A DNA stretch of 64,000 bases from IMG/VR virus record IMGVR_UViG_3300028146_000009, positions 25,850 through 89,849 of that record, one strand, 5' to 3'. Below are positions 1 to 64,000 of this stretch, in pieces. Source of the DNA: a virus (Duplodnaviria; Heunggongvirae; Uroviricota; Caudoviricetes). Made by a program: the position numbers and the translations under genes. Positions within the stretch are counted from its first letter, which is position 1. Each line of letters opens with the position of its first letter. The notes beneath the pieces were generated by a model. The model saw only the letters and a list, made by a program, of their open reading frames with translations, was not told the DNA's origin and did not search any database.

Positions 1-171
1 ATTAGTAAAAAGTGATCAATATCAAATACTTTGCGAAGATTTATGCCATCCGGCGAAAACTTTAACCGAAAATACCCTTCGCCAGCAATACGGACAAAAA
101 GCAATAAAAACTCGAAATAAAAAGAAAAAAAGCTTGAAAAAGAATAAAATATTAGGTAAAATAAAAAAATA

Positions 172-429
172 ATGAAATCTTTTATTGTTACTATTTTATC
201 TAAACTTAAATTTTTAGATTCAAATTCAGAATTAAATATGGAAATCCTAATGTTATGGATTTTTATGTTTATTTCAGCTTTTAGAGCGCTTTTTGCAAAT
301 TTAACTTTGCATATAACTCCAAATATTACCTGGGTAATTCCAGATTCCGGAATGGCAACAACCCTTCCTATTTTATATTCACTTTTGAGCACTGCGCATC
401 AAAATTATTTAACAAATAAAGGAAAATAA
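172..429 (+). CDS. hypothetical small hydrophobic protein; no clear SD, sigma70-like TTGAAA-16-TAAAAT element at 135-162 immediately upstream
   Basis: ORF track entry. Hydrophobic composition, on the same strand as its neighbours. Weakly supported. Confidence 0.2.
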   Translation: MKSFIVTILSKLKFLDSNSELNMEILMLWIFMFISAFRALFANLTLHITPNITWVIPDSGMATTLPILYSLLSTAHQNYLTNKGK

Positions 430-1299
430 ATGACATTAAAACGATTTTTATTTTACGCCGGAGTTTTTCTAGCATCTTACGGAGTTACAAAATTAGTAGT
501 AAATCATAATCCTACTGATTTAACAAAAAATACCGTAATGATTGTAAATAAACAAATGAATTCTGGGGGAACTGGAGTTATTTATGAATCTGGGAAATCA
601 GGATCGTATGTATTAACAAATCGCCACGTTTGCCATGTGGTTGAAAATGGCGGAGTAGTCCGCACAACTACAGGAGATTACCAAGTAACTTCTTATGTGG
701 AATCCCAAGTGAGTGATCTTTGTTTAATTTATCTTCCGGCTGATCTAAAGCAAAATACAAAACTTGCTAAATCTGAACCTAAAGTATTTAGTCCTTCAAA
801 GGTTTCAGGCCATCCAGCCCTGATGCCTACAATTATCAGTATGGGACACTTTTCTGAGCGTCAAATCATTACTATTATGACTGGAACCCGTCCTTGCACT
901 CCTGTTGATGCCGAAGATCCAGTAAATAATCTTTATTGTTCATTTTTTGGGGTTGTGCCGGTTCTTAAATCCTATGATTCACAATTAGTTTCCAGCACAA
1001 TTATGCCCGGGTCTTCAGGTTCAGGAGTCTATAATAATAATAATGAGCTTTCTGGTGTAGTTTTTGCGGGCAGCGGGGAATTCGGCTACGGATGGATTGT
1101 AACTTATGATCAAGTGAAAGCATTCCTAAATGTTGAATCTCAAAATAGTAACTTTGTAAATGTGGATCAAACTTTAGGACAAAAAGCACAACCTGAAGGT
1201 ACTACAAAAGAAATGCTTAAAAAATGTGTAAATGCGGATAATTCTGTAGTACTTAATATTTGCAGAGTTTTAAAGCGTGATTTGGTTTGGAATCGATAA
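430..1299 (+). CDS. trypsin-like (S1/chymotrypsin-fold) serine protease with N-terminal TM anchor
   Basis: TNRHVCHVV (catalytic His context). PGSSGSGVY (GDSGGP-like Ser motif). N-terminal hydrophobic helix FLFYAGVFLASYGVT. Confidence 0.55.
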   Translation: MTLKRFLFYAGVFLASYGVTKLVVNHNPTDLTKNTVMIVNKQMNSGGTGVIYESGKSGSYVLTNRHVCHVVENGGVVRTTTGDYQVTSYVESQVSDLCLIYLPADLKQNTKLAKSEPKVFSPSKVSGHPALMPTIISMGHFSERQIITIMTGTRPCTPVDAEDPVNNLYCSFFGVVPVLKSYDSQLVSSTIMPGSSGSGVYNNNNELSGVVFAGSGEFGYGWIVTYDQVKAFLNVESQNSNFVNVDQTLGQKAQPEGTTKEMLKKCVNADNSVVLNICRVLKRDLVWNR

Positions 1300-1309
1300 A
1301 GGAAATATA

Positions 1310-1489
1310 ATGAAAAAATTAACATTAGTGTCATCATTTGTAAGTGCAAGTTTAGCAATAAGTATTGGAGTTTTAACTGCCTGTTTTGCGAAAAGTCCAG
1401 AGACAATGACTAGATCTACAACAGTTGCTGTAATTTTTGGTATTTTTAGCTTGGCCTGTTGGGGACTTTCATTTACGGCTAAGGAATAA
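1310..1489 (+). CDS. small lipoprotein with C-terminal TM segment (start moved to internal ATG with AAAGGA RBS)
   Basis: MKKLTLVSSFVSASLAISIGVLTAC carries a lipobox L-T-A-C. A second hydrophobic stretch follows (VAVIFGIFSLACWGL). Confidence 0.35.
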   Translation: MKKLTLVSSFVSASLAISIGVLTACFAKSPETMTRSTTVAVIFGIFSLACWGLSFTAKE

Positions 1490-1490
1490 A

Positions 1491-1742
1491 ATGATCACAC
1501 TTTTTACTGCTATTGGTTCCTTAATTTTAGCGCTATTATCAGTTATAAGCTATCTTTTTAACAAAAATAAGACTTTGGCCGGGCAAGCTCAAGAAAACAC
1601 CGTAAAAGCCCAAGTAAATGCAAATGATGCCCAAATTAAAGCAAATCAAGATCAAATTCAGCAGATTAAGGATCAAACTGCAGCACAAGAGAAAAATGAA
1701 ACAAATGATAGCATTTTAAATGATTTGAATAAACCTAAATGA
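1491..1742 (+). CDS. membrane-anchored coiled-coil protein (start at ATG after AAGGA RBS)
   Basis: N-terminal TM MITLFTAIGSLILALLSVISYLF, then a Q/K-rich coiled coil. Reads in frame with ORF 1437..1742. Confidence 0.35.
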   Translation: MITLFTAIGSLILALLSVISYLFNKNKTLAGQAQENTVKAQVNANDAQIKANQDQIQQIKDQTAAQEKNETNDSILNDLNKPK

Positions 1743-1808
1743 GCAATGTTTTAGGGATTTTATTAATTATTGGATTTATTATTTATATTAAAGAAATTTG
1801 GATTAAAA

Positions 1809-2099
1809 ATGAGTAAGTTAATAATTTTAGTAATTTTAAGCTTAAGCCTAAATAGTTTTGCTAGATCCGAATTTTTTGATTATAATGAAAAACCTATAAC
1901 AAGAAAACAAGCTGTAAAACTAACAAAACAATCAGTATTGGAGACTAATTTTTATAGAATTGAACGAGCCGCGAAAAATGGTGAATGTAATTTTTCTGGC
2001 TATAAAATTGATGAAAATGTAAAAAAACAATTAGAATCGTTGGGATATGAAGTAACTTCTGATGAAAAGGGTGGATATTTAATAACATGGTGCGATTAA
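1809..2099 (+). CDS. secreted protein (signal peptide)
   Basis: MSKLIILVILSLSLNSFARS looks like a signal peptide. Taken as the internal start of ORF 1770..2099. Confidence 0.35.
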   Translation: MSKLIILVILSLSLNSFARSEFFDYNEKPITRKQAVKLTKQSVLETNFYRIERAAKNGECNFSGYKIDENVKKQLESLGYEVTSDEKGGYLITWCD

Positions 2100-2287
2100 T
2101 TCTGATATTAGGACTGCTATTTACAATTGGATGTAATAAAAAACCAATAACATATTCAAAATCTAAAAATCCAGAACCAAGTCCATTAGAAGAATGTAGA
2201 ACTATTTGTAAGCAAAAATATAACACTGATGTCGATGGAGCAGTTTATGGCGATGATGGCCATGCAACATACTGCTATTGCGAATGA
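2087..2287 (+). CDS. Cys-rich putative lipoprotein
   Basis: MVRLILILGLLFTIGCNKKP is a lipobox-like signal. Four Cys in the C-terminal 30 aa. Confidence 0.4.
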   Translation: MVRLILILGLLFTIGCNKKPITYSKSKNPEPSPLEECRTICKQKYNTDVDGAVYGDDGHATYCYCE

Positions 2288-2646
2288 TTAAATTTATTCT
2301 AATTTTTACATTAACTTCCAATTTAGCCTTCGCCCAAAATGCTGTTCATATGAATAAAGGAGATACTGCACAATTCGAAGGCGACCTCCTGACTCTCGAC
2401 ACTACAAAACAACTCTATAATGATTCCCTAGAAAAAACTTCATTACAAAAGCAATTAGATCTTATAAATCAAAATGTAAATCTTTTGCAACAAGATAAAA
2501 CTTTACTTTTGGATCAAAATTCAAAATTAATCCAAGCCGGGCAAAGTGAAAAAACAATAAGCACAATTGAAAAAGGTGCTTGGTTTTTGGCCGGGATGTT
2601 ATTAACGGGATTGGCAATTAAAGGGGCGGCAAGCTTAAGGCCATGA
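2278..2646 (+). CDS. secreted coiled-coil protein with C-terminal TM anchor
   Basis: Signal peptide ending LAFAQNA. Central coiled coil. C-terminal hydrophobic GAWFLAGMLLTGLAIKGAA. Confidence 0.4.
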   Translation: MRMIKFILIFTLTSNLAFAQNAVHMNKGDTAQFEGDLLTLDTTKQLYNDSLEKTSLQKQLDLINQNVNLLQQDKTLLLDQNSKLIQAGQSEKTISTIEKGAWFLAGMLLTGLAIKGAASLRP

Positions 2647-2867
2647 AAAAAATTTTAATTGGCATTATATTAGGATTTATAATTCATTCAGGTTTAAGTA
2701 CCTTATATGATTATAAATTCTGGACAAATACATTTAAATGTCATGAAAAAACCGAAGAAGCTGATCAAAAATGTGTAGAATATTATGCACCAATTTTAAG
2801 TATTTTAAAATATCCACTAGCTCATATTAGTTATGATTTTAAACAATGGGGAATAAGATACCCATGA
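2643..2867 (+). CDS. small N-terminally anchored membrane protein
   Basis: MKKILIGIILGFIIHSGL reads as a TM helix. ATGA overlap with the upstream gene. Confidence 0.35.
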   Translation: MKKILIGIILGFIIHSGLSTLYDYKFWTNTFKCHEKTEEADQKCVEYYAPILSILKYPLAHISYDFKQWGIRYP

Positions 2868-2924
2868 TTCATCTTTCTGATCCAGAATCAACAGTTTTAG
2901 GTTCCCGGCTATTTTTATTACTAT

Positions 2925-3575
2925 TTGCAATTTGTGATAAATTATATGGCAACCCTTAAACCAATCACAGAAGTTTCCTCAGAAGAACTGTTAAAATTAA
3001 TAAAAGATAATCCCATTGAAGTTTCAAAATATGAACATCATAATGATTGTATGGAATTTTTAAGTGTTTATGGAATAAAACAAGGCGAACATCGAATTCT
3101 ATTCAATTTAATCTACCGGCTGTATAAAAAATGGTCCAAGACGCCTGTTGGAAAAAGATCACTAGCCGATGCAATGGTGTTACTATTTCCCACTATTAAA
3201 TACGGGCAATCAAACGTCTATTTGATAAATAAAGAAAAATCCTTTTTTTTAGAAACCGGAGCAAAGAAAAAGAAACAGAATAAAACTAAACGAAAACCAT
3301 GGCTTAAGCATTTTAAACTATTTATTGATAAATTTGAATTAAAAAGTGGTAGATTTTATGTAAAAGATGTAGTATTATATAATCTATACGATAAATGGAC
3401 TTATAAAAATAATAAACACAATCCTTTAGGTTTTCAGCAATTCTTAAAATTCTGTAGATTATTTTTTAAGAATCCTACACCGAAAATTATAAGAGGAAAT
3501 CAATGGTTCGCTGTGGATTCTGAAGTCCAGAAATATTTTACGCCCGAGTTAATAAAACTGATGGAAAAAAAGTGA
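2925..3575 (+). CDS. hypothetical protein (basic)
   Basis: 216-aa ORF on the plus-strand block with consistent coding composition. Confidence 0.4.
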   Translation: MQFVINYMATLKPITEVSSEELLKLIKDNPIEVSKYEHHNDCMEFLSVYGIKQGEHRILFNLIYRLYKKWSKTPVGKRSLADAMVLLFPTIKYGQSNVYLINKEKSFFLETGAKKKKQNKTKRKPWLKHFKLFIDKFELKSGRFYVKDVVLYNLYDKWTYKNNKHNPLGFQQFLKFCRLFFKNPTPKIIRGNQWFAVDSEVQKYFTPELIKLMEKK

Positions 3576-3766
3576 AAATACCTAATGATCTAACTCCATT
3601 TGAGATAATAGGTGGGATTTCTTCCATAATTAGAGGAATCCCAGGAGAATCATTACAAGGAAAAAATATGTATGAAATACCTGATGAAATTTTTGAAAGG
3701 ATAATACAAGAGTATAAAGATCTCTTTAATAAAAATAATGAAGAAAAAACCAACACGTCGAAGTAA
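3572..3766 (+). CDS. hypothetical protein
   Basis: 64-aa ORF, ATGA-coupled to the upstream gene. Confidence 0.3.
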   Translation: MKIPNDLTPFEIIGGISSIIRGIPGESLQGKNMYEIPDEIFERIIQEYKDLFNKNNEEKTNTSK

Positions 3767-4379
3767 AACACAATTTCCAGCTCTCGATCCAAAATTCAAT
3801 CTTAAAACACGAAGCGACTTAATTGAAATTGAATCAAGCGAAAATTTACCAGAATCCTGGATTGATTCAAAATCTGGAAAAAATTGGACCAAAGATGCTC
3901 TAAAACAATATCTAAATGATTTCAATAATGAGTTTGTAAATGCAGACTTTAAAACAAATGTAAAAGAAGGTCGCAAAAGGATTCATAAGAAAAAACGAGT
4001 CGAGCACAAAAAAAATAAACATCTAAAGAAACTTATTAATGATTTTTTAGCAAATATAAAAAGATTCATAAATATTCTAAATGAATCTCAAATCACAAAT
4101 AATAGTAAATCTAAATTAAAAAAATCAGTGAATAAGTTTAAAAAACAATTGAGAACTCAGATTAAAAAAGAGTTTAAGTTTATTGAAGATTCATATAAAA
4201 CTCAGTCCGAGTACGATAATAATCACAGAAATATGTGTATTTTAACTAAGCAGAAAGCTATGGGACAATTAAAAAGTTTGGATGCTCTTCCAGAAACTAT
4301 AATGCAAAAAAAAGATACTGAAAATGATCTAATAGAAATGATTGATCGAAAGAAATTAGGAATTGAAGATGAGAGCTGA
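3738..4379 (+). CDS. lysine-rich highly basic protein (possible nucleic-acid binding)
   Basis: 213 aa with K/R-rich tracts (KKKRVEHKKNKHLKKL...). Confidence 0.4.
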   Translation: MKKKPTRRSKTQFPALDPKFNLKTRSDLIEIESSENLPESWIDSKSGKNWTKDALKQYLNDFNNEFVNADFKTNVKEGRKRIHKKKRVEHKKNKHLKKLINDFLANIKRFINILNESQITNNSKSKLKKSVNKFKKQLRTQIKKEFKFIEDSYKTQSEYDNNHRNMCILTKQKAMGQLKSLDALPETIMQKKDTENDLIEMIDRKKLGIEDES

Positions 4380-4650
4380 AGAAGCAAGAAAAAAATCAGA
4401 GAGTTCAAAAGAATTTGGCGCAAATTATCAAAGAAATTATATTTTAACACAAATAGAAAAAGAAACTAAAGTTGGAAATTTTGAATATAGGCTTATTTTC
4501 ATGGATGGATATAAATTATTTGAAGAAGATTATGTATTTTTTGAAAATTTAGGATATAAAGTTCAAAGGCCTGTAGAAAAGATATGGAAACCTATGAATG
4601 AAAAATCAAAACTTGAATACTACATGGAACCGGGAAAAATTAGCTGGTAA
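4363..4650 (+). CDS. hypothetical protein
   Basis: 95-aa ORF, last gene of the plus block. Convergent with 4651..4929. Confidence 0.35.
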   Translation: MKMRAEEARKKSESSKEFGANYQRNYILTQIEKETKVGNFEYRLIFMDGYKLFEEDYVFFENLGYKVQRPVEKIWKPMNEKSKLEYYMEPGKISW

Positions 4651-4929
4651 TTATTTCTTAAAAAATTCCACAAACACAAGAGCTATTGTAGCCAAAAGAC
4701 TTAAAAACATTACAAATTTATAAATTCCTTTAATTTGGGAAACTGAATCCTGGAGTGGTTGAATTTTTTGTTCGTCTAAATGATTTACTAATTCTTCTAA
4801 AGAATCTGACCGTCTTATATGAACATCCAAACTTACTTGTTGTTTTCCAGAAGTGACTTTTAATTCCCCAATATCCTTTTTAATATCTTTTACATCTTCA
4901 TGAATTAATTTTAAAATATCATCACTCAT
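4651..4929 (-). CDS. tail-anchored membrane protein
   Basis: 92 aa with a C-terminal TM FVMFLSLLATIALVFVEFF. ATGA-coupled to the upstream gene. Confidence 0.4.
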   Translation of the reverse strand: MSDDILKLIHEDVKDIKKDIGELKVTSGKQQVSLDVHIRRSDSLEELVNHLDEQKIQPLQDSVSQIKGIYKFVMFLSLLATIALVFVEFFKK

Positions 4930-6725
4930 GATTCTTCCTCATCAGGTGTTAAAAGTTTTCGAGAGATTGGATTCTGAAGCAATGCAAAAATGGCGCGATT
5001 TTTAGCATCTGAATCATTATCATCTACAGCTTTTTTTAAATATTGACCCATATAATTCATTCCCACTTCTTTTTGTAACTTTTCAGCCACGTCATTTAAA
5101 CTTTCAGGAGTTGCATTATAAAGATTGGCGGCAGTTTTAGTAACATTTTCCGCCGGATTACTATTTTTCTGATTTGTAATAGAATTTGTATTTTGAATTT
5201 TTTCCTGAGACCAAGGATTAATAATTAAAGTCTTTGGAGTTTGGGGAAGAACTTTTTGAACGATAGTTCCAAGCGGGGTATTCACGTCTTTAGCTGCATT
5301 TAAACCTTTAGCGGCAAATGCTTCACCGGGACCAAATGCTTTCTGAGCAAGACTGGCTTTATCAAGAGGAATTCCACCACGAGTTAACTTTTGAAGGCTA
5401 GGAAGCATTGAACTTAAATTTCCAATTGTACTATTAATCTGATGAATTTGATCGCCAGTTCCATCTTCGGCAGCATTGGCTAAATCTTCAATGTGTTGGC
5501 GAACTATTCCACCAAGTCGTTTATAAAGATCAGCCTCGGCAGAAGCTGATCCGTTATTATAAATTTGTGGTTTTAAATTCTGCGCGGCAGTGGTCAATTC
5601 TTGTTTAATTTGATTTAATTGTTGAAGATTTCCATCGGCGGCCTCTAATTTTTGAGCATATTCCCCGTATTGTTGTTGAATTTTTCGTAAAATAACATTT
5701 TTCTGACTAGTTTGGGGAACTTCATCAAAAACTGATTGCATAACATTTGGGGTTTTTGTAGTAATGGGACCAACATCATCCATAATCTGAGGAAGATTTT
5801 GTTCTAATTTAGATTGTGCTGAAGAAAATAAAGGAGTAAGCTTTTGATAATTACTTTGTAAAGCATTTAAAGCATTATCATACCATTTGCCTTGGCCGCC
5901 TTTAAGAACTCCTTGTTCAATTCCCGTGGTCCCAGTACCTTTAATAATATCACTGCCTCGGTCAACTGTATTGGTCATGGGATTATAACGAGTGGTTAAA
6001 TCTTTAGCAGAATTCATTCCCATTGCTTCCTGAGCAAGCCTTGAACCTGAATTTTCTAAACCAGTAGTTGTTGGGGTTAAAACATCGGCTAACTTACCAC
6101 CCACTGCACCTAATCCAGCACCTAAAGCCGCACTTCCTGCAGCGCCAGTAAGCGTAGGATCAGCATTTGAACCTAAATAGTTAGATTCACCAAGACCCGC
6201 CCCTAAAGTCGCCCCCTGAGCCACATTAGAAGCAATACCAGCGCCTTTTAAAGCACCTGCACCTGCAATTGTGGGGGCAATGGAACCAACTAAATCTCCT
6301 GCCATATAACTTATAGGATTTTGATCTTTGGCAGCTTGTTCGGTAGCTAATTGAGAATTCATTCCTTCTTGAAATGTAGGAGTATAATCAGGAACTTTTG
6401 AAGGCTTTGCAGCTAAATCCGGGCGCAAACCAATTGATTGATCAGCAGATTCTTGAGAAGCTCCAATTCCTAAAGCCCCGGCCAAAGCAGACCCAACTCC
6501 TGCAATTCTAGGAGAAAGTCCAGCAGTAATGCCATGAAGAGCGCCAATTCCCTTAGATTCTAAAGGTGAATAGGTTTCAGAATCTTTAGCCGCCATATCA
6601 GCAGGAGTCGGGGCATCATGAGCTTGTTGGAAAATAGCCTTTAAATCCCTACCATCATGTTTAATGGAATCTACAGGATCATTTCCAGCAGCTGCTTGAA
6701 ATATAGCTTTTAAATCATCAGCCAT
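4926..6725 (-). CDS. Gly/Ala-rich virion-associated protein (low complexity)
   Basis: 599 aa with G/A-rich repeats. TAATG overlap with the upstream gene, within the structural block. Confidence 0.5.
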   Translation of the reverse strand: MADDLKAIFQAAAGNDPVDSIKHDGRDLKAIFQQAHDAPTPADMAAKDSETYSPLESKGIGALHGITAGLSPRIAGVGSALAGALGIGASQESADQSIGLRPDLAAKPSKVPDYTPTFQEGMNSQLATEQAAKDQNPISYMAGDLVGSIAPTIAGAGALKGAGIASNVAQGATLGAGLGESNYLGSNADPTLTGAAGSAALGAGLGAVGGKLADVLTPTTTGLENSGSRLAQEAMGMNSAKDLTTRYNPMTNTVDRGSDIIKGTGTTGIEQGVLKGGQGKWYDNALNALQSNYQKLTPLFSSAQSKLEQNLPQIMDDVGPITTKTPNVMQSVFDEVPQTSQKNVILRKIQQQYGEYAQKLEAADGNLQQLNQIKQELTTAAQNLKPQIYNNGSASAEADLYKRLGGIVRQHIEDLANAAEDGTGDQIHQINSTIGNLSSMLPSLQKLTRGGIPLDKASLAQKAFGPGEAFAAKGLNAAKDVNTPLGTIVQKVLPQTPKTLIINPWSQEKIQNTNSITNQKNSNPAENVTKTAANLYNATPESLNDVAEKLQKEVGMNYMGQYLKKAVDDNDSDAKNRAIFALLQNPISRKLLTPDEEES

Positions 6726-9412
6726 TAGTAATTTACATCCTTAATAACACCTTGATTAATTAAAGCTTTAATTGCATCTTGTCGGGAAAGACCTTTAGCC
6801 TGCATAACAGCATTAATCCCGCGTTCTTCATTAGGATTATAAAGTCCTAACATATCAGAATGTCTATAAAGCATATTTTTATAAGCATCAGGATTCATAC
6901 TATTTTGATAAGATTTTGCAGTATTGCCCACATTATCGCGAATAATGCCATGGGCAACATCTCCTAAACCTTGGAGATATTTTTTATTTAATTCAATAAA
7001 TTTACCCTGATTAGCCCCAACTGGAACATTTGCTAATTTCTGAGCAAATTGAGCCATATGAGAAGCTAATGTTGGATTTGAAAGTTCGTTCATTTGTCCC
7101 TCAGTTGGAACTCCACCACTTGCAATTTTTCCAACTTCAGTATTAAATAATTGTACTTGTGAAGGAGTCCATTTATCAGTATCTGGAAATTCTTCAAGCA
7201 TTTTCTGGGCATTTTGGATAGAAACTAAATTTCTTTGTGCCATCATAACTGCTTGTTTTCCGCGAGTTGTAGACATTGCATTTTCAGCTTTAACTTCAGC
7301 ACTTTTTTCATTGTTAGCTTGTTTTGTTTCCTGAGAAGCTTTTGCTGCTGCCACTCTTCCTTTATTTGCTTCTAATTCTCTTTCCATTGCGGCTTTTTGA
7401 TTAGAATCTGCAATTTCTTTTTTAGTTTTAGAACTCAAATCTGCACGACTATTAGCGCCAGTTTGCTGCATTACAACTTTTTGAATTGCAGTCTGAAGTG
7501 CTGCATCTTTAGCTAAAAAGGGCGCGACTTTATAAAGATCAGAAGCTGAAGCAGTAGGAGGAACTTGTAGTCCTTTAGAAGTCATATATTGTTTTACAAC
7601 TTGAGACATAGGACTATTAGGATCATTTTGCTGATTTGCAATTTGTTCTTCATATTTTTGAACTGGTAATCCAACATTTTTATCATTAGAAGAAATTACA
7701 CCTAAAGCTGGATTGGGACTTACATTTGTTCCATTTCGGCCAGCAAGACCAGCACCAGCTAATGCACCATATTTAGCAACTTCTTGACCTAAAATATTAG
7801 CATCGCGTTCTTTTTGGGCTTGAGTTAAATCATTTTTATTATTTTTAGTGAAATCAATCATTTTTTGAAGATCAGGACTAACTTGTAATCCAGCGGCAGC
7901 ATCACTTTGAGGATTTTCTTTTAAAGCTTCTTCTGCCTTTAAAGTCATTCCTGGTAAATGTCTAACGGTCGAATCTTCTGGAGTTTCTTCATCTTCAGAA
8001 TCATCAGATTCTTCATCAGAAGCTAATTCACGTTTTTTCTCAGGATTATTATCATTTGCAGCTTCTTCAGATTTAAAATCCTCATTAGTCATTTCTTCTT
8101 CTAAAGCTTTATCATCAGGATTTTCAGACATTTCAACATCTGCAATTTTTGTAGGATTCGCGCCAGAAACCATCTGTTCATCACCTTGAATTTGTTCTTG
8201 CCCGGCGCCATTAGCTTTTAATTGTGCTAATTCTGCAGCATTTGCAGCCTCTTGTTCGGGAGTTAAATCAGGATAAATAGGATCTTGTGGAACATCTCCA
8301 GCAACTCCGCCATCAGCCATTCCTTGTCCTTGACCATTTACTGCATAATTAGCAAAATTCTGATAAGGAGTTGGGGAAGCTTGCGCCGGGGCTGCAGGCA
8401 TTGCCGCATCCTGAGAACCTTTAGACATTGAATTTTCATAAGCTAAATCTGCAACTACTCCAGGAACATTAGGATTAGCAGCTTTCCAAGCTTGATAATT
8501 GGGATCATTAGCATATTTACTAACTGGAGCACCAGGAGTTCCTTGGTCAAAATGAGCTTCTGGATTATTTAAAGCTAAATATCGTTTATAAAGCTCAATA
8601 TTATCATGTGGAATATAATAAGGAAGTTTTCCATTATTTGGAGCGGCTTTATTAATTTCTCCACCTTGAGCATAATGCTTTATATTACCTTCTGGAATAA
8701 AACCAGTAATAGATCCGCCTTGATTCATATGAGCATTGGCCATTTTATTCATTTTTTTATTGCCATATTTTTTGCGGCCAATAGAAGCAGCTAAAGCTGC
8801 AGGATTAGTAACGCCTTTTTGGTGTGAGAGTTTATTTTCTAATTTAGCAAATCTTTCACCAGAACCAACTTTACCACCAGAAGACATCTTTTCAGATCCT
8901 TCTTCAGCAATAAATTTATCAAAAGCTTTTTTAAGATCTTTTAAATTATTAAGATTATGCTCTTTTTTCTTAGGAACTTTTCCGCCTTTATTAAAGGGTT
9001 TAGATTCTTCATCATCTTGTAATTTTTTAGAATCTTCACGTTTTGTAATTTCTTCAGATTCAGCATCTTTTTCATCTTGAGATTGAGGAGGAAGAGCTGT
9101 TTGAATTTCAACTAGACCGCCATCAGAGTATTGATATTTATGAGTTGAGCCTGAAATTCCACCGTCAAATAAAGGCTGATCTCCAGGGCTTTCAAAGTTT
9201 TTTCTATTTTGCTGACGAATTTTATCATATTTATCTTGTAAAGTTGGATCAGGAGTTGGTTGAGGTTTTGGAGTAGAAAATGCTTTTTGAAATGCATCTG
9301 CAAGATTACTCATAACTGAATCATCAGATTCAACTTTTCCACCATCTTTCATGGATTGACCATTACCTTGCATTTCTAAATATTTTTTATATAAATCGTG
9401 AATATTTTTCAT
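6725..9412 (-). CDS. large virion protein with acidic tracts (possible internal/ejection protein)
   Basis: 895 aa. Acidic stretch SDEESDDSEDEETPEDS. K-rich and Q-rich segments. Confidence 0.5.
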   Translation of the reverse strand: MKNIHDLYKKYLEMQGNGQSMKDGGKVESDDSVMSNLADAFQKAFSTPKPQPTPDPTLQDKYDKIRQQNRKNFESPGDQPLFDGGISGSTHKYQYSDGGLVEIQTALPPQSQDEKDAESEEITKREDSKKLQDDEESKPFNKGGKVPKKKEHNLNNLKDLKKAFDKFIAEEGSEKMSSGGKVGSGERFAKLENKLSHQKGVTNPAALAASIGRKKYGNKKMNKMANAHMNQGGSITGFIPEGNIKHYAQGGEINKAAPNNGKLPYYIPHDNIELYKRYLALNNPEAHFDQGTPGAPVSKYANDPNYQAWKAANPNVPGVVADLAYENSMSKGSQDAAMPAAPAQASPTPYQNFANYAVNGQGQGMADGGVAGDVPQDPIYPDLTPEQEAANAAELAQLKANGAGQEQIQGDEQMVSGANPTKIADVEMSENPDDKALEEEMTNEDFKSEEAANDNNPEKKRELASDEESDDSEDEETPEDSTVRHLPGMTLKAEEALKENPQSDAAAGLQVSPDLQKMIDFTKNNKNDLTQAQKERDANILGQEVAKYGALAGAGLAGRNGTNVSPNPALGVISSNDKNVGLPVQKYEEQIANQQNDPNSPMSQVVKQYMTSKGLQVPPTASASDLYKVAPFLAKDAALQTAIQKVVMQQTGANSRADLSSKTKKEIADSNQKAAMERELEANKGRVAAAKASQETKQANNEKSAEVKAENAMSTTRGKQAVMMAQRNLVSIQNAQKMLEEFPDTDKWTPSQVQLFNTEVGKIASGGVPTEGQMNELSNPTLASHMAQFAQKLANVPVGANQGKFIELNKKYLQGLGDVAHGIIRDNVGNTAKSYQNSMNPDAYKNMLYRHSDMLGLYNPNEERGINAVMQAKGLSRQDAIKALINQGVIKDVNY

Positions 9413-10587
9413 GAATCTTGTCCATTAATGTGATGTTTCAAATTATTATGAGCTTCAATAATTTTTAAAATATGTTTTCCCATTTTAGATTCAGCTAAAG
9501 TACGTGGAAGAACAATCTCGCCCGGACTTAAAACCGCTTTTACGATATCATTTGCTGGAGAATCTCCATCTACTGGAGCATGACCGGGAACATGACCACC
9601 GGCTTTAAAATCTAATCGACCGCCGTCATACATACCAGTAGCCGCACCAAAAGCGCTGCCAGCTAATCCTCCGATACCTGCGCCTAAATTAGTGGCAGCT
9701 TGAGATTGGTTTTGAGCAGTTTGCTGATTTATTCCACCTAAATTACTATATCCACCAGCTTTGATCCGATCAACCCCAACATTTGCTCCATATTGAGCCA
9801 TTGCATTTTGTTTATTTTGTTGTTGAGCTTGATTATTTGCGCTAACATTTTGATTGCTAGCATTTTGAGCATTAGCTAAATTTGCAGCTTGTGCTTGATT
9901 TTGAGCATTAACATTTTGAGATTGAACACCCAATTGATTTTGAATATTAAATCTTTGCATTGCCTGATTAGCTTGTTGTTGCTGAAAAGCTTGTCCAAAT
10001 TGCTGTTGCTGAAGACCTGAAGCCATTTGACCTAAATTTCCAATAGCTTGTTGCTGAGCTTGTTGAGCCATTTGCGCCTGTTGATCAGCATTTGTTGACA
10101 TTTGATTGGATTCATTTTGAGCGGCAGCTAATTTTTGAGCCAAAGCAGAACCAGAATCACTTAATCCTTGTTGCTGCATTTGTTGCTGAATTGAAGCTAA
10201 ACGGGCTTTAGTTTGATTTTGAGCCCCAAGTTGAGCTTGATTTAATTGCGCGCGGTCAGCTTGAGTAAATCCAGTGTTAGCTCTTTGTTGCATTTGTTGC
10301 AAAGCTTGATTCTGAGCTTGTTGATAAGCAGGACTAGTAGTAATAGCTGCTGGAAGTTGAGCAGTAATATTTGACTGCATTGCTGGAGTAAGAATTCCAG
10401 CTTGTGCATATTTTTGTAAAATTAAAGGAGCTGAAATATCAGGGGCTGCTTGGATTTCTTGAAGAATATTATTGGCCATTACGGCATCATTATGCGCATC
10501 TCCAGCCGCCGCATTTCCAGCGCCTGAAAGTCCTCCAATTATACTACCAATTGCTGAACCAATACCGGAAGCTGATGAATCTGCCAT
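9409..10587 (-). CDS. Q/A/N-rich low-complexity virion protein
   Basis: 392 aa, about 30 percent Q. The C-terminal ~80 aa are not low complexity. Confidence 0.5.
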   Translation of the reverse strand: MADSSASGIGSAIGSIIGGLSGAGNAAAGDAHNDAVMANNILQEIQAAPDISAPLILQKYAQAGILTPAMQSNITAQLPAAITTSPAYQQAQNQALQQMQQRANTGFTQADRAQLNQAQLGAQNQTKARLASIQQQMQQQGLSDSGSALAQKLAAAQNESNQMSTNADQQAQMAQQAQQQAIGNLGQMASGLQQQQFGQAFQQQQANQAMQRFNIQNQLGVQSQNVNAQNQAQAANLANAQNASNQNVSANNQAQQQNKQNAMAQYGANVGVDRIKAGGYSNLGGINQQTAQNQSQAATNLGAGIGGLAGSAFGAATGMYDGGRLDFKAGGHVPGHAPVDGDSPANDIVKAVLSPGEIVLPRTLAESKMGKHILKIIEAHNNLKHHINGQDS

Positions 10588-10600
10588 TTTTTATATACTC

Positions 10601-12235
10601 CTAAGAATTATTCCCGGTCACTCCTGCAATCCCTGGGTATGCAGAAGCTTGGGGTTGAATATTTATTGTTCCTAAATTACCAAATTGATTTTGAGCTTGC
10701 GCCTGAGCTGCTTGCATTGCAGCAGTTTGAGTTGCTAAATTATTTTTAGCCCAATTAATATTACTGTAAATATCTCCACCTGTAGCGGCTCCATTTGTTA
10801 ATGCGGCAACTGCTGCATTTCTAGCGCCTAAATTTCCACCAGTAGGACTATTCCAAATACCTTCAATATTTTCAGCTTGATTATAAGAAGCCGTTGCTGG
10901 AGCTAAAAGTTGATTATAATTAGTACCCGTTGCATTTATTGCATTTTGAAGTCCAGATTGATCACCAATCATAGCTTGAGAGTTTTGAAATTGACTCGCT
11001 TGTCCTGGATTTTGGAAATTCTGAAAAGCAGTTTGTGCATTAGAAGGAGCATATTGCCCGGCTAAAGATTGAAGAGCTTGCATTTGAGCATATTGTTGAG
11101 CATTTGCTGTATTTGAAACATTTGCAGCTAATGGATTTTCTTTTAAAAATTGCGCGGCAGCAGAAGAACCAGCACCAGCTGCTCCATTACCATTTAAAAC
11201 GTCATAAACATTTTCACCTTGAGTAAGTCCTAATAAATTTGCTTCGTCCTGGGTGACATTTCCAGACTGTAAATCTTTTAAGGCATTTTGATATTGAGTA
11301 TTTCTTTGATTTTGAAGATTTGTTGCATTTTGTTGTAAAGTATTATTTTCATTTGTAACTGTAGAACCTAATTGATTCTGTAAAGCTGTGCCAAATTGTT
11401 GAGCCTGATTTGTTTGTTGTTGACCTTGGGCCGCAGCCCCCTGAACGGCACTGCCAACTTGTCCTTGTAAAGTTAAAGCATTTCTTTTTGCGGCTTGAAG
11501 ACTGGGATCATTTGATTGTCCTAAAAGTAAAGAGTCAAGTCCAGCTTGACCTTGGGAATATTGCGGATTTGCAATCAATTGTCTAAGAAGTCCTTGTTGA
11601 CCGCCAGCAGTCTGAAGTGCTTGTCCCATTTGTGCAACATTTGCTGCTTGATTTTGAAGTCCTGAAGCATTTGCTAATGCTGTAGGACCTTGATATTGGC
11701 CGCTTAAAAGACTTTGAAATTGCTGTCCTGCTTGAACATTTTGTGGATTATTTGTAACTCCGGCAATATTTGCATATTGAGTGGGATCATTTAAAACATT
11801 TTGAGCTAATTGCTGATTAACTTGAGTATTTGCCTGATTGGCCTGAGTTCCTTGTTGGAATTGATTCTGAGCATTTTTTAAATTAGATTGTGCTGAAGAT
11901 TCAACATTTTGAATATTATTACCAATTGCAGAACCTAATTGATTCCCCTTATTGGCATTAACAATCGATTGAATATTAGTAAATCCAGAACCTTGTTGCT
12001 TATTAGGATTATAACCACCAGCGCCTTGTGACTGATTTCCGCCGCCTTGGCCAGCATTTTGACCCGTAGAATTTCCGGTGGCACCTGATTGAGATTGAGT
12101 GGGAGCTTGTCCGGCCTGATTAGCATTTGTAGTTCCGGAAGTCTGAGAACCCGCCTGATTGACGCTATTTGGCCCATTACCATTTTGGTTATTTTGATCA
12201 TTTCCAAGATCGTCGGGAGTTATAACGCTAGCCAT
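10601..12235 (-). CDS. Q/N/G-rich low-complexity virion protein
   Basis: 544 aa. TTTAACAACT motif 29 nt upstream of the ATG. Confidence 0.5.
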   Translation of the reverse strand: MASVITPDDLGNDQNNQNGNGPNSVNQAGSQTSGTTNANQAGQAPTQSQSGATGNSTGQNAGQGGGNQSQGAGGYNPNKQQGSGFTNIQSIVNANKGNQLGSAIGNNIQNVESSAQSNLKNAQNQFQQGTQANQANTQVNQQLAQNVLNDPTQYANIAGVTNNPQNVQAGQQFQSLLSGQYQGPTALANASGLQNQAANVAQMGQALQTAGGQQGLLRQLIANPQYSQGQAGLDSLLLGQSNDPSLQAAKRNALTLQGQVGSAVQGAAAQGQQQTNQAQQFGTALQNQLGSTVTNENNTLQQNATNLQNQRNTQYQNALKDLQSGNVTQDEANLLGLTQGENVYDVLNGNGAAGAGSSAAAQFLKENPLAANVSNTANAQQYAQMQALQSLAGQYAPSNAQTAFQNFQNPGQASQFQNSQAMIGDQSGLQNAINATGTNYNQLLAPATASYNQAENIEGIWNSPTGGNLGARNAAVAALTNGAATGGDIYSNINWAKNNLATQTAAMQAAQAQAQNQFGNLGTINIQPQASAYPGIAGVTGNNS

Positions 12236-12286
12236 CTAAAATCCTATGAAAACCTTACTAATTAGTTGTTAAAATCACTACTTAAG

Positions 12287-12703
12287 CTAATTTTGCTGGA
12301 ATGCTATTATTCGCAAAGAATATTGCTGCCCGGCTTGCAAACCAGTAACTGATTGAATATTAAAGATATTATTAGCTTGAACTCCTGAGACCATAACTCC
12401 ACCACTGGGATAAGTTGCTGAATTTGTTCGATTTGTGGCCCGGCCAACTATTACAAAATCAACATTAGTTGTGGTATTTAATTTAAAAGCAGTGGCCTGA
12501 ACTGGTTTTCCGGTAGAATCTACAGTCACTAAAACATCAGAAACTGTAGCTAAAAAATTATCCCGAATTGTAAGATTATTATTTAAAGCATTATAAAGAA
12601 CACTAACTCCATTATTTAAAGATAAAGAAAGTTGTGCTACTAAACTTTGGAACTGTTTAGTATAATCTGTTGAAATTATTTGTTTCCAAGAAGGCAAGCG
12701 CAT
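12287..12703 (-). CDS. structural protein (hypothetical)
   Basis: 138 aa, directly downstream of and coupled to the giant fibre gene. Confidence 0.4.
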   Translation of the reverse strand: MRLPSWKQIISTDYTKQFQSLVAQLSLSLNNGVSVLYNALNNNLTIRDNFLATVSDVLVTVDSTGKPVQATAFKLNTTTNVDFVIVGRATNRTNSATYPSGGVMVSGVQANNIFNIQSVTGLQAGQQYSLRIIAFQQN

Positions 12704-15700
12704 TATCTATAGACCCTTGAACTTTGTGTATTTTCGCCAACCACTACAACGCCTTGAAGTGACCATTTTTCACGCGCAACTTGAGAACCAAACTGTATGT
12801 TAAGAAATCTGCAGCGCTGAGCATTTCTAGGAACATAGGTTCTAAAAGGTGCTGAGTTTCCAGCTCCGCCAAAAAATCCGTAGCCAAATCCTGGGATATT
12901 AAATTGTCCATTAACTGGCGCAGGAAATCCCGTGTAACCAAAAATTCCATTCCCCGTTCCAAAAACAGGCACAGCAGTAAACGCCGGTAATAAATCACTA
13001 GCAAAACTAAGAACAGCTGAAGTAAAATCTTTTTGTTCAAAAAATAGCAAAGATTCTCTAAAATGTTTAAAACTAAGTGCATCTCCCATATCTTGCGGGG
13101 TGTACTGAATAAGTGTAGGAATCGCTTTAAAGATCGTAATAGGCCCTTGGATGAATGGTAAAGTGAGATTTAAGGTAATTGTCTTAGTTGCAAGGTTTAC
13201 ATTCGTTATAATGGCTTCCTGAAGCGTATTATAGGTAATTAATTGGTATCTCTTAAAAGCGGTACCTGGATCTTGATTTAAAGTATTTACAACTCCATTA
13301 AAACTAGCCTCAACATCTAAGAAATCTTCATTATTAACAATATAAACAATATTAGGAATCCATTCACCTTGAGTTCCAGCAACTGTCACATGAACGGGAA
13401 CTGTAAAGGTATTAGGGGTTAAAACTGTTACGGTTTTTAATCCATCAATAGACGGTGTAGAATTTGATCCGCTGATTAAAATTTGCTGCCCAGAAATTAA
13501 TCCATGACCCGGGGAAGTAATAACAGTAGGATTTGCTGCGGAAATTGCAGTAATTGCCATCATTCCATTTACTGAAACATTTACTGGAATTGAAAAAGTT
13601 GTCGAACTTATGACAGTAACCTGATAAACACCATCAATTGAAGGCGTGGAATTTGATCCAGTAATTGTAATACTTCGGCCAGTGGTAAGTCCATGGGGAA
13701 CTGAGGTCGTTAAAACTGTAGGACTTGTGGGGGTAACATTTACTATTTCAAAAGTTCCATTAATCGCTTCATATTGAGTATAATCAGATCCAGGAAAAGC
13801 ACCAGGCTGAGAAAGTCTACCGGGATCAGTTGCAATTTTTGCAATTAAAGCATCTAGTTTAAGCCGCGCATCATCACCTTCAACCATTGTTAAAATTGAG
13901 GAATAACTATGGGTGGCCCCTAAAGATCCAGCAGTTGTAACTCTAACGGGTATTGAAAAGGTATTAGCACTTAAAACTGTTACAACTTGAAGTCCATCGA
14001 TAGAAGGTACTGAATTAGAACCCGTAATATCAATAATTTCACCAGTTGTAAATCCATGATTAATATTAGTAGTTATAATCGTAGGATTTGCTGCTGAAAT
14101 ATTTGTAATTTTAAGACTTAAAGCTGTATCTGAATCTAAAACTGATAATAATGAATTATAATTAAAAACAGTTAAAGTTTGATCCTGAGTAATTACATCT
14201 CCAACTGCAGCTTCTGTAATATTTTGAAGAATTATTTTATTTCCAATTAAATTAGTGGGAGTAATTTCTTGAATAAATTCACGATCTGCATAATCCGTTC
14301 GATCAAAATTTTTACGTTCTTGTTCTAAAAAATTTGTGTCCCCAGCGCCTAAATATTGTCTATCATCGGCAGCATTAATTACGCCGCAATTATCAGTTTT
14401 TGCAAAAGTTGTCCAAGTATTTGTTAAAGTAGAATACCTATAAGCAACTGTTGCATATACATCATCAAAAGCAGAAACCGTATAAGTAGTGTAAGAATTA
14501 TCTGATTCATAACCTATGCCCCAAGTGGCGGATAAAAAGTTTGTGTATTGTGGAGTTGCTTTGGGAAGAATGTCAACGTCAATTGGTCGCGAAATAATAT
14601 TTACGCCAGATTCAGAAGTTGAAGTAATTCCTTGAGTGGTCCATCCATAAATTAAATTATTAGAAACATCCAAAGAATCGGGCGCTAAAAGAATGCAACT
14701 TAAATCAAAAAGTGCTAAATTAAAAGGTGCAACTTCTCCAGAAATTCTATAAAGCCCGTCAGATTTATAAACAAATAAACTGTCGCGCAATGGAAAAATA
14801 CGAAGAATCGGCTGATCTTGAGCGCCAACATCAATAAAATTCACTAATGGAACTGCTTCAGGCTGGAGAATTTTTGAATAATAGATTCTATTAGGTTTTG
14901 ATAAATTTGTAGCGGTTAAAGTGTCAACTAAAGTGCTTAAAGCTCCAGTAGTCCCAGCAATGGTAACATTTACCGGAATAGAAAATGTAGTAGGACTAAT
15001 GTAAGTAATATTGTATAAACCGTTAATAGACGGTGTAGAATTGGAGCCACTGATTACCACCTGTTCATTATTAGATAAATCATGGGGAGTGCTGGTAGTC
15101 ACAACTGTTGGATTTGTAGCTGTATTTCCACTTATAAAAATCTGAGGACTAATATTTGGATTAAAACTAGCACCAACTGCATCACTACTTCCTAAAATAG
15201 AAAATGCTGGATCACCAATAGCTCGACCTTGAAGTTCAATTTGTCCGGGAACTGATTGAACATCGGATAAATTAAAAGCACTGACAATTCCATTTGGTTG
15301 AGAATTAATAACATTTATCAGACTCTGGGCCGTTTCATTTACAGCAACGGCGGGGCTAATAGAATTTGATAATAAAACTTGTTGCTGAGAAGCATTTTGT
15401 CCCGCACCTTGTTGGGTAACTAAAATTGAAAATCCTGAAGTGCCAGCAGTTGCATCAGTTGTAACGCCTTCACCAACTGTAGTGACTGTAATAACATTTG
15501 TTGAAACTGTAGAAGTAAAATCTAAAATTAAAGAATCAATTACATTGTTTGTTTTTTGAGCAACAGTATTAGCAGAATCACCTATATTAATATTTATAGC
15601 AATGCCAGTTTTTCCGGAAACCATTGGATCAGTTCCAGAACCACTAACTATATACCAAAAATAATATTGATTTAAATCATCGGCGGAATTTAAAGTAAAA

Positions 15701-18102
15701 TATTTACCCGCTAATGACCCTGCAACATCTGCAACCGTTGTAATTTGAGTAATTTCTGGTTTTCCAACAACAAAGAAAAAAGTTTCGGTGGTAATTCCAT
15801 TAGTAATGGTTATACTGGGATGACCACCACCATTAAATTCGGCAATCATTTGCGCAACACCTAATAAATTTAAACTTTGTGTAAAAAGTGTCGCGGTGTT
15901 GGCATAAAATACACAGTTTTTAAAAAGATTAATATCTAAAGCAAAGGGAGGAATATTATTAGCTTGTAAAATTCCTTCACCAGTAGTAGCATTTGTATAA
16001 AGAAATGCCCCGGCAAACTGCGGCGGGGTAATATCTAAAATGGTTATAGTTCCGGCTGCTATTTGAGCATCAGTAGGAAATCCCTCAAAAACTAATTGAA
16101 GTTCATCATTAGGAAAAACATCAGTCGCTAAAATTTGGGTTCCAGTGGCCTGAGCGATTGGTGATCTATAAATTTGATAAAAATCTGATGTTGTAACTCC
16201 AGGGGGTACTGTAAAAGTTACAAAGACATTAGCAGTAGTTGTAAGTTGAATTGGAGAAATAAATCGAGTTTGAGAATTAGAACTAATAATTGGAGGAGTT
16301 CCAGTATCAGGTTCTGATTGCAATTGTGTAATAATTGCTTGTAAATAAACTTGTAATGCAACTAATTCAGCATCCGTTGGGGGTAAATCAGGAACTCCAG
16401 GTTGGGCAATTGTTTCATAATTAAAATCATTAATAGTGGGATTTAAAAAAGTTACAGGACCGGTAGCAGTGGTATTAAAATTAATTCCAGCTTCAAAATG
16501 AAGAGTATCACCGACAACTGTAGCAGTTGCATTATTTGAAATTGTAATATTACCAATACCAATAGCAGTGACATAAGTTAAAGGAGGAATTGCCCCACCT
16601 GTATCGGTTACAATAGAACCAATTTGAATTCCAGAGCTTGAAGCTATTGAAGTTATAATATTGGCATCAACTCCCGGGACTGTAGTCATTACAGTAAATC
16701 CAGTTGTTCCAGCCACCGCATTAGTACTAGCTCCAACTTTTGAATTTGTAATGGTTACGGTATTTGTTCCAGCATTAGATGCAGTAAAATCACCATTAAA
16801 TCCATTCATAGCAGAAGCAATGGCAGTTGCTACTTGAATTGCAGTAGCATTTGTTATAACATTTACTCTGATTCCAGTTCTATTGGGAATCATTGGATCA
16901 GTGCCGGTGTTATCAACATTTATCCAGACATAATAATCTGTGACATTATCAGCATTGCTATTCGTAAAATAAGTACCCGTTAAAGAACCCGAAGTATCAG
17001 CAATAGTTTGAACTGTAGTGACTTGTTGAGCACCAGTTGTAGTATTTCCAGTAGTAGAAAAAGCAGGAACAATGGTAGAAATTGTCTGACCAACTAATAC
17101 ACCAGAAGAATCAGGTACTGTATTTAAAGTTCCGGTAGCAGGAGTAAATCCTAATAAATTTATATGATCGCCCGAAATAAAATAATCTGCTGGATTTCCA
17201 GAAGAAAAACTAATAGTTGCAACTCCATTATTAATACTAATTCCATTTATTTGTAAAGGAGTGGTGGCAGCAGTATCAGCTAATTGAATGTCATGGTCTA
17301 ATTTTTGCACTAAAACAATTAAATTATTCTGTAAATCTGTAGCAGAAGCTGATGCGGGTAAATTTAAAGTCGTGAAATAATTTCCATCATTTATAATGCT
17401 AGGATTTGCTGAATTATTAGAAATATTATCTAATTGAATTAAAAGATTATTAAAATCTAATAATTCTAAATCAATAAGAGGATTATAGATTACAGATCTA
17501 GCACTGGGGGTTCCTAAAATTTCATTTCCATTAGCATCATTAAATCCCCAAACTTGACGATAAGCAACTGCACTATCTTGAGGTAAGAAGTCTGATTCAT
17601 TTCCTAAAGTTAAATCTAATCTTGTTGAAATATCTAGTGCTGGAATTCCCCCGGCGGGTGTAATAAAAGGACAAGCCGTTGTAAAGTCCGCAGCAGTTTT
17701 AGCTGAGATAACTTGAATTCCTTCTTTAGAAGTAAAGAAAAGATTTCCATTAGCTTCAATGTAACGAATTCTTCTTCCTGGAGCCGGTTCTAAAAAAGTT
17801 CCGCAAAATGTATCAAATATTGACTGTTTAAGAGCATTTAAAACTAAAGTATCCCATTGAAGTGAAGAATCAAAATGACGAATAATTCGACCTTTATAGG
17901 TCATCAATTGTTTTGCAACATCAGAACTTGTGCCGAAAGGAGTTCCATAAAGAGGATAACCACGTCGAGATTCGACAGTGGAGTCACGTTTAATAATTAC
18001 ATTACTTGCTTGTAAAAGTGAGCCAGGAGGAGTGACCTGAGGATCAAGAAAGTTAGGTGAGGTGTTTAGACCTATCGCCTTTAAAACTATATTATTTGCC
18101 AT
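12703..18102 (-). CDS. giant (1799 aa) tail fibre/spike-like structural protein with four copies of a ~50-aa ISGSNSTPSIDG module
   Basis: S/T/N/G-rich beta-type composition. Repeats appear as xPHGLxxGxxIxIxGSNSTPSIDGxYxVTVxSxTTFSIPVNV at about 13440, 13620, 13990 and 15030. Confidence 0.6.
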   Translation of the reverse strand: MANNIVLKAIGLNTSPNFLDPQVTPPGSLLQASNVIIKRDSTVESRRGYPLYGTPFGTSSDVAKQLMTYKGRIIRHFDSSLQWDTLVLNALKQSIFDTFCGTFLEPAPGRRIRYIEANGNLFFTSKEGIQVISAKTAADFTTACPFITPAGGIPALDISTRLDLTLGNESDFLPQDSAVAYRQVWGFNDANGNEILGTPSARSVIYNPLIDLELLDFNNLLIQLDNISNNSANPSIINDGNYFTTLNLPASASATDLQNNLIVLVQKLDHDIQLADTAATTPLQINGISINNGVATISFSSGNPADYFISGDHINLLGFTPATGTLNTVPDSSGVLVGQTISTIVPAFSTTGNTTTGAQQVTTVQTIADTSGSLTGTYFTNSNADNVTDYYVWINVDNTGTDPMIPNRTGIRVNVITNATAIQVATAIASAMNGFNGDFTASNAGTNTVTITNSKVGASTNAVAGTTGFTVMTTVPGVDANIITSIASSSGIQIGSIVTDTGGAIPPLTYVTAIGIGNITISNNATATVVGDTLHFEAGINFNTTATGPVTFLNPTINDFNYETIAQPGVPDLPPTDAELVALQVYLQAIITQLQSEPDTGTPPIISSNSQTRFISPIQLTTTANVFVTFTVPPGVTTSDFYQIYRSPIAQATGTQILATDVFPNDELQLVFEGFPTDAQIAAGTITILDITPPQFAGAFLYTNATTGEGILQANNIPPFALDINLFKNCVFYANTATLFTQSLNLLGVAQMIAEFNGGGHPSITITNGITTETFFFVVGKPEITQITTVADVAGSLAGKYFTLNSADDLNQYYFWYIVSGSGTDPMVSGKTGIAININIGDSANTVAQKTNNVIDSLILDFTSTVSTNVITVTTVGEGVTTDATAGTSGFSILVTQQGAGQNASQQQVLLSNSISPAVAVNETAQSLINVINSQPNGIVSAFNLSDVQSVPGQIELQGRAIGDPAFSILGSSDAVGASFNPNISPQIFISGNTATNPTVVTTSTPHDLSNNEQVVISGSNSTPSINGLYNITYISPTTFSIPVNVTIAGTTGALSTLVDTLTATNLSKPNRIYYSKILQPEAVPLVNFIDVGAQDQPILRIFPLRDSLFVYKSDGLYRISGEVAPFNLALFDLSCILLAPDSLDVSNNLIYGWTTQGITSTSESGVNIISRPIDVDILPKATPQYTNFLSATWGIGYESDNSYTTYTVSAFDDVYATVAYRYSTLTNTWTTFAKTDNCGVINAADDRQYLGAGDTNFLEQERKNFDRTDYADREFIQEITPTNLIGNKIILQNITEAAVGDVITQDQTLTVFNYNSLLSVLDSDTALSLKITNISAANPTIITTNINHGFTTGEIIDITGSNSVPSIDGLQVVTVLSANTFSIPVRVTTAGSLGATHSYSSILTMVEGDDARLKLDALIAKIATDPGRLSQPGAFPGSDYTQYEAINGTFEIVNVTPTSPTVLTTSVPHGLTTGRSITITGSNSTPSIDGVYQVTVISSTTFSIPVNVSVNGMMAITAISAANPTVITSPGHGLISGQQILISGSNSTPSIDGLKTVTVLTPNTFTVPVHVTVAGTQGEWIPNIVYIVNNEDFLDVEASFNGVVNTLNQDPGTAFKRYQLITYNTLQEAIITNVNLATKTITLNLTLPFIQGPITIFKAIPTLIQYTPQDMGDALSFKHFRESLLFFEQKDFTSAVLSFASDLLPAFTAVPVFGTGNGIFGYTGFPAPVNGQFNIPGFGYGFFGGAGNSAPFRTYVPRNAQRCRFLNIQFGSQVAREKWSLQGVVVVGENTQSSRVYR

Positions 18103-18127
18103 AAGTCATAACCTATTGAAATCATTA

Positions 18128-19741
18128 TTATAAACGGCGGAAGCGTCCAAGTTGACCCTGATGTAGTAAAGAATGGCGACCTGAAACTTTTTGAACATTA
18201 CCATCGTCGCGAGTGCTCATTAAATTTCCCTGACGTTGTTCAATTTCAGCAATCTTTTGATTAGAAGCTTGAAGTCCAGCTTGATCCCCCAGAGCCGCTA
18301 AGATTCGGGCCGAAGTCCGCTCAGCGAGTCCATTATGCAAATCTGGGGGAATTTGGGGAATAATGCATTCATTTGCTAAACAAATATAATCACCGGGAAT
18401 TAAAGGTGAAAGCATATATTGAATTCCAACATTAGGAATCGTATTGACAGTTCCTGAAGGAATTAATAGTGAACTTTGGGGAATTGTAATAGTAGTTCCG
18501 CTAATTCCATTTGGAGGAATGATCACATCATATTTATAAGTTCTATGGCCCGGATTTGTTTGTAGAAAATCAATCATTGCACCTGGGGTAAATAACGAAG
18601 AAGTTTCATTAGTTTCCTGGTCAGTATAAGTCGTGGGTAAAGATTGAAAATTAATACCAATTGTTGCATTTGTAACTTGATTTACTGTAGAATAAGTCGA
18701 AGGGATTATAAATCCAGTAGTATTTGGGCACCCTAAAATTGTATAAATATTAGGAAATGAAACAGTCACAACATTTGAAAGTGCAATGGCAGTATCTGGC
18801 AATCCTAATGAATTAATTGAAGTCGCTAAATTTGCAGCCGTTAAAGTTCCAGTGGCCGCGATTTGAAACTGATTTAAACAAGTAAAAGTTCCAGTGGTTC
18901 CAGAAGTTGCAATTTCAACGGGAATTGTGAAAGTTGTAGGACTTAAAACTGTAACAATTTGATTTCCATCAATACTGGGATTGCAATCAGATCCAGAAAT
19001 TACTACTGTTTGGAAATCTGATAATTGATGTGGTGCAGAAGTTGTAACTAAAGTTGAGGTTGTGCTATTAAAAGCAATAGCACTAATTGTTCCACCTAAA
19101 GTATCCACTGCAGTAAAAGGAATATTTACAACTCCAGGACCAGCCGCATTTGCATCAACTCCCAAAGTCACAATATCTAAAGGATTAATTAAAGAATTAT
19201 TAAGTGTAATTGTTTGAAAGAAATTATTAATTACAGCGGCGCGATCATTTTTTACCAATTGATTCGGGCGCAAATAATAAACTAAAATTAAATTACCGGT
19301 AGGGTTAGAAATTAATCCTGGGGTAAGAACTATTGAATTTCCTTCAATGAAAAATTTATGAATTGCCTGATTTGTTCCAATATTTCTTTGATAAAATGCC
19401 CGGTCTTCTTCCGCCACTTGAGTCATTTCAAACATATTACCAGAAGTATCTTGCCAAAAAACTGAACGTAATTTTTGACCAATCGCGCGGGAAGGAATTG
19501 AATAATTGCTGACATTTGTTAAAAGAGGAATTGTATTATAACTTACAAAATATTCGGAATGGAATTGGATCACCGAAGGGACTTGAGAAATGAACATCTC
19601 TTCGTTTGCGAAAGAAAGCACGTCCAAAGCAGTGAATGTGTTTTGTGATAAAGGAAATGAAATCTTCCGCTGAACGGAATTAATTATATCCTGGGATGTA
19701 TAAAAGGGATTAGTGGTAGGGGGAGTAAACGTAAAAGCCAT
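18128..19741 (-). CDS. structural protein (537 aa) carrying one ISGSDCNPSIDG module
   Basis: APHQLSDFQTVVISGSDCNPSIDGNQIVTVLSPTTFTIPV at about 18969-19013. RBS AAGGAT. Confidence 0.55.
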   Translation of the reverse strand: MAFTFTPPTTNPFYTSQDIINSVQRKISFPLSQNTFTALDVLSFANEEMFISQVPSVIQFHSEYFVSYNTIPLLTNVSNYSIPSRAIGQKLRSVFWQDTSGNMFEMTQVAEEDRAFYQRNIGTNQAIHKFFIEGNSIVLTPGLISNPTGNLILVYYLRPNQLVKNDRAAVINNFFQTITLNNSLINPLDIVTLGVDANAAGPGVVNIPFTAVDTLGGTISAIAFNSTTSTLVTTSAPHQLSDFQTVVISGSDCNPSIDGNQIVTVLSPTTFTIPVEIATSGTTGTFTCLNQFQIAATGTLTAANLATSINSLGLPDTAIALSNVVTVSFPNIYTILGCPNTTGFIIPSTYSTVNQVTNATIGINFQSLPTTYTDQETNETSSLFTPGAMIDFLQTNPGHRTYKYDVIIPPNGISGTTITIPQSSLLIPSGTVNTIPNVGIQYMLSPLIPGDYICLANECIIPQIPPDLHNGLAERTSARILAALGDQAGLQASNQKIAEIEQRQGNLMSTRDDGNVQKVSGRHSLLHQGQLGRFRRL

Positions 19742-19787
19742 TTATTTTATCCTTAAATTCTTAAATTAAACGGAGGACAAAATTAGC

Positions 19788-20549
19788 TTATTGCTTCTCC
19801 ATTTGTTTTTTCATGCGAAGTAAATGCTGAAGATGTTCTTCAACTTCTTGAATACTCATTCCTTTATACATCGGAGGAGCATCATCGCCCATATCGCCTT
19901 CAGTTTCTTCTCTTTCTTCATCAGCAGATTCAGCAGCTTCTTCTAGAGGAGATTCAACTTTTCCACCGGAAGCATAACCATGTTCAGATTCATCAGAATC
20001 TTCATGTTCTTTTCCGTAATCTTCACCTTCACCGGAATAAGTCACATCAGAAGCATCAGCTTCATTGGGGCCAATTTCGCCGCCTTTAAAATAACCAGGG
20101 CCCATTTTAGCATCAGAAGATCCATCATATTCAACATGTTCAGGTTCATCAGGATCTTGGGGACTTTGTTTATCAGTCATGGGCATTCCAGTGGAATATG
20201 CTTCATTAGGATTTGGAGCCATGAAACCATCATCATGAGGAGTTCCCTCATAAGTAGCATGTTCAGTTTCATTAGGATCGGTATTCATTGAAATACCGCC
20301 TTCTGACATCATTTGATCATCATCAGATTGACCAGCAATTTGTTTAGCTTTATCAAGTCCAGCAGAAAGTCCTTCAGGGGAATTGGACATTACTGAAACT
20401 TTTTTCATTCCAGCGGGGCTAGAAGCCATTTTATCTGACATTGCATCAGAAAGAGAATCCTTCAAATCTTTAAGAACACCCATTTTGGCGTGTTTTTCAG
20501 AAGGTTTCATGTCCCGCTTTTTAGCTAGCATTTCATGGAATTTATTCAT
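19788..20549 (-). CDS. highly acidic D/E-rich protein (scaffold-like or DNA-mimic-like composition)
   Basis: 253 aa with runs of DE (EDSDESEH, ADEEREETEGDMGDD). Confidence 0.45.
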   Translation of the reverse strand: MNKFHEMLAKKRDMKPSEKHAKMGVLKDLKDSLSDAMSDKMASSPAGMKKVSVMSNSPEGLSAGLDKAKQIAGQSDDDQMMSEGGISMNTDPNETEHATYEGTPHDDGFMAPNPNEAYSTGMPMTDKQSPQDPDEPEHVEYDGSSDAKMGPGYFKGGEIGPNEADASDVTYSGEGEDYGKEHEDSDESEHGYASGGKVESPLEEAAESADEEREETEGDMGDDAPPMYKGMSIQEVEEHLQHLLRMKKQMEKQ

Positions 20550-20561
20550 TTTAATAATTCC

Positions 20562-20792
20562 TTATTTAGTATAAGTATTTTGAGTAGAACCCGTACCAGA
20601 AGTTGTAATCGTAGGCGCGGTATCCCTTACGGTAACCTGCACATTACATTGCAAAGTTCCAGCTTCAAGGGCGCTTAAATAAAATTTGCAACCTTCAAGG
20701 GTTTCATTAGTTTTAGTTGGAAATTGAGCTTTTCCATTCAAATCACCAATTGTTTGATCTGGAATAGTCATAACTACGCAAAGAACTGCCAT
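20562..20792 (-). CDS. hypothetical protein
   Basis: 76 aa. RBS AAGGAG. TTTAACAACT motif 28 nt upstream. Confidence 0.35.
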   Translation of the reverse strand: MAVLCVVMTIPDQTIGDLNGKAQFPTKTNETLEGCKFYLSALEAGTLQCNVQVTVRDTAPTITTSGTGSTQNTYTK

Positions 20793-20842
20793 GGGATCTC
20801 CTTAAATTAATTCAATATAAGTTGTTAAATCATTCATTTTAT

Positions 20843-21193
20843 TTACTTTTTAAATGGTCCACTTTTTAAACTATTGCGCATTTTACCAAATTTAGGCAAT
20901 TTTGGAGCACCACCAAGTCCTGGAACATTAGGATTTCCCATAGGTTGCGCTTGAGGCGTTGGAGGAATTAATCTAGGTGCGGCAGGTTGAGGCATATGAG
21001 TCATTGCCATAGGATTTGGGGGCATCGGAAGTTTCATTATAGGATTAACGCTTGGTGGGGCCATTGGGGGCTTTAAACCACCAGCCATAGGTGCGACCAT
21101 GGATCCAGCAACCGGCGGAAGCCCTTTAGTTTTATCACCCTGAAGGGCATGCAAGTAGTTTAATTGTTTATTGTTTCCTTTTGGAAATGGCAT
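20843..21193 (-). CDS. Pro/Met-rich protein of unusual composition
   Basis: 116 aa, for example MAPPSVNPIMKLPMPPNPMAMTHMPQPAAP. Confidence 0.4.
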   Translation of the reverse strand: MPFPKGNNKQLNYLHALQGDKTKGLPPVAGSMVAPMAGGLKPPMAPPSVNPIMKLPMPPNPMAMTHMPQPAAPRLIPPTPQAQPMGNPNVPGLGGAPKLPKFGKMRNSLKSGPFKK

Positions 21194-21364
21194 TTATTTT
21201 TCTCCTTTAAGGGCTTTTTTAGTTTTTGAAAACTTAACTTTTTTTGGTAAATGAAGTCCCTTTGAAGCCTGATCAAATTCTTTTACTTCAGAAGGTGTAA
21301 TTCCCGCCTTTTTAGCACCAGGGCTATGAAAAAATCTTTCTTGCTGTAAACTTTTATATGGCAT
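21194..21364 (-). CDS. small basic protein (56 aa, below ORF-track cut-off)
   Basis: Translated by hand as MPYKSLQQERFFHSPGAKKAGITPSEVKEF... Its TAA overlaps the ATG of 20843..21193. Confidence 0.25.
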   Translation of the reverse strand: MPYKSLQQERFFHSPGAKKAGITPSEVKEFDQASKGLHLPKKVKFSKTKKALKGEK

Positions 21365-21374
21365 AAATTATTCC

Positions 21375-24341
21375 TTAAATTGGATATTCATAATTAACTT
21401 GTAATATGTCACCAGTGTTTACAATTGCAGTTCCTGTTTGTTTTACAAAATTTGAAGTAGTGGCCATAAAATATAATTTTGTATTATCAGAACCATCATA
21501 AAAAATATAACCATTGTCATTTCCACCAGTGTCAACTCCAACATATGTACCAACTATTACCTGAGCAGAGCCCCAAACGGTTGTGTTAATATTTGTTGCT
21601 AATGAAATAGATGCAACTGCAGCAACTGGGGTACCAATTGCAACTGAACCTCTAGCTCTATAAACACCACTAGCAATATGTCTACCAACAGAAATAGTAA
21701 CTGTTCCAAAATTATTGTATGTATCAGAAGCTGATGCCCAACTAGTTCCCGATGGAGAAGATTGCCATGAAGGAGCAGAAGTTCCACCATTAGAAGTTAA
21801 AACTTGTCCGGAGGAACCATTTGCTAGTCTTGTACCAGCTCCAGAAGCTCCACCATAAATAATGTCTCCACCCGTTGTCATGGGAGAAAGATTATTAAAA
21901 CTTGTGGATTTAGAACTTACATCAGATAAATTATTAGCTTTTAATAAATAATCTGCTGGATTTCTTGCAAATTGGGTAAAAGTTAAAGGATCAGTTCCAA
22001 CTGTATTTACTAAAGAAGTAATAACCCATTGAGTTGTGCCGTTTACGGTTCCATTAATAACAGGAATTGCACCAGTATTATTAATGTCAGAAGGACTATC
22101 ATAGTCAAGGGCTCGAGTTAAAATTATTGGTAAAGCAAGTGCTTGAACTTGGGTGATATAATAAATTCCATTAAAAGCACCTGAAGGACTTTGTGTATCA
22201 TTTTTAACTAAAAGTCTTTGACCTAAAGCTGTAAAAGTAAAACCATCAACTGTTAAAGGAGTATTAGTTGAATTTGATGTTAAAGTTGCGCCAATTCCAC
22301 TCACGCCATTATTATAAGTGAATCCAGAAGTATCAGAAGCCGCAGTAGTGGCTGCCTGAACTGCAACGGCGGGATTAATTCCAGCAACTGCATTATCAAC
22401 GTAATGTTTAGTCGCGGCATCTTGTGCCGCAGATGGATCTGTCACGTTATTAATTAAATGGGAATTCATATTAAGGGCTTGAGATTGAGCCCCGATTGAA
22501 GTCAAACTAGATGTAACTACTGTTGAATTTAAAGTTGTACCAGTTAAAGTTCCAGCAGCGGCAGTAACGGTAATAGCAGCAGATCCATCAAAGTTAACTC
22601 CATTAATAGCACGAGGAGTTGTAAGAGTTGCAGCAGATCCTGTTGTATTTTGGTTTAAAGTCGGCACATCACCAGCCGCAATAGTTCCCCAAGAAGGTGC
22701 TGCAGAAATTGTACCAGTTCCAGTTTGAACTAAAAAATTCTTTGTTGCGGTAGTATTTCCTGCTAAACGAACTGCAGTGGGTGTAGCATCTTCATAAATT
22801 ATATCACCCAATGTTGTCATTGGATTTGTAAAACCAGCGGTTCCATTTGAAGCAGCGGTGATTAATCCTTTAGCATTTACTGTAATATTAGCATTTGTAA
22901 AAGAACCAACATTTGAATTTACAGTCGCAAGAGTTGTCACCAAAGACCCAGCGGTTGTAGTAATATCTCCAGTTAAAGCTGGAAATTGCCCCGCAGCTAA
23001 AGTGCCCGTTAATTGAGTTGCGGGCAAACTTAAAGAAGAAAGAGTTGTAAGTGTAGAATTAGAACTAGCAGTTATGTTTGTCGCAGTTCCAGTAATTGAT
23101 CCAGAAGGAATAACATAATCAGTTCCAGCACTGGCCGCTGAAATTGCCGTTCCATTACCTTTTAAAATACCCGTAATAGTAGTGCTAACAGTTATGGCAG
23201 GGGTTGTAGTAGAAGTTGCAACAGTTCCAGTAAATCCATTAGCAGAAACTACTGATACTGAGGTGACAGTTCCACCACTACTATGAGTATCAACATAATT
23301 CTTTGTAGCAGCATCTTGAGCAGAAACTGGATCTGTAACGTTTGAAATTAAAGTAGAATTAACATCTATTAAGGACCCATTAATATTAATAATACCACGT
23401 ATGCCAGCAGCAGTTCCCGTTTGAAGGTTAATATCTCCCGAATTACCTGTATTAGCATTTCCAGTTTCAAATCTAAGAGATCCAGTACTAGAAAAGTTTT
23501 TAGTAAATATTCCTAAATCAACTGCTGTATGGGTAGCTTGATAAGCCGTTCCTACACTCATACCAGATGGTGTGGTTCCGCCGACACCTATTTGTCCTAA
23601 ATCAAAAGATGAATTAGCAAATATTACTTGAGTACCAACAATATTATTAAAAGAATTACCTATTTGACCTAAATCATATGTTTGTGGCGCAGCTGCTAAA
23701 ATATTTTGATTTATCGCTGTGGGACTTGTTAAATTACTTAATGTAGTATTAGCACCGGTTATAGTATTATCTACATAATTTTTAGTGGCGGCATCTTGGG
23801 GATTTGTAGGATCAGTAACGTTATTTATTTGTTTGTTATTTACATTTAAATTTCCACCAGAAAAATCTAATAATACAGTTCCGCCGCCATTTTTTAATTG
23901 ACGGTTTTCTAAATCAATTACAGTTGTTCCATCATTTCCTGAAATAGTACTTATTGCAGCACTGAGCCATGCAAGTCCAGTACTTCCTAAAGTTAAAGTA
24001 TCATTTCCACTAGGAAGAAGTGATTGATTTATAGAAGTAGTTACTAAATTATTTAAAGAAGTGGTTGCATAAGTTCCAGATAAAGATGGAATATCTGCAG
24101 CAACTAAAGATCTAAAAGTAGGCGCGCCCGAGGAACCATTTGGTGCAGCAAAAATTGTATTAGCCGTTTGTGAAGCAAAACTACCCGTCAAAGTTCCAGA
24201 AGTTGTAACGGGACTTCCTGAAACAGTGAAAACAGATCCAGGTAATGAAAGTCCAACAGAAGTGACAGTTCCTCCGCCACCGCCACCACCTGAAGATTGC
24301 CCGACTAATAAACCATTAAAAATTAACGGTTGAAAACCCAT
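21375..24341 (-). CDS. tail fibre protein (988 aa) with three NVTDPxxAQDAATKNYVD motifs
   Basis: N-terminal G8 run. S/T/G/N-rich. Motif copies at about 22389-22448, 23292-23348 and 23763-23822. Shares an N-terminal module with 46027..49713. Confidence 0.65.
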   Translation of the reverse strand: MGFQPLIFNGLLVGQSSGGGGGGGTVTSVGLSLPGSVFTVSGSPVTTSGTLTGSFASQTANTIFAAPNGSSGAPTFRSLVAADIPSLSGTYATTSLNNLVTTSINQSLLPSGNDTLTLGSTGLAWLSAAISTISGNDGTTVIDLENRQLKNGGGTVLLDFSGGNLNVNNKQINNVTDPTNPQDAATKNYVDNTITGANTTLSNLTSPTAINQNILAAAPQTYDLGQIGNSFNNIVGTQVIFANSSFDLGQIGVGGTTPSGMSVGTAYQATHTAVDLGIFTKNFSSTGSLRFETGNANTGNSGDINLQTGTAAGIRGIININGSLIDVNSTLISNVTDPVSAQDAATKNYVDTHSSGGTVTSVSVVSANGFTGTVATSTTTPAITVSTTITGILKGNGTAISAASAGTDYVIPSGSITGTATNITASSNSTLTTLSSLSLPATQLTGTLAAGQFPALTGDITTTAGSLVTTLATVNSNVGSFTNANITVNAKGLITAASNGTAGFTNPMTTLGDIIYEDATPTAVRLAGNTTATKNFLVQTGTGTISAAPSWGTIAAGDVPTLNQNTTGSAATLTTPRAINGVNFDGSAAITVTAAAGTLTGTTLNSTVVTSSLTSIGAQSQALNMNSHLINNVTDPSAAQDAATKHYVDNAVAGINPAVAVQAATTAASDTSGFTYNNGVSGIGATLTSNSTNTPLTVDGFTFTALGQRLLVKNDTQSPSGAFNGIYYITQVQALALPIILTRALDYDSPSDINNTGAIPVINGTVNGTTQWVITSLVNTVGTDPLTFTQFARNPADYLLKANNLSDVSSKSTSFNNLSPMTTGGDIIYGGASGAGTRLANGSSGQVLTSNGGTSAPSWQSSPSGTSWASASDTYNNFGTVTISVGRHIASGVYRARGSVAIGTPVAAVASISLATNINTTVWGSAQVIVGTYVGVDTGGNDNGYIFYDGSDNTKLYFMATTSNFVKQTGTAIVNTGDILQVNYEYPI

Positions 24342-24342
24342 T

Positions 24343-24621
24343 TTATGCAGTCCTCGTGGCAGTTTTCATTGTTGATCTTGTACCATCAGTATAAATAATT
24401 ACAAACGTATAAAGTGGAAATGCACCAGATTGTTCAGAAAAAACATAAGTTTCTGTATCATTTGCAATAGTTGTTGTAGAAATTGTTAAAGTAACTTGTC
24501 TTCCAACTAATCCAACTAAAAATCCATTAACTGTTTTTGTAGCATCAACATCATTAAATTCATACTGCGCTGTTTCGCCGGGATCTGTAGATGACATTGG
24601 TTTTGCTGAACGATTACTCAT
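24343..24621 (-). CDS. hypothetical protein (between fibre genes; possible fibre assembly factor)
   Basis: 92-aa ORF tightly packed between two fibre genes. Confidence 0.35.
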   Translation of the reverse strand: MSNRSAKPMSSTDPGETAQYEFNDVDATKTVNGFLVGLVGRQVTLTISTTTIANDTETYVFSEQSGAFPLYTFVIIYTDGTRSTMKTATRTA

Positions 24622-24625
24622 TTAA

Positions 24626-26626
24626 TTATCCAATCTTTGTAATTTTAACTTGTGTATAGATTTCATTTACACCAAATCCAACTTGATGTCCAAATCCATT
24701 AGAACTTTGTGTAGTATTAACTTGATGTTGGATTTGAAAAGATGCAGTACCTACTAAAACCAATGATCCCTTTAGTTGAGATCTACTTTGATTTATAGAT
24801 GCAGCATTAATGGTTATTTCAGATGTACCAATAATTGCATCAGAACTTGACGTGGTATTAAATAATTTAATTTGATGCTGAAAAACTCCATATGCAGGTG
24901 CAGAAGCTTCAATATCATATGTACCAGCTGTTAATGTAAAATTATTAGTTCCATTATTTGTAATCCAACCAGGAGAATTTGCAGTTGTAAGAGTGTTTAA
25001 ATCTCTAACTTGCCAAGATCCAGATGTAGCGGTTCCTCCATTTGTTCCAGAAGATTTTTGATCAGAAACATAAGCAATTTGAGGATTACTCGAACTTCCA
25101 GTATTTGTAATTGTAGTAGTTCCGCCAGAAGATGAAACATTAATTCCAGTTCCAGCCGCGATAACTTGGGCTGCAGTGCTATCACCATTAATCGAGGTAA
25201 TTCCACCACCGCCACCGGAAGCCGTTTGAATTTGAGTAACAGTCCATTCAATTGAAGGAGCAAAGCTATCAGATCCCATATATCCATGACCTGTTGATGC
25301 GGCCATTTTAATCTTTACTGTTACGGGGGAAGTAGTGCCCGGTACATAAATACCATTAAAATAATAATTTTTATATTTAATTGTTGATGCTGCAGATCCA
25401 ACAACATCACTTCCAGTCATCTGGATAACAGTTGTTCCATCCGTTAATTGAAAATCAACGCTAGCCCCTCCCGTTGAATTGTTACCTTGAAAACCCGCAG
25501 TAATAATGTATGCTGCAGTTGAAGATGCTGGAGTAAATGTAATACCGGGTAAATTTGAAGCTGCTGCAGTTACTGTTAATCCACTAGCTTGTCTTTGAGT
25601 TAAGGTATTAAGGCCGGTATTAGAAGGATCAGCAAAAGATGATGATGTAGTATCCCAAACTGTAGCTGCGGGCATATAACCAGAATAATAAACAGGACTA
25701 GGAGGACTTACCCAAGCCGGAATTCCAGCAACTACTTCTAAAACTTGTCCAGAAGAACCAACCCCAAGTCTTGTAGGAGTTCCTAAATTATCTGAAGAAT
25801 AAATTATATCTCCAGTGGAGGTCATTGGGTTTGTAAGGGCCGTAAAAGTTCCCCAGGTAGGAATGCCACCTGAGACCTTTAAAATCGTGTTATTGGCGCC
25901 AATAGGAAGTCTAGAAGCTACTCCAGGAGCAGATTCATACTCCATATCTCCAGTAGTTGTCATAGGGCTTAAATTATTATAGGCGGCGGGGGCTGAAGTG
26001 GCATTAGTTCCGCCATTTGCAATAGGAAGGGGTGTACCACTATAGGATAATGTTAAAGTCCCGGAAGTTGTTACTGGTGAGCCTGAAACAGTAAAAATTG
26101 AAGGTGCGGCTAAAGCAACAGAAGTAACAGTACCTGTTGCGGTTGATAAATTATAATATCCTAAAGTACTGGAACCATTAGTACCATAATATTGATTAGC
26201 AGTCGGACTAGCCACATCACCTTTTAAAGTAATGGTCCCAGAGGTATTTAAAATTGAATCAGCAAAAGTAAGCGAACTTTGTTTTCCATTTAATTGAGTT
26301 TGAATGGAGCTTGTGACTCCAGAAACATAGCCTAATTCAGTATTAGTAACGGTGGAGGCTTCTAAATCGCCCGTTGATGAATTAAACTGTGCAGCGCGAT
26401 TGACAGTTCCAACAATATGATTGGAGCCCACTGGAATTGTTTTATTTGTAAGAGTTTGAGGACCTGAAAGACTTGTAAAATTTACTGGGCCGCCAGCTTG
26501 AAAAAAATTAAATTGACCTGAAGTTGTATCATAATCAATATCACCAACTGAAGCAACTAAAGTGGTAGCATTAGGAACTAAATTTGTTCCGTATTTATTT
26601 TTCTTAAAATTTGCATCTGAAGACAT
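24626..26626 (-). CDS. tail fibre-like protein (666 aa)
   Basis: S/T/G-rich. Contains VTSVALAAPSIFTVSGSPVTTSGTLT, a module shared with the other fibres. Confidence 0.6.
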   Translation of the reverse strand: MSSDANFKKNKYGTNLVPNATTLVASVGDIDYDTTSGQFNFFQAGGPVNFTSLSGPQTLTNKTIPVGSNHIVGTVNRAAQFNSSTGDLEASTVTNTELGYVSGVTSSIQTQLNGKQSSLTFADSILNTSGTITLKGDVASPTANQYYGTNGSSTLGYYNLSTATGTVTSVALAAPSIFTVSGSPVTTSGTLTLSYSGTPLPIANGGTNATSAPAAYNNLSPMTTTGDMEYESAPGVASRLPIGANNTILKVSGGIPTWGTFTALTNPMTSTGDIIYSSDNLGTPTRLGVGSSGQVLEVVAGIPAWVSPPSPVYYSGYMPAATVWDTTSSSFADPSNTGLNTLTQRQASGLTVTAAASNLPGITFTPASSTAAYIITAGFQGNNSTGGASVDFQLTDGTTVIQMTGSDVVGSAASTIKYKNYYFNGIYVPGTTSPVTVKIKMAASTGHGYMGSDSFAPSIEWTVTQIQTASGGGGGITSINGDSTAAQVIAAGTGINVSSSGGTTTITNTGSSSNPQIAYVSDQKSSGTNGGTATSGSWQVRDLNTLTTANSPGWITNNGTNNFTLTAGTYDIEASAPAYGVFQHQIKLFNTTSSSDAIIGTSEITINAASINQSRSQLKGSLVLVGTASFQIQHQVNTTQSSNGFGHQVGFGVNEIYTQVKITKIG

Positions 26627-26634
26627 TGATATCC

Positions 26635-27126
26635 TTAACTATTTAGAACTGCAAGTGCTCTGAAATTTATCGTTCCCTGATGGCCAGTTCCAGAAATTGA
26701 GGTTGTAGAAAATTGAAGTTGACCAACATCTGAAACAGTAAAAGTAATATCAGCACCGCTTGAGCTAGAACTTGCGAATTCATCAGTAATTTGCCATAAA
26801 TTCCCAGGACTCTGAGTAGGATCATAATTTAGAATTAAAATACCAGATTGACTGACTTTTGTGGAATTTGTAGATCTTTGCACGCCGTAAAAAATGATAC
26901 TTCCTTGAACCGCTGAAACTGGAAATTCTAAATTAGGAATAGGTACATTTGTATTAACATTTGAAGTCATTACAAAATTTTGGGGAGGAATATCAAAAGG
27001 CCCAGCAGAAATTGTGAGAGCTTCTGCAATTAATTCAATAGCTTGAATTATTGAACTCGACCAGTTTGGCGACGTTCCACTATCGGGCACCGATACATTG
27101 ATTCCGTTTATATTGATTATAGGCAT
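26635..27126 (-). CDS. hypothetical structural protein
   Basis: 163 aa. TTTAACAACT motif 30 nt upstream and a 7-bp stem hairpin in the 5'UTR. Confidence 0.4.
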   Translation of the reverse strand: MPIININGINVSVPDSGTSPNWSSSIIQAIELIAEALTISAGPFDIPPQNFVMTSNVNTNVPIPNLEFPVSAVQGSIIFYGVQRSTNSTKVSQSGILILNYDPTQSPGNLWQITDEFASSSSSGADITFTVSDVGQLQFSTTSISGTGHQGTINFRALAVLNS

Positions 27127-27194
27127 TTAAATCCTTGCAAGAAGATTACAAGGATAGTTGTTAAATGAGATAAATACAGGAAAGGCTTAGATTT

Positions 27195-27491
27195 TTACTT
27201 TTTTATCTTCTTGATTTTGCGCGGTTTTTTTAAATATTGTATTACATTCAAATATCGATAAGGAATGGTATTTAAATGAATATAAGTCAAACAATATTCT
27301 TCAAATTTACTATCTTCATTTATACATACCCAATTTTTACCATCATTACTACCAATAATTTGAACTTGAGGTCGAAACTTCTTCATTTTAATAAAGTTCC
27401 TACAAAATAAATCCCAAACATGCACATTAAAACTGTTGGAGTCATTGTTAAAATTGCCATAACGTTCCAAATCATTTAAATCCTCCAACAT
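27195..27491 (-). CDS. hypothetical protein with basic C-terminal tail
   Basis: 98 aa, ending KKPRKIKKIKK. Confidence 0.35.
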   Translation of the reverse strand: MLEDLNDLERYGNFNNDSNSFNVHVWDLFCRNFIKMKKFRPQVQIIGSNDGKNWVCINEDSKFEEYCLTYIHLNTIPYRYLNVIQYLKKPRKIKKIKK

Positions 27492-27900
27492 AATTACGAA
27501 ATACTAATTCATCATTAAATACTTTATATTCTTTTATCGAAAACCCTTTTTTATAATGCTCCAAATAAAATTTAATAGCTTTTAAATGATCATAATCCTT
27601 ATAGAAATCATCTACAATTAAACCGATGCATTTATTATCTTCAATCCCATTATCATCACAAAGAAGCATTCCGATTATTCGAACTTTTACCTCGCTCAAA
27701 GGAATTAAGGGCTCAAAACTAATGACAAATACATCTAGATCATCCCCGTCAGCTTGAATTGGAAGATCTTTGATAAATCCATAATTTTGAGGGCAAGGGA
27801 TCGGAAGAACCCTATCTAGCATTAAAACACCGGTTTCTTTATTTTTTTCAGATTTAAGGTAAGATCCTTTTCCAATTTCTATAACCGCAGTAAATTCCAT
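27472..27900 (-). CDS. ppa: family I inorganic pyrophosphatase
   Basis: VIEIGKGSYLKSEKNKETGVLMLDRVL and DGDDLDVFV match PPase active-site signatures (EIPxGSxxKYExDKExG...DGDPLDVLV). Confidence 0.7.
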   Translation of the reverse strand: MEFTAVIEIGKGSYLKSEKNKETGVLMLDRVLPIPCPQNYGFIKDLPIQADGDDLDVFVISFEPLIPLSEVKVRIIGMLLCDDNGIEDNKCIGLIVDDFYKDYDHLKAIKFYLEHYKKGFSIKEYKVFNDELVFRNYVGGFK

Positions 27901-27986
27901 TAATCCTCCAAATCGTTCTGAAAGAAACTGTCATAATAAAAACTGACTGCTAAAAGATAAGTTCCAATAAAAAGTGCGAATTCCAT
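27900..27986 (-). CDS. 28-aa hydrophobic peptide (below ORF-track cut-off)
   Basis: Hand-translated MEFALFIGTYLLAVSFYYDSFFQNDLED. GGAG RBS. Its stop overlaps the ppa ATG. Confidence 0.2.
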   Translation of the reverse strand: MEFALFIGTYLLAVSFYYDSFFQNDLED

Positions 27987-28318
27987 TATAATTTATCTCC
28001 AATTTTTTTCATTTTGATTAATGCTGAATTTGCTTCACTTTGTACATCATCAACATGCATTGGTCCAAATGTTATTTTATTTAAAGATTCAATGGCAATA
28101 TCTAAACATTTAAATAAATCATCTAATTCATGCCGCGCTCTTAGAATAAATTCACCATCGTCGCAATGCCATTGATGAACACCTCTAGAAGTACCCCAAT
28201 GTTTACTTAAACTAGCTCTTGGCGGTACAATATCTGTATTAAATGGATAATTCGATGTGCCCTTCCAATCTTTTTTAGGTGCTGATTTTTCTAAGGATTC
28301 TCTAAGTTTTTTAAACAT
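27986..28318 (-). CDS. hypothetical protein
   Basis: 110 aa, coupled to its neighbours. Confidence 0.4.
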   Translation of the reverse strand: MFKKLRESLEKSAPKKDWKGTSNYPFNTDIVPPRASLSKHWGTSRGVHQWHCDDGEFILRARHELDDLFKCLDIAIESLNKITFGPMHVDDVQSEANSALIKMKKIGDKL

Positions 28319-28677
28319 TATAATTTCCTCAAAATTACTTCGTAAATTGGTTTTTTCAATTTTAACATATTATCTTTCATATTACTAGAACCTTTAGATT
28401 TTCCATCCCAAATTAAAAGTAAGGCATCTGAATAATCTGCCATTTCTTTATTTCTTCTGGGACCAGCTGCTTTTCCGTGTTCATTCCAATCTGCGGGGAA
28501 ATACTTTACTGATAGGGCCATATGAGAAGCATAATAATCTCCTTCAGTATCAACACCTTCAGCTCCACCACAAATGACTTCAGTAATAAGTTTATTAATT
28601 CCAAATAATACTAATGATGAATGTATTAGTTCAAAAGTTGGATATAAGTCTCTAGATCCAGCAATGATTATTTTCAT
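28318..28677 (-). CDS. DprA/SLOG-like Rossmann-fold protein (DUF2493-like)
   Basis: IIAGSRD...VICGGAEGVDTEGDYYA...LLLIWDGKSKGSS resembles the DprA/Smf and SLOG nucleotide-binding core. Confidence 0.4.
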   Translation of the reverse strand: MKIIIAGSRDLYPTFELIHSSLVLFGINKLITEVICGGAEGVDTEGDYYASHMALSVKYFPADWNEHGKAAGPRRNKEMADYSDALLLIWDGKSKGSSNMKDNMLKLKKPIYEVILRKL

Positions 28678-28738
28678 AAAACTCCTTGTATATTCAGAAA
28701 TTATAAGTTACTATCAAACAATTGTAAAGGAGAATTTA

Positions 28739-28936
28739 ATGAAATCTGGATGGAAAATAGAATTTCTAGATAATATTGAAAGAATAGATAAATGGAGGGA
28801 GACTGCTTATTGGGCCATTGGCATTATTGAAAACTATGAATCAGCGTTAGAAACAATTTCTTATATGGGTCCAGATGAAGCGGAAACTGAAGCAAAAATT
28901 GTAGCAAAAGAAGCTTTGGAGAAAAATAATGCCTGA
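28739..28936 (+). CDS. hypothetical protein (start at internal ATG with AAGGAG RBS)
   Basis: First gene after the strand switch. Overlaps the Pnk start. Confidence 0.35.
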   Translation: MKSGWKIEFLDNIERIDKWRETAYWAIGIIENYESALETISYMGPDEAETEAKIVAKEALEKNNA

Positions 28937-29798
28937 ACTAATTTTAATGGTCGGCCCCGCAGGTTCTGGAAAATCCACATTAAGCCGCACGTTTGGATCT
29001 AAATACGTAAGAATTAATCAAGATGAACTTGGAAAAGAAGGCCATAAAGAACAATTTAATCTTTCATTGCATGCTGGACATAATATAATTATTGATCGAA
29101 TGTCATTTTCCAAAGAACAACGAGCCCGTTATCTCGAGCCCGCAAAAAAAGCGGGCTATAAGTGCTACATTAAAGTGCTACATGAAAACTTCGATACATG
29201 CTTGGAAAGAATGAAGAAAAGAGAATTTCACCCTACTATAAAAGATGAAAAAACTGCTAAAAAGGTTTTAAACTTCTTTTTTTCAAAATATGAACGTCCA
29301 ACTCCAGATGAAGCTGATGAAATTGAATTTCGATATCCTGAAGGCGAAAAACCACTTGCTGTCATTTGCGATTTGGATGGAACTTTGTGTGATATTGATC
29401 ATAGACTTCATTTTATTCATCCGCCCGAAGGAGTTAAAAAAGATTGGAAAAGTTTTTCTGAATCTTTAAGAACCGACGGTATAAATCAATGGTGTAGAGA
29501 AATTTTATGGAATTTTGAAGATAAAGGAAAAAATATTGTATTATGTTCAGGAAGGTCTGATAATTATAAAGATTTAACTATTGATTGGTTAAATAATAAT
29601 CATATTTATTATACTAATCTTTTCATGCGACACCGAGATGATTATAGGAAAGATGACATTGTAAAAGAAGTGATTTTAGATTTTGAAATTCTAACTCGTT
29701 ATAGGCCGTATTTTTTTATAGATGATAGAAAATCAGTGGTGGACATGTGGCGTAAAAGAGGATATACTTGTCTTCAATGTGCAGATGGGAACTTTTAA
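28929..29798 (+). CDS. pseT: polynucleotide 5'-kinase/3'-phosphatase (T4 PseT-like)
   Basis: P-loop VGPAGSGKST. HAD-phosphatase DxDGT (AVICDLDGTLCD). C-terminal DDIVKEV...IDDRKSVVDMWRKRGYTCLQCADGNF is closely similar to the T4 Pnk C-terminus. Confidence 0.85.
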   Translation: MPELILMVGPAGSGKSTLSRTFGSKYVRINQDELGKEGHKEQFNLSLHAGHNIIIDRMSFSKEQRARYLEPAKKAGYKCYIKVLHENFDTCLERMKKREFHPTIKDEKTAKKVLNFFFSKYERPTPDEADEIEFRYPEGEKPLAVICDLDGTLCDIDHRLHFIHPPEGVKKDWKSFSESLRTDGINQWCREILWNFEDKGKNIVLCSGRSDNYKDLTIDWLNNNHIYYTNLFMRHRDDYRKDDIVKEVILDFEILTRYRPYFFIDDRKSVVDMWRKRGYTCLQCADGNF

Positions 29799-30590
29799 AT
29801 GATTAAAATTCAAACATTAGATTTAATTGAAAATAAAGAACATATTGTAAAATCTACAATTTTTCCCGATGGAACTTCACAAGTTTGGAAATTACCAGAA
29901 GAAATTATTAATTCATTAAATTTAAAAATAACTTGGAATTTCGAAGCTGAAAGAGAATTAATTGATCTTAGAAGTTTACGAGCATTAACTTTAAAAAATT
30001 CTCATGTTCATTGCCATATTCCATACTTACCTTATGCCCGGCAAGATAAAAATGTAACAAATAATACAAGCTTTAATTTAGATATTTTTGCTGAAATTTT
30101 AAATCTATGTCAATTTAATCTTATAACCGCAGTTGATGTTCATAATAAAGAACAAACTTATAAACTTATTAAAAATTTTCAAAATATCCCAGTAACTGAA
30201 CAAATTAATAAGTTAGCTGATGAATACGATGTTGTGTTATTTCCAGATAAAGGAGCAACTGAAAGATATAATGCTAAGATCACAAATTCAAAACAGTTTA
30301 CTTGTGTTAAAGAAAGAGACCAAACAACTGGTCAAATTTTAAATCATAAATGCCCAGAATTAGCATATCCAATGGTTAATTCAGTTTTAATTGTGGATGA
30401 TATTTGTGATGGCGGCGCAACTTTTATAAGTGTTGCTAAAATGTTAAAAGCCCAAAAAGATTTTAAAATAGGATTATTTGTAACTCATGGAATTTTTAGC
30501 AAAGGAAAACAAGTTTTACTTGACGCCGGCATTCAAAACATATACTGTACTAATAGTCTGCTAAAAAATGAAGATGGATTTAAAGTATGA
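29799..30590 (+). CDS. ribose-phosphate pyrophosphokinase-fold protein (Prs homolog; candidate ADP-ribose pyrophosphokinase Adps)
   Basis: FPDGTSQVW, VVLFPDKGATERY and PRPP-binding VLIVDDICDGGATF match Prs motifs. 263 aa, shorter than canonical Prs. Confidence 0.7.
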   Translation: MIKIQTLDLIENKEHIVKSTIFPDGTSQVWKLPEEIINSLNLKITWNFEAERELIDLRSLRALTLKNSHVHCHIPYLPYARQDKNVTNNTSFNLDIFAEILNLCQFNLITAVDVHNKEQTYKLIKNFQNIPVTEQINKLADEYDVVLFPDKGATERYNAKITNSKQFTCVKERDQTTGQILNHKCPELAYPMVNSVLIVDDICDGGATFISVAKMLKAQKDFKIGLFVTHGIFSKGKQVLLDAGIQNIYCTNSLLKNEDGFKV

Positions 30591-31321
30591 AAACACAAAA
30601 AGACCTTATTGATTTTTTTAATGGAGTAGATACAAAAAACTCATCAATTACTCCTGAACAAAAGGCATTCCTCCAATCTATAGGTAGATATCATCCATCT
30701 ATTACTCAACAAGAAATGAATGAAATTACTAATGCGTTTTCTGGGAATTTAGCAGGTCATGATGTTAGAATTGGATATTATGGAGGAATGGCAAGTATGG
30801 CTAATTCTAAGCAATTACCTAGGGTTCAAGCCGCAACTCCTTTAAAATCAGGTATTAAATACGTAAAAATGTCACTTTTTGATGCACCTAATGGATCAGT
30901 TCTAGTGCATGCTTGTAATGCCCAAGGTGTTTGGGGATCTGGAATTGCTAAAGAATTTAAATCAGTATTTCCAAAAGCTTTTGATGAATACAATAATTAT
31001 TGTAATATGAATTTACCATATCATTCAGTTGGCACAACTTTAATTACAAAGCCTGAAAATTCATACCGAGTTGGATGTTTAATCACTTCTTCTGATTTCG
31101 GTGCCCGATTAAATGCAGAACAATTAATTCTAACGCATACTAAACACGCACTAGATAAATTAGGTGAAATGTGTAATGATAATACAATTTACTCAAATAA
31201 ATTTAATAGTGGATTTTTTAAAGTTCCTTGGGAAAAAACTGAGAAACTTATTAATGATTTTGTTAAAAAATATAACCGAGTATGGGTCATTTGTGATCCA
31301 GACTTACAGGAGAAAAAATAA
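30587..31321 (+). CDS. macro-domain-like protein (ADP-ribose binding/processing)
   Basis: VLVHACNAQGVWGSGIAKEF and GTTLIT resemble the macro motifs VNAANxxLxxGGGVxxAI and GxAxIT. Confidence 0.4.
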   Translation: MKTQKDLIDFFNGVDTKNSSITPEQKAFLQSIGRYHPSITQQEMNEITNAFSGNLAGHDVRIGYYGGMASMANSKQLPRVQAATPLKSGIKYVKMSLFDAPNGSVLVHACNAQGVWGSGIAKEFKSVFPKAFDEYNNYCNMNLPYHSVGTTLITKPENSYRVGCLITSSDFGARLNAEQLILTHTKHALDKLGEMCNDNTIYSNKFNSGFFKVPWEKTEKLINDFVKKYNRVWVICDPDLQEKK

Positions 31322-32683
31322 ATGCTTTTATTTGCAATTTTAGGATTAGCCGGACTATTAACAATAACAATGTTATCCACATTGTTTCTAAGAAAAGTGG
31401 TTCCAACAAATGAAGTACATATTGTCCAATCAGCTAAGAAAACGACTTCTTACGGAAAAGATACTGGAAATGGAAATACTTATTATGAATGGCCAATTTG
31501 GTTGCCATTTTTAGGTGTTAGAAAATCTCAAATGCCAACAAGCGTTTTTAATTTAAATATTAAAGATTACGAAGCTTATGATAAAGGTAGATTGCCATTT
31601 GTTGTAGATGTGATGGCATTTTTTAGAATCGATGATTCAAATGTTGCAGCTTCAAGAGTTGCTAGTTTTCAAGAACTTGATGCACAACTTCAAGCAATTG
31701 TTAAAGGATCTATTAGAACAATTTTAGCAAATAATGATATTGAAACTATTTTGGCCAGCCGCGCAGTGTTTGGCGAACAGTTTACCGAGGAAGTTAAAGA
31801 ACAACTTAAACACTGGGGGGTTTGTGCAGTAAAAAATATTGAATTAATGGATATTCGAGATCATCAAACGAGCCAAGTTATTCATAACATTATGGAAAAA
31901 AAGAAATCTCATATTGAAATGGAATCTCGTACAGAGGTTGCCAAGAATATGAAATTAGCACAAACTGCTGAAATTGAGGCTAAACGAGAAGTAGATCTTA
32001 GCCAGCAAGAAGCCCAGCAAACTGTAGGTTTAAGAATGGTTGATACTCAAAGAGAAGTTGAACTTTCAAAACAAGCATCATTACAAGCTGTTAAAGAACA
32101 GGAACGTCTTACTAAAGAAAAAGAAATGAATGTTGTAAGAGTTGAGCATGTAAAAACTGCTGAAATCAATCGGGACATGGCGGTAGTCCAAGCAGATCAA
32201 TCTAAACAAACAACAATTTTGGCCGCCGAGGGAGAAAAACAAAAAACAGTTTTGACCGCTGAAGGTCAACTTGAATCACAAAAACGAAACGCTGAAGGTA
32301 TTACATTAACCGGTCAAGCTAAAGCAAATGCAGAAAAAGCAATGCAATTAGCTCCTGTAGAAGCTCAAGTTGTTTTGGCGAAAGAAATTGGTCAAAATGA
32401 ATCATACCAAAAGTATTTGATTACAATTAAACAAGTTGAAGCTCAGCAAGCAATTGGTGTGGAACAAGCTAAAGCGCTTGATAAAGCAGAAATTAAAGTA
32501 ATTGCAAATACTGGATCTAATATTAGTTCTGGATTAAATAATGTAATGGATCTATTTTCAGCTAAAGGTGGCCAACAAATTGGTGCAGCACTTGAATCTT
32601 TAGCAAATACTGATACTGGTAAAGCATTGATTGAAAAAGTTGTAACACCTAAAAAACCAGCCAATGGTAGTGCTAATTTGTGA
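31322..32683 (+). CDS. SPFH/band-7 (flotillin/HflK-like) membrane protein
   Basis: N-terminal TM. SPFH core NEVHIVQS...VMAFFRIDD...IRTILANNDIETILASR. Long C-terminal E/K/Q coiled coil. Confidence 0.65.
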   Translation: MLLFAILGLAGLLTITMLSTLFLRKVVPTNEVHIVQSAKKTTSYGKDTGNGNTYYEWPIWLPFLGVRKSQMPTSVFNLNIKDYEAYDKGRLPFVVDVMAFFRIDDSNVAASRVASFQELDAQLQAIVKGSIRTILANNDIETILASRAVFGEQFTEEVKEQLKHWGVCAVKNIELMDIRDHQTSQVIHNIMEKKKSHIEMESRTEVAKNMKLAQTAEIEAKREVDLSQQEAQQTVGLRMVDTQREVELSKQASLQAVKEQERLTKEKEMNVVRVEHVKTAEINRDMAVVQADQSKQTTILAAEGEKQKTVLTAEGQLESQKRNAEGITLTGQAKANAEKAMQLAPVEAQVVLAKEIGQNESYQKYLITIKQVEAQQAIGVEQAKALDKAEIKVIANTGSNISSGLNNVMDLFSAKGGQQIGAALESLANTDTGKALIEKVVTPKKPANGSANL

Positions 32684-32724
32684 GAAATAAACAAATTTTA
32701 GAAATGTCTACAAATGGAGAAAAA

Positions 32725-34212
32725 ATGAATTATAATCCAATGCTACTTTGTGATTTTTATAAAATTAGTCACCGGGCAATGTATCCAGAAGGAACTGAAA
32801 CCGTCTATTCAACTTGGACACCCAGGGCTTCAAGAATGAAAGGTGTAAATGAAGTTGTAAACTTTGGTCTTCAAAAATTTGTTAAAGAATATTTGATTTC
32901 TTATTTTAATAAAAACTTTTTTAATAAAAGTAAGAAATATCTTGTAGATGATTATAAGAGAATTATTAAAGGAACATTGGGAGTTGAAAATCCTGATACT
33001 CAACATATTGAAGATCTTCGAGATTTAGGATATTTACCACTTTCAATTAAAGCTCTTCCAGAAGGAACTAAAGTTCCGCTTCGAACTCCAGTGATGACAA
33101 TTCAAAATACCAACCCTAAATTCTTCTGGCTTACTAATTTCATTGAATCTTTAGCGAGTTCTGAACTTTGGCAAGCATCAACTTCTGCAACAATTGCCCA
33201 TGAATATCGTAAAATTCTTGATAAATATGCAATGGAAACTGTAGGAAATACAGATTTCGTTCAATTCCAAGGCCACGATTTTTCATTTCGCGGAATGAGC
33301 AGTCTTGAATCTGCAGTAAATTCAGGCCTGGGTCATCTTCTTTCTTTTGTAGGAACTGACACAATTCCAGCAATTCAAGGGGCCGAGCACTTTTATAATG
33401 CAAATGTTGAAAAAGAACTAGTGGGGACTTCAATTCCAGCCACTGAACATTCAATCCAATGCACTTATCAAGATGATATGAAATATCTAGAAACCATGCT
33501 TACAAAAGTTCATCCTAATGGTTTTGTTTCCATTGTAAGTGATGGTTATGACTTTTGGAATGTTATTGGAAATGTTTTACCAGCTTTTAAAGATAAGATA
33601 ATGGCGCGCAGTGGTGGCCCGATCGGGGACCGAGTAGTAATTCGTCCTGACTCGGGAGATCCTGTTAAAATCGTTTGTGGTGACCCTAGCGCCTCGCCAG
33701 ACAGTTTAGAACATAAAGGTGCGGTGGAGGCATTATATGATATTTTCGGTGGATCAATTACAACTAATGGTTATAAGTTGCTTGATTCCCATATTGGTCT
33801 TATCTATGGCGATGCTATTACGCTGGAACGATGCAAAGAGATTTGCGGACGACTTAAGTCTAAGGGTTTTGCGAGCATTAACTGTGTTTATGGGATTGGT
33901 TCTTTTACTTATCAGTACAATACTCGTGATACATTTGGTTACGCATTAAAATCCACACTTGCAGTAATTAATGGTGATGAAAAGATGATTTTTAAGGACC
34001 CAAAAACTGATGATGGAACTAAAAAGAGCCAAAAAGGACGAGTTGCAGTTTTTAAAAATGAAAATAATGTTATTGAATGGGAAGATAATTTATGGCTAAA
34101 TGGACCTAATTCAAGATTAACTGGTAACCTTCTACAAGAAGTTTTTCGAGATGGAAAATTATTGGTGGATGAGAATTTTAGCACGATTAGAGATAGGTTG
34201 AAGAATAGTTAA
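32725..34212 (+). CDS. nadV: nicotinamide phosphoribosyltransferase family (NadV / Namat-like)
   Basis: LCDFYKISH, GHDFSFRGMSS, VSDGYD and IRPDSGDP match NAMPT signatures. Start set at the ATG after the GGAG RBS. Confidence 0.85.
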   Translation: MNYNPMLLCDFYKISHRAMYPEGTETVYSTWTPRASRMKGVNEVVNFGLQKFVKEYLISYFNKNFFNKSKKYLVDDYKRIIKGTLGVENPDTQHIEDLRDLGYLPLSIKALPEGTKVPLRTPVMTIQNTNPKFFWLTNFIESLASSELWQASTSATIAHEYRKILDKYAMETVGNTDFVQFQGHDFSFRGMSSLESAVNSGLGHLLSFVGTDTIPAIQGAEHFYNANVEKELVGTSIPATEHSIQCTYQDDMKYLETMLTKVHPNGFVSIVSDGYDFWNVIGNVLPAFKDKIMARSGGPIGDRVVIRPDSGDPVKIVCGDPSASPDSLEHKGAVEALYDIFGGSITTNGYKLLDSHIGLIYGDAITLERCKEICGRLKSKGFASINCVYGIGSFTYQYNTRDTFGYALKSTLAVINGDEKMIFKDPKTDDGTKKSQKGRVAVFKNENNVIEWEDNLWLNGPNSRLTGNLLQEVFRDGKLLVDENFSTIRDRLKNS

Positions 34213-34235
34213 TTTATAATCTTAAGGAGATTAAA

Positions 34236-34859
34236 ATGTTTGGAATGAATAAAGCCGCGAAAGTTAAAATCGACCGATCAACGGAACAAGTTTTGGAATT
34301 GGAAGCCCAAAAGAAACGTTTAGAAATGGAACGTGATCAAATTCAAATTGAACTTCAAAATCAAAAGAAGCGAGAAGGAATGAAACTTGAAGAAGAAGCT
34401 CATAAACAAAAGCTTAAACTTCAAGAAGAAACCGCAGTATTTAATCGTGAAAAGTTGATTTGGGAAAAAGAAAAACAAGAACTTATTGACCGCGCGGCTC
34501 GTGAACGTAAAGAATTTGAAGAAACCCATAAACGTGAATCTGAACTTAAAACTCAAGAAGCTGTAACTCTTACAAAACTTGAAGCTCAGCAAAAAATTAA
34601 ACAAGCTGAAATTGATAAAGCTCGCGAAGTAAATGAAGTGAGAACTAAAGCTGCTGAAGAACTTTCTGCAACTAAATCAAGTTTAGCCGAAGATTATTAT
34701 AATAAACTAACTGCCGCTTTTCAAGATATTCAAATGAATGGCGATAAAAATAGTAAGTTTGTTCAAGAATTAGCTTTAAAAGTTTTTGATCGAGTTCCAA
34801 GTTCTGATGTGAGAGTCGATGTAAATCAACCTAAACTTGTGCAAGGATCTAGTAATTAA
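34236..34859 (+). CDS. K/E-rich coiled-coil protein
   Basis: 207 aa with a heptad-like E/K/Q composition. Confidence 0.45.
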   Translation: MFGMNKAAKVKIDRSTEQVLELEAQKKRLEMERDQIQIELQNQKKREGMKLEEEAHKQKLKLQEETAVFNREKLIWEKEKQELIDRAARERKEFEETHKRESELKTQEAVTLTKLEAQQKIKQAEIDKAREVNEVRTKAAEELSATKSSLAEDYYNKLTAAFQDIQMNGDKNSKFVQELALKVFDRVPSSDVRVDVNQPKLVQGSSN

Positions 34860-35344
34860 TGTCTGTAATGCAAAATTTAGGCGTAAACCAACAACATTAT
34901 TATAGTCAGGGTGATCAATTAGGACGATGCCCTCAATGTTATGGAACTACGGTTCAAAATATTGGCACATTAAATGTAAATGGGACTGTGCAAGATGTAA
35001 ATAATTGTACAAGTTGTAATAGAATTTTCACTGGAACAAATGGTGGAATTCAATCTTTAGTGCAAGAAGCGCAAAAACTCTATAATACTCAAAATGTTGG
35101 ATTTCAATCTCAAATGGCAATGGGTCAAAATTTAGGACAAGCTGGAATGCAATACCAACCGCCAGATAATAGTTATAAATTTGACCAAATGAATACTAAT
35201 TTACAGCTACTTTTAAATCAAATATCAACTTTAACTCAAGAAATCTTAAGGATTGCAAATCAAAACCAGGACCTAATGACAAAATTAGCAACTGATCCAC
35301 TTGTAAATATTAGGAAAAGAGTTTCAGACTTTAATCTTGAATGA
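34859..35344 (+). CDS. zinc-ribbon-containing Q/N-rich protein
   Basis: CPQCYG...CTSCNR. Confidence 0.4.
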   Translation: MSVMQNLGVNQQHYYSQGDQLGRCPQCYGTTVQNIGTLNVNGTVQDVNNCTSCNRIFTGTNGGIQSLVQEAQKLYNTQNVGFQSQMAMGQNLGQAGMQYQPPDNSYKFDQMNTNLQLLLNQISTLTQEILRIANQNQDLMTKLATDPLVNIRKRVSDFNLE

Positions 35345-35997
35345 ATAAAATAAACATTTATACAGCAGCAGGAGGCATGGAAATCTGTTATCTAATGGAT
35401 CTCCCAGATAAAATCGCCCGAAATAAAATCCAAAATGGTCGATTAATAGTTCCAAGTATTAAAAAATCAAATGCTGGGGTATTATATAATGAAAATCCAT
35501 GGGAAATTATAAGTCAACAAATTACCCAAGCCGAATATAAATTAAATGAATTTTATAGACAGAATGCTATGGAACAAGTTGATTATAAACGACATTATCT
35601 GGAAGACCAACCCATTTATAAGGCTGAAAAAAACCAGATTCTTTTAGAATTTAAAACGATGCTCGCCAAAAAAACTCCATTTGCATTTATAAAGGATTTG
35701 AATCTTAAAAAAATCGATGAATTATCAAATGAATATGCAATAAAATTCGGGGATAATGATTTTATTGGAGTTGAGGCAAATTTAAGCCCTTACCAGAAAT
35801 TCTTCTCAATTATAAATTTAAGTGATTTAATATTTTATATGGTAGAATTTAAAGATATAACGAGTGATTCCACAATTTATAAAGGAAAATTAATAAATGT
35901 TAATCCAGATAATTGGATTTGTTATAGATATGAAAATTTGGAATATTTGAAAGAATTAAATCAATTGAACTATTTTAATCGGTTGGATAATAAATGA
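35341..35997 (+). CDS. hypothetical protein
   Basis: 218 aa, ATGA-coupled. Confidence 0.4.
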   Translation: MNKINIYTAAGGMEICYLMDLPDKIARNKIQNGRLIVPSIKKSNAGVLYNENPWEIISQQITQAEYKLNEFYRQNAMEQVDYKRHYLEDQPIYKAEKNQILLEFKTMLAKKTPFAFIKDLNLKKIDELSNEYAIKFGDNDFIGVEANLSPYQKFFSIINLSDLIFYMVEFKDITSDSTIYKGKLINVNPDNWICYRYENLEYLKELNQLNYFNRLDNK

Positions 35998-36176
35998 TTG
36001 ATCCTTTTGATTTAGATTTTTATAAACAATGGATTCTAACTGGAACTGTTATATTTAAAATTGTTTCTGATGAAAATGGTAATATTACTAAAGAAATAGT
36101 AGATCCAAATGATTTAAGTGGACAAGAATTTGAACATTTAGAAATAATTGAAACTTTTAAAAGGAAAAATGAATGA
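35994..36176 (+). CDS. hypothetical protein
   Basis: 60 aa, ATGA-coupled. Confidence 0.3.
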   Translation: MIDPFDLDFYKQWILTGTVIFKIVSDENGNITKEIVDPNDLSGQEFEHLEIIETFKRKNE

Positions 36177-36370
36177 AAAATTTAAAAGATCTAACCGAAG
36201 ATCAATTAATGGAAATGCATACAGAAGCTTTATTTGAGATTAGTTACCATACCGCAGAAATTAAACACCTGGAAACTCATATTAATGAAGCAGTTGAAAC
36301 TATGCAGGCTGTTGATGAAGAAATGGATTCTAGACAAAATGGGCCAAAATTAAAGCCAGTTAATAATTAA
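36173..36370 (+). CDS. hypothetical protein
   Basis: 65 aa, ATGA-coupled, last gene of the island. Confidence 0.3.
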   Translation: MKNLKDLTEDQLMEMHTEALFEISYHTAEIKHLETHINEAVETMQAVDEEMDSRQNGPKLKPVNN

Positions 36371-37155
36371 ACTTTATATCTCCAATAATAACCAGCGGCT
36401 TGTAATCTTTCACCCCTGATAACCCGCCTAACCTGCTTTGGTTGAAATCCTTTATTAGTTAAGTCTTCGCAATTATCAAAAGTTACTATTTCTCCGGTTT
36501 CAACATTAATACCCTCAATAGGCTTTAAAAAATCATGTTTAAAAGCTCCTATAAGGTCTAGAGCTTGTTTTTTATAGAAATCTGGGTCATCTACTGTTTT
36601 ATAGAACCAGCACTGTTTCTGGCCCGTTTTAGCAGTTTTATTCAAAGCGGAATAAATAGAAGATACTGAAAAACCATCACGGCGGGCATCATGAACTCTA
36701 CTATAAAACTTAACCGATCCATCATAGATTGATACTGCAACTATTGGAACTGCCTGGGATTCACCAGCTTTTTGATTAGATTCTTCTCTTTGTTTTCGTT
36801 TTTCAGGATCAGCCCATTCTTTTAACATTGTTTTTTTATTATTTTCTGCTAATCTTTCCCATCTAGTGGGGTCAATTGTATTATAACCATTTGGTTCCAT
36901 AGTATTAAATAGGTCTATAAAATACATTTCCAATTCTTCTAAATCAGATTTAATAAAAACAGTGCATATTTCTTCAATTTTAAAACTAGACTCACCATAT
37001 TTTTTAATGGCTTTATGGAAATAACAATTAGTATCTTTTTTAGCTAGATACTTGTGATTACTCCAACGAATCTCTGCGGTGTTCTTGGTAGAACCCACAT
37101 ACATTTTTTTATTAGTTTTATTTGTTATTAAATAAATACAACCTTCACGTTTCAT
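36367..37155 (-). mobile_element. freestanding GIY-YIG homing endonuclease gene
   Basis: GCIYLITNKTNKKMYVGST (GIY..YVG). Downstream R, H, YGESSF, ELE and PNGYN catalytic motifs. Sits just downstream of the capsid-gene terminator. Confidence 0.75.
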
Positions 37156-37191
37156 ATTTCTATCATACCATTATTTCTAAGTGACAATCAA

Positions 37192-37229
37192 GATAAAAAA
37201 TTAGGGACTGCAAAAATACAATCCCTAAT
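37192..37229 (-). terminator. rho-independent terminator after major capsid gene
   Basis: ATTAGGGA-14nt-TCCCTAAT stem, followed by TTTTTTATCTT on the minus strand. Confidence 0.6.
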
Positions 37230-37240
37230 CTTGTAACTAC

Positions 37241-38497
37241 TTAATTACTGTTAACAATATTGAACAAAACAGTGTTCCGACCAGGCGCACTTGTAAACAA
37301 GGCTTGGTCTGACCAAAGACGCAATTCGTAGCCCGCAGCATCCGACAAATCTCTAAAGAACTCATCACCTTGTGACGGTCGTTTAAAGGTAACATCAGAG
37401 CTACCAACACGGCACCATTCATCCATAGCAAGTACGAATGCATAACCTTGTTTAATATAAATAGATGCTTCGATTTCAATAGCACCGGTTAAAGTATTAA
37501 ACACAAGTTTTTCAGAACCGTTTTCAGCAACTGATACTTTATAGCTACCATCGTATTTACGAAGAGCAGCTTGATCAGACATCATATTTGTCCAACCGCG
37601 AGGATTACAGTAACAAACGGCTTTACCGTCCATACCTTTTTCCATTGCACGTTCAGTGGCTTGAGTAATTTTTGTAAAGCTCAAAGCACCTGATTGAGCA
37701 TCGTATTGGTTACCACGGAAAAGGTTGAATTGAGCGGTATCGATATTAAACAATAAACCTGAGGTCATTGTTAAAATTTTGTGGATACCAGGGAATTCAT
37801 TACCAAAAGCACCTTTATGCCAGATAACATCTGTAGCAACAACACCTGGAATAGCACTTACAGTCGTAATGGTTTGCGCCAAAAAGTCAACTGAAGCTAC
37901 CGTAGAAGTTCCACGGCTAACTGTGCCTGCGGCGTTACGGATTTCAATTGGCATTCCTTCAGCACCGGCCCAAATACCAGGAGCCCATTCGGCAGTGGTA
38001 ATCGTTAAAAGAGTTCCAGCAGCGGCAGAAACCGTTGCATAACCCATTTGACCGTAAAGAAGTTCGATTTCGAGTTTCTTAGTAACTGAACGAAGCATAT
38101 TTGAAACGAGGTATTTTGTACCGTCTTCAAAAGCTTTGGCAGTTCCTTGAGCCGCGCGACTTGCAGCGGTATAACCAAGAACTGAACGGAGAACCAAGGG
38201 GTTACCACGAACTTCAGCATCTTTAGTTTGACCGGCAATCGCAGGATTCAAATTAAAAGCATCATCAGTGCTGTTCGCAAAGGTAACGCCATGTTCCATT
38301 CCAAGAATAACAGGCTGGTGATATAAATTACCAGGTTGTTTATCTTTGGGAAGGAAAGGGATTTTATTGAGCAATTTAACTCCATCAGGAATTAATTGTT
38401 CTAATTTATTTGCATAAGTTTCTTTAAAAAAGCCATTCAGATTCCCAACTTCATTTCCTGGGGTTCCGAACGTATTTGCACTTTGACCTAAAGCCAT
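37241..38497 (-). CDS. putative major capsid protein
   Basis: 418 aa. Followed by a strong terminator and preceded by decoration-like and scaffold-like genes. The call rests on position and size only. Confidence 0.5.
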   Translation of the reverse strand: MALGQSANTFGTPGNEVGNLNGFFKETYANKLEQLIPDGVKLLNKIPFLPKDKQPGNLYHQPVILGMEHGVTFANSTDDAFNLNPAIAGQTKDAEVRGNPLVLRSVLGYTAASRAAQGTAKAFEDGTKYLVSNMLRSVTKKLEIELLYGQMGYATVSAAAGTLLTITTAEWAPGIWAGAEGMPIEIRNAAGTVSRGTSTVASVDFLAQTITTVSAIPGVVATDVIWHKGAFGNEFPGIHKILTMTSGLLFNIDTAQFNLFRGNQYDAQSGALSFTKITQATERAMEKGMDGKAVCYCNPRGWTNMMSDQAALRKYDGSYKVSVAENGSEKLVFNTLTGAIEIEASIYIKQGYAFVLAMDEWCRVGSSDVTFKRPSQGDEFFRDLSDAAGYELRLWSDQALFTSAPGRNTVLFNIVNSN

Positions 38498-38517
38498 TTT
38501 CTATATCTCCTATTAAA

Positions 38518-38856
38518 TTATTGTTTAGTTGTGTAGCGAACGATCAAAACGTCGTTAGCTGCAAGTGAGGACAAACCAGCGATTTCAATTGCACCTAAAT
38601 CATTAGGCGGTCCAACCGTCAATGAAGTAGAATCTACAATAGAGATGCTAGATTGTTGAAATTGAGTAACTAAGTTTGAGCTATCGACTTTTACCGAAGC
38701 TAAATAAACTGCAGTTACCGGTTCATAAACCAGTACGAAACAATTTCCGCCTGAAATTACGTATGAACCATTATCAGAACCGCGAATAGCCAATTCTTCA
38801 ACCTTGAGGCTTTGATATTGGGTATTGGCGTTTTTTGGATAAAATCCATCTGCCAT
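38518..38856 (-). CDS. head-proximal small protein (decoration-like), short paralog
   Basis: 112 aa. N- and C-terminal similarity to 39149..39760 (MADGFYPKN...LKVEELAIRGSD / ...VKVDSSN...ISIVDS...AANDVLIVRY). Confidence 0.45.
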   Translation of the reverse strand: MADGFYPKNANTQYQSLKVEELAIRGSDNGSYVISGGNCFVLVYEPVTAVYLASVKVDSSNLVTQFQQSSISIVDSTSLTVGPPNDLGAIEIAGLSSLAANDVLIVRYTTKQ

Positions 38857-38876
38857 TTTTTTCTCCTAAAATTTTG

Positions 38877-38904
38877 TTTACAAATTGTTTATTTTTGTTA
38901 TAAT
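38877..38904 (+). promoter_or_regulatory. near-consensus sigma70-type promoter on the plus strand (TTTACA-16-TGTTATAAT) inside a minus-strand gene block
   Basis: -35 at 38877-38882 and an extended -10 TGnTATAAT at 38896-38904. No plus-strand ORF lies downstream. Confidence 0.3.
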
Positions 38905-39091
38905 CAACTCATAAGTATGTATTTCTTCGGAGATACTCTTAAGTCCAGAAGGATATTAAGGGTCTATAGAAGAATAATCGCTTAATCGTCTAGTATTAGT
39001 TGTTAAATTGATTGGTTTTTTGGGTTCCACATGGATATCTCTAGCTTATAATTGGACGTAAGAGTGCTAGCTGCCCAATGTTTTATATTAA

Positions 39092-39120
39092 TAAAAAACC
39101 CGGCCATTTTTAGACCGGGC
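39092..39120 (-). terminator. rho-independent terminator
   Basis: CCCGG-loop-CCGGG hairpin followed by a T6 run on the minus strand, downstream of 39149..39760. Confidence 0.5.
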
Positions 39121-39148
39121 ATTCTGGGATAAGTCTTTAAATTTACTA

Positions 39149-39760
39149 TTAAACTGGGGTAGGAGTTGGGGTATTTAAATTTTCCTGAGTTCTATACTTC
39201 AATGAAATCACATCATTAGCAGCTAAAGCGCCAGGATAACCACTCAAAAGAATTGAACTTTGATCACTAACGCTGGTTCTGGTATTAAAATTAAAGCCAG
39301 TTAAAGCACCCTGGGAGTCAACAATTGAAATGCTCGCCTGATTAAAATCATAAACAGAATTAGACGCATCGACTTTTACAGCGGCGGTATAAACGGCATT
39401 TACAGGTTCGCCAATTAAAACTGTAATATTTTGAGTTGCAAAAGAACCGGCAGTTCCAGCAACTGAAACGTTTACAGGAACTGAGAACGTCGTAGCACTA
39501 ATAACTGTTACAACTTGAGCACCATTAATACTAGGGGTTGAATTAGAACCTGAGATCGTAATGGTTTGTCCCGTTTGTAAACCATGGGGAGTAGCAGTCG
39601 TAACAACCGTGGGATTAGCCGCCGTATTGCCAGTAATCGTAATAGGGGTTCCAGCTACCGACGTAAACATATTAAAATCAGAACCACGAATAAATAAAGA
39701 TTCTACTTTAAGTGTTTGTTTCGCGGGCAACTGATTTTTTGGATCAAAACCAATAGACAT
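39149..39760 (-). CDS. decoration-like protein, long paralog with inserted ISGSNSTPSING module
   Basis: 203 aa. Same termini as 38518..38856, plus an inserted TPHGLQTGQTITISGSNSTPSINGAQVVTVISATTFSVPVNV. TTTAACAACT motif 42 nt upstream. Confidence 0.5.
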   Translation of the reverse strand: MSIGFDPKNQLPAKQTLKVESLFIRGSDFNMFTSVAGTPITITGNTAANPTVVTTATPHGLQTGQTITISGSNSTPSINGAQVVTVISATTFSVPVNVSVAGTAGSFATQNITVLIGEPVNAVYTAAVKVDASNSVYDFNQASISIVDSQGALTGFNFNTRTSVSDQSSILLSGYPGALAANDVISLKYRTQENLNTPTPTPV

Positions 39761-39815
39761 ATTTAAAAGCTCCTAATAATTAGTTGAAACGTTTCGATAT
39801 TAGTTGTTAAATTGA

Positions 39816-40358
39816 TTAAACTTTGCGGACTATCTGAAATTTAATGAGGGATTTAAAGAAAGTAGCAATTCTTTCAAATAATGGTATTTTTTCTAGTTTT
39901 ACATCTAAAACATTAGAACTTTTAGAATTTTCAAACTGTTTAGCCCGAAGGTTAAATTTTTTTAGACCGGCATAAACCTGCTCAATTATTGCATTATTTA
40001 TGGCCATTTGGGTTTTAAGGTTTTCGGCTTCTTTCCAAGTTAAAGATCCATTAAAACGCTCAATTTTATTTTCTAAAACTATAATATCTTTATATAATTT
40101 AGAAATCTCAGCATCTTTTTCATCTAATAATTTACAAACTTTAATTCGTTCTGATTCTGGGAAAGATGTTGGAAAATTAATGGTATTATTCACTTTTAAA
40201 ACTCCGATTTCATTTTTCATTAAATTGGAATCCTGATCAATATAAGCTTTATCAAATGCCGGAAGTTCGTCTATTGGTTTTCCGGCCGGCACCAAATTAA
40301 AAGCATCCCAATCCGCATTAACAAAAGTTGTTCCAATATAATCTTCATTATTTGCCAT
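39816..40358 (-). CDS. hypothetical protein
   Basis: 180-aa ORF. Confidence 0.4.
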   Translation of the reverse strand: MANNEDYIGTTFVNADWDAFNLVPAGKPIDELPAFDKAYIDQDSNLMKNEIGVLKVNNTINFPTSFPESERIKVCKLLDEKDAEISKLYKDIIVLENKIERFNGSLTWKEAENLKTQMAINNAIIEQVYAGLKKFNLRAKQFENSKSSNVLDVKLEKIPLFERIATFFKSLIKFQIVRKV

Positions 40359-40363
40359 TTAAA

Positions 40364-41410
40364 TTACCAGGGTTTAAAGAATTGTTTATAAGTAACTTTC
40401 TTTTCTTCTTTTTTCTCAGGTTCCGCGACTTTTCCGGTGCTAGGGGCTTTTCCAGGAGCTTTCACTGCTGGATTTTGATTAGCTGCAGTTTTAACGCGTT
40501 TTACAGCGGTTTTACGAAGTCTATCAACAATTTCCTTGCCAAAGAATTCTTCCAAAGCATCTTCAGGAAGAGCAAGTGCATGTTCTCTATAATCATTTTT
40601 TAATTCTTCAGCAACAAATGGGATAATATCATTAATAGAAACTTCTTTATTAGCATTTACGGCTAATTGGGCATAATCAAGAATCTTTTTTACGGCAGCA
40701 GGGCTGCGGGGAATTTTATTAGAATTTAAAGCATTTGTAATCTGATCGTCAAATTCACGCTCATATTTATCAGCCATTGCCTGGCGTTCTTGCTCTTCGC
40801 GGGTTTTTGATTCATTTTCTTGTTTTTCACGTAATTGGCGTAATTCTTCTTTAGCAGCTTCTAAAGCTAATTGTTCGGGAGATTTCTGACTATTTTCAAT
40901 CTCAGTTTCAATATACTTCTTTATAGCATCTTTTACATCTACACCGAACGCTGGGTCAGATAGAACCTTAAAAGGATCTTCTTTAATTTGTTTTGCTAAC
41001 TTTTGAACATCTTTTTCTAATTCTGAGTAGGATTGAGCCCGTTTTTGACCCATTTTAGCCATTTGAAGCTCACGAGTTAAATATTCTTTAATTTTAGGGT
41101 CATCAGGCAATTCAAATGGAAGATTTTCAACATAATCCTGGCCATCGATTTTAAGTGTAAGAGATTTAAGGGTTTTTTTAGCTTCAACTTTAGCAGCTTT
41201 AGGGGCATTAGGATCATTTAAAACCGCCTGAGCAGCTGCAGCCTGTTTTGGAGCTGTTTGTGCAACAGGAGTCGGATTAGGAGCTTTGGGAGCGTTTTGC
41301 GCATGAATCTGAGCTGCGGTCGCCTGACCGGCTGCACTGGTACCTAATGTAGCTGTTGAAGGGGCTGAAGATGTTGGGGCTGAGGGAGTTGATGAATTTG
41401 AATCGGCCAT
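40364..41410 (-). CDS. scaffolding-like protein (Ala/Lys/Glu-rich helical)
   Basis: A/P/T-rich N-terminus then a long charged helical region. Start set at MADSNSS, the internal Met of ORF 40364..41488. Confidence 0.45.
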   Translation of the reverse strand: MADSNSSTPSAPTSSAPSTATLGTSAAGQATAAQIHAQNAPKAPNPTPVAQTAPKQAAAAQAVLNDPNAPKAAKVEAKKTLKSLTLKIDGQDYVENLPFELPDDPKIKEYLTRELQMAKMGQKRAQSYSELEKDVQKLAKQIKEDPFKVLSDPAFGVDVKDAIKKYIETEIENSQKSPEQLALEAAKEELRQLREKQENESKTREEQERQAMADKYEREFDDQITNALNSNKIPRSPAAVKKILDYAQLAVNANKEVSINDIIPFVAEELKNDYREHALALPEDALEEFFGKEIVDRLRKTAVKRVKTAANQNPAVKAPGKAPSTGKVAEPEKKEEKKVTYKQFFKPW

Positions 41411-41632
41411 AAAAAATAATCCTTTTAAAAAGTCCCAAAATGGGATATTATTTATAAAGTGATCGTTTCGGGAATCGAAATGGATCATAATAAGTTGTTA
41501 AAGGTTTAAAAATGAAAATATTAATTCAAATTTTAAAAGTTATTTTTAGTAAAACTGAATCTGATTTTCCAGAATTAGGTAAATTACCTAATAGCATTAA
41601 AAAATGATTCCCCATGACAACTAAAGAAAAAA

Positions 41633-41663
41633 GCGCCTAGATTAATAGGCGCGTGTTTTTTTA
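41633..41663. terminator. bidirectional rho-independent terminator
   Basis: GCGCCTA-gattaa-TAGGCGC hairpin flanked by A6 upstream and T7 downstream. It terminates 41661..42095 on the minus strand. Confidence 0.65.
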
Positions 41664-42095
41664 TTCTTCCCCAACAATTGCAGTCAAATAATCCATAATA
41701 CTAGGCCAAATATTTGTGGCAAAATCTGATGGAAGTGGGGCAGTGTCTGTGCTACTAGTCGCCATTGAAAAATCAGAGGCAGCATTTGTATCTTCATTAG
41801 CGGCGCGAGTTAATAAACTTGTAATATACTGAATATCACTTACAACGGTCTGAAGTGCGGCAGTCATTTCGGAAGCAAAATCTTCAGGTGGATCAGTAAA
41901 TGTATTAGTTTCTGGATCATAAGTTGAACCAATTTGAGGTTGTGGACTAAATGAATTATTAGTATAATCAATATAATAATCATATCCAGGTTCAAGACTT
42001 TCAGCAGATGCAAGATCATCATAAACTGCCATAATTTGAACAGTTTCCACATCATCTCCATTTACACCAATAATTGCAACATCAATAGTAGGCAT
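41661..42095 (-). CDS. acidic hypothetical protein
   Basis: 144 aa, D/E-rich. Confidence 0.4.
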   Translation of the reverse strand: MPTIDVAIIGVNGDDVETVQIMAVYDDLASAESLEPGYDYYIDYTNNSFSPQPQIGSTYDPETNTFTDPPEDFASEMTAALQTVVSDIQYITSLLTRAANEDTNAASDFSMATSSTDTAPLPSDFATNIWPSIMDYLTAIVGEE

Positions 42096-42104
42096 TTTTA
42101 TCTC

Positions 42105-42617
42105 CTATAAAATTTGTTTAATATTTAATTTTTTTAATAAATTATAAAGATCTTTTGGACTAATAGTTGCTGGATTTAAATTAAAATCTTCTGGATCGAT
42201 TTCATTTAAACATCTATAAACTATTTCAGAACAAAATGCACTTGATAATTTATCTCGAAGTAAGTTGTTAATATTTATTTTAAACTTACTTAAAATTTCA
42301 TCTATACCGAGCAGTAAAACTCCTAATAAACTGTAAGGAATTCCAACATTATCAACGTAATATTGTTTTAAAGAAATAAATTTTTGATCATCAATTTCCA
42401 ACTGAAATTCATAAATAGGTTGAGTAGTGGAAAGAAAAAGTGGTTCACCAATAAAACCTACACCGCGCCAATTTGATTGATAAATTATAGTTCTATCTAA
42501 TTCTTGGGAATAAAATTTTATATAGGTATGATCAAAAGGAGCATTGTCAATTTTTTCAATTAATTCACCATGCAATGAAAATTTCTTTGGATGAGAAAAT
42601 CCAATTACTAAATTCAT
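42105..42617 (-). CDS. hypothetical protein (start trimmed to ATGA-coupled internal Met)
   Basis: ORF 42105..42731 overlaps its upstream neighbour. The internal MNLVIGF start gives an ATGA junction. Confidence 0.4.
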   Translation of the reverse strand: MNLVIGFSHPKKFSLHGELIEKIDNAPFDHTYIKFYSQELDRTIIYQSNWRGVGFIGEPLFLSTTQPIYEFQLEIDDQKFISLKQYYVDNVGIPYSLLGVLLLGIDEILSKFKININNLLRDKLSSAFCSEIVYRCLNEIDPEDFNLNPATISPKDLYNLLKKLNIKQIL

Positions 42618-43108
42618 AAACTGGCTAAAAGAGATTGAGCCTGAGAAACTAAATTTGAAATAACTTGAGAAGTTAAAAAAGGCGCCATTTCTGGAGTTAA
42701 TTGAATATTTTGTAAAGCAGTTATTGCGCAATAAAGAGAACCAGTTTGGCCATAACCTAATACATTTGTTAAGGTGTCCGCAATTAATTGGGTTTTTCCG
42801 GCCTGAGTAATTCCCATTAAAACATTTTGCGCCGCATATTGGACCATTATAGTATTAAATCCTAAAATCGCTTTTTGAATTTTTAATTGTACTTGAATTT
42901 GTGGATCAACGGGAGGACTAGCAGGTGCTGCAAAAACTCCACCTGATAAAATAAATCCAGGATTAACTAATTGATTTGGATAATTTGATTGGGGAACAAT
43001 TTGATCATATTTACCAGTATTTAATAACATTGTTACAAAATCAGAATCTGCAAATATAATAGTTTGAACTACACCATTTAATAAACAAATTTGATTACTT
43101 GCGCCCAT
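42614..43108 (-). CDS. hypothetical protein
   Basis: 164 aa. Confidence 0.4.
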   Translation of the reverse strand: MGASNQICLLNGVVQTIIFADSDFVTMLLNTGKYDQIVPQSNYPNQLVNPGFILSGGVFAAPASPPVDPQIQVQLKIQKAILGFNTIMVQYAAQNVLMGITQAGKTQLIADTLTNVLGYGQTGSLYCAITALQNIQLTPEMAPFLTSQVISNLVSQAQSLLASL

Positions 43109-43427
43109 AACTCATTCCTAACAATTGTTTAATATAAAATTTAATTTTCTGAAATAAATTCATTTCTATAATTAGTGCATTATGTATTAATTGCTTAGTT
43201 TCTTTTTTAAAATCTAAATGTTTAAAATCAACAAAATGTCCAATTTGGGGATCATATTCTTTTTTAAGATTTTCAGCATATCCAAGGTTTTTAAAATGTT
43301 GAATATCTTTTTTTAAAACTAATATACGATTTTTAACTTTACCTTCAAGATCAACTTCCAGCATAACAATAGAATTTTTAATAGCTTCTAATTCCGCATG
43401 AACTAATTCTTTTATATCTACATTCAT
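43095..43427 (-). CDS. hypothetical protein
   Basis: 110 aa. Confidence 0.35.
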   Translation of the reverse strand: MNVDIKELVHAELEAIKNSIVMLEVDLEGKVKNRILVLKKDIQHFKNLGYAENLKKEYDPQIGHFVDFKHLDFKKETKQLIHNALIIEMNLFQKIKFYIKQLLGMSYGRK

Positions 43428-44405
43428 TTATTCATTCCATTCTAATATTATACAACCATTTGATCCATTACCACCAGCCCCTGAAGCTCCACCAATTCCG
43501 CCTGTAGTTCCGGCCCCACCACCTCCGCCTCCACCACCTCCGCCACCTCCACGGCCACCTAAACCATTTATACCAGCAGTTCCTGCGCCGCCAACTTGAC
43601 CAGTACCACCACTATTACCATTTCCGCCATTTCCACCATTACCACCTAATCCACTACCTATTGGATTTCCTGAACCATAAAAATTAATTTCATCACCAAG
43701 CCCGCCATCGCTTCCACCAGACCCTCCTGCTCCGGCACCGGCTGTTCCACCAGCTGTTCCGCCAGTTCCACCAGTTGCAGCTCCTGGGGTTGTTGTATTA
43801 AAAAATGAACTTGAATTAAATTGACCATTATTACCGGAATTACCATTAGTACTTGTTCCACCGCCCGCTGCACCAACCGTGTCAGTTAAACCGGCCTGGG
43901 ACACTTGTCCATAGGAAGCTCCGGCAGTTCCAACACCAACTCCACCAGTACCACCCGCTGCAGCTCCGCCACCTCGACCTTCACCACCGCCAGCAGCCAC
44001 TGCTCCTGCTGCGCCATTTGCAGTTGTATCATTTTGAAAATTAACGATGGTGTCAAAAGCCGTTATACCGCCAGCTCCGCCATTATTACCGGCAATGCCA
44101 TTAGCGCCGGGATTACCACCATTAGAACTACCTCCGCCAGTTCCACCAACTCCAACTGTTATTGTATATATTGTATTAGGTGTGACTGCAGCTTGTGCAT
44201 ATTGAAAACATGATCCACCGCCTGAACCACCACCATTACCACTTCCACCTCCGCCGCCTGATGCTCCAGTTCTTCCTCCGCCACCGCCACCTCCAGATGC
44301 TCCACCACCAGCTCCAGGTCTTCCATAAACTTTTACTCTTGTAACCCCAGCGGGGCATGTCCAAGTTGTGGAAGAATTAAAAATTTTTGTAATAGTTTTA
44401 GACAT
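43428..44405 (-). CDS. glycine-rich structural protein (paralog A)
   Basis: TKIFNSSTTWTCPAGVTRVKVYGRPGAGGG, then long (GGx)n tracts, ending GSNGCIILEWNE. Confidence 0.5.
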   Translation of the reverse strand: MSKTITKIFNSSTTWTCPAGVTRVKVYGRPGAGGGASGGGGGGGRTGASGGGGGSGNGGGSGGGSCFQYAQAAVTPNTIYTITVGVGGTGGGSSNGGNPGANGIAGNNGGAGGITAFDTIVNFQNDTTANGAAGAVAAGGGEGRGGGAAAGGTGGVGVGTAGASYGQVSQAGLTDTVGAAGGGTSTNGNSGNNGQFNSSSFFNTTTPGAATGGTGGTAGGTAGAGAGGSGGSDGGLGDEINFYGSGNPIGSGLGGNGGNGGNGNSGGTGQVGGAGTAGINGLGGRGGGGGGGGGGGGAGTTGGIGGASGAGGNGSNGCIILEWNE

Positions 44406-44408
44406 TAA

Positions 44409-45392
44409 TTACTCAACCCACTCAACTATTATCATTCCATTACTACCATTTCCACCATTTCCACCAGCTCCACCATTACCTCCAGTAGTAGAACCTCCGC
44501 CTCCGCCACCTCCGCCGCCACCTCCGCCACCACCTCGACCATTTAATCCATTAACTCCAGAAGATGCAGAAACTCCATTAGCTCCAGCACCTGCACTATT
44601 ACCATTTCCACCTTTTCCTGCAGCTCCGCCTTGGCCCCCAGAAGGCGCACCTTGGCCATAAATTGAATATTCATCAGAAGTACCACCAGCACCTCCGCCA
44701 GAGCCCGAACCACCACCACCTTGCGTGCCGCCAGATCCTGTACCACCGGTACCGCCCGCAGTTCCACCAGCGGTAGTGACATTGTATAATAATGAGATTG
44801 AGCTTACACCTGCTGCACCAGTTCCACCGGTTGCCGTTGCATTTCCCGCACCAGCAGCGCCGCTATTACCTGGATTAATTGCAGTTAATCCATAGGAAGT
44901 TCCAACTGTTCCAGTACTACCTGCAGTTCCGCCAGTTCCAGATGCTCCAGCTCCACCACCACCTGGAGTTCCAGATGCACCACTACCACCTATGCCTGAT
45001 TTACCAAATGAAACAACTGCTCCAAAACTTGATACTGCTCCATTTCCACCATTACTAGCAGAAGTTCCGGCAGTTCCAGCACCTGATGCTCCAGTTCCAC
45101 CAGAACCCGCACCACCCCCTGAACCACCACCGCCAATTGTTATTGTTATAGAGGAATTTGGAGTCACATTTAAATATGCAGTTTGAAAACCACAGGAACC
45201 ACCACCTGGTCCACCACGTCCCCCACCACCTCCACCGCCAGTAGCTCCACCAAATCCAGAACCACCACCACCGCCACCAGCGCCTCCGCCAGAACCTGGG
45301 CGACCATAAACCTTTACTTGAGTAATACCAGAAGGAACTACAAATGTTCCAGAAGCTGCAAATATTTTTGTAACAATTCTTGATTGACTCAT
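44409..45392 (-). CDS. glycine-rich structural protein (paralog B)
   Basis: VTKIFAASGTFVVPSGITQVKVYGRPGSGGG ... GSNGMIIVEWVE. Same architecture as paralog A. Confidence 0.5.
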   Translation of the reverse strand: MSQSRIVTKIFAASGTFVVPSGITQVKVYGRPGSGGGAGGGGGGSGFGGATGGGGGGGRGGPGGGSCGFQTAYLNVTPNSSITITIGGGGSGGGAGSGGTGASGAGTAGTSASNGGNGAVSSFGAVVSFGKSGIGGSGASGTPGGGGAGASGTGGTAGSTGTVGTSYGLTAINPGNSGAAGAGNATATGGTGAAGVSSISLLYNVTTAGGTAGGTGGTGSGGTQGGGGSGSGGGAGGTSDEYSIYGQGAPSGGQGGAAGKGGNGNSAGAGANGVSASSGVNGLNGRGGGGGGGGGGGGGGSTTGGNGGAGGNGGNGSNGMIIVEWVE

Positions 45393-46042
45393 TATTTTAA
45401 ATCCTGGTTTGGATATACATATGAAATTTTTCTAGTTTTAATATCCATAACCCTTACTCGTCCTTTATTTGGGGCTGTTTTTCCTTTTTGAAATCCAATT
45501 TTTAATAATCTTTCTTTTTCTTTAGTAGAAGCTGGAATTCCTTTTTTAGGACTAGGTTTATTTCTTTTTTTCCCTTTATTATAAGTGTTACCTTTTAATG
45601 AATTAGAAATTTTTTGCCTAGTTTCTAAACTAACTTCATGCCCTATCAAAGATTTGCTTATTTTTTGTTTATGCTCATGATTTAATGGTTTATTTTTTAA
45701 TTTTTCAGATCTTTTATTTAAAGTCTCTATAGAAGGTAAATAACCACCATGATCTCTATTATATCCATTGGGATTTAAACAATTAAATGTCTTTATATAA
45801 TAAATTTCTTTTTCAATTAATTCTTGTTTGGTTAATACTGTTTCTAAAATTTCAAAGGTAAAATTTTCAATACCGTATTGAATCATCTTTTGAACAATAA
45901 GATGATGCGTACCTTTTTTATTTTTAACCATTGACTTATATGTTGAAAATCTAGCTTTAAATCCGACTGTTGTAATACCGATATAAATTTTTCCATTAAT
46001 TTTACAAGTAATCCTATAAACCTGCATCATGCCATCCACCAT
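45392..46042 (-). mobile_element. GIY-YIG homing endonuclease gene with NUMOD3-like DNA-binding repeats
   Basis: VYRITCKINGKIYIGITT, YGIENF, LNPNGYN. C-terminal HKQKISKSLIGH and TRQKISNSLKGN repeats. Overlaps the fibre 3' end by 16 nt. Confidence 0.7.
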
Positions 46043-49000
46043 CCACCGATGGAATCTGAAATTAAGGTCCAGGAGCCAAAATTAGTTTGTAAAAGTTTAT
46101 TTACATTTAAACCTTCAATAGTATCAGTTCCAGATGGGACAAGTGTAATATTATTAGTATTTGCATCTCCTGAAATATCTTTAAAAATATAAGCACGATC
46201 TGAAATTGTACTAATTGCTGGTAAATTTATAGTAATTGCAACTGAAGCCGTAGTTATAAAATAAATTGAAAATGCATCCGTTGATAAAATTGTATATGGA
46301 CTAGAGGTAATAGAAAATCCAGCATATGACATTCTAGTATCCATATTAAGTTTACCAGAAACATCTCTTAATGTATAGTCTCTATTACCAGTATTAGCCG
46401 TTCCATCAAAAGTTCTAGTAAAACCATTGGCCCCCATCCAAGAAAATCTATTTGTTGAATCTGCATATTGTGAATATCCAGTAGCGGGGATAGAAGGGGC
46501 AGCAGATTGTGTATTGTATTGAATAAATCCAGCACCGCCAGTTCCATTGATCGTTAAACTTGTGCTAGTTAAAGTTCCAGAAAAAGTTTTATTTCCCGCA
46601 AAAGTTTGAGTTGTAGTTGAAACTACTCCGGGATGAGTTCCATCAGCGGGTTGTAGGTTTAAAACTTGACCTGAAAGACTAGCCGCATTTGCATTTGGAC
46701 TTGAACCAACAGCAATTAATGTTATGTCACCAGTATTTGTACCAGTAACTGTTCCATTAATTGAAGATGTTCCACCAATAGTTAAATTAAATGCATTATT
46801 AACACCAGTGCCACCATTAGTAGATGGTAAAATCCCAGAAACTTGAGTAGTTAAAGAAATAGTTCCAGAAAGTTGAGAAGTTGGTAAAACTAATGAAGGA
46901 AGTGAGGTTAAAGTACTATTAGAAGTTGCTGTAATATTTGCAGCATTTCCTGAGATATTTCCAGTGACCTGAGCGCCAGGAAGTGAAAGTGCGGAAAGTG
47001 TAACTAAAGTTGAATTAGAAGTTGCTATTATATTCCCAGCATTTCCACTAATATTTCCTGTAACTTGTGCTCCAGGTAAACTCAAAGCGGAAAGAGTTGT
47101 AAGTGTGGAGTTTGAAGTAGCAGTTATATTTGCAGCGGTGCCGGTGGTATTTTGATTTAAAGTTGGCACATCCCCAGGAACTATTGAACGAAATGTGGGA
47201 GAATTTGCCCCACCTGAAGTGGGTCCAGTAAAAAATGTATTAGCTGTTTGGTTAGTAAAGGTTCCAGTTAAAGTTCCGGTTGAAGTTACAGGTGATCCAC
47301 TTACTGAAAAAACTGTTCCTGGTAAAGAAAGAGCAACTGAGGTTACCGTACCAACCGCTTCAACTGCTGGTAATGCAAATCCAATTCTAGGTCTATTATC
47401 AACAATTTGTCCATTAGGAATTATACTAGTACTTCCCTGTTGAACTATAATTGAAGCAATAAGAACAACACCATCAGTAAAATATGAAGGAGGTGTTGGA
47501 ATATTTCCTGTTTGAGCAGCAACTAAGGTTGAATAAGTTGCTTGAGAATAAACAAATAAATATTTTTGATTAGATCCTTGGCCAATAATATATAATGTAT
47601 GACGAGCAAAGTTTGAAGTTGGTATGTTTGCTAAAGTTCCAGAACTATTATCATAATGATTAACATCTACTACATTACTTGAACCAATTGTCCAACCACC
47701 AGATCCATTTTGAAAAAATGTTTGAAATGTTATATTGGTTCCAGCTGACGGTAAAAAGTTATTATTACCAAAATAATATGATCCAGAAGTTACATCTAAA
47801 TGTTTTACTGTTGCATTTTCAGAAACAATACAACCAAATGCAAAAACAGGACCTAATGCTTCTCTAATAAAATTATCATTTAAATTACCATAATTAGACG
47901 CATCTAATGGAGAATCATCAATAAATTCAATACCTGTTGAATTTGTTACAACTCTTCCTAATAAAATATTATTTTCAGTATTTGGAAAATTAGAATTGGC
48001 AGTAAGTGTGCCTCCTGATGTAAAGTAAATATAATTAGATGTTGATGCAGTTAATGTTATGCTTGTAGCTGACCATGTAAAAAACTTTGCTGGAATGCCA
48101 ATTGAAAAATATCCAGTTCCGGATGCAACATCTACAACAAATCCTCCGCCATTTGACAGATCACCACCACTATATAATCCCATAGTGGGACCTTGTAGAA
48201 TTAAATCCGTAACATCTGTTCTACTATTAAAATCTGGACCAAAGGCTAAATCTCCAGTAAATGTAATTCCATCAGTTGGATCAGTAAAAAAAACTGAAAC
48301 TAAACTACTATTTATTATAGAATTAGCAGCTTCGAAACTACCTTCTATACTACCAGTTGCTGTTGTTTGTTGAATAACTATATCATTATTATTTGAATCA
48401 GTATGAACACCAGTTATTGCAATATTAGATGCAATACCTGAATTTTCAACCCAAATACATTTATCCATATTGATAAAATTACTACCAACAACTGTGACAT
48501 CTGCCCCATTAAATAAATGTAAGGCATTACCTGCTGGAGATGCAAAAGGTCCTATAAAAAAAGAATCGCTCAATAAAACTTTTGAACCATCTCCATTACA
48601 TTCAATAAAATCTTCAGGATTAGAACTTGAATGACCTGTATTTAAAAATAAACCAGATAAAACTAATCTACTTCTAACTCCACCAGAAGCATCAACTTTA
48701 AATCCATCAGTAAAAATAACATCTGGAATGGTAACGCAATTTTGTACTTGAACAATTGTTTCATGACTAGAATTACCATTAGCATATAGTAAAGTTGTAT
48801 TATTACCAAAAACACAATCTTTTACTAAAAATTCTGAAGAATCAGAACTAGAGGTATACTGAATTCCTATTCCAGATAAACCGGTTGCTCCAAAGATTGT
48901 TAATCTAGCAACTGTAGAAAAATCAGCACCTATAATAAATGCTTGATTATTATTAGAAGGAACTAATATTGTTGCTTGTTGTGTGTAGCCAGTTAAAGAA

Positions 49001-49713
49001 ACATAAGGTTTTAGTGTAATTTGAGATTCAGTATAAACTCCAGGACCTATTAAAATTTCAAATGGATTTGTTGGACTATTTGTAGTAATAGATGCCAATG
49101 CTGCATTTACTGAAGAAAATTCTCCAGCACCTGGATTTTGTTTGACTTTTACTAGATTTGTGGTTGAAAGTCTGGCATCATTTCCTTCAGTAATAGTATT
49201 TGCGGTTGATCCATAAACAGGCGATAAAGAATATCCAGTATTTTGTAAACCATTAATTGCTGGAAAATTATCAACATATTGTTTAGTTGCCGTTTGTAAA
49301 TTTATAGTGGGATTTGCACCAAGGGTTATTTGTTGGGTTGAAAAATCACCCGAACCATCGCGTTTAACTATTGTATTAGGAGTATTTGAAGAAGTTGCTG
49401 CATTGGCAGCAGTTGCGCCAGATGCAACATTTGCAGCACTAACACCACCAACAAAATTAACAGTTGCTGGTACTGAACCCGGACCCGAGGCACTAACATC
49501 ACCAATTAAACCAGTAATAGCATTTGAAGCAGAAGCGGGAGTTGCTACTTCAATCCAAGCAGTTCCATTCCAAACATAAATGGCATCAGTATCTAAGGTT
49601 ACACGGGTATCACCATTTGAATTTCCATTTAAGGGTAATGACCCGGCATTTGCAACAGGATCTTTCCAACTAGGAGAACCACTATCGGGAATATTTATAA
49701 AAGTACTAGCCAT
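46027..49713 (-). CDS. large tail fibre/spike protein (1228 aa)
   Basis: S/T/N/G-rich. Contains LQTATKQYVDNF, the module VTSVALSLPGTVFSVSGSPVTSTGTLTGTF, and three tandem NSTLTTLSALSLPGAQVTGNISGNA repeats. Confidence 0.65.
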   Translation of the reverse strand: MASTFINIPDSGSPSWKDPVANAGSLPLNGNSNGDTRVTLDTDAIYVWNGTAWIEVATPASASNAITGLIGDVSASGPGSVPATVNFVGGVSAANVASGATAANAATSSNTPNTIVKRDGSGDFSTQQITLGANPTINLQTATKQYVDNFPAINGLQNTGYSLSPVYGSTANTITEGNDARLSTTNLVKVKQNPGAGEFSSVNAALASITTNSPTNPFEILIGPGVYTESQITLKPYVSLTGYTQQATILVPSNNNQAFIIGADFSTVARLTIFGATGLSGIGIQYTSSSDSSEFLVKDCVFGNNTTLLYANGNSSHETIVQVQNCVTIPDVIFTDGFKVDASGGVRSRLVLSGLFLNTGHSSSNPEDFIECNGDGSKVLLSDSFFIGPFASPAGNALHLFNGADVTVVGSNFINMDKCIWVENSGIASNIAITGVHTDSNNNDIVIQQTTATGSIEGSFEAANSIINSSLVSVFFTDPTDGITFTGDLAFGPDFNSRTDVTDLILQGPTMGLYSGGDLSNGGGFVVDVASGTGYFSIGIPAKFFTWSATSITLTASTSNYIYFTSGGTLTANSNFPNTENNILLGRVVTNSTGIEFIDDSPLDASNYGNLNDNFIREALGPVFAFGCIVSENATVKHLDVTSGSYYFGNNNFLPSAGTNITFQTFFQNGSGGWTIGSSNVVDVNHYDNSSGTLANIPTSNFARHTLYIIGQGSNQKYLFVYSQATYSTLVAAQTGNIPTPPSYFTDGVVLIASIIVQQGSTSIIPNGQIVDNRPRIGFALPAVEAVGTVTSVALSLPGTVFSVSGSPVTSTGTLTGTFTNQTANTFFTGPTSGGANSPTFRSIVPGDVPTLNQNTTGTAANITATSNSTLTTLSALSLPGAQVTGNISGNAGNIIATSNSTLVTLSALSLPGAQVTGNISGNAANITATSNSTLTSLPSLVLPTSQLSGTISLTTQVSGILPSTNGGTGVNNAFNLTIGGTSSINGTVTGTNTGDITLIAVGSSPNANAASLSGQVLNLQPADGTHPGVVSTTTQTFAGNKTFSGTLTSTSLTINGTGGAGFIQYNTQSAAPSIPATGYSQYADSTNRFSWMGANGFTRTFDGTANTGNRDYTLRDVSGKLNMDTRMSYAGFSITSSPYTILSTDAFSIYFITTASVAITINLPAISTISDRAYIFKDISGDANTNNITLVPSGTDTIEGLNVNKLLQTNFGSWTLISDSIGGWWMA

Positions 49714-49719
49714 TTAAAA

Positions 49720-50091
49720 TTACCTACGTTTGGTATTAAGATTTGCGTACATTGTACCGGTGCCACTTGTGGGGGTATAAACTAATCGAATCCAAGTAAA
49801 GCCTGGTAAATCATAATTAACCATATAAGTTCCAGCTTCAGTAATATTTGTTACAGTTTTTGGAATTATAGTCCAGTTTGTGGGATTTTGTGCGGAACTA
49901 GCAACTACATCATTTGATGCTTCAAGTTCAACAACACCTACAGGACTTCCAGTAAAAGATGCCTGAACTGAAAAAGTAACACCTTCGTCGATATTTTTAT
50001 AAAGAGAAGTAATTAGTGTTGACATATCCCCGCTAACACCGCTACTACCACCTACTATATCAATTGTGCCCAAATGTACTGGCAAAGCCAT
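49720..50091 (-). CDS. hypothetical structural protein
   Basis: 123 aa. Confidence 0.4.
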   Translation of the reverse strand: MALPVHLGTIDIVGGSSGVSGDMSTLITSLYKNIDEGVTFSVQASFTGSPVGVVELEASNDVVASSAQNPTNWTIIPKTVTNITEAGTYMVNYDLPGFTWIRLVYTPTSGTGTMYANLNTKRR

Positions 50092-50094
50092 AAC

Positions 50095-50295
50095 TTACAC
50101 CACTATTCCTTTAAAGTTTTTTATATTTTTATCTTGTTCATCTATATATTTTCTTGGATCTTTTGAAGCTTTATGCATTGAAAGACTAATTCCTTTTAAT
50201 GCTTTTCGCATCTTACCGAATTTCTTAGGTTTTTCATCCGCGTAGGAATCTTTAAGAATTGGTTTCATTGAAGTAAAAGTATTTGCAGAATCCAT
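50095..50295 (-). CDS. hypothetical small basic protein
   Basis: 66 aa. Confidence 0.35.
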   Translation of the reverse strand: MDSANTFTSMKPILKDSYADEKPKKFGKMRKALKGISLSMHKASKDPRKYIDEQDKNIKNFKGIVV

Positions 50296-50322
50296 TTAAA
50301 CCTCTTATTATTAAGTTATTAA

Positions 50323-53300
50323 TTAAGGCTTCACGTTGCCCATTTGAGATTGTTGCAGCGCTGGGTTCGCCAAGAGCCCAGCCTTCACGACCGCAGGCTT
50401 TGGAAGACCTTCATTTTTGATCCCTGGCCCGGTCATTTGATTCACACCTTTAGGAGCGCCCGCGCCAGGTTGCAACATAGGTGCTGCTGGAGCGCCTTGT
50501 AATGAAGCCTGGGGGGGATTCTGAGGTGGTGGAGGATTTGGTTGTCCACCGGGGGGATTAGGATTATTAGGCTGAAGTGGAGGTAAGGGTTGTTCTCCGC
50601 GCATTTGTAAAAGGGCGGGATCCGTTTGTCTTAAAGCATTTAAATGAGCTTCAATGTGATCCATAACATTACTAATAAAGGCAGGATCATTCCTTAAATC
50701 AGGATCTGCTAAAACTGCTGAATGTTCATCAATATGAACACTATGTTTATCCATAGGACTTACAACTGGATTAATGCCATCTAATAATTGCTCATTTTCT
50801 TTCTTAATAAGCATTAAATCATCAGTTTCACCTTCATACATAGCTTCAATTCGGCCAGTATTAATAACTTGGAAATATTGCTGAGGATTCTTAATAATTT
50901 TCATTTGCATCATTTGTTCTGCCATTTGAACTCGGCCTGCAATTGTATTATGAGTTACAGTAAAATCACCCAAAACAAAATGGGGTTCTTCAACTAAAGT
51001 GAAACCATAATAAGTTCCTTCACCAACTAAAGTGACTTTAATTCCATAATTAAGCCAATCACGACTTTTTTCTTTTTTCTGAACTTGTTTTCTAGGAAGT
51101 TTACAAGGAATTTCCCAAGTATTTCCACCAATTGTTATTTTATTAACTTCTCCTGTAATAGGGCCAGTTAATTTACTAGAACTTGTTGAAACTTTTTTGG
51201 AAGTAGTTCTAAATCCTAAAGATTCAGATAAAAATACAACTTCTTGTGAAAGCCGATCATTTTTTTGAGTAAAAACATAAGTTTCATCAATTCTATAACC
51301 ATCGGTATCAATTAAACCTGCCAATAGATCCAAACGATCTTTACGAGAAGAAAGCAAATAACATGATGGAATATGTTTATTATTAATTAATTCCATAGAT
51401 CTTAATTCATTCATAAAAGAATTTCGATCAGAAGGACCATGGGATTTACCAGAAGTAATGTGATAGTTTTTAGATTTATTAGGTTGTCGATTTTCTTCAA
51501 CTCTAACTTCTAATCCCAATGAATGACCATAATTAATCCAAGCATCAGCTAATTCATTATCCATGGTTGTCAATGCGGTTGTTCTAGAGGTTCCATCACC
51601 AAGCCAAGCCCCTAAAATATAAGCAGGAACTTCGAATTTCTTTTTATCAAATTCAACTCCAGTTTTAAACCCTTGTAACAATCTTTTATGTCTATCGGGA
51701 AGTTTTAAATAATCTCTAACTGTAATATCTAAAATATCACCTTTTTTAACATCATAACGATAATCATCCGAACAATATTTTAATGTTAAAATATGACTTT
51801 CATTACAACCATATTTAATTTTTCTATTAGGATCTTTAGATTCAACTTCATACATCATTTCCTGGCCACTATTAACATTTGAAACTGTCCGAGGAATTGA
51901 ATCTGGTCCCATAACTAAATCATTAATTTTAACATCTTGAACCAGTTTAATAGATCCATCGTACATTAAAACCGGTGTATCCTTAGCCAAACACCGAGCT
52001 AAAGGATTACCCATATCAACTACAACGCGATTAACTGCTGAGATTTTTTCTCCAGTAAATTCTTTAGTTAAATTTCTATTATTTTTTCCAACTAAAGTAA
52101 TCATTTTAGGAGTATTTGCAAAATCTTTAAGAATTTGAATAGTACCAGTGCCCACTTCTTCAATTAATTTTACATAATTTGCTTGAAGACCTGAAATAAA
52201 TTGAAGGGCTTGAGATTGAACTAAAGCTAAGGCAGTTCCTGATTTTAAACTCGCTTCAGGATTACCGCGTGCGACTGAATTTACACCTGAAATAGTTTCA
52301 GAAGCCTGAATTAACATATCAAGGAATTTAAATACTTCAGCGGGAGTTTGAGTTAAATTTAAAGCTTCGGGTTTTGCTTTAGATTTAATAACATTCATTC
52401 CACCTTTGAGGCTTGCAACTTGTATATCAGCATCTTCTGGCATCCAAATATTTTGCACACCAAAAGTGTTTTGATTAGTCATAATTGTGGAATAAAGAGC
52501 ATTGATACCTTCCTGAATAGGATAAATATCAAACATTGGACTATAACCATAAGGTGTTCCTAAAATATCATTAGGAGTAATTCTATAAACGGGAATTTCA
52601 CGATAAGGCATTTTAGCATCTAAAAATACACATTCAGCATCACAAAATAACATATAACGGCCATTAGGCATACTTTCTGTAACTTTATGAAAAAATTCAT
52701 AAATTGCAATATCATCAGTATCATCATTAGACCAAACTGCAATTCTATAGACACTGGATTGATTTTTAGGTTTCATTCCGCGAATTTTTTCAGCAAATTC
52801 TGGATATTTAGCCATTAAATCATATTTATTAATCCATTGGCGGGTAAGAATCCAATCATTATTCCAAGACTCTTTAGTTCCATCAACAACAACATCTAAA
52901 GGACTTAAAGTACAATATTCTAATTCACCATCACGAATAGGTTGATTTGTTTCAGGATCAACATCATAAATCTCGCCAGCAGTTGCATTCCAGGCAAGTT
53001 TTACATATCCCTGGCCCATAACAATAGCCATTTCGGTGGCACTTTTAATACAATCTTCTAACTTTTTCTCGCGCATGTAATAATCAAGAATTTGATTAGC
53101 AAGAATTGTTTGGGCATAAGATTTATAGTCAGTATTAATAGCCCTGGCATCCATTGTAGGCCTGGAAGAAGTGATCATTGTATAAATATGTTGGGCTAAG
53201 TTCCTATAATGATTAATAGGAATTTGAGTTAATTCTCCTTGTTCCCCAGTAAAATTAACCCGGTGACCATTACCCACGTAATCATTAAGATAAGCTCCAT

Positions 53301-53475
53301 AATAGAATCTCCATTGATTTTGCAGTTTGTCTAAATAATTATTGCTGCGCAGAACATTAAAAAATGTATCAGCTTTCCCAAGTAAAATACTAGCTGCATC
53401 GTTACAGTCTTTAGCAGCAAAGTAGGAATCAGTGCTTCCAACTACCGTATCATCTGGACCATGAATATCTGCCAT
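50323..53475 (-). CDS. portal protein precursor interrupted by an intein (exteins about 701 aa)
   Basis: Immediately downstream of terminase. Carries an in-frame Hint/LAGLIDADG element. Proline-rich C-terminus. Confidence 0.6.
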   Translation of the reverse strand: MADIHGPDDTVVGSTDSYFAAKDCNDAASILLGKADTFFNVLRSNNYLDKLQNQWRFYYGAYLNDYVGNGHRVNFTGEQGELTQIPINHYRNLAQHIYTMITSSRPTMDARAINTDYKSYAQTILANQILDYYMREKKLEDCIKSATEMAIVMGQGYVKLAWNATAGEIYDVDPETNQPIRDGELEYCTLSPLDVVVDGTKESWNNDWILTRQWINKYDLMAKYPEFAEKIRGMKPKNQSSVYRIAVWSNDDTDDIAIYEFFHKVTESMPNGRYMLFCDAECVFLDAKMPYREIPVYRITPNDILGTPYGYSPMFDIYPIQEGINALYSTIMTNQNTFGVQNIWMPEDADIQVASLKGGMNVIKSKAKPEALNLTQTPAEVFKFLDMLIQASETISGVNSVARGNPEASLKSGTALALVQSQALQFISGLQANYVKLIEEVGTGTIQILKDFANTPKMITLVGKNNRNLTKEFTGEKISAVNRVVVDMGNPLARCLAKDTPVLMYDGSIKLVQDVKINDLVMGPDSIPRTVSNVNSGQEMMYEVESKDPNRKIKYGCNESHILTLKYCSDDYRYDVKKGDILDITVRDYLKLPDRHKRLLQGFKTGVEFDKKKFEVPAYILGAWLGDGTSRTTALTTMDNELADAWINYGHSLGLEVRVEENRQPNKSKNYHITSGKSHGPSDRNSFMNELRSMELINNKHIPSCYLLSSRKDRLDLLAGLIDTDGYRIDETYVFTQKNDRLSQEVVFLSESLGFRTTSKKVSTSSSKLTGPITGEVNKITIGGNTWEIPCKLPRKQVQKKEKSRDWLNYGIKVTLVGEGTYYGFTLVEEPHFVLGDFTVTHNTIAGRVQMAEQMMQMKIIKNPQQYFQVINTGRIEAMYEGETDDLMLIKKENEQLLDGINPVVSPMDKHSVHIDEHSAVLADPDLRNDPAFISNVMDHIEAHLNALRQTDPALLQMRGEQPLPPLQPNNPNPPGGQPNPPPPQNPPQASLQGAPAAPMLQPGAGAPKGVNQMTGPGIKNEGLPKPAVVKAGLLANPALQQSQMGNVKP
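50947..51993 (-). mobile_element. intein with double-motif LAGLIDADG homing endonuclease (aa 495-843 of portal ORF)
   Basis: N-terminal splice junction ...NPLAR/CLAKDTPVLMYDG. C-terminal junction ...GDFTVTHN/T. Two LAGLIDADG motifs, ILGAWLGDGTS and LLAGLIDTDGY. Confidence 0.75.
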
Positions 53476-54963
53476 TTAAAACCTCTTTCTATTAAAGCCG
53501 AAAATTGCTTTTAATTTATCAATGTCTGTATTATTTCTTTTTTCAAAAGATTCTTTATCTCTTACAACTAATCCAACCATATTAAGATCATAATTTGCTG
53601 GATAAGGATTTTTTCTAAATTCAATATGCCGCGCCAAATAAATTAAAGCAGCAACTGTATCATAATGAGATCCATCTGAAGATCTTGCAAATTTATCTTT
53701 ATTTTTATTCCATTTCACATTATTTAAATGACGAATCAAAGTTTTGCAGCGCGGGTGAATAATAATTTTTTTAGAAGCAATTAAAACACGCACGTTATTA
53801 ACTGCAGCCTCTAAATTATCTTTTTTTGCTAAAGAAAAATTAATCCATTGTTCTGATTTAAAAAGCATTTTACTTTGTTGAGAAATTTCATTTATGAATA
53901 AATAATCTGTATCACTAACTCTTTGGTAAGGTTTTCTATATTCTAAAGTAATAGGATTAGTCCAAAGTTCTTTTTCTTTTTTATTAATTTCTTCAACTAA
54001 AGTTTTTGTATGAACATCTTCTTGTTGGAAATCTAAAACTGTTTCATCTTCAATAATTACTTTATTGGCCCTGAAATCATAATATGCATAAAGAACTGCA
54101 GTCCAATCTTTTCCACCAACATCCATAGATTCATAAGCATCAAAATAAGGAGGTTTTGGCCATTCCCTAACAATTTCTTTTTCTAATTTTTCATTAAATT
54201 CAGGTATAACTGATGTTCTGGCATTTTTAATAATTTCACAAAATAATTCACGCCTACATTCTTCAGAATCAATTCCACCCAATTCTTCAATTAAATCTAA
54301 TTTTTGTTGCTGAGTAATTCTAGGATTATCATCAATTGTTTTTTTAATTAAAGAACCTTTAGCCTGAGCTTCTTCAATACATTTTAAAAAATCATGTTCA
54401 GACTCTTTAGGAGGAGTGGAGGCTAAGATTCCCCGTCCTTTTGTGATAAGAGTCGTCGGTAATAAAATACTCTTGATAATATTATCAAGATCACTACAGG
54501 TACCGGCTTCATCAATAAAAAATAAATCACTATCAGTACCTCGTAAATTTTCAGCATGGCCACCATCAGAACCAGCTAATTGAATCTCAGAACCATTAGG
54601 AAAATAATAAATATTATCTGAAGGTCTAAACTCTGGAGAAATTTCTTCAGGACAATCTTGAAGTATCTGGCGAAAAATTGGTCTTACAACAGTTTTAATT
54701 TGCTTCTGAGTTGGAGCAACAAATTTTACAATACTATTTTGTTTTCGAAGACATTGTTCCAAAGCTAAAATGCAAAGCAGAAAAGTTTTTCCATTTCTAC
54801 GGCTTAAAAGCCAAGTAGAAAGTTTATGCTTTGAATTATAAAAGGCATGATAAAGTTCCTTTTGGGCAGAATCAAGCTTAAAACTAAGCTCAGATCTTCT
54901 CCAGAGTTCTTTTAATGCTGCTTTTTTTGCTAATTCTGAATTACTTTGATTTTCCACTATCAT
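53476..54963 (-). CDS. terminase large subunit (T4 gp17-like)
   Basis: Walker A LSRRNGKTF (gp17 has SRQLGKT). Walker B DLFFIDEAG. C-terminal nuclease-type region. Confidence 0.85.
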   Translation of the reverse strand: MIVENQSNSELAKKAALKELWRRSELSFKLDSAQKELYHAFYNSKHKLSTWLLSRRNGKTFLLCILALEQCLRKQNSIVKFVAPTQKQIKTVVRPIFRQILQDCPEEISPEFRPSDNIYYFPNGSEIQLAGSDGGHAENLRGTDSDLFFIDEAGTCSDLDNIIKSILLPTTLITKGRGILASTPPKESEHDFLKCIEEAQAKGSLIKKTIDDNPRITQQQKLDLIEELGGIDSEECRRELFCEIIKNARTSVIPEFNEKLEKEIVREWPKPPYFDAYESMDVGGKDWTAVLYAYYDFRANKVIIEDETVLDFQQEDVHTKTLVEEINKKEKELWTNPITLEYRKPYQRVSDTDYLFINEISQQSKMLFKSEQWINFSLAKKDNLEAAVNNVRVLIASKKIIIHPRCKTLIRHLNNVKWNKNKDKFARSSDGSHYDTVAALIYLARHIEFRKNPYPANYDLNMVGLVVRDKESFEKRNNTDIDKLKAIFGFNRKRF

Positions 54964-55321
54964 CTTTTAAATACTTAATAATATCTTCAGGTTTAGAAAC
55001 TACATATTTTTGTCCATTTTTATGAACAATAAATCCATTAGCAACTTTTTCTACTTTAATTTCATAATTAGGTTCAGAAATATATTGAGGATAAGTATAG
55101 TAATAATAGCTACCAAGTCCACCTAAACAGTTTTGTGTAATTCCCATACCAGAATTGATTGTTATAGTTCCAGATATTCCCTGTGCTTCTAAACTATTTG
55201 CCCCACCTTGATATTGATGATTATAATAAGCTTGGGCTTGACTTACTCCTGATCCATTTTGTTCACTAATTGATTGATTAGGCATTGAGTTTTGTGCCAA
55301 TTGATAAACATTATTATTCAT
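54941..55321 (-). CDS. hypothetical protein
   Basis: 126 aa. Overlaps the terminase start by 23 nt. Confidence 0.35.
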   Translation of the reverse strand: MNNNVYQLAQNSMPNQSISEQNGSGVSQAQAYYNHQYQGGANSLEAQGISGTITINSGMGITQNCLGGLGSYYYYTYPQYISEPNYEIKVEKVANGFIVHKNGQKYVVSKPEDIIKYLKDDSGKSK

Positions 55322-55730
55322 TCTTTTTTCCTTCTACTATTTTAAGTAAATCTTTTGTGGGAGTTTCTTCAACTTCTTTTTCCATTGGAAGTTTTGATTT
55401 TATATTATTTAAAATTTTATAATAAGTATCAAAACGTCTAGATTCTTCTAAAGTTAAATCTCGTTCTTGTGTATAATTTTTTAATTTAGCAATTTCTACT
55501 AAGCAAATATATTCACTATCTTCTTCAGCGGTAACTTTTACACCCGGAAGTTGTGAACTAATATTAGGAACTGTTGATTTTAATAATTCTTCTGAATGTT
55601 TTAATTTTGATTCTAAAGTTTGAATCTTTTTTGATAATTGCAAAATCGTTGTATTTTGAGCAACAGCAAATTCCTGAAGGCTCTTAAAGTCCCGATATTG
55701 AGCGATAGATTTTGGAATTTCATCATTCAT
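55314..55730 (-). CDS. coiled-coil protein (possible small terminase subunit)
   Basis: 138 aa, helical. Lies upstream of TerL in the packaging block. Confidence 0.3.
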   Translation of the reverse strand: MNDEIPKSIAQYRDFKSLQEFAVAQNTTILQLSKKIQTLESKLKHSEELLKSTVPNISSQLPGVKVTAEEDSEYICLVEIAKLKNYTQERDLTLEESRRFDTYYKILNNIKSKLPMEKEVEETPTKDLLKIVEGKKNE

Positions 55731-56059
55731 TATTTAGCCTGACTAAAACCATTACGGGTAAGTGAATTAATCTTTAAAGCATTAATTTGTGCTTTAATAG
55801 ATTCAACTTCATTAACTCTTAATTCAAATTTTTGCACTGCTTCATTTAATTTTTTATCCAAAGAATTATTAGCTACTTCAATTTTTTTATCTAATTCTTG
55901 AATTTTAGAATCTGAATCTTTATACAGAAAAAAGCACGAAGCAGCAGCAAGCACTGCTAAAATGACAGCTTCTGGATAACTTACTGAAAAAATAAGGGCT
56001 TTAAGAAAATAGATACCAAAAAGAGATAACGGTAAATACTTGAGGTTTTTCTCTAACAT
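55730..56059 (-). CDS. membrane-anchored coiled-coil protein
   Basis: N-terminal TM LSLFGIYFLKALIFSVSYPEAVILAVLAAASCFF, then a coiled coil. Confidence 0.4.
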   Translation of the reverse strand: MLEKNLKYLPLSLFGIYFLKALIFSVSYPEAVILAVLAAASCFFLYKDSDSKIQELDKKIEVANNSLDKKLNEAVQKFELRVNEVESIKAQINALKINSLTRNGFSQAK

Positions 56060-56153
56060 TTTTACTCCTAATTGTTTAAAAAAATGTCCTATATTGCTGT
56101 AAACTGCTGGTTAGTAACCTATTGCCGTAAAAACGGCAGTCAGTATTAGCTCA

Positions 56154-56183
56154 TTGACAATATAAGTTGTTAAATGCTAAAAT
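56154..56183 (+). promoter_or_regulatory. sigma70-like promoter TTGACA-18-TAAAAT upstream of 56330..56725
   Basis: Consensus -35 at 56154-56159 and -10 at 56178-56183. The spacer contains the AGTTGTTAAA motif. Confidence 0.35.
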
Positions 56184-56329
56184 ACTGAAATCCTGGGCAA
56201 ACTAACAACTTATGAAGTGAACATAAAGAACTCATGTCTATGTAAAATATGCGGAACTGTAATGGATTTTTTTGACATGAATCGATGGTTAAAATGTCGC
56301 GGATGCGGCTACTGTGAGCGAGTTGAAAA

Positions 56330-56725
56330 ATGAAATTAACTAGAAATGAAATTGGAGCTAATGGATGTTTTGGAATTTTAACTGATAATTCTGGAAATCA
56401 AATAGCAGTAACTACTGAGCATTCTTATTTACAACCCGATGGATCTTATGTGCCGAAAACACCGGCTGGAACTTATACTTGCATAAAAGGAAAACATACC
56501 TTAGAACATCACCCGGTCCCATTTGATGCTTTTGAAATTACAAACGTGCCCAATCATACCCAAATTTTACTACATATTGGAAACTATCCGCAGGTTGATA
56601 GTAATGGGTGTGTGCTTTTAGGGGAAAAAAGAGTTGGAGATATGATAACTAATTCGAAAATAATATTTCTTAATTTTATGAATGCGATGTCTACTACTGA
56701 TTCATTTCAATTAATTATTAGCTAA
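56330..56725 (+). CDS. putative L,D-transpeptidase-fold (YkuD-like) protein
   Basis: LHIGNYPQVDSNGCVLLG resembles the YkuD catalytic His...(S/T)xGC(V/I)xL motif. A lone plus-strand gene. Confidence 0.3.
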   Translation: MKLTRNEIGANGCFGILTDNSGNQIAVTTEHSYLQPDGSYVPKTPAGTYTCIKGKHTLEHHPVPFDAFEITNVPNHTQILLHIGNYPQVDSNGCVLLGEKRVGDMITNSKIIFLNFMNAMSTTDSFQLIIS

Positions 56726-56914
56726 ATTATTATCCATACTTGAAATTAAAACATTATTATTTTCCCAAATTTTAATAAATGGACATTGATTTTCTTTTAA
56801 TTCAATATTAAAAAATGCACCATTTGTGGGAGATAAACATTTAGGGGTCCCCGATAAATCATTTACAAAAACTAATTGAGATTCACCTGTATCATTAAAG
56901 AAATATACTTTCAT
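56711..56914 (-). CDS. hypothetical protein
   Basis: 67 aa. Confidence 0.3.
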   Translation of the reverse strand: MKVYFFNDTGESQLVFVNDLSGTPKCLSPTNGAFFNIELKENQCPFIKIWENNNVLISSMDNNLANN

Positions 56915-57570
56915 TTCTGATACTCCACAATAGTTATACCATTAGTCGGACAATAAATCTCATCACAAATAGCGCAATTATAGAATGACTTTCCAAATAA
57001 ATGTTTCTGCTGACCGCCGGGATGATGTATGTGCCCGAAAAAATGCAAATCCAAATCTTTTAATTCCTTAATTCTTTCTAAAAGTCTAGGACACCCTAAA
57101 AATCCAGGTCTAAGATCACCATTGGCATAAGTAGTTTGATCTAAAATTCCATATGGAGGTCCGTGTGTTACAAGAATATTTATATCATCTGGAATTGCAT
57201 TCCAATGTTTTATAATTTCAAATGAATTCCTATTCCAGGCCCAATCATTAAATTCGGGCTGAACCGGCGATCCCCAAATTTTAATCCCATCAATTTCATA
57301 ACCTGAGTCACAAAGATATTCTATGCCATTATCAATACACATTTGTTTCATAAGATTTGGATTTTCCTCTGAAAGCAAATCATGATTCCCAGCAATTAGT
57401 ATAATTTTTTTAAATTGATCTTTATATTTTTTTAATTCATTAAGTTCTTTAGCAATTTCTTGAATTGATCCTCTATTTGTTAAATCTCCAGAATGTATTA
57501 AAATATCTCCATATGGTAACTTAATTTTATTTAATTGACAATGTGTATCTGAAATTGCAATTATTTTCAT
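56911..57570 (-). CDS. calcineurin-like metallophosphoesterase
   Basis: Motifs DTH, GDLTNRG, GNHD, VTHGPP and GHIHH. Confidence 0.7.
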   Translation of the reverse strand: MKIIAISDTHCQLNKIKLPYGDILIHSGDLTNRGSIQEIAKELNELKKYKDQFKKIILIAGNHDLLSEENPNLMKQMCIDNGIEYLCDSGYEIDGIKIWGSPVQPEFNDWAWNRNSFEIIKHWNAIPDDINILVTHGPPYGILDQTTYANGDLRPGFLGCPRLLERIKELKDLDLHFFGHIHHPGGQQKHLFGKSFYNCAICDEIYCPTNGITIVEYQK

Positions 57571-58166
57571 TAGGTATTTCTATACATTACTAAATTATTC
57601 GGCCATGCTATGAATTCATTATATGAACTATCTGATTTAGCTGAATTACATCTAAAACAACAAGAAACACAATTAGCCACTGTATAACCTAAGTTTGAAT
57701 CTTTTCTATCAATACCATTATATTTAATCGTATAATCATCAATTTTAGAAAGACAATATACAGTTCCTTTAGTATACTTTCTATTACGAGAAATTAAATT
57801 ATAAGTATTTGATGGTGGAGTATTACAATAATGACAATTGGATTTAAATAATTTAATTGCTTCATCAAAAGTTAAACTAAATTCACGTCCGGCCATTTTG
57901 GCATGAGCCTTATAATTAGATACTTTAGCTCTATAAGACGATATTTCTGGAGAATATTTAGTTGATTTTCTTTTTTCAATAAATCTTGAACAACCACAAG
58001 ATTTAGCTTTTTTATTTAATAATGCATCGGCTTGTATATTTTTTCTAATATTCCCACATTCACATTTACATGAATATAATCTACCATTTTTTGTTCCGAT
58101 TTTAGTAAACTTATGTGTTATTTCTAGTACCGTTAATTTATAAAATTTATCACCAATATTAATCAT
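57570..58166 (-). CDS. Cys-rich HNH-like endonuclease/zinc-binding protein
   Basis: CKCECG, CGCS, CHYCN and DRKDSNLGYTVANCVSCCFRCNSAK (HNH-like N..N..C..C). Confidence 0.4.
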   Translation of the reverse strand: MINIGDKFYKLTVLEITHKFTKIGTKNGRLYSCKCECGNIRKNIQADALLNKKAKSCGCSRFIEKRKSTKYSPEISSYRAKVSNYKAHAKMAGREFSLTFDEAIKLFKSNCHYCNTPPSNTYNLISRNRKYTKGTVYCLSKIDDYTIKYNGIDRKDSNLGYTVANCVSCCFRCNSAKSDSSYNEFIAWPNNLVMYRNT

Positions 58167-58366
58167 TGTTTTTTAGTAACGTACTTTCCTTTTATATGAT
58201 CAATAAAATGTTTTCCATGAGATTTAGCATTTTCAAATGATTTATGAACAGCTTCTGGAACTCCATGGTAATGATATTTTGTTCCATCATTAAAATTTAC
58301 TTCTAAAACTTTAGTTTTTGAATCATAATGAATTAAATTTATATTACTAGAAATTACTTTTTTCAT
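58163..58366 (-). CDS. KTSC-domain protein
   Basis: IHYDSKTKVLEVNFNDGTKYHYHGVPEAVHKSFENAKSHGKHF matches the KTSC consensus. Confidence 0.5.
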   Translation of the reverse strand: MKKVISSNINLIHYDSKTKVLEVNFNDGTKYHYHGVPEAVHKSFENAKSHGKHFIDHIKGKYVTKKQ

Positions 58367-58596
58367 TTTTTCAAATTCAACAATCTAAGTTTTTCTTCCG
58401 TATACGGAAGAATCTCATCTAAAAATAAAGCTTTAGCAAAACTATTTGTAGACTTCATCCAATCTAAAAGTAGATCATTTAAATATTTATCTTCTTCGGC
58501 AATTTTAGCAGCATCCCAAACTAATGAAGCATTTACAAAAGGATCAGTTAGAATTTCGTCACGAATAATAGAAAGTTGTTCAAATTTGTTCACCAT
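58363..58596 (-). CDS. hypothetical protein
   Basis: 77 aa. Confidence 0.3.
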   Translation of the reverse strand: MVNKFEQLSIIRDEILTDPFVNASLVWDAAKIAEEDKYLNDLLLDWMKSTNSFAKALFLDEILPYTEEKLRLLNLKK

Positions 58597-58795
58597 CTGA
58601 AACTCCTTTACGTTTGGATTTCATATGTTCTTTCAAACGAATTTGCATACAATTATGGCATTCCGAACCATTCCAAAGTCCGCCTTCAGCATCACGAAAT
58701 TTTTTTAATTTACCCGCTTTAAAAAGCCCATCTGGAATTCGATCTTTAATAATTTTGCAGGTTTTACAAATACGTTTATCCATAATTATCTCCAA
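58580..58795 (-). CDS. zinc-finger protein
   Basis: CKTCK...CHNC. Confidence 0.35.
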   Translation of the reverse strand: MEIIMDKRICKTCKIIKDRIPDGLFKAGKLKKFRDAEGGLWNGSECHNCMQIRLKEHMKSKRKGVSDGEQI

Positions 58796-58891
58796 TATAT
58801 TTCAAAAATTGACCAACCACAATAAATTACTAGTTCACCTTCTGAAAGAGAAATCCATAAGCCAATAGCTTTTGTTGCTGCATGATATTTA

Positions 58892-59098
58892 TTAAATTTC
58901 ATCTTTATGCCAACAATCTGGACAAAGTCCTGAAGATTTAACAAAAGGTAAGATAAAAGTATAATTAACTCTATTATTACAACTCAAGCATTTATACCCT
59001 TGATTTTGAAGATTTAGACCTTCGAGGGTTTTTTCGTGGGCTTTTTTTAATTCTTCCATTTCCCGATCTTGTTCTGGATTTCGCTTTTGGTCTGACAT
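58892..59098 (-). CDS. Cys-rich small protein (overlaps 58992..59300 in another frame)
   Basis: CLSCNN...CPDCWH. Confidence 0.3.
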   Translation of the reverse strand: MSDQKRNPEQDREMEELKKAHEKTLEGLNLQNQGYKCLSCNNRVNYTFILPFVKSSGLCPDCWHKDEI

Positions 59099-59300
59099 TT
59101 AATGCTTTTTCCATTTCTTTTTTAGTAAATTCTGAGAAACAATTAATTGAACAATAAACTCGCGAGGCTAAAAAATAGTAACCAGTTCCATAACTATCAC
59201 CAGCCTTTGCCGCACAAACATAACATTTATCAACATCCACACTACTTCCTTTTGTTAAAAATTTTAACCGGCACCATCGCAGCATCTTCATAATCGACAT
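58992..59300 (-). CDS. Cys-rich protein with basic tail
   Basis: CYVCAAK...CSINC. C-terminal K/R-rich tail. Confidence 0.3.
   Translation of the reverse strand: MSIMKMLRWCRLKFLTKGSSVDVDKCYVCAAKAGDSYGTGYYFLASRVYCSINCFSEFTKKEMEKALNVRPKAKSRTRSGNGRIKKSPRKNPRRSKSSKSRV

Positions 59301-64000: not shown

Follow-up and report, generated by a model that had tools for sequence, protein, structure and literature searches.

The sequence TTAACAACT most probably acts as the promoter from which the virion and lysis genes are turned on in a large family of uncultivated phages with genomes of ~85–90 kb. The element is non-random, strand-specific, intergenic, conserved across the clade and oriented with the genes, and it stands at a fixed spacing from leaderless gene starts. 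Judged from its sequence, it behaves as a −10-type phage promoter that lacks a −35 box, wwTTAACAACT-ATAwnT-R(+1), and its core very probably defines a phage-specific promoter class for non-early genes, namely, those for the virion, for lysis and for one accessory operon; the genes served are taken to be 'late' from what they encode. The motif would provide a transcription map for an abundant phage family that has no cultured member and in which nearly all genes are unannotated, showing where operons start, which blocks are late and which early, and which lysis genes are leaderless. Its compactness further makes it a candidate part for orthogonal gene expression.

Distribution of the motif in the phage genome

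The window, that is, the whole 64-kb stretch of DNA analysed here, comes from a metagenomic phage contig of 89.9 kb, of which 88,041 bp (~98% of the genome) was scanned for the 8-mer core of the motif. The exact 10-mer AGTTGTTAAA occurs seven times on the plus strand of the window (positions 12264, 20820, 27156, 38998, 39802, 41493 and 56165) and not once on the other strand, compared to 0.52 copies expected, and none of 100 shuffles reached seven. All seven copies fall in gaps between called genes, as stated in the preliminary description, with intergenic DNA making up only ~6% of the window. One of them, at 41493, is counted inside the longest possible ORF (40364–41488), yet it is upstream of the start at 41410 used by the gene caller of the contig, which has an AAGGA ribosome-binding site. 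The 10-mer is separated from the start codon by 28, 27 and 29 nt in the three short cases and by 41, 82, 105 and 141 nt in the rest, close to the figures given earlier, and the copies at 20820 and 56165 indeed have an identical 17-mer, TTTAACAACTTATATTG, in common.

On the gene strand, the conserved core is the 8-mer TAACAACT, usually with a T in front. A search with this core adds two intergenic copies, one on the plus strand (56203–56210), directed toward plus-strand genes, and one on the minus strand (60474–60481); all nine intergenic copies are aimed at the downstream gene. The copies had been described as intergenic and of one orientation: the former holds for the seven 10-mers, whereas the latter fails with the plus-strand core copy at 56203, and the two additional copies indicate that the orientation follows that of the gene downstream of each copy. 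Intragenic minus-strand matches to the core are found at 26066 and 42263, with ~2 per strand expected by chance from the base composition. Across the 88,041 bp, the 8-mer has 10 minus-strand occurrences and a single plus-strand one; it is absent from the ~46 kb of plus-strand early and replication blocks and is not in excess in coding DNA, so that the genome-wide check suggested in the preliminary description supports the promoter reading.

The genes downstream of the motif include those for the large terminase, portal, head protein, tail fibre and an SU10-adaptor-like protein. Furthermore, a Peptidase_M15/VanY-type cell-wall peptidase, likely the endolysin, is located downstream of the motif in seven of the nine relatives tested. 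Thus, of the initial proposal that a phage-encoded sigma factor or activator drives late genes, the promoter and its virion and lysis targets stand, whereas the phage-encoded factor is the part that we infer. One copy heads a non-virion operon (60467 to 56711), which makes 'non-early' a safer description of the served genes than strictly 'virion'. The predicted promoter copies and terminator-like hairpins of the window are as follows.

56162–56174, minus strand: promoter copy TTTAACAACTTAT, with a predicted transcription start near 56158; it heads the operon from 56059 to ~41661, which comprises three small ORFs, the genes for the large terminase, the intein-containing portal and a 1228-aa protein, and others.
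56202–56213, plus strand: divergent partner copy CTAACAACTTAT, absent from the preliminary description.
41490–41502, minus strand: promoter copy TTTAACAACTTAT, preceding the scaffold-like gene 40364–41410; predicted 5′ UTR of ~76 nt.
39799–39811, minus strand: promoter copy TTTAACAACTAAT, upstream of the 203-aa gene 39149–39760, past which lies the terminator 39098–39120.
38995–39007, minus strand: promoter copy TTTAACAACTAAT, ~90 nt past the terminator 39098–39120 and upstream of a 112-aa gene (38518–38856) and the major head protein gene (37241–38497); predicted 5′ UTR of ~135 nt, unit ending at the terminator 37197–37232.
27153–27165, minus strand: promoter copy TTTAACAACTATC, upstream of the 163-aa gene 26635–27126 and the tail-fibre block (666 and 988 aa).
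20817–20829, minus strand: promoter copy TTTAACAACTTAT, upstream of 20562–20792, which is followed by a 253-aa gene, a 537-aa SU10-adaptor-like gene and 1799-aa and 138-aa genes.
12261–12273, minus strand: promoter copy TTTAACAACTAAT, preceding the final late operon (544, 392, 895, 599 and 92 aa; 12235 to 4651).
60471–60483, minus strand: variant copy TCTAACAACTATA, separated by 6 nt from the downstream ATG (60467) that opens the 167-aa ORF 59964–60467, the first of the non-virion operon.
42263–42270, minus strand: intragenic TAACAACT, 167 nt upstream of gene 41661–42095; could be an internal promoter or a chance match.
50314–50322, minus strand: candidate copy TTAATAACT, a variant with one mismatch, in the 27 nt that separate the portal gene from gene 50095–50295.
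41633–41652, minus strand: terminator-like hairpin with T-run (intrinsic), closing the terminase-portal operon, after which comes the next motif copy.
39098–39120, minus strand: terminator-like hairpin with T-run (intrinsic), separating the transcription units of the copies at 39802 and 38998.
37197–37232, minus strand: terminator-like hairpin past the major head protein gene.

Conservation in related phages

The motif was traced in 159 related loci (1.6 Mb), comprising 80 scaffold-centred loci (683 kb), which span 31–80% protein identity and 31–46% GC, and 79 terminase-centred loci (922 kb). The 8-mer matches the gene strand 418 times in these loci. In the scaffold-centred set, 216 matches are on the gene strand versus 20 on the opposite one, and 185 of the 216 (86%) are intergenic, where intergenic DNA accounts for 8.3%. 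The corresponding strand counts in the terminase-centred set are 202 and 77, with many of the 77 lying close to a gene-strand copy as its divergent partner.

The copies in relatives occupy syntenic intergenic positions. For instance, TAACAACT is found 80–290 nt upstream of the scaffold-like homologue in most of the 80 scaffold-centred loci, and the copy at 12261–12273 has syntenic minus-strand counterparts in loci L119 (18068) and L120 (18953). The copy at 56162–56174 is the same-strand partner of a divergent pair that recurs ~0.8 kb upstream of the terminase gene; at the position of its partner (56202–56213), relatives carry a zinc-ribbon/Peptidase_M15 gene, and in the present phage a GTG 6 nt past CTAACAACTTAT opens a 38-aa zinc-ribbon ORF (56217–56333), followed by a DUF5675 gene (56330–56725). 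Similarly, the L070 homologue of the 163-aa gene 26635–27126 starts 6 nt past the motif copy of L070 itself, and the 167-aa ORF 59964–60467 is kept in 17 relatives at 24–37% identity, with the 6-nt spacing also present in L121, L124 and L126. Some lineages carry variants of the consensus: the motif is replaced in L177 by TTAATAACTATA, the same variant as at 50314–50322, and in L172 and L174 by TTTTAACATTTAAWTATAGA. Complete genomes of such variant lineages are IMGVR_UViG_3300044697_000009 for TTAATAACTATA and IMGVR_UViG_3300020050_015887 for TTTTAACATTTAAWTATAGA.

Motif-bearing phages originate from soil, peat, freshwater, sediment and marine habitats, and the family includes at least 390 terminase relatives in IMG/VR and hundreds of protein clusters in metagenomes. 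The nearest cultured relative, a Silvanigrella phage (29–31% identity), lacks the motif. Relatives of an RF-1-domain protein proved to be unrelated phages without the motif, and a literature search with the literal motif returned only primer noise.

Architecture and predicted start of transcription

In a position matrix built from 416 unique sites, T is found at −15 in 79%, followed by the invariant 8-mer and then A/T/A, with T at −1 in 56% and A or G at +1 in 76% of the sites; there is no conservation between −40 and −16. The resulting consensus, wwT-TAACAACT-ATAwnT-R, would place the 8-mer at ~−14 to −7, followed by an A/T-rich stretch of 6 nt, with the numbering based on leaderless gene starts and the pyrimidine/purine preference. 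These gene starts come from back-to-back divergent copies, of which there are 37 unique pairs with gaps of −2 to 74 nt (14 at ≤7 nt) and no convergent counterparts. The divergent gene starts 4–9 nt past the motif in 34 of the 37 pairs, most often at 6 nt (16 pairs), which leaves no space for a Shine-Dalgarno sequence and, together with the divergent pairs themselves, suggests that transcription starts ~7 nt past the motif. An ORF-initial ATG is present 5–9 nt downstream of 14 of 221 motif sites versus 4 of 776 control 8-mers. The window copies read ACTAAT or ACTTAT, compared to ACTATA in the clade consensus, and a TAnnnT hexamer right after the core could move the real start a few nucleotides downstream. 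Upstream, a terminator-like hairpin ends within 150 nt of 25 of 203 sites, versus ~3% expected, including two such cases in the window.

Sigma-70 housekeeping promoters consist of a −35 TTGACA and a −10 TATAAT, 16–18 nt apart, with A at −11 and T at −7. The present element has no −35 and carries an invariant C at the predicted −11, and is accordingly not a sigma-70 promoter, in line with the preliminary description; a promoter scan at the seven copies found no correctly oriented sigma-70-like site. Three further possibilities were considered and rejected. The copies have unrelated flanks, which argues against a dispersed repeat or mobile element. A plus-strand extended −10 (TGnTAAAnT) for antisense RNA is incompatible with the variable last −10 position and with an orientation that tracks the genes. 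If TTAACA were a −35 box, the start would lie past the ribosome-binding sites, and there is no conservation 16–18 nt downstream.

We propose that the motif is recognised on DNA as a −10-type element, that transcription would begin at the purine ~7 nt past the last T of the core and that no −35 would be used. Intrinsic terminators would punctuate the late block, with the motif copy past each of them restarting transcription, so that the scaffold-like gene, the 203-aa gene and the head protein gene would form separate, probably highly expressed units.

Late promoters of T4, TATAAATA, are read by gp55 with gp33 and the gp45 clamp. The present element resembles them in being a single short −10-type element that lacks a −35 and ends ~6–7 nt before the (here predicted) start, in its lineage-wide conservation and in its placement before virion and lysis genes. 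The agreement, including the ~6-nt distance to the start, is one of architecture only, as the two sequences, TTAACAACT (C at −11) and TATAAATA, are unrelated, and no gp55 or gp33 homologue was detected in the precomputed Pfam matches of all called genes or, for the small ORFs, with PHROGs, Pfam and NCBIfam among the best 25 families listed in the bulk scans. In phiEco32/SU10 (Kuravirus), the middle and late promoters are read by gp36, a phage ECF-type sigma factor. The present phage shows weak matches to SU10-type portal and adaptor proteins, but neither megablast nor tblastn links the genomes, which are otherwise unrelated, the motif sequence differs and none of the genes here matches Sigma70_r2, Sigma70_r4 or ECF profiles in the same scans. 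The gp36 promoters are contiguous ~10-nt elements, tAATGTATAtA, located 6–8 nt upstream of the transcription start (PMC4281155), a geometry that also holds here with the predicted start, given the start codons 4–9 nt past the motif in 34 of 37 divergent genes.

Candidate readers of the motif

Although very divergent genomes carry the element unchanged, no sigma factor or polymerase that can be recognised accompanies it, which points to an undiscovered promoter-specificity factor. Transcription would be carried out by the multisubunit RNA polymerase of the host, to which a phage-encoded factor would give a new specificity; this factor would be either a very divergent sigma-like protein or another DNA-binding subunit, made from the plus-strand early/middle genes, which are free of the motif. 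Searches with Pfam, PHROGs and NCBIfam in ~98% of the genome (~110 proteins) recovered no sigma factor, RNA polymerase or known late activator; for the 77 small ORFs covered by two bulk scans, this holds among the best 25 families listed, with weaker matches possible. The gp55-like late sigma factor suggested initially was likewise not found in this ~98%, nor was an ECF-type sigma. The end of locus L106 equivalent to the remaining ~1.8 kb of the contig encodes only five ORFs of 57–111 aa. Sequence searches of the Protein Data Bank with the 372-, 213-, 167- and 208-aa proteins yielded no match, and a tRNA search was empty.

One possibility is that the reader is a non-sigma, clade-specific DNA-binding protein which confers specificity on the host RNA polymerase or on an unrecognised enzyme. 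We consider this unlikely; if true, such a reader would represent a new class of phage transcription-specificity factor. The best candidate, with a putative link to the motif, is a conserved protein encoded among the last genes of the early/middle block:

2946–3575, plus strand: candidate DNA-binding factor, 209 aa, with two winged-helix domains.

Only the fold search gave an answer for this protein, assigning it to the tandem winged-helix RFX/P4 origin-binding fold, whereas the winged-helix family profile matched no Protein Data Bank sequence. Its partner might be a conserved basic protein of 213 aa encoded next to it. Read as its reverse complement, AGTTGTTAA, the motif has TGTTA in common with (T)GTTACTA(T/G)A sites, which form a second, lineage-specific array at 60007–60575, suggesting that one protein family might read both. 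The iteron-like GTTACTA array was also considered as a set of sigma-70 early promoters, but several copies read GTTACTAGA, with neither a −10 hexamer nor a shared −35. The specificity factor could be sought by co-variation with the variant-motif lineages or by pull-down on the 20-bp element; IMG/VR scans for winged-helix genes of the variant-motif lineages returned two loci only.

It is quite improbable that the motif is instead the promoter of a too-divergent phage RNA polymerase, with one of the large uncharacterised proteins (895, 1228 or 1799 aa) being a cryptic enzyme of the single-subunit or two-barrel type. Several large proteins indeed have no family match, and the element resembles T7-group promoters in being contiguous, highly conserved, devoid of a −35 and recurrent before late genes, with a clade consensus ending in ACTATA, as in T7 and SP6 promoters, and with lineage-specific variants (TTAATAACTATA in L177, TTTTAACATTTAAWTATAGA in L172/L174) of the kind expected from polymerase-promoter co-evolution. 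However, conservation spans ~−15 to −7 rather than the −17 to +6 block of the T7 type, and the predicted start is 6–7 nt past ACT, not directly past TATA. No called gene in ~88 of the 89.9 kb matches PF00940 or another polymerase family, the T7 motif B/C patterns are missing from the large proteins, and a regular-expression scan for D-x-D-G-D and D-x-D-x-D found them in no window protein except a tail fibre and in none from L005 and L008. Furthermore, all large uncharacterised proteins are encoded downstream of the motif in the virion block and would thus not yet be available when late transcription has to begin, the early/middle blocks contain no unassigned protein larger than ~370 aa, and the late units end at hairpin and T-run terminators. 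Late promoters of AR9, AACA-(6N)-T-A/G(+1), used by a non-virion multisubunit polymerase, similarly have an AAC-containing block ~10 nt upstream of a T(−1)/purine(+1) start and no −35 (PMC5312081), but the spacing is 1–2 nt off. AR9 further requires uracil-containing DNA and five polymerase subunit genes, to which we found nothing comparable, including no split beta/beta-prime-like subunits with DFDGD of the phiKZ/AR9 type.

Alternatively, the motif might act in RNA, as a site of RNA processing by an endoribonuclease of the host or the phage, with cleavage a few nucleotides downstream yielding leaderless or short-leader mRNAs, or as the site of a translational regulator in polycistronic transcripts. 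Consistent with such a role, four copies are in short gaps (50–68 nt) without an upstream terminator and hence within read-through RNA, unusually stable hairpins occur past ~13% of the sites, and a plus-strand sigma-70-like site at 56154–56183 would put the 56203 copy in a 5′ UTR. Nevertheless, we regard this as very unlikely, because 14 divergent pairs are ≤7 nt apart, two of them overlapping as the palindrome AGTTGTTAACAACT, and each RNA of a close pair would need a promoter inside the other unit, where nothing is conserved upstream of the motif. In addition, copies past terminators are found at 4 times the chance level, a pyrimidine/purine step marks the predicted start and an Rfam search was empty.

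To our knowledge, the motif fits no consensus of the sigma-54, sigma-28, sigma-32 or ECF class. Recognition by an unmodified host holoenzyme, with a host alternative sigma or an unusual housekeeping sigma and no phage factor, would agree with the failure to find a phage sigma and with the large distance to the nearest cultured relative, the Silvanigrella phage, but is highly improbable given that the 8-mer is invariant across phages from soil, peat, freshwater, sediment and marine sources with GC of 31–46% and probably diverse hosts, that the Silvanigrella phage is without the motif, and that near-consensus sigma-70-like sites serve other genes in the same genome. The latter sites precede some of the non-structural genes and are located at 28728–28700 (TTTACA-17-TATAAT), 56154–56183 and 37191–37162.

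Distribution of the motif in the window and in the composite genome

The seven exact copies of the 10-mer AGTTGTTAAA reported in the preliminary description are all present where it had placed them, on the plus strand, against an expectation of 0.52, a count that no shuffle out of 100 attained. Each copy lies in a gap between genes, and the genes called on the source contig give the same picture, in a window of which only ~6% is intergenic. The copy at 41493 falls within the longest possible ORF, yet lies upstream of the gene caller's start at 41410, which has an AAGGA ribosome-binding site. Distances from the 10-mer to the start codon are 28, 27, 29, 41, 82, 105 and 141 nt, close to the claimed 28-30 and 42-140 nt, and the 17-mer described as shared is real. 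Once the pattern is relaxed, the core becomes TAACAACT, with eleven matches in the window, nine of them intergenic, including two that had been missed:

56203-56210, plus strand: 28 nt from the 56165 copy, in the opposite direction, toward plus-strand genes
60474-60481, minus strand: 6 nt ahead of an ATG

The two intragenic matches (26066 and 42263) compare with roughly two per strand expected from base composition. Given these chance-level intragenic matches and the two further intergenic copies, orientation follows the downstream gene and not one DNA strand; the claim of a single orientation thus holds for the seven 10-mers but not for the core, the copy at 56203-56210 being opposite. The observation as a whole therefore stands, extended by two copies.

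The window lies within ENA contig ERZ27256753:k141_126350 (89,881 bp) and was assembled with loci L008 and L022, the latter from a near-identical phage in a different sample, into a composite genome of 88,041 bp. The composite carries ten copies of TAACAACT on the minus strand and a single one on the plus strand, with no copy in the ~46 kb of plus-strand early/replication blocks. The motif thereby passes the check for refutation that the preliminary description had set. These blocks encode, among others, a PDDEXK nuclease, an ERF recombinase, a DnaB-like helicase, a split family-B DNA polymerase, an RNA ligase and a RecA-like protein. Genes for lysis, packaging, head and tail are found on the minus strand between 60467 and 4651. 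This late block is broken up by a plus-strand island at 28.7-36.4 kb (28739-36370), without counterpart in relatives, which encodes a polynucleotide kinase/phosphatase, a PRPP synthetase, a macro-domain protein, an SPFH/Band-7 protein and a nicotinamide phosphoribosyltransferase (NAMPT; NAD salvage). No close relative was found in INPHARED; the nearest is a Silvanigrella phage (31% identity in the large terminase, 29% in the head protein), in which the motif is absent.

Several other features of the genome deserve mention. The polymerase is split into ORFs of 507, 45 and 235 aa (8351-10708 of L022, upstream of the window), with a dGTP-diphosphohydrolase-like domain and an RNA ligase nearby, and the same split is found in L106, a relative at 48% identity as judged by the polymerase C-terminal fragment. 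Independent assemblies of this phage and of L106 (the ends of L022 and L008; L106 1-1200) all stop ~1-2 kb upstream of the PDDEXK nuclease gene, which suggests that the genome has fixed physical ends there. The P22/SU10-type portal (50323-53475, minus strand, 1050 aa) contains an intein with Hom_end_hint and LAGLIDADG homing-endonuclease domains, and GIY-YIG homing-endonuclease-like genes lie within the virion block at 45392-46042 and 36367-37155 (both minus strand). An RF-1-domain (ArfB/peptidyl-tRNA-hydrolase-like) protein of 122 aa is encoded at 59603-59971 (minus strand); its closest relatives are in unrelated phages without the motif.

Conservation in related phages and the predicted transcription start

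The scaffold-like protein (40364-41410, minus strand), downstream of the 41493 copy, has more than 149 homologues, and a metagenome scan with the alignment of these homologues yielded 80 loci (683 kb; protein identity 31-80%; GC 31-46%). The loci hold 216 gene-strand copies of TAACAACT, 185 of them intergenic although intergenic DNA makes up only 8.3%, and 20 copies on the other strand. A terminase alignment recovered 390 relatives from IMG/VR, of which 79 new loci (922 kb) were kept; here, 202 copies are on the gene strand and 77 on the opposite strand, many of the latter being divergent partners a short way from a gene-strand copy. The 416 unique sites give the consensus wwT-TAACAACT-ATAwnT-R, with no conserved position from -40 to -16. 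A few lineages carry variants in place of the motif, TTAATAACTATA in L177 and TTTTAACATTTAAWTATAGA in L172 and L174, and represent natural material for finding a co-varying reader protein.

Unique back-to-back divergent pairs number 37, and convergent pairs are absent. The gap between partners is -2 nt at its smallest (the palindrome AGTTGTTAACAACT), 74 nt at its largest and at most 7 nt in 14 pairs. The start codon of the divergent gene lies 4-9 nt past the motif in 34 of the 37 pairs (exactly 6 nt in 16), too close for a Shine-Dalgarno sequence to fit in between; the phage's ordinary genes have clear AGGAG-type sites. In seven of nine relatives tested, the divergent gene encodes a Peptidase_M15 or VanY-type cell-wall peptidase, likely an endolysin. 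This peptidase often bears an N-terminal zinc ribbon; the homologous ribbon in relatives is either encoded by a small ORF of its own or joined to the M15 peptidase. Its counterpart in the window is an uncalled 38-aa zinc-ribbon ORF (56217-56333, plus strand; CxxC...KCxxCGYC), with a GTG 6 nt past the plus-strand copy, followed by a DUF5675 gene.

Of 221 motif sites, 14 have an ORF-initial ATG at a distance of 5-9 nt downstream, compared with 4 of 776 control 8-mers. In the position matrix, T reaches 56% six positions past the motif, and A or G together reach 76% at the next position; T followed by a purine is the usual -1/+1 signature. From this signature and the leaderless-like start spacing, we infer that transcription starts ~7 nt after the last T, which would place TAACAACT at -14 to -7.

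Probable promoter classes, known systems and a candidate DNA-binding protein

Intrinsic terminator-like hairpins close transcription units within the late block:

41633-41652: terminator-like hairpin, motif copy next
39098-39120: terminator-like hairpin, motif copy next
37197-37232: terminator-like hairpin

In relatives, such a hairpin ends at most 150 nt upstream of 25 of 203 motif sites, against ~3% expected. A further terminator-like hairpin with a T-run (41433-41445, minus strand) lies between motif and start codon, in what is predicted to be the 5' UTR of the scaffold-like gene, and might serve as an attenuator or as a stabiliser of the 5' end. Some non-structural genes are instead preceded by near-consensus sigma-70-like sites, so that the genome appears to have two promoter classes:

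28728-28700: TTTACA-17-TATAAT
56154-56183: sigma-70-like site
37191-37162: TTGATT-18-TATGAT, belonging to the GIY-YIG-like gene 36367-37155 (minus strand)

As had been proposed, the motif does not have sigma70-like architecture: it has an invariant C at -11 and no -35 element, and unmodified sigma-70 holoenzyme is therefore an unlikely reader. T7-type promoters have the ACTATA ending in common with the clade consensus, but no polymerase gene was found here. The AR9 late promoters (AACA-N6-T-R; PMC5312081) resemble the motif in their AAC block and T/R start, but the phage polymerase that they require is absent here. Closest in architecture are the T4 late promoters and the phiEco32/SU10 gp36 promoters, the motif of the latter lying 6-8 nt before the start (PMC4281155). 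Membership fails for all four systems because the defining protein component of each was searched for and none was found. What is proposed is an element that would work like a -10-only phage late promoter, rather than a T4 or phiEco32 system.

TAACAACT is most probably a promoter. The promoter part of the earlier proposal of a phage-specific late promoter is supported, but no sigma or activator was found to read the motif, and the interest of the motif centres on this factor. Neither the gp55-like late sigma that had been envisaged, nor an ECF or other sigma, gp33, a known late activator, or a T7-type or multisubunit polymerase was found in the precomputed Pfam annotation of all called genes or among the matches listed in Pfam, PHROGs and NCBIfam scans; polymerase catalytic motifs were likewise not found. 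The search covered about 98% of the genome; in a relative, the stretch equivalent to the remaining ~1.8 kb at one contig end has ORFs of 57-111 aa only. Large proteins without family assignment are all encoded downstream of the motif, in the virion block. One candidate DNA-binding protein (2946-3575, plus strand, 209 aa) is encoded among the last genes of the early/middle block, a position conserved in distant relatives, and belongs to a family of 960 clusters at 50% identity. Its AlphaFold model (pLDDT 85.5) has two winged-helix domains with the RFX/P4 origin-binding fold; the protein could equally bind the GTTACTA array at 60007-60575 or the motif. The neighbouring gene (3738-4379, plus strand) encodes a lysine-rich protein of 213 aa with no match anywhere, and the two form a conserved pair.

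A repeat array overlapping a 167-aa ORF

The array consists of nine plus-strand copies of (T)GTTACTA(T/G)A in one orientation, with one inverted copy at 61194-61200. Seven copies lie inside a 167-aa ORF (59964-60467, minus strand), spread over two reading frames, and the other two are outside it; the constraint is therefore one on the DNA. The ORF was missed by the contig's gene caller, although tblastn finds it in 17 relatives at 24-37% identity. It starts 6 nt after a motif copy and is apparently leaderless; its N-terminus is GIY-YIG-like by eye only, with no match to the ORF in Pfam or PHROGs. Near relatives have the same array, and other lineages have different repeats at that place, such as TTGCAT (16 copies) and GCCGCTATT (25 copies). 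The array looks like a lineage-specific iteron array. By analogy with lambda, in which the origin of replication is inside gene O, the array may be a replication origin located within a gene.

Follow-up and report, generated by a model that had tools for sequence, protein, structure and literature searches.

A predicted NARP1-type NAD+ reconstitution island with an associated macro-domain gene in an uncultured phage genome

An uncultured phage genome of ~90 kb (89.9 kb) bears a NARP1-type island (NAD+ reconstitution pathway 1) at positions 27195-34212 of the window, the 64,000-nucleotide stretch of DNA analysed here. Judged from its sequence, the core of the island is very probably a NAD+ reconstitution operon of this type. 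The island as a whole is likely to be a NARP1 operon in the 'associated phosphatase' layout (NARP1-AP), joined by accessory genes with the roles proposed below. The two-enzyme pathway has already been described; the copy in the window adds genes for an ADPR-phosphate phosphatase-like protein, a pyrophosphatase and an SPFH protein.

Organization and setting of the island

The seven genes and the domain assignments of the first-pass annotation were all reproduced by an ORF check and by Pfam and PHROG profiles (Table 1). Three small unannotated ORFs of 98, 110 and 65 aa are additions to that gene list. The gene calls of the source contigs also include the 65-aa ORF, and homologs of the 110-aa ORF are absent from every fetched locus.

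The strand switches at 28678-28738. On the plus strand, the genes between 28739 and 34212 follow one another closely, with successive gaps of -8, 0, -4, 0 and -4 nt, the start codon of the macro gene overlapping the Adps stop, and the SPFH gene abutting the macro gene and overlapping the start of Namat. Pnkp is the first long gene of this packed unit, which extends to 36370. Promoter and terminator scans returned nothing above chance. The G+C content is lower in the island (0.30-0.34) than in its flanks (0.36-0.42).

The island was previously placed between tail-fibre and capsid genes. Its surroundings are a structural module of the SU10/P22-like kind; no profile supports the two gene labels, and neither gene has a Pfam match. 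In two related contigs, L016 and L017, the same slot, between long structural genes and a gene of 417/418 aa, is occupied by a variable form of the island.

Table 1. Features of the island and of the packed unit that continues from it (positions in the window)
Feature	Length (aa)	Position	Strand	Details
ORF	98	27195-27491	-	Downstream of the pyrophosphatase gene; no Pfam/PHROG match; split by the source gene caller into 63 aa + 30 aa
Family I inorganic pyrophosphatase (PPase)	142	27472-27900	-	PF00719 75 bits, 7.5e-21
ORF	110	27986-28318	-	Ends at the start of the SLOG gene; no Pfam/PHROG match
YAcAr-family SLOG protein	119	28318-28677	-	PF10686 29.4 bits (cut-off 28.2); phrog_289 9e-23
ORF	65	28739-28936	+	Good ribosome-binding site aaggag; overlaps Pnkp start by 8 nt; no Pfam match
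Polynucleotide 5'-kinase/3'-phosphatase (Pnkp)	289	28929-29798	+	HAD_PNKP 1.2e-32; AAA_33 1.3e-14; phrog_505 1.5e-54
Adps-type enzyme (ADP-ribose pyrophosphate synthetase, Prs fold)	263	29799-30590	+	PF14572 31 bits
Adpp-like macro protein (predicted ADPR-1''-phosphate phosphatase)	244	30587-31321	+	PF01661 1.5e-9; phrog_335 1e-17
Membrane-anchored SPFH/Band_7 protein	453	31322-32683	+	Band_7 65 bits, 9.4e-18; between Adpp and Namat
Namat (nicotinamide ADP-ribose transferase)	510	32680-34212	+	GTG start; PF04095 8e-40; PF18127 2e-8; phrog_448 5e-193
Five ORFs	207, 161, 218, 60, 65	34236-36370	+	Co-oriented, gaps 23, -1, -4, -4, -4 nt; continue the packed unit; no Pfam or PHROG match

The Namat and Adps enzymes

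By sequence, the NAMPT-like protein is a Namat. Its top match among 50,697 phage records is the Namat of phage SPbetaL1 (60.3% identity across 97% of the protein), which is the crystallised enzyme (PMC12774641). The Namat of FADO is 57% identical, and NARP1 has been experimentally validated for both phages (doi 10.1101/2024.02.11.579819). In the PDB, its highest scores are 679 bits (9w5w/9w5x) and 504 bits, compared with ~205 bits for genuine NAMPTs. The adenine-clamp (SCH) motif GSFTYQYNTRD is a literal match to the published motif, the SCL arginine R52 is present, and the NAD+-contact residues reported for the SPbetaL1 enzyme are identical at 20 of 20 positions. The clamp-less Nampt of Mx1, whose gene has CTP_transf_like genes as neighbours, deviates precisely where the clamp residues lie. 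The strong NAMPT motifs and Namat-like character seen in the first-pass annotation are upheld by the two Pfam matches, the clamp and the contact residues.

The Prs-like protein groups with the Adps clade, apart from cellular Prs, in sequence comparisons. In a neighbour-joining tree, the split between the cellular Prs (an outgroup of only three sequences, two of them partial) and the validated Adps together with the window protein received 100% support over 200 bootstraps. The protein is sub-threshold on all curated Prs models, as the validated Adps is; on TIGR01251 it scores 88 bits and SPbetaL1 Adps 106, both under the cut-off of 113, against 423 for E. coli Prs. PHROG 619 is unable to separate Adps from Prs. 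In an alignment with SPbetaL1 Adps, K171 falls on the catalytic K162, and the motif DDICDGGATF stands at the place of the Prs motif DD(M/I)I(D/S)TGGT. Identity to the validated or operon-defined Adps compared is only 26-34%. Namat accompanies Adps in all 80 of the IMG/VR loci. Sequence searches against canonical Prs and NAMPT/NadV had been proposed as a check on the two proteins, and they place one on the Adps side and the other on the Namat side.

In the proposed pathway, a host defence would first cleave NAD+, with TIR, SIR2, DSR and SEFIR giving ADPR and nicotinamide, and aRES defence giving ADPR-1''-phosphate and nicotinamide. Adps would then convert ADPR with ATP to ADPR-PP, from which Namat would form NAD+ and PPi with nicotinamide. 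These two reactions have been demonstrated for the SPbetaL1 homologs (Osterman et al. 2024, doi 10.1101/2024.02.11.579819; PMC12774641). In the window phage, clade membership and residue identity point to the same activities.

It is very improbable that the pair serves canonical salvage, in which the Prs-like protein would make PRPP, the NAMPT-like protein would make NMN, and NAD+ would be completed by way of the host's NadD, NadR or PncC. Such a route would fit the Pfam, PHROG and NCBIfam names of the two families (ribose-phosphate pyrophosphokinase and nicotinate/nicotinamide phosphoribosyltransferase), and Namat enzymes are still able to make NMN from PRPP in vitro. It is opposed by the complete adenine clamp of the window Namat and by the place of the Prs-like protein on the Adps side of the split, under the curated Prs cut-offs. 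Furthermore, SPbetaL1 Adps yields no product in a PRPP-synthetase-type assay and produces ADPR-PP from ADPR and ATP, and the NARP1 of Bas63 is functional in a pncC nadR double mutant. A nearby NMNAT gene would also have spoken against pathway 1, and no NMNAT-fold (CTP_transf_like) gene occurs in ~88 of the 89.9 kb (the window plus roughly 24 kb of flanks). NARP1 is supported over canonical PRPP/NMN salvage, as every sequence-level test applied favoured it. The original argument for pathway 1, from Prs and NAMPT homologs without an NMN adenylyltransferase, is reinforced by the clamp, the Adps clade and this wider search.

Adps and Namat likewise share one operon in the NARP1 of Bacillus phages SPbetaL1 and FADO and Escherichia phage Bas63 (doi 10.1101/2024.02.11.579819). 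The likeness to SPbetaL1 and FADO covers the Namat sequence (60% and 57% identity), its SCH motif and NAD+-contact residues, and the catalytic lysine of Adps. Unlike Namat, the window Adps shares only 28% and 27% identity with its counterparts in the Bacillus phages; the Adps of Gram-negative phages are nearer to it (34%). The reference operons consist of two adjacent genes, whereas in the window the macro and SPFH genes lie between Adps and Namat.

The macro-domain protein

The macro protein consists of a lineage-specific extension (residues 1-87) and a Poa1p-type macro domain (residues 88-244). Its top PDB match by sequence is yeast Poa1p (6e-17), the next macro domain reaching 1e-3. An AF2 model (pLDDT 86.5) also has Poa1p as its top Foldseek match (1e-13, TM 0.79). 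Poa1p residues H23, N26 and F152 are kept, together with the C-terminal motif NSGxFxVPW; S30 is replaced by V and G33 by S, as in other operon-embedded phage macro proteins.

In NARP1-AP of Vibrio phage Gary (Adps-Adpp-Namat), the Adpp phosphatase converts ADPR-1''-phosphate made by aRES to ADPR, the macro gene directly follows Adps and the closest characterised homolog is Poa1p (Osterman et al. 2026, doi 10.64898/2026.01.28.702374). By sequence, the window has this published layout, but its macro subfamily differs from Gary Adpp: the window protein is of the Poa1p-proper type (GVWGSG...NSGFFKVPW), the Gary protein carries RMGRG...GCGLAGGDW, and the 87-aa N-terminal extension is a further difference. 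The GVWGSG subtype lies between Adps and Namat in two other loci and after Adps in L017. Poa1p-like macro proteins are found in 2,665 phage records, and in many of these NARP1 is missing.

By analogy with these relatives, the window protein probably acts as an ADPR-1''-phosphate phosphatase. It would strip the 1''-phosphate from ADPR-1''-phosphate, an activity demonstrated for Poa1p of yeast and Adpp of Gary (doi 10.64898/2026.01.28.702374), and in the window phage would allow aRES-type products to enter the pathway. The first-pass suggestion that the macro domain could supply free ADPR is made more precise in this way by the Poa1p matches and the position after Adps. The setting differs from that of yeast Poa1p (PDB 6LFQ/6LFR), which clears a by-product of tRNA splicing, the phage role being a predicted counter-defence.

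A de-ADP-ribosylase of the TARG1/DarG type, or an O-acetyl-ADPR deacetylase, is unlikely in its place. The former would remove ADP-ribose that ADP-ribosyltransferase defences of the host have attached to DNA, RNA or protein, and might still free ADPR for NARP1. The next structural matches after Poa1p are TARG1 and DarG macrodomains (6e-10 and 4e-9), there is a weak NCBIfam DarG match (29.8 bits), Gary Adpp, the only phage Adpp so far validated, shows no significant BLAST similarity (E 0.9), and Poa1p S30 and G33 are not kept. Weighing against these points are the clear lead of Poa1p in both sequence and structure, the conserved residues and C-terminal motif, the location described for Adpp, and the inclusion of both macro subtypes within PHROG 335.

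Accessory genes

The acidic motifs of the pyrophosphatase, DGDDLDV and DDNGIEDNK, align with solved PPases. A family I PPase homolog is present in only 12 of the 50,697 phage records. L016 and L017, the two closest relatives, keep the gene at the same place and in divergent orientation (61% and 56% identity), and it is found in three of the 80 IMG/VR Adps loci, always 1.4-1.7 kb from Namat. Six contigs, from only two lineages, have it no more than 1.7 kb from NARP1. From this linkage and from knowledge of the family, the divergently transcribed enzyme probably hydrolyses the PPi released by Namat, pulling NAD+ synthesis forward. This role was proposed in the first-pass annotation and gains support from the linkage and the rarity in phages. 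The chances of a functional coupling to NARP1 are about even. The link appears to be unreported and is a candidate lead.

The protein first described as flotillin-like matches Band_7, has a hydrophobic N-terminus, and has QmcA and stomatin as its closest solved relatives. An ortholog with 58% identity directly follows Namat in one further locus, and other SPFH subfamilies adjoin NARP1 in four more. Of seven non-redundant loci, five have an SPFH gene no more than 1.2 kb from the Adps-Namat block (18% expected; P about 0.003), and these neighbours belong to at least four mutually distant subfamilies. The Mx1 Nampt cluster also contains an SPFH gene. The ortholog in Gary (49% identical) lies ~30 kb from the NARP1-AP operon, near a PnuC-like transporter gene, whereas the window gene is inside the operon; that of Xanthomonas phage X1 is likewise not adjacent to NARP1. 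The operon-embedded protein might act as a membrane scaffold, and a functional coupling to NARP1 is put forward tentatively, as a rather doubtful possibility. The recurrence of SPFH genes inside or beside NARP1 operons appears to be unreported and is a candidate lead. It was not foreseen in the first-pass annotation.

The SLOG gene is probably incidental to NARP1, and its homologs are widespread in phages (720 records). Such a gene lies near NARP1 in four loci, and the sequence search gave no solved relative. The earlier DprA/SLOG-like call stands in its SLOG part (PF10686, phrog_289); membership in the module is doubtful.

The sequence of Pnkp shows the P-loop GPAGSGKS and a DLDGT motif, and its top solved relatives are Pnkp1 (4xrp, 1.5e-22) and T4 Pnk (1ltq, 5e-14). 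It adjoins Adps in both L016 and L017; in general it is not enriched near NARP1 (none of eight within 1.2 kb). An Rnl1-type RNA ligase gene is located elsewhere in the genome, ~36 kb from Pnkp, and is likewise without proximity enrichment near NARP1. Linkage and family knowledge suggest that the two would provide a separate tRNA-repair function against anticodon nucleases. The tRNA-repair role first assigned to Pnk is strengthened by the ligase, but its inclusion in a single NAD+ module is not. In T4, Pnkp is similarly a kinase/HAD-phosphatase with both motifs, and the Rnl1-family ligase lies at a separate locus. Unlike in T4, the ligase of this phage scores 67 bits on TIGR02308, under the curated cut-off of 242, and Pnkp belongs to the packed transcription unit of NARP1.

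The mixed content of the island may also reflect a hotspot of unrelated accessory genes, in which cooperation is limited to Adps, Namat and possibly the macro protein, and the PPase, SPFH, SLOG and Pnkp genes serve other ends (nucleotide metabolism; membrane, lysis or exclusion; RNA repair). This is a serious possibility, though with somewhat less than even chances. Island content differs among close relatives, L016 lacking the macro, SPFH and SLOG genes and L017 the SPFH and SLOG genes, and two GIY-YIG homing endonuclease genes occur in the window, one of them close to the island. The lack of proximity enrichment of Pnkp and Rnl1, the abundance of SLOG homologs and the distant Gary and X1 SPFH orthologs are also in keeping with a hotspot. 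Chance assembly is harder to reconcile with the excess of SPFH genes of several subfamilies beside Adps-Namat, the SPFH gene of the Mx1 cluster, a PPase that hardly any phage encodes but that, wherever these lineages carry it, is no more than 1.7 kb from NARP1, and the translational packing of the island genes.

Relation to other NAD+ restoration systems

A NARP1 operon shares the aim of restoring NAD+ during infection with NARP2 (Nampt + NMNAT/Nudix, Vibrio phage KVP40) and NARP3 (PnuC-like + NadR-like, phage Bas30; PMC13464706), and a NAMPT-family enzyme is common to the window and NARP2. In contrast to these systems, no NMNAT-fold, PnuC-like or NadR-like gene was found, and the NAMPT-family enzyme of the window has the ADPR-PP clamp, which is missing from NARP2-type enzymes. 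The predicted logic of a 'feeder' enzyme beside NARP1, which turns a defence-made ADPR derivative into ADPR, is shared with RyDEP + NARP1 of mycobacteriophage DyoEdafos (doi 10.64898/2026.05.28.727677), although a RyR-domain protein is lacking from the window. In L016, the closest relative, a weak RyR-like ORF of 71 aa takes the place of the macro gene in the Adps-Namat slot.

Layout of the island

ORF listing and profile searches recovered all seven genes that the first-pass annotation had named, each in the position it had been given. A divergent spacer of 61 nt separates the minus-strand genes from the plus-strand genes. From the 65-aa ORF through Namat, the gaps between successive plus-strand genes are -8, 0, -4, 0 and -4 nt, and five further ORFs extend the packed unit to 36370. 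Consensus scans of the island for promoters and terminators gave nothing above shuffled expectation, so it is the packing of the genes that points to an operon. The metagenomic contig that contains the window is 89,881 bp long and was recovered in other samples too. When the island was compared by megablast with 50,697 phage records, nothing matched, and the phage is known from metagenomes only. The remainder of the window is an SU10/P22-like structural module. Two free-standing GIY-YIG homing-endonuclease genes are also present; the first of these, at the end of the packed unit, could aid the movement of cargo in the hotspot.

Genes of the island and other features of the window (window positions)
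Feature	Position	Strand	Evidence
Family I pyrophosphatase (PPase)	27472-27900	-	PF00719, 7.5e-21
ORF, 110 aa	27986-28318	-	
YAcAr-type SLOG protein	28318-28677	-	Pfam just over cut-off; phrog_289, 9e-23
ORF, 65 aa	upstream of Pnkp, after the divergent spacer	+	
Pnkp	28929-29798	+	
Prs-fold protein (Adps)	29799-30590	+	
Macro protein	30587-31321	+	
SPFH protein	31322-32683	+	
NAMPT-like protein (Namat)	32680-34212	+	
Structural protein, 1,799 aa	12703-18102	-	ubiquitin-E1 FCCH domain, 1.6e-10
GIY-YIG homing endonuclease	36367-37155	-	
Protein, 203 aa	39149-39760	-	ubiquitin-E1 FCCH domain, 9e-5
Glycine-rich paralog	43428-44405	-	
Glycine-rich paralog	44409-45392	-	
GIY-YIG homing endonuclease	45392-46042	-	NUMOD3 motif
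Portal protein (P22/SU10-type)	50323-53475	-	Hint and LAGLIDADG domains
RF-1 domain protein, 122 aa	59603-59971	-	

Adps and Namat

In the NARP1 pathway, Adps converts ADPR and ATP to ADPR-PP, and Namat combines ADPR-PP with nicotinamide to yield NAD+ and PPi; the pathway is carried by ~4.3% of phages (doi 10.1101/2024.02.11.579819). Namat is separated from Nampt by an adenine 'selectivity clamp', described in a 2026 structural paper as a conserved helix motif (SCH; G-S-X-Phi1-X-Phi2-X-Phi3-T-R-D, X being aromatic) together with a stacking residue in a loop (PMC12774641). Residues 407-417 of the window protein read GSFTYQYNTRD, which conforms to this motif and is the same as in the phages SPbetaL1 and FADO, both with validated NARP1. 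Its R52 aligns with R40 of SPbetaL1, and all 20 residues reported as NAD+ contacts in the crystal of SPbetaL1 Namat are the same in the window protein, including R40, F392 and Y396. The Nampt of Myxococcus phage Mx1, encoded beside cytidylyltransferase-fold genes, departs from the window protein at exactly the clamp positions and reads GGALLQMVNRD in place of the motif. Among the 50,697 phage records the best match is SPbetaL1 Namat, with 60.3% identity over 97% of the length, and FADO follows with 57%. The scores against these two proteins are 622 and 596 bits, compared with 204 for Mx1 Nampt; the top PDB entries give 679 and 504 bits, compared with ~205 for genuine NAMPTs. These comparisons support the identification of the NAMPT-like protein as a Namat, predicted to make NAD+ directly from ADPR-PP.

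The Adps of the window is 34% identical to that of Salmonella phage pSal-SNUABM-01 and 28% identical to that of SPbetaL1. In a neighbour-joining tree (200 bootstraps), a 100% split divides the Prs proteins of E. coli, S. solfataricus and T. volcanium, a small outgroup of three cellular enzymes, from a group formed by the Adps of SPbetaL1, FADO, phi3 and pSal, the window protein and 10 of its relatives. The window protein falls below every curated NCBIfam cut-off for Prs. Against TIGR01251 it scores 88 bits with a cut-off of 113, where the validated Adps of SPbetaL1 is also below the cut-off (106 bits) and E. coli Prs reaches 423. K171 aligns with the catalytic K162 of SPbetaL1 Adps, mutation of which kills that enzyme. 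As the same lysine is kept in Prs (K194), it would speak for competence and not for specificity. The phosphate-loop motif is DGGAT in the window Adps and DTGGT in Prs, a difference which is only suggestive of the use of ADPR over ribose-5-phosphate. PHROG 619 was rejected as a discriminator of Adps from Prs, with 193 bits for E. coli Prs against 215 for the window protein.

A Namat gene in the immediate vicinity has been published as a criterion that holds for 97% of the Adps clade. Here Namat starts 2.1 kb downstream of Adps within the same packed unit, and it was found at all 80 of the IMG/VR Adps loci sampled, which had been retrieved with an Adps alignment. Scans of IMG/VR with single proteins had returned one relative for the macro protein and none for Adps. 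When compared with Adps and Namat on one side and with canonical Prs and Nampt on the other, both window proteins side with the former. The first-pass annotation had proposed NARP1 for this pair, and the published marks of membership support it, namely the clamp, the contact residues, the Adps clade and the lack of an NMNAT-fold gene in the ~88 kb covered.

Alternative NAD+ pathways

Two other reconstitution routes have been described in phages: NARP2, which pairs Nampt with NMNAT, and NARP3, which pairs a PnuC-like transporter with a NadR-like enzyme (PMC13464706). An NMNAT (CTP_transf_like) was sought by Pfam scan among 40 further ORFs of the window, among the labels of the flanks reached via exact-protein look-ups (19.5 kb on the upstream side, 4.5 kb on the downstream side), and by phmmer with true CTP_transf_like seeds. 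None was found in ~88 of 89.9 kb, which covers all but ~1.8 kb of the contig, and the claim that no NMNAT gene lies nearby held over this range. NARP2 was rejected on this result and on the presence of the clamp in Namat. NARP3 was likewise rejected, since neither a PnuC-like nor a NadR-like protein appears among the Pfam results or the labels. In the upstream flank, an AAA_28 protein of 182 aa gives a faint match of 18.8 bits to the half of NadR that acts as nicotinamide-riboside kinase, and it is not an NMNAT.

This 182-aa P-loop protein lies beside a dGTP/dATP diphosphohydrolase N-domain protein (6930-7871 of L006, the stretch upstream of the window). In Mx1 (OR576727.2; two neighbouring genes of locus L014, 320-874 and 931-1806), the one of the two products that is annotated as 'nicotinamide-nucleotide adenylyltransferase' is also an AAA_28 P-loop protein. 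With this mis-annotated protein as seed, AAA_28-like genes were found in 2 of the 80 IMG/VR Adps loci.

The macro gene

A macro-domain gene named Adpp is present in 15% of NARP1 operons according to a January 2026 preprint, and the three-gene form is known as NARP1-AP (doi 10.64898/2026.01.28.702374). In Vibrio phage Gary, Adpp removes the phosphate from ADPR-1''-phosphate, which the aRES defence produces, and so makes it usable by NARP1; the closest characterised homolog of Adpp is the yeast protein Poa1p (doi 10.64898/2026.01.28.702374). NARP1-AP is defined operationally by a PF01661, PF14519 or PF20016 protein within two genes of NARP1 (doi 10.64898/2026.01.28.702374). The macro gene of the window overlaps the stop codon of Adps, and its product matches PF01661 with 38.3 bits, which places it inside this definition.

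The main rival reading is that the protein is a de-ADP-ribosylase like DarG or TARG1. Both appear among the Foldseek matches of its AlphaFold model (49 relatives, pLDDT 86.5), where they stand behind Poa1p, the top match at 1.4e-13 and a TM-score of 0.79. Poa1p is also the best solved relative by phmmer (6e-17), and the next macro domain reaches only 1e-3. Three Poa1p residues are kept in the window protein (H23, N26 and F152), and two are replaced (S30 by V, G33 by S); their roles are taken second-hand, from PMC12846349 and from PDB mutant entries. Across ~35 phage macro homologs, position 33 is nearly always Ser and position 30 is variable. On its layout and its homology to Poa1p, the window operon is filed as NARP1-AP, with a phosphatase activity predicted for the macro protein.

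Similarity to Gary Adpp itself (KNV71_gp137) is not significant by BLASTP (E 0.91), and both proteins match Pfam Macro. PHROG 335 is matched by the window protein and by the Gary-type macro proteins of phi3 and of locus L019. The macro proteins linked to NARP1 form two subfamilies, a Gary type with RMGRGIA...GCGLAGGDW and a Poa1p-proper type with GVWGSGIA...NSGFFKVPW, and each of the two types has members next to Adps and Namat or between them. Locus L002, which has a macro gene, opens with an Adps and a Namat ORF. A subfamily closer to Poa1p in the position of Adpp would widen the family beyond the members assayed to date.

The window macro protein carries an N-terminal extension of 87 aa, modelled as three short helices and a disordered linker. 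The extension has no Pfam match, no similarity to RyR and no homolog in the fetched loci, and in the protein database it is common only to the closest relatives.

Other occupants of the Adps-Namat slot

The neighbourhoods compared were those of graded Adps relatives and of the 80 IMG/VR loci. Macro genes lie inside the Adps-Namat block in 8 of the 80 loci and within 600 nt of it in 8 more. NADAR genes are inside the block in two (L064, 12206-12745; L029, 10748-11245; 168-170 bits to Pfam) and within 170 nt of it in a third (L045, 12648-13232), and NADAR looks like another embedded accessory of NARP1. The slot or its edge may also hold SPFH or, in the closest relative without a macro gene (L016), a weak RyR-like ORF. 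This 71-aa ORF between Adps and Namat (8792-9007) matches RyR at 7e-5, with 23.4 bits and a cut-off of 27.4. RyR proteins have been reported to cleave cADPR signals and thereby feed NARP1 (doi 10.64898/2026.05.28.727677). The contents of the slot fit a published idea, that of 'feeder' enzymes which turn ADPR derivatives made by defences into ADPR.

In L017, the other of the two closest relatives, a 68-aa ORF (16289-16495) contains an Acb2/Tad1 hairpin domain with 29.7 bits, above the cut-off, and is likely to encode a signal-sponge anti-defence protein.

The pyrophosphatase

The PPase matches PF00719 with 75 bits (cut-off 23.5), and its acidic metal-binding motifs DGDDLDV and DDNGIEDNK align with those of solved PPases. 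It is short, at 142 aa, and with a score of 73.5 against 200 it is under the cut-offs of the NCBIfam equivalogs. The two closest relatives, whose Adps are 72% and 61% identical to that of the window, hold the PPase at 61% and 56% identity, again placed divergently next to Pnkp-Adps. In three more contigs of another lineage among the 80 IMG/VR loci, a PPase is located 1.4-1.7 kb after Namat. The linkage to NARP1 is thus seen in six contigs which represent only two lineages. Homologs occur in just 12 of the 50,697 phage records, some of them bacterial scaffolds or fragments.

It had been suggested in the first-pass annotation that the PPase removes the PPi made by Namat. The rarity of the gene in phages and its tight linkage to NARP1 support this inferred role. 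The tie in two lineages suggests that in infected cells it is the removal of PPi which limits NAD+ resynthesis. The word 'pyrophosphatase' is absent from both Osterman preprints (doi 10.1101/2024.02.11.579819; doi 10.64898/2026.01.28.702374).

The SPFH gene

The SPFH protein matches PF01145 with 65.3 bits (cut-off 23.6) and QmcA at 1e-8. Its N-terminus is hydrophobic, MLLFAILGLAGLLTITMLSTLFL, as would be expected of a membrane anchor. Band_7 genes, all above the Pfam cut-off, occur in 8 of the 80 Adps loci. With distance from the Adps-Namat block within these IMG/VR loci as an internal control for neighbour enrichment, five of the seven non-redundant genes lie less than 1.2 kb from the block, against 18% expected (P ~0.003). 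The gene is found between Adps and Namat in L030, as in the window, directly after Namat in L077 and L026, and after Namat-macro in L039. The proteins beside NARP1 fall into four or more subfamilies with less than 30% mutual identity, and an N-terminal membrane or lipoprotein signal is present in each; that of L026 is a 58% ortholog of the window protein.

At a greater distance, SPFH genes lie 2-5 kb from NARP1 in pSal-SNUABM-01 and L018. In Mx1, the gene next to the AAA_28 one, labelled 'hypothetical protein', encodes SPFH/Band_7 (8e-24) and lies inside the cluster with the clamp-less Nampt and two CTP_transf_like genes. Orthologs of the window SPFH are not adjacent to NARP1 in Xanthomonas phage X1 or in Gary, where the distance to NARP1-AP is ~30 kb. 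The Gary gene (gp192) lies in a tRNA cluster (locus L103, 4935-6314 and 7532-8703). Some 1.2-1.8 kb downstream of it are genes for a nucleoside 2-deoxyribosyltransferase and for a PnuC-like transporter of nicotinamide riboside or NMN, the latter 1.8 kb away. Gary, which encodes this ortholog, is a phage already used in experiments.

A pairing of NARP1 with SPFH was not found in the literature searched, and the term 'SPFH' is absent from the 2024 Osterman preprint (doi 10.1101/2024.02.11.579819). Possible roles include membrane organisation of NAD+ resynthesis, a shield against membrane-bound NADase effectors and control of precursor flux. The recurrence of SPFH by NAD+ reconstitution genes in distant phages hints at a membrane-linked side to the NAD+ arms race.

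Pnkp and SLOG

The Pnkp is a genuine polynucleotide kinase-phosphatase, with kinase and HAD-phosphatase domains and matches in the PDB. It adjoins Adps in the lineage of the window; elsewhere, none of eight lies within 1.2 kb of NARP1. A ligase of the T4-type Rnl1 family (358 aa; L006, 1086-2162; PF09511 RNA_lig_T4_1) is encoded upstream of the window, ~8.5-9.5 kb from its start, with 67 bits to TIGR02308, below its cut-off of 242. This ligase is likely to be the partner of the island Pnkp. The earlier suggestion that Pnkp points to tRNA repair gains from the presence of the ligase in the same genome, and T4-like repair is the simplest reading of the two genes.

The SLOG protein barely passes the PF10686 cut-off (29.4 bits against 28.2). 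It has no PDB match, and its single-sequence AF2 model has a pLDDT of 45. Among phage records, 720 have a homolog, SU10-like phages included, and homologs lie near NARP1 in a few loci. YAcAr domains have been predicted in published in-silico work to act on NAD+/ADPR derivatives; any link of SLOG to NARP1 is doubtful.

Significance

NAD+ depletion is among the commonest anti-phage strategies of bacteria, and NARP1 is the main known answer of phages. The core of the island is an already known system, as both NARP1 and NARP1-AP are published. The window differs from the described NARP1 cases in the subfamily and N-terminal extension of its macro protein, in the SPFH gene embedded in the operon, in the conserved PPase and in the fusion of the unit with Pnkp. 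The locus adds little to the core NARP1 story and offers three testable extensions, the macro subfamily, the PPase and the SPFH, and it is the associations of PPase and of SPFH with NARP1 that merit experiment. It is put forward tentatively, as a possibility more than an expectation, that NARP1 here is a larger machine, with a PPase helper that pulls the Namat step and a membrane-anchored SPFH scaffold as accessory, at least one of which measurably improves counter-defence. In such a machine, SPFH would have been recruited independently from several subfamilies, into or beside NARP1 and a NARP2-like cluster.

Other genes of the phage

The portal gene holds an intein-like insertion at residues ~495-765, where the Hint and LAGLIDADG domains are found. 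The FCCH matches in two proteins of the window probably reflect the reuse of a small beta-domain among virion proteins. The RF-1 domain protein resembles a peptidyl-tRNA hydrolase or an ArfB-type ribosome rescue factor; it is unusual in a phage and is possibly relevant to defences that target translation.

In locus L100, the family B DNA polymerase appears to be split in two, into a 507-aa exonuclease-domain gene (8351-9874) and a 235-aa gene (10001-10708) with a 45-aa ORF between them. Some homologs of the 235-aa protein match PF00136.

The two tandem glycine-rich paralogs contain 38-40% glycine, with Gly runs of up to 14, and have no Pfam match. Their N-termini are related (62% identical across the first ~77 residues), their C-terminal ends are similar, and they account for a local G+C peak (0.51) and a strong negative GC skew.

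Follow-up and report, generated by a model that had tools for sequence, protein, structure and literature searches.

The SLOG Gene and Its Surroundings

The stretch of viral DNA analysed here (64,000 nucleotides, hereafter the window) carries a leftward gene for a stand-alone SLOG protein whose GGAEGVD core occupies residues 37 to 43 (Table 1). The σ70-like promoter match upstream of the gene is the best in a 3-kb scan around it and is a putative promoter, such matches being frequent in AT-rich DNA. According to public gene callers, independent contigs of this phage carry the same ORF; among GenBank phages, no near-identical DNA was found for the window. The protein matches both PF10686 and phrog_289, and its relatives comprise 567 homologues (full length, identity up to 65%), 27,997 cluster representatives (from roughly 28,000 50%-identity clusters) retrieved by a family profile search at E ≤ 1e-3, and 720 phage records matched by tblastn with the SLOG protein, KVP40 and phiEco32 included. 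Thus, the ORF is confirmed to be a real gene rather than a chance ORF. An earlier note on this DNA had pointed to an ORF of this length with a GGAEGVD motif, and the ORF call, the ribosome binding site, the promoter match, and the homologues all bear it out.

Table 1. Features at and around the SLOG gene (window coordinates)
Feature	Position	Strand	Remark
Family-I inorganic pyrophosphatase, short (142 aa)	27472..27900	-	85 nt downstream of orf110
orf110, ORFan	27986..28318	-	start codon overlaps the SLOG stop codon by one base (TAATG)
Stand-alone SLOG protein, 119 aa (PF10686 YspA/DUF2493; phrog_289)	28318..28677	-
Shine-Dalgarno AAGGAG	28682..28687	-	4 nt before the SLOG ATG at 28677; read from sequence
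σ70-like promoter match TTTACA-17-TATAAT, 11/12 positions	28728-28700	-	23 nt upstream of the SLOG start codon
65-aa ORF	28739-28936	+	between the SLOG gene and PNKP
T4-type polynucleotide kinase/3'-phosphatase (PNKP)	28929..29798	+	divergent neighbour, 252 bp from the SLOG gene
NARP1-AP NAD+ reconstitution operon	29799..34212	+	context, not a conserved partner of SLOG
Adps (PRPS-like)	29799-30590	+	start 1.1 kb from the SLOG gene
Macro/Adpp phosphatase	30587-31321	+	1.9 kb from the SLOG gene
SPFH/Band-7 gene	31322-32683	+	inserted in the NARP1-AP operon
Namat (Nampt-like)	32680-34212	+	4.0 kb from the SLOG gene

On the leftward side, the overlap of start and stop codons makes it probable that orf110 and the SLOG gene are translationally coupled, and the pyrophosphatase gene probably belongs to the same transcription unit. 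orf110 was considered as a conserved partner and rejected: it matches no family, is restricted to this phage, and does not occur at 49 homologous SLOG loci.

On the rightward side lies an NAD+ reconstitution operon. Enzymes that phages encode along with NARP1 turn 2'/3'cADPR and ADPR-1P into ADPR for the rebuilding of NAD+, and the window operon also holds an Adpp-type Macro gene. Its NAD+ pair is NARP1 (Adps/Namat). The Namat shares 60% identity with a protein of Bacillus phage SPbetaL1 and only 31% with a Nampt that is paired with NMNAT; an NMNAT gene, as a NARP2 pathway would require, was not found in the window and about 15 kb of flanking sequence. The SLOG gene had been described as sitting directly beside the NAD+ and macro genes. 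These genes are indeed nearby, but they are on the opposite strand and divergent from the SLOG gene, with PNKP and the 65-aa ORF in between. Neither a TIR nor a SIR2 gene is present among the window genes examined, and the SLOG protein has no fusion or operon link to an effector (SIR2, Macro) and a TIR signal producer of the kind seen with ThsA-type sensors.

A Member of the YspA/DUF2493 Family

The SLOG protein covers the entire 66-position model of PF10686 (YAcAr/YspA, formerly DUF2493) with a score of 29.4 bits, a small margin over the cut-off of 28.2; its homologues score 32 to 45 bits. The match to phrog_289 (PHROG 289, annotated as "GTP-binding domain") is full-length with E 9e-23. The protein is a direct member of this family, with the same length and the same four motifs, GxR, GxAxGxD, RN, and GxSxG[ST]. 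Other members are KVP40.0155, phiEco32 gp35, and the C-terminal domain of ICP1 HelB, and BFVD lists a family protein from an uncultured phage that is named after mycobacteriophage D29 gp61. Within PF10686, the window protein falls into a sub-group, mostly from environmental phages, with a conserved C-terminal KPxYE motif, and its closest GenBank phage relative is only about 50% identical. The family also extends to archaeal viruses and to giant eukaryotic viruses. A member of 271 residues, P0226, consists of the SLOG domain in tandem duplication; no extra Pfam domains were found in 10 long members of the close subfamily.

No match to the SLOG protein was obtained in NCBIfam or in PADLOC, whose library holds defence rather than anti-defence proteins. 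A PDB search with the single sequence and with a profile revealed no solved structure of any family member, and the literature searched contained no functional, binding, or activity test of a YspA/DUF2493 protein. The family is already catalogued, and the window gene adds one member. The earlier call of a SLOG/DprA-like protein was correct: the protein is a SLOG of the YspA/DUF2493 family and is DprA-like at the level of sequence.

Fold and Putative Pocket

The predicted fold, a check that the earlier note had proposed, is a three-layer α/β Rossmannoid with a five-stranded sheet. Only SLOG, Rossmann, and glycosyltransferase proteins appear among its listed structural neighbours; the closest are YpsA (the top match) and DprA/ShosA rather than ThsA.

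Bacillus subtilis YpsA (PDB 2NX2) is a cell-division inhibitor of 178 residues, coupled to gpsB in Firmicutes. To our knowledge, YpsA has no Arg in its first loop, and the phage family does (GSR). A GxD/E signature after strand 2 is typical of the YpsA-like clade (PMC6459960); in the window protein it is G41-V42-D43, and G41 and D43 are invariant even in distant members. Like YpsA, the phage protein might modulate host physiology, forming ligand-dependent oligomers that disturb host division or respiration as the phage takes over. When overproduced, YpsA blocks division in a manner that needs the GxD/E motif, a prophage homologue of YpsA, YoqJ, exists (PMC6459960), and the promoter match suggests early expression. 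However, the residues of YpsA that inhibit division are not conserved even in YoqJ (PMC6459960). Viruses of archaea and eukaryotes, to which FtsZ/GpsB biology is not relevant, also carry the family. We regard a role in host takeover as very unlikely.

Four motifs stand out in the protein: G7-S8-R9, G37-G-A-x-G41-x-D43, G72-x-x-R75-N76, and D91-G92-x-S94-x-G96-S97. From KVP40 to mycobacteriophages, G7/R9, G37/G41/D43, G72/R75/N76, and G96 are invariant; these residues sit in the loops that follow strands 1, 2, and 4 and at the N-terminal end of the helix that follows strand 3. The corresponding region of SLOG proteins is the nucleotide-phosphate binding site. Judged from sequence, the invariant residues appear to match the phosphate clamp of DprA. 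In ThsA, equivalent pocket residues (Gly-Ser loop, Arg, Gly) hold the 3'cADPR diphosphate, and so the motifs cannot separate a free nucleotide from a nucleic acid as the ligand.

LOG/PpnN enzymes carry the motif PGGxGTxxE with a catalytic Glu, plus a catalytic Arg. A LOG/PpnN-like N-glycosidase acting on free (d)NMPs, which would reshape nucleotide pools or supply salvage pathways with ribose-5-phosphate and free base, would accord with the Arg in the helix after strand 3 (R75), as in LOG. It would also accord with the frequent placement of SLOG genes beside genes for dCMP deaminase, dUTPase, RNR, or dGTP diphosphohydrolase and with a reported fusion of SLOG to guanylate kinase. Nonetheless, the LOG signature is missing: the window protein has D-G-x-S-x-G-S-x-x-M instead, and the position of the LOG/ThsA Glu, assigned by motif spacing and not by superposition, is Met100 here and Met, Cys, or Thr in all aligned members. 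In addition, no single gene of nucleotide metabolism is consistently paired with SLOG. Such an enzyme is therefore an unlikely identity for the protein.

Proximity to the NAD+ Genes Is Not Conserved

The earlier note had used the position beside NAD+ genes as an argument for function. A reciprocal scan of 80 loci with close Namat homologues, 77 of which also carry Adps, does not uphold it. Of the 80 NARP1 loci, 18 contain Macro, whereas a SLOG gene comes within 8 kb in only 2, at a distance of 7 kb or more each time and never adjacent. From the other side, Namat/Nampt lies within 10 kb in only 5 of 45 non-redundant SLOG loci, a frequency no higher than that of peptide deformylase, dUTPase, RNR, or Acb5. 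An association of SLOG with NARP1 is thus rejected, and the nearness of the SLOG gene to NAD+-rebuilding genes is particular to this phage and does not reflect a conserved partnership. In this respect the gene differs from those for RyDEP and the Macro phosphatase Adpp, which reside inside NARP1 operons and recur with them; the window SLOG gene is outside, divergent, and non-recurrent. The folds of the two proteins, a RyR domain in RyDEP and a Macro domain in Adpp, also differ from SLOG.

Possible Binding or Processing of ADPR-Derived Signals

The idea of an ADPR-type signal as ligand is not new: in 2022, Iyer et al. proposed that viral SLOG domains of the YpsA clade, which they termed experimentally uncharacterised, sense or degrade cADPR-type signals (PMC9503650). 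Applied to the window protein, the pocket would accommodate isomers of cADPR or some other ADPR derivative, and the protein would either sequester the ligand or cleave an N-glycosidic bond, blunting TIR/Thoeris signalling; as with RyDEP, the ADPR might be fed to the neighbouring NARP1-AP pathway. This is possible, but we consider it doubtful.

Multiple observations are consistent with such a ligand. The SLOG domain of ThsA, the 3'cADPR sensor of type I Thoeris, belongs to the same superfamily and contacts 3'cADPR through G289, S290, R371, K388, G399, and E403. Its Gly-Ser loop, Arg, and Gly have counterparts in G7-S8, R75, and G96, and the GxD/E signature of the YpsA clade is present (above). 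Fusions of SLOG to Macro, NADAR, Nudix, and DUF4326 have been published together with genome-level co-occurrence (PMC9503650, PMC7824862). A Macro gene lies two genes from SLOG in phiEco32, and one lies 1.9 kb away in the window; NADAR and DUF4326 each occur once within 2.5 kb of SLOG genes, and four lineages have the anti-CBASS gene Acb5 no more than about 3 kb from SLOG. That a NARP1 operon can harbour an inserted enzyme that degrades a signal is known from RyDEP (PMC13232231). Finally, the pyrophosphatase, which is on the SLOG strand and probably in the same transcript, might pull the Namat reaction.

Against this stand, besides the lack of a conserved link to NARP1, several features of the protein and the family. 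ThsA E403, which contacts the ribose diol of 3'cADPR and sits, by motif spacing, at the position of the LOG catalytic Glu, is replaced by a non-acidic residue family-wide, a position judged by its +4 spacing from the Gly and not by superposition. Occurrence in archaeal and giant eukaryotic viruses argues against a Thoeris-specific role. RyDEP was described (May 2026) as the first known enzyme to cleave 2'/3'cADPR, and a lysate screen of 72 phages, which may or may not include SLOG carriers, found RyDEP activity only.

The analogy with Tad-type sponges that the earlier note had drawn applies at the level of function alone: Tad1, Tad2, Sequestin, and Lockin are likewise small phage proteins, and the SLOG protein could in principle also bind ADPR-derived signals, but the folds are unrelated. 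Its Pfam and PHROG matches include none to Tad1, Tad2, Acb2, Acb4, Sequestin, or Lockin, and no fusion to a known sponge family is seen among the 10 long members of the close subfamily, which counts against a sponge. A structural sponge screen by the Sorek laboratory discarded candidates with HHpred hits to known proteins and, consequently, does not constitute negative evidence.

Recurrent Neighbours and a Proposed DprA-Like Phosphate Clamp

The genes that recur near SLOG more often than NAD+ genes are those for RNA repair, replication, and Dda-type helicases. RNA-repair genes (RlaP, PNKP, RNA ligase) lie within 2.5 kb in 9 of the 45 non-redundant SLOG loci. In some of these the SLOG gene is interleaved with them; the order varies, and the ligases belong to two families (RlaP-PNKP-ligase-SLOG, RlaP-SLOG-PNKP-Rnl1, and RlaP-HNH-SLOG-x-PNKP-ligase). 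The four tightest cases may share ancestry. The reciprocal scan, which started from PNKP, was weak: SLOG genes came within 8 kb at only about 3 of 35 non-redundant PNKP loci. The association is accordingly suggestive only. ICP1 carries SLOG as a fusion with its SF1B helicase HelB (Dda-type), and KVP40.0155 lies between an RlaP homologue and a Dda helicase. Elsewhere, the SLOG gene is located between DnaB and endonuclease VII/primase (a mycobacteriophage), adjoins an ATPase and a 5'-3' exonuclease (phiEco32), or is near RecA, RNR, and PNKP (a Campylobacter phage).

The reading that we tentatively favour, while holding it to be far from certain, is that the SLOG protein is a DprA-like clamp for the phosphate of a nucleic acid or nucleotide, acting in repair or counter-defence. 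R9 (GSR) together with R75-N76 (RN) would grip the phosphate of a nucleotide unit, and D43 of the GxD signature and W64 would contact sugar and base. The target would most likely be a single-stranded nucleic-acid end, such as broken tRNA/RNA or ssDNA. The protein would be a small accessory factor, probably expressed early, that assists or targets the enzymes of nucleic-acid repair and counter-defence, namely PNKP, RNA ligase, RlaP, and Dda-type helicases or, where SLOG is part of a fusion, Macro or NADAR de-ADP-ribosylases. In this phage, it would be made, apparently from its own promoter, along with the ORFan and the pyrophosphatase at the edge of a counter-defence island (PNKP and NARP1-AP).

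DprA is the sole protein in the PDB with sequence-level similarity to the SLOG protein, a sub-threshold match over GSR...SGGAxGVD. Of the 10 long members scanned, 5 have the DprA family PF02481 as their second Pfam match, and precomputed Pfam assignments also list it for several homologues; the window protein itself has no match to PF02481, and homologues reach only 17 to 24 bits against a cut-off of 29.6. In HpDprA, R52 and R143 are required for ssDNA binding, as are R139 and R234 in ShosA, the DprA-like antitoxin of the Shosta defence system (PMC12961424). R9 and R75 are the putative counterparts of these pairs, assigned by motif and not by superposition.

Several points go against a DprA-like clamp. 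Compared with DprA/Smf, the window protein is the core only, with about 120 residues versus more than 200 in the DprA Rossmann domain, and the SAM domain, the C-terminal domain, and the extended dimer surface are absent. Its pI is near neutral (7.8, within a family range of 4.6 to 9.6), and the link to RNA repair is one-sided. The family clade of YpsA has been linked to NAD+/ADPR ligands by Burroughs, Iyer, and Aravind (PMC9503650, PMC7824862), and both the rank of YpsA as top structural match and this curated classification count against a nucleic-acid clamp.

Implications

Position alone does not warrant annotation of this protein as a part of NAD+ reconstitution or as an anti-Thoeris sponge, and the notion of an immune-signal sponge is, for the window protein, a guess. 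In a broader and distinctly unlikely version, stand-alone SLOG proteins of the YspA type would be a very widespread, hitherto unrecognised group of viral enzymes or decoys that bind or cleave ADPR-derived immune signals such as cADPR isomers or related molecules, handing ADPR to NARP1-AP in phages like this one; if true, the destruction of a signal would be coupled to the rebuilding of NAD+ in such phages. Alternatively, stand-alone SLOG proteins may represent a fourth component of phage tRNA-repair modules. SLOG YspA/DUF2493 is among the larger viral protein families without an assigned function, and it includes proteins of the model phages KVP40, phiEco32, and ICP1. Establishing which ligand the pocket accommodates, the end of a nucleic acid or a nucleotide derived from NAD+, would provide a function for thousands of genes, and the family would then represent either a new class of counter-defence proteins or a new accessory to nucleic-acid repair in phages.

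The SLOG gene and its family

The window carries the 119-residue open reading frame described in the earlier note, with GGAEGVD at residues 37 to 43, and it is a genuine gene rather than a chance reading frame. On independent contigs of this phage, which come from ENA and JGI samples and reach 89.9 kb, public gene callers also predict it. The protein scores 29.4 bits (cut-off 28.2) against Pfam PF10686 (YspA, a cpYpsA-related SLOG family, formerly DUF2493) and matches PHROG 289 across its whole length (E 9e-23). The family is very widely distributed among viruses. A word-indexed search returned 567 homologues with identities of at most 65%, a profile made from 55 homologues retrieved 27,997 cluster representatives among 1.84 billion (E≤1e-3), and tblastn matched the gene in 720 GenBank phage records. 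One metagenomic relative (P0226, 271 residues) is a tandem pair of SLOG domains of this family.

Just upstream of the gene lies the top σ70-like promoter match in the surrounding 3 kb. Because AT-rich DNA often yields such matches, it constitutes weak evidence; the consensus match and the gene position only suggest that the gene may be expressed independently, probably early, from its own promoter.

Fold and conserved pocket

The AlphaFold2 model, built from a 55-sequence alignment (pLDDT 97.1, pTM 0.90), contains five βα units. Its structural matches are Bacillus subtilis YpsA (score 13.2); in second place ShosA, the DprA-like antitoxin of Shosta, which binds ssDNA and RecA (12.6); DprA proteins (11.3 to 9.8); LOG-type TM1055 (10.5); the 3'cADPR-bound SLOG domain of ThsA, the type I Thoeris sensor (9.6); and, lower, Moco-carrier and LOG/PpnN proteins. 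The Foldseek ranking agrees. In BFVD, the same fold, labelled DUF2493/YspA, is found in phages, archaeal virus HGTV-1, Marseillevirus, Pandoravirus and Pithovirus, as well as in an uncultured-phage protein named for mycobacteriophage D29 gp61. A search of the PDB by sequence found no member of the family. Since the predicted fold is related to SLOG/DprA proteins by both structure prediction and Foldseek, the SLOG/DprA family call of the earlier note stands. The protein belongs to the family, and has its fold and a conserved pocket.

Many residues are invariant in the alignment of the close subfamily. Across distant members (KVP40.0155, phiEco32 gp35, mycobacteriophage SoilDragon gp67, Campylobacter phage F374_084, and Cellulophaga phi18:3 gp060; 26-47% identity), G7, R9, G37, G41, D43, G72, R75, N76, and G96 are invariant, and A39, W64, A71, M79, D84, G92, and S94 almost so. 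Four conserved motifs all map to the canonical SLOG ligand site: G-S-R follows strand 1, G-x-A-x-G-x-D strand 2, and G-x-S-x-G-S/T strand 4, while A-G-x-x-R-N begins the helix that comes after strand 3. The GxD/E signature of the YpsA clade (PMC6459960) is present as G41-x-D43. DprA supplied the sole, sub-threshold, sequence matches in the PDB, and these align over GSR and GGAxGVD. Binding of ssDNA needs R52 and R143 in HpDprA and R139 and R234 in ShosA (PMC12961424), to which R9 and R75 correspond by motif position. In ThsA, five residues (G289, S290, R371, K388, G399) hold the 3'cADPR diphosphate, and E403 holds the distal ribose (bioRxiv 2022.05.07.491051). The Gly-Ser loop, Arg, and Gly of that site all have counterparts in the SLOG protein. 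Because the conserved motifs fall at the SLOG ligand site and include counterparts of phosphate contacts, the pocket is predicted to be a phosphate-anchored nucleotide site.

The LOG motif PGGxGTxxE contains a catalytic Glu, whose place we take to be the +4 position after Gly. At this position, which corresponds to E403 of ThsA and to the LOG Glu by motif spacing and not by superposition, all aligned family members have Met, Cys or Thr. Thus, on motif spacing, the pocket would lack the acidic residue that serves catalysis in LOG and ribose recognition in ThsA, and would be closer to DprA and YpsA than to LOG or ThsA. A LOG-like NMP glycosidase seems improbable, and YpsA-like modulation of the host very improbable.

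Gene neighborhood in the window

Features of the window and of comparison loci (L-numbers; gaps in bp unless stated)
Feature	Location	Strand	Remark
Inorganic pyrophosphatase, family I	27472-27900	-	short (142 aa); probably in one leftward unit with SLOG gene
ORFan, 110 aa	27986-28318	-	ATG shares a base with SLOG stop codon (TAATG)
SLOG gene	28318-28677	-	119 aa
Ribosome-binding site AAGGAG	4 nt upstream of SLOG ATG	-
σ70-like promoter match	28728-28700	-	TTTACA-17-TATAAT, 11/12 positions
65-aa ORF	between SLOG gene and PNKP	+	divergent from SLOG gene
PNKP, T4-type	28929-29798	+	252 bp from SLOG gene, divergent
Adps (PRPS-like)	29799-30590	+
Macro/Adpp	30587-31321	+
SPFH/Band-7 gene	31322-32683	+	inserted between Adpp and Namat
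Namat (Nampt-like)	32680-34212	+
GIY-YIG homing endonuclease	36367-37155	-	adjoins major capsid gene
Major capsid gene	37241-38497
Portal protein, 1050 aa	50323-53475	-	Hom_end_hint and LAGLIDADG matches
DUF5675 gene	56330-56725	+
Calcineurin-like phosphoesterase	56911-57570	-
RF-1-domain gene	59603-59971	-	ArfB-like peptidyl-tRNA hydrolase
RNA ligase, T4 Rnl1-type	L054:1086-2162		same phage contig, ~9 kb beyond left end of window
Acb5 homologues	L001:7562-7804, L003:7251-7496, L012:12921-13142, L029:10450-10692
RNA-repair cluster	L027		RlaP-PNKP-ligase-SLOG, gap 0
RNA-repair cluster	L033		PNKP-ligase-SLOG, gap 20
RNA-repair cluster	L032		RlaP-SLOG-PNKP...Rnl1, gaps 116 and 214
RNA-repair cluster	L040		RlaP-HNH-SLOG-x-PNKP-ligase
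RNA-repair cluster	L015		PNKP-RlaP-Rnl1, SLOG 2 kb away
RlaP	L001, L031		0.8 kb and 1.4 kb from SLOG
KVP40 genes 0153-0156	L050		RlaP(0153)-0154-SLOG(0155)-Dda(0156)
phiEco32 gp37-gp33	L056:2897-4393		Macro (gp37), ECF sigma factor (gp36), SLOG (gp35), ATPase (gp34), 5'-3' exonuclease (gp33)

The ORFan has no homologue beyond this phage among 5.8 billion proteins. The pyrophosphatase could pull the reactions of Namat and RNA ligase, both of which release PPi; leftward past it lie structural and tail-fibre-like genes.

A search of the window and about 15 kb of flanks turned up no NMNAT gene. The Nampt-like protein is 60% identical to a protein of Bacillus phage SPbetaL1, the source of the reference NARP1 (Osterman et al.), and 53-55% identical to homologues adjoining PRPS-like genes, versus 31% to a Nampt paired with NMNAT-Nudix. 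On both grounds, operon 29799-34212 is assigned to NARP1 (Adps plus Namat, NAD+ reconstitution), and a PRPP-dependent Prs/Nampt salvage pathway was rejected. Through its Macro gene, the operon matches the NARP1-AP pathway reported in January 2026 (bioRxiv 10.64898/2026.01.28.702374), where ADPR-1''-phosphate is turned into ADPR by a Macro phosphatase that resembles Poa1p. An SPFH gene is likewise present in locus L152, after Namat. Given the PNKP in the window and the Rnl1-type ligase on the same contig, the phage is predicted to have tRNA-repair capacity.

Elsewhere in the window, the portal gene probably carries an intein, and the family-B DNA polymerase of the related locus L001 is also intein-bearing. 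Another related locus, L005, has RF-1, DUF5675, and peptide deformylase genes near SLOG.

Recurrent neighbors across loci

The earlier note argued from the NAD+ genes beside SLOG, an argument that the comparative loci do not bear out. In the SLOG-side set (43 IMG/VR, 6 metagenomic, and 5 annotated phage loci, which with the window give 45 non-redundant loci), only 5 (the window, L003, L015, L020, and L046) have Namat/Nampt within 10 kb of SLOG; it is 3-8 kb away in these and adjacent in none. Among 80 IMG/VR loci that contain a close homologue of Namat (L117-L196), Adps adjoins Namat in 77 and a Macro gene is present in 18; SLOG lies within 8 kb in only 2, both at least 7 kb off and both on contigs already within the SLOG-side set. 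A conserved SLOG-NARP1 link is absent. SLOG is therefore not a NARP1 accessory like Macro/Adpp or RyDEP, from which it differs in having no recurrent NARP1 placement, and its adjacency to NARP1 in the window is a lineage-specific arrangement within a region of counter-defence and auxiliary genes.

An unbiased census of 284 ORFs within 2.5 kb either side of SLOG genes, by BLAST clustering and a Pfam scan of each ORF, gives as the families that recur most, counted by locus or ORF, peptide deformylase (6-9), RlaP (5-6), DNA polymerase B, dCMP deaminase, and PD-(D/E)XK nuclease (5 each), RNA ligase, AAA ATPase, and RNase_H_2 (4 each), PNKP (3-4), RNR (3), dUTPase (3 in the Pfam census to 7 by BLAST clustering within 4 kb), and NADAR and DUF4326 (1 each). 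Homologues of the anti-CBASS cGAMP nuclease Acb5 lie about 0.05-3 kb from SLOG in four lineages, directly downstream in L029. In a mycobacteriophage, SLOG is flanked by DnaB and endonuclease VII/primase, and in a Campylobacter phage RecA, RNR, and PNKP are near. In phiEco32, start and stop codons overlap around SLOG, with Macro two genes upstream.

RNA-repair genes (PNKP, two RNA ligase families, RlaP) are present in 12 of the 45 SLOG loci over the flanks retrieved, and within 2.5 kb in 9. In L027, L032, L033, and L040, SLOG is interleaved with operons of RlaP, PNKP, and RNA ligase; these show three gene orders and two ligase families, a variety that argues for more than one association event. 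Several tight cases may share common ancestry, and in the reciprocal scan only about 3 of 35 non-redundant PNKP loci have SLOG within 8 kb. The link to RNA repair is suggestive, not established. Within 8 kb of NARP1 operons, RlaP is found in 10 of 80 loci and PNKP in 5 (e.g. L142, L152, L161, L164); L142 has the order RlaP...PNKP...Adps-Macro-Namat, where RlaP, PNKP, and Adps are spaced about 1 kb apart. Common counter-defence islands seem to house both RNA repair and NAD+ reconstitution.

Function and significance

The earlier note proposed that the protein is a sponge or processor of ADPR-derived immune signals. This rediscovers a published prediction, since Iyer, Burroughs, Anantharaman, and Aravind (Viruses 2022) had already proposed that viral SLOG domains, most of which they assigned to a YpsA-like clade, sense or degrade cADPR-type signals, while calling them experimentally uncharacterised (PMC9503650). 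Their survey reports fusions to Macro, NADAR, and DUF4326, and to HTH, HNH, exonuclease, SF1 helicase, and guanylate kinase domains (PMC9503650); a jumbo-phage paper of the same group makes the same proposal for YAcAr SLOG domains (PMC7824862). RyDEP, a RyR-domain glycosidase inserted in a NARP1 operon, was reported as the first known 2'/3'cADPR-cleaving enzyme as of May 2026, and its activity alone was detected in a lysate screen of 72 phages (PMC13232231). The Sorek-lab structural sponge screen dropped candidates with HHpred matches to known proteins, so its silence on the SLOG family is uninformative. In the literature searched, we found no phage DUF2493/YspA protein that had been tested biochemically or genetically.

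Action on ADPR-type small molecules is in keeping with the clade to which experts assign the family, with its fusions to Macro, NADAR, and Nudix, and with the gene context in this phage; the missing Glu, the absent NARP1 association, and the occurrence of the family in archaeal and eukaryotic viruses make it rather unlikely, and a true anti-Thoeris sponge or glycosidase in particular quite doubtful. The earlier note's functional claim is unproven and draws no support from comparative context. We tentatively entertain, as a reading that may hold, that the protein would act as a DprA-like phosphate clamp on a single-stranded nucleic-acid end or nucleotide unit. This needs fewer assumptions, given helicase fusion and adjacency (in ICP1, SLOG is fused to the SF1B helicase HelB; bioRxiv 671271), the occurrence in replication modules and among RNA-repair genes, and motifs of the DprA type. 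Macro and NADAR fusions, we infer, could then place SLOG as a nucleic-acid-binding module on enzymes that remove ADP-ribose from nucleic acids.

The window protein is a new member of a SLOG family already known but experimentally uncharacterised. The family is large and occurs in tractable model phages, of which phiEco32 is one, and this makes it worthwhile, taken as a whole, as a target for experiments.
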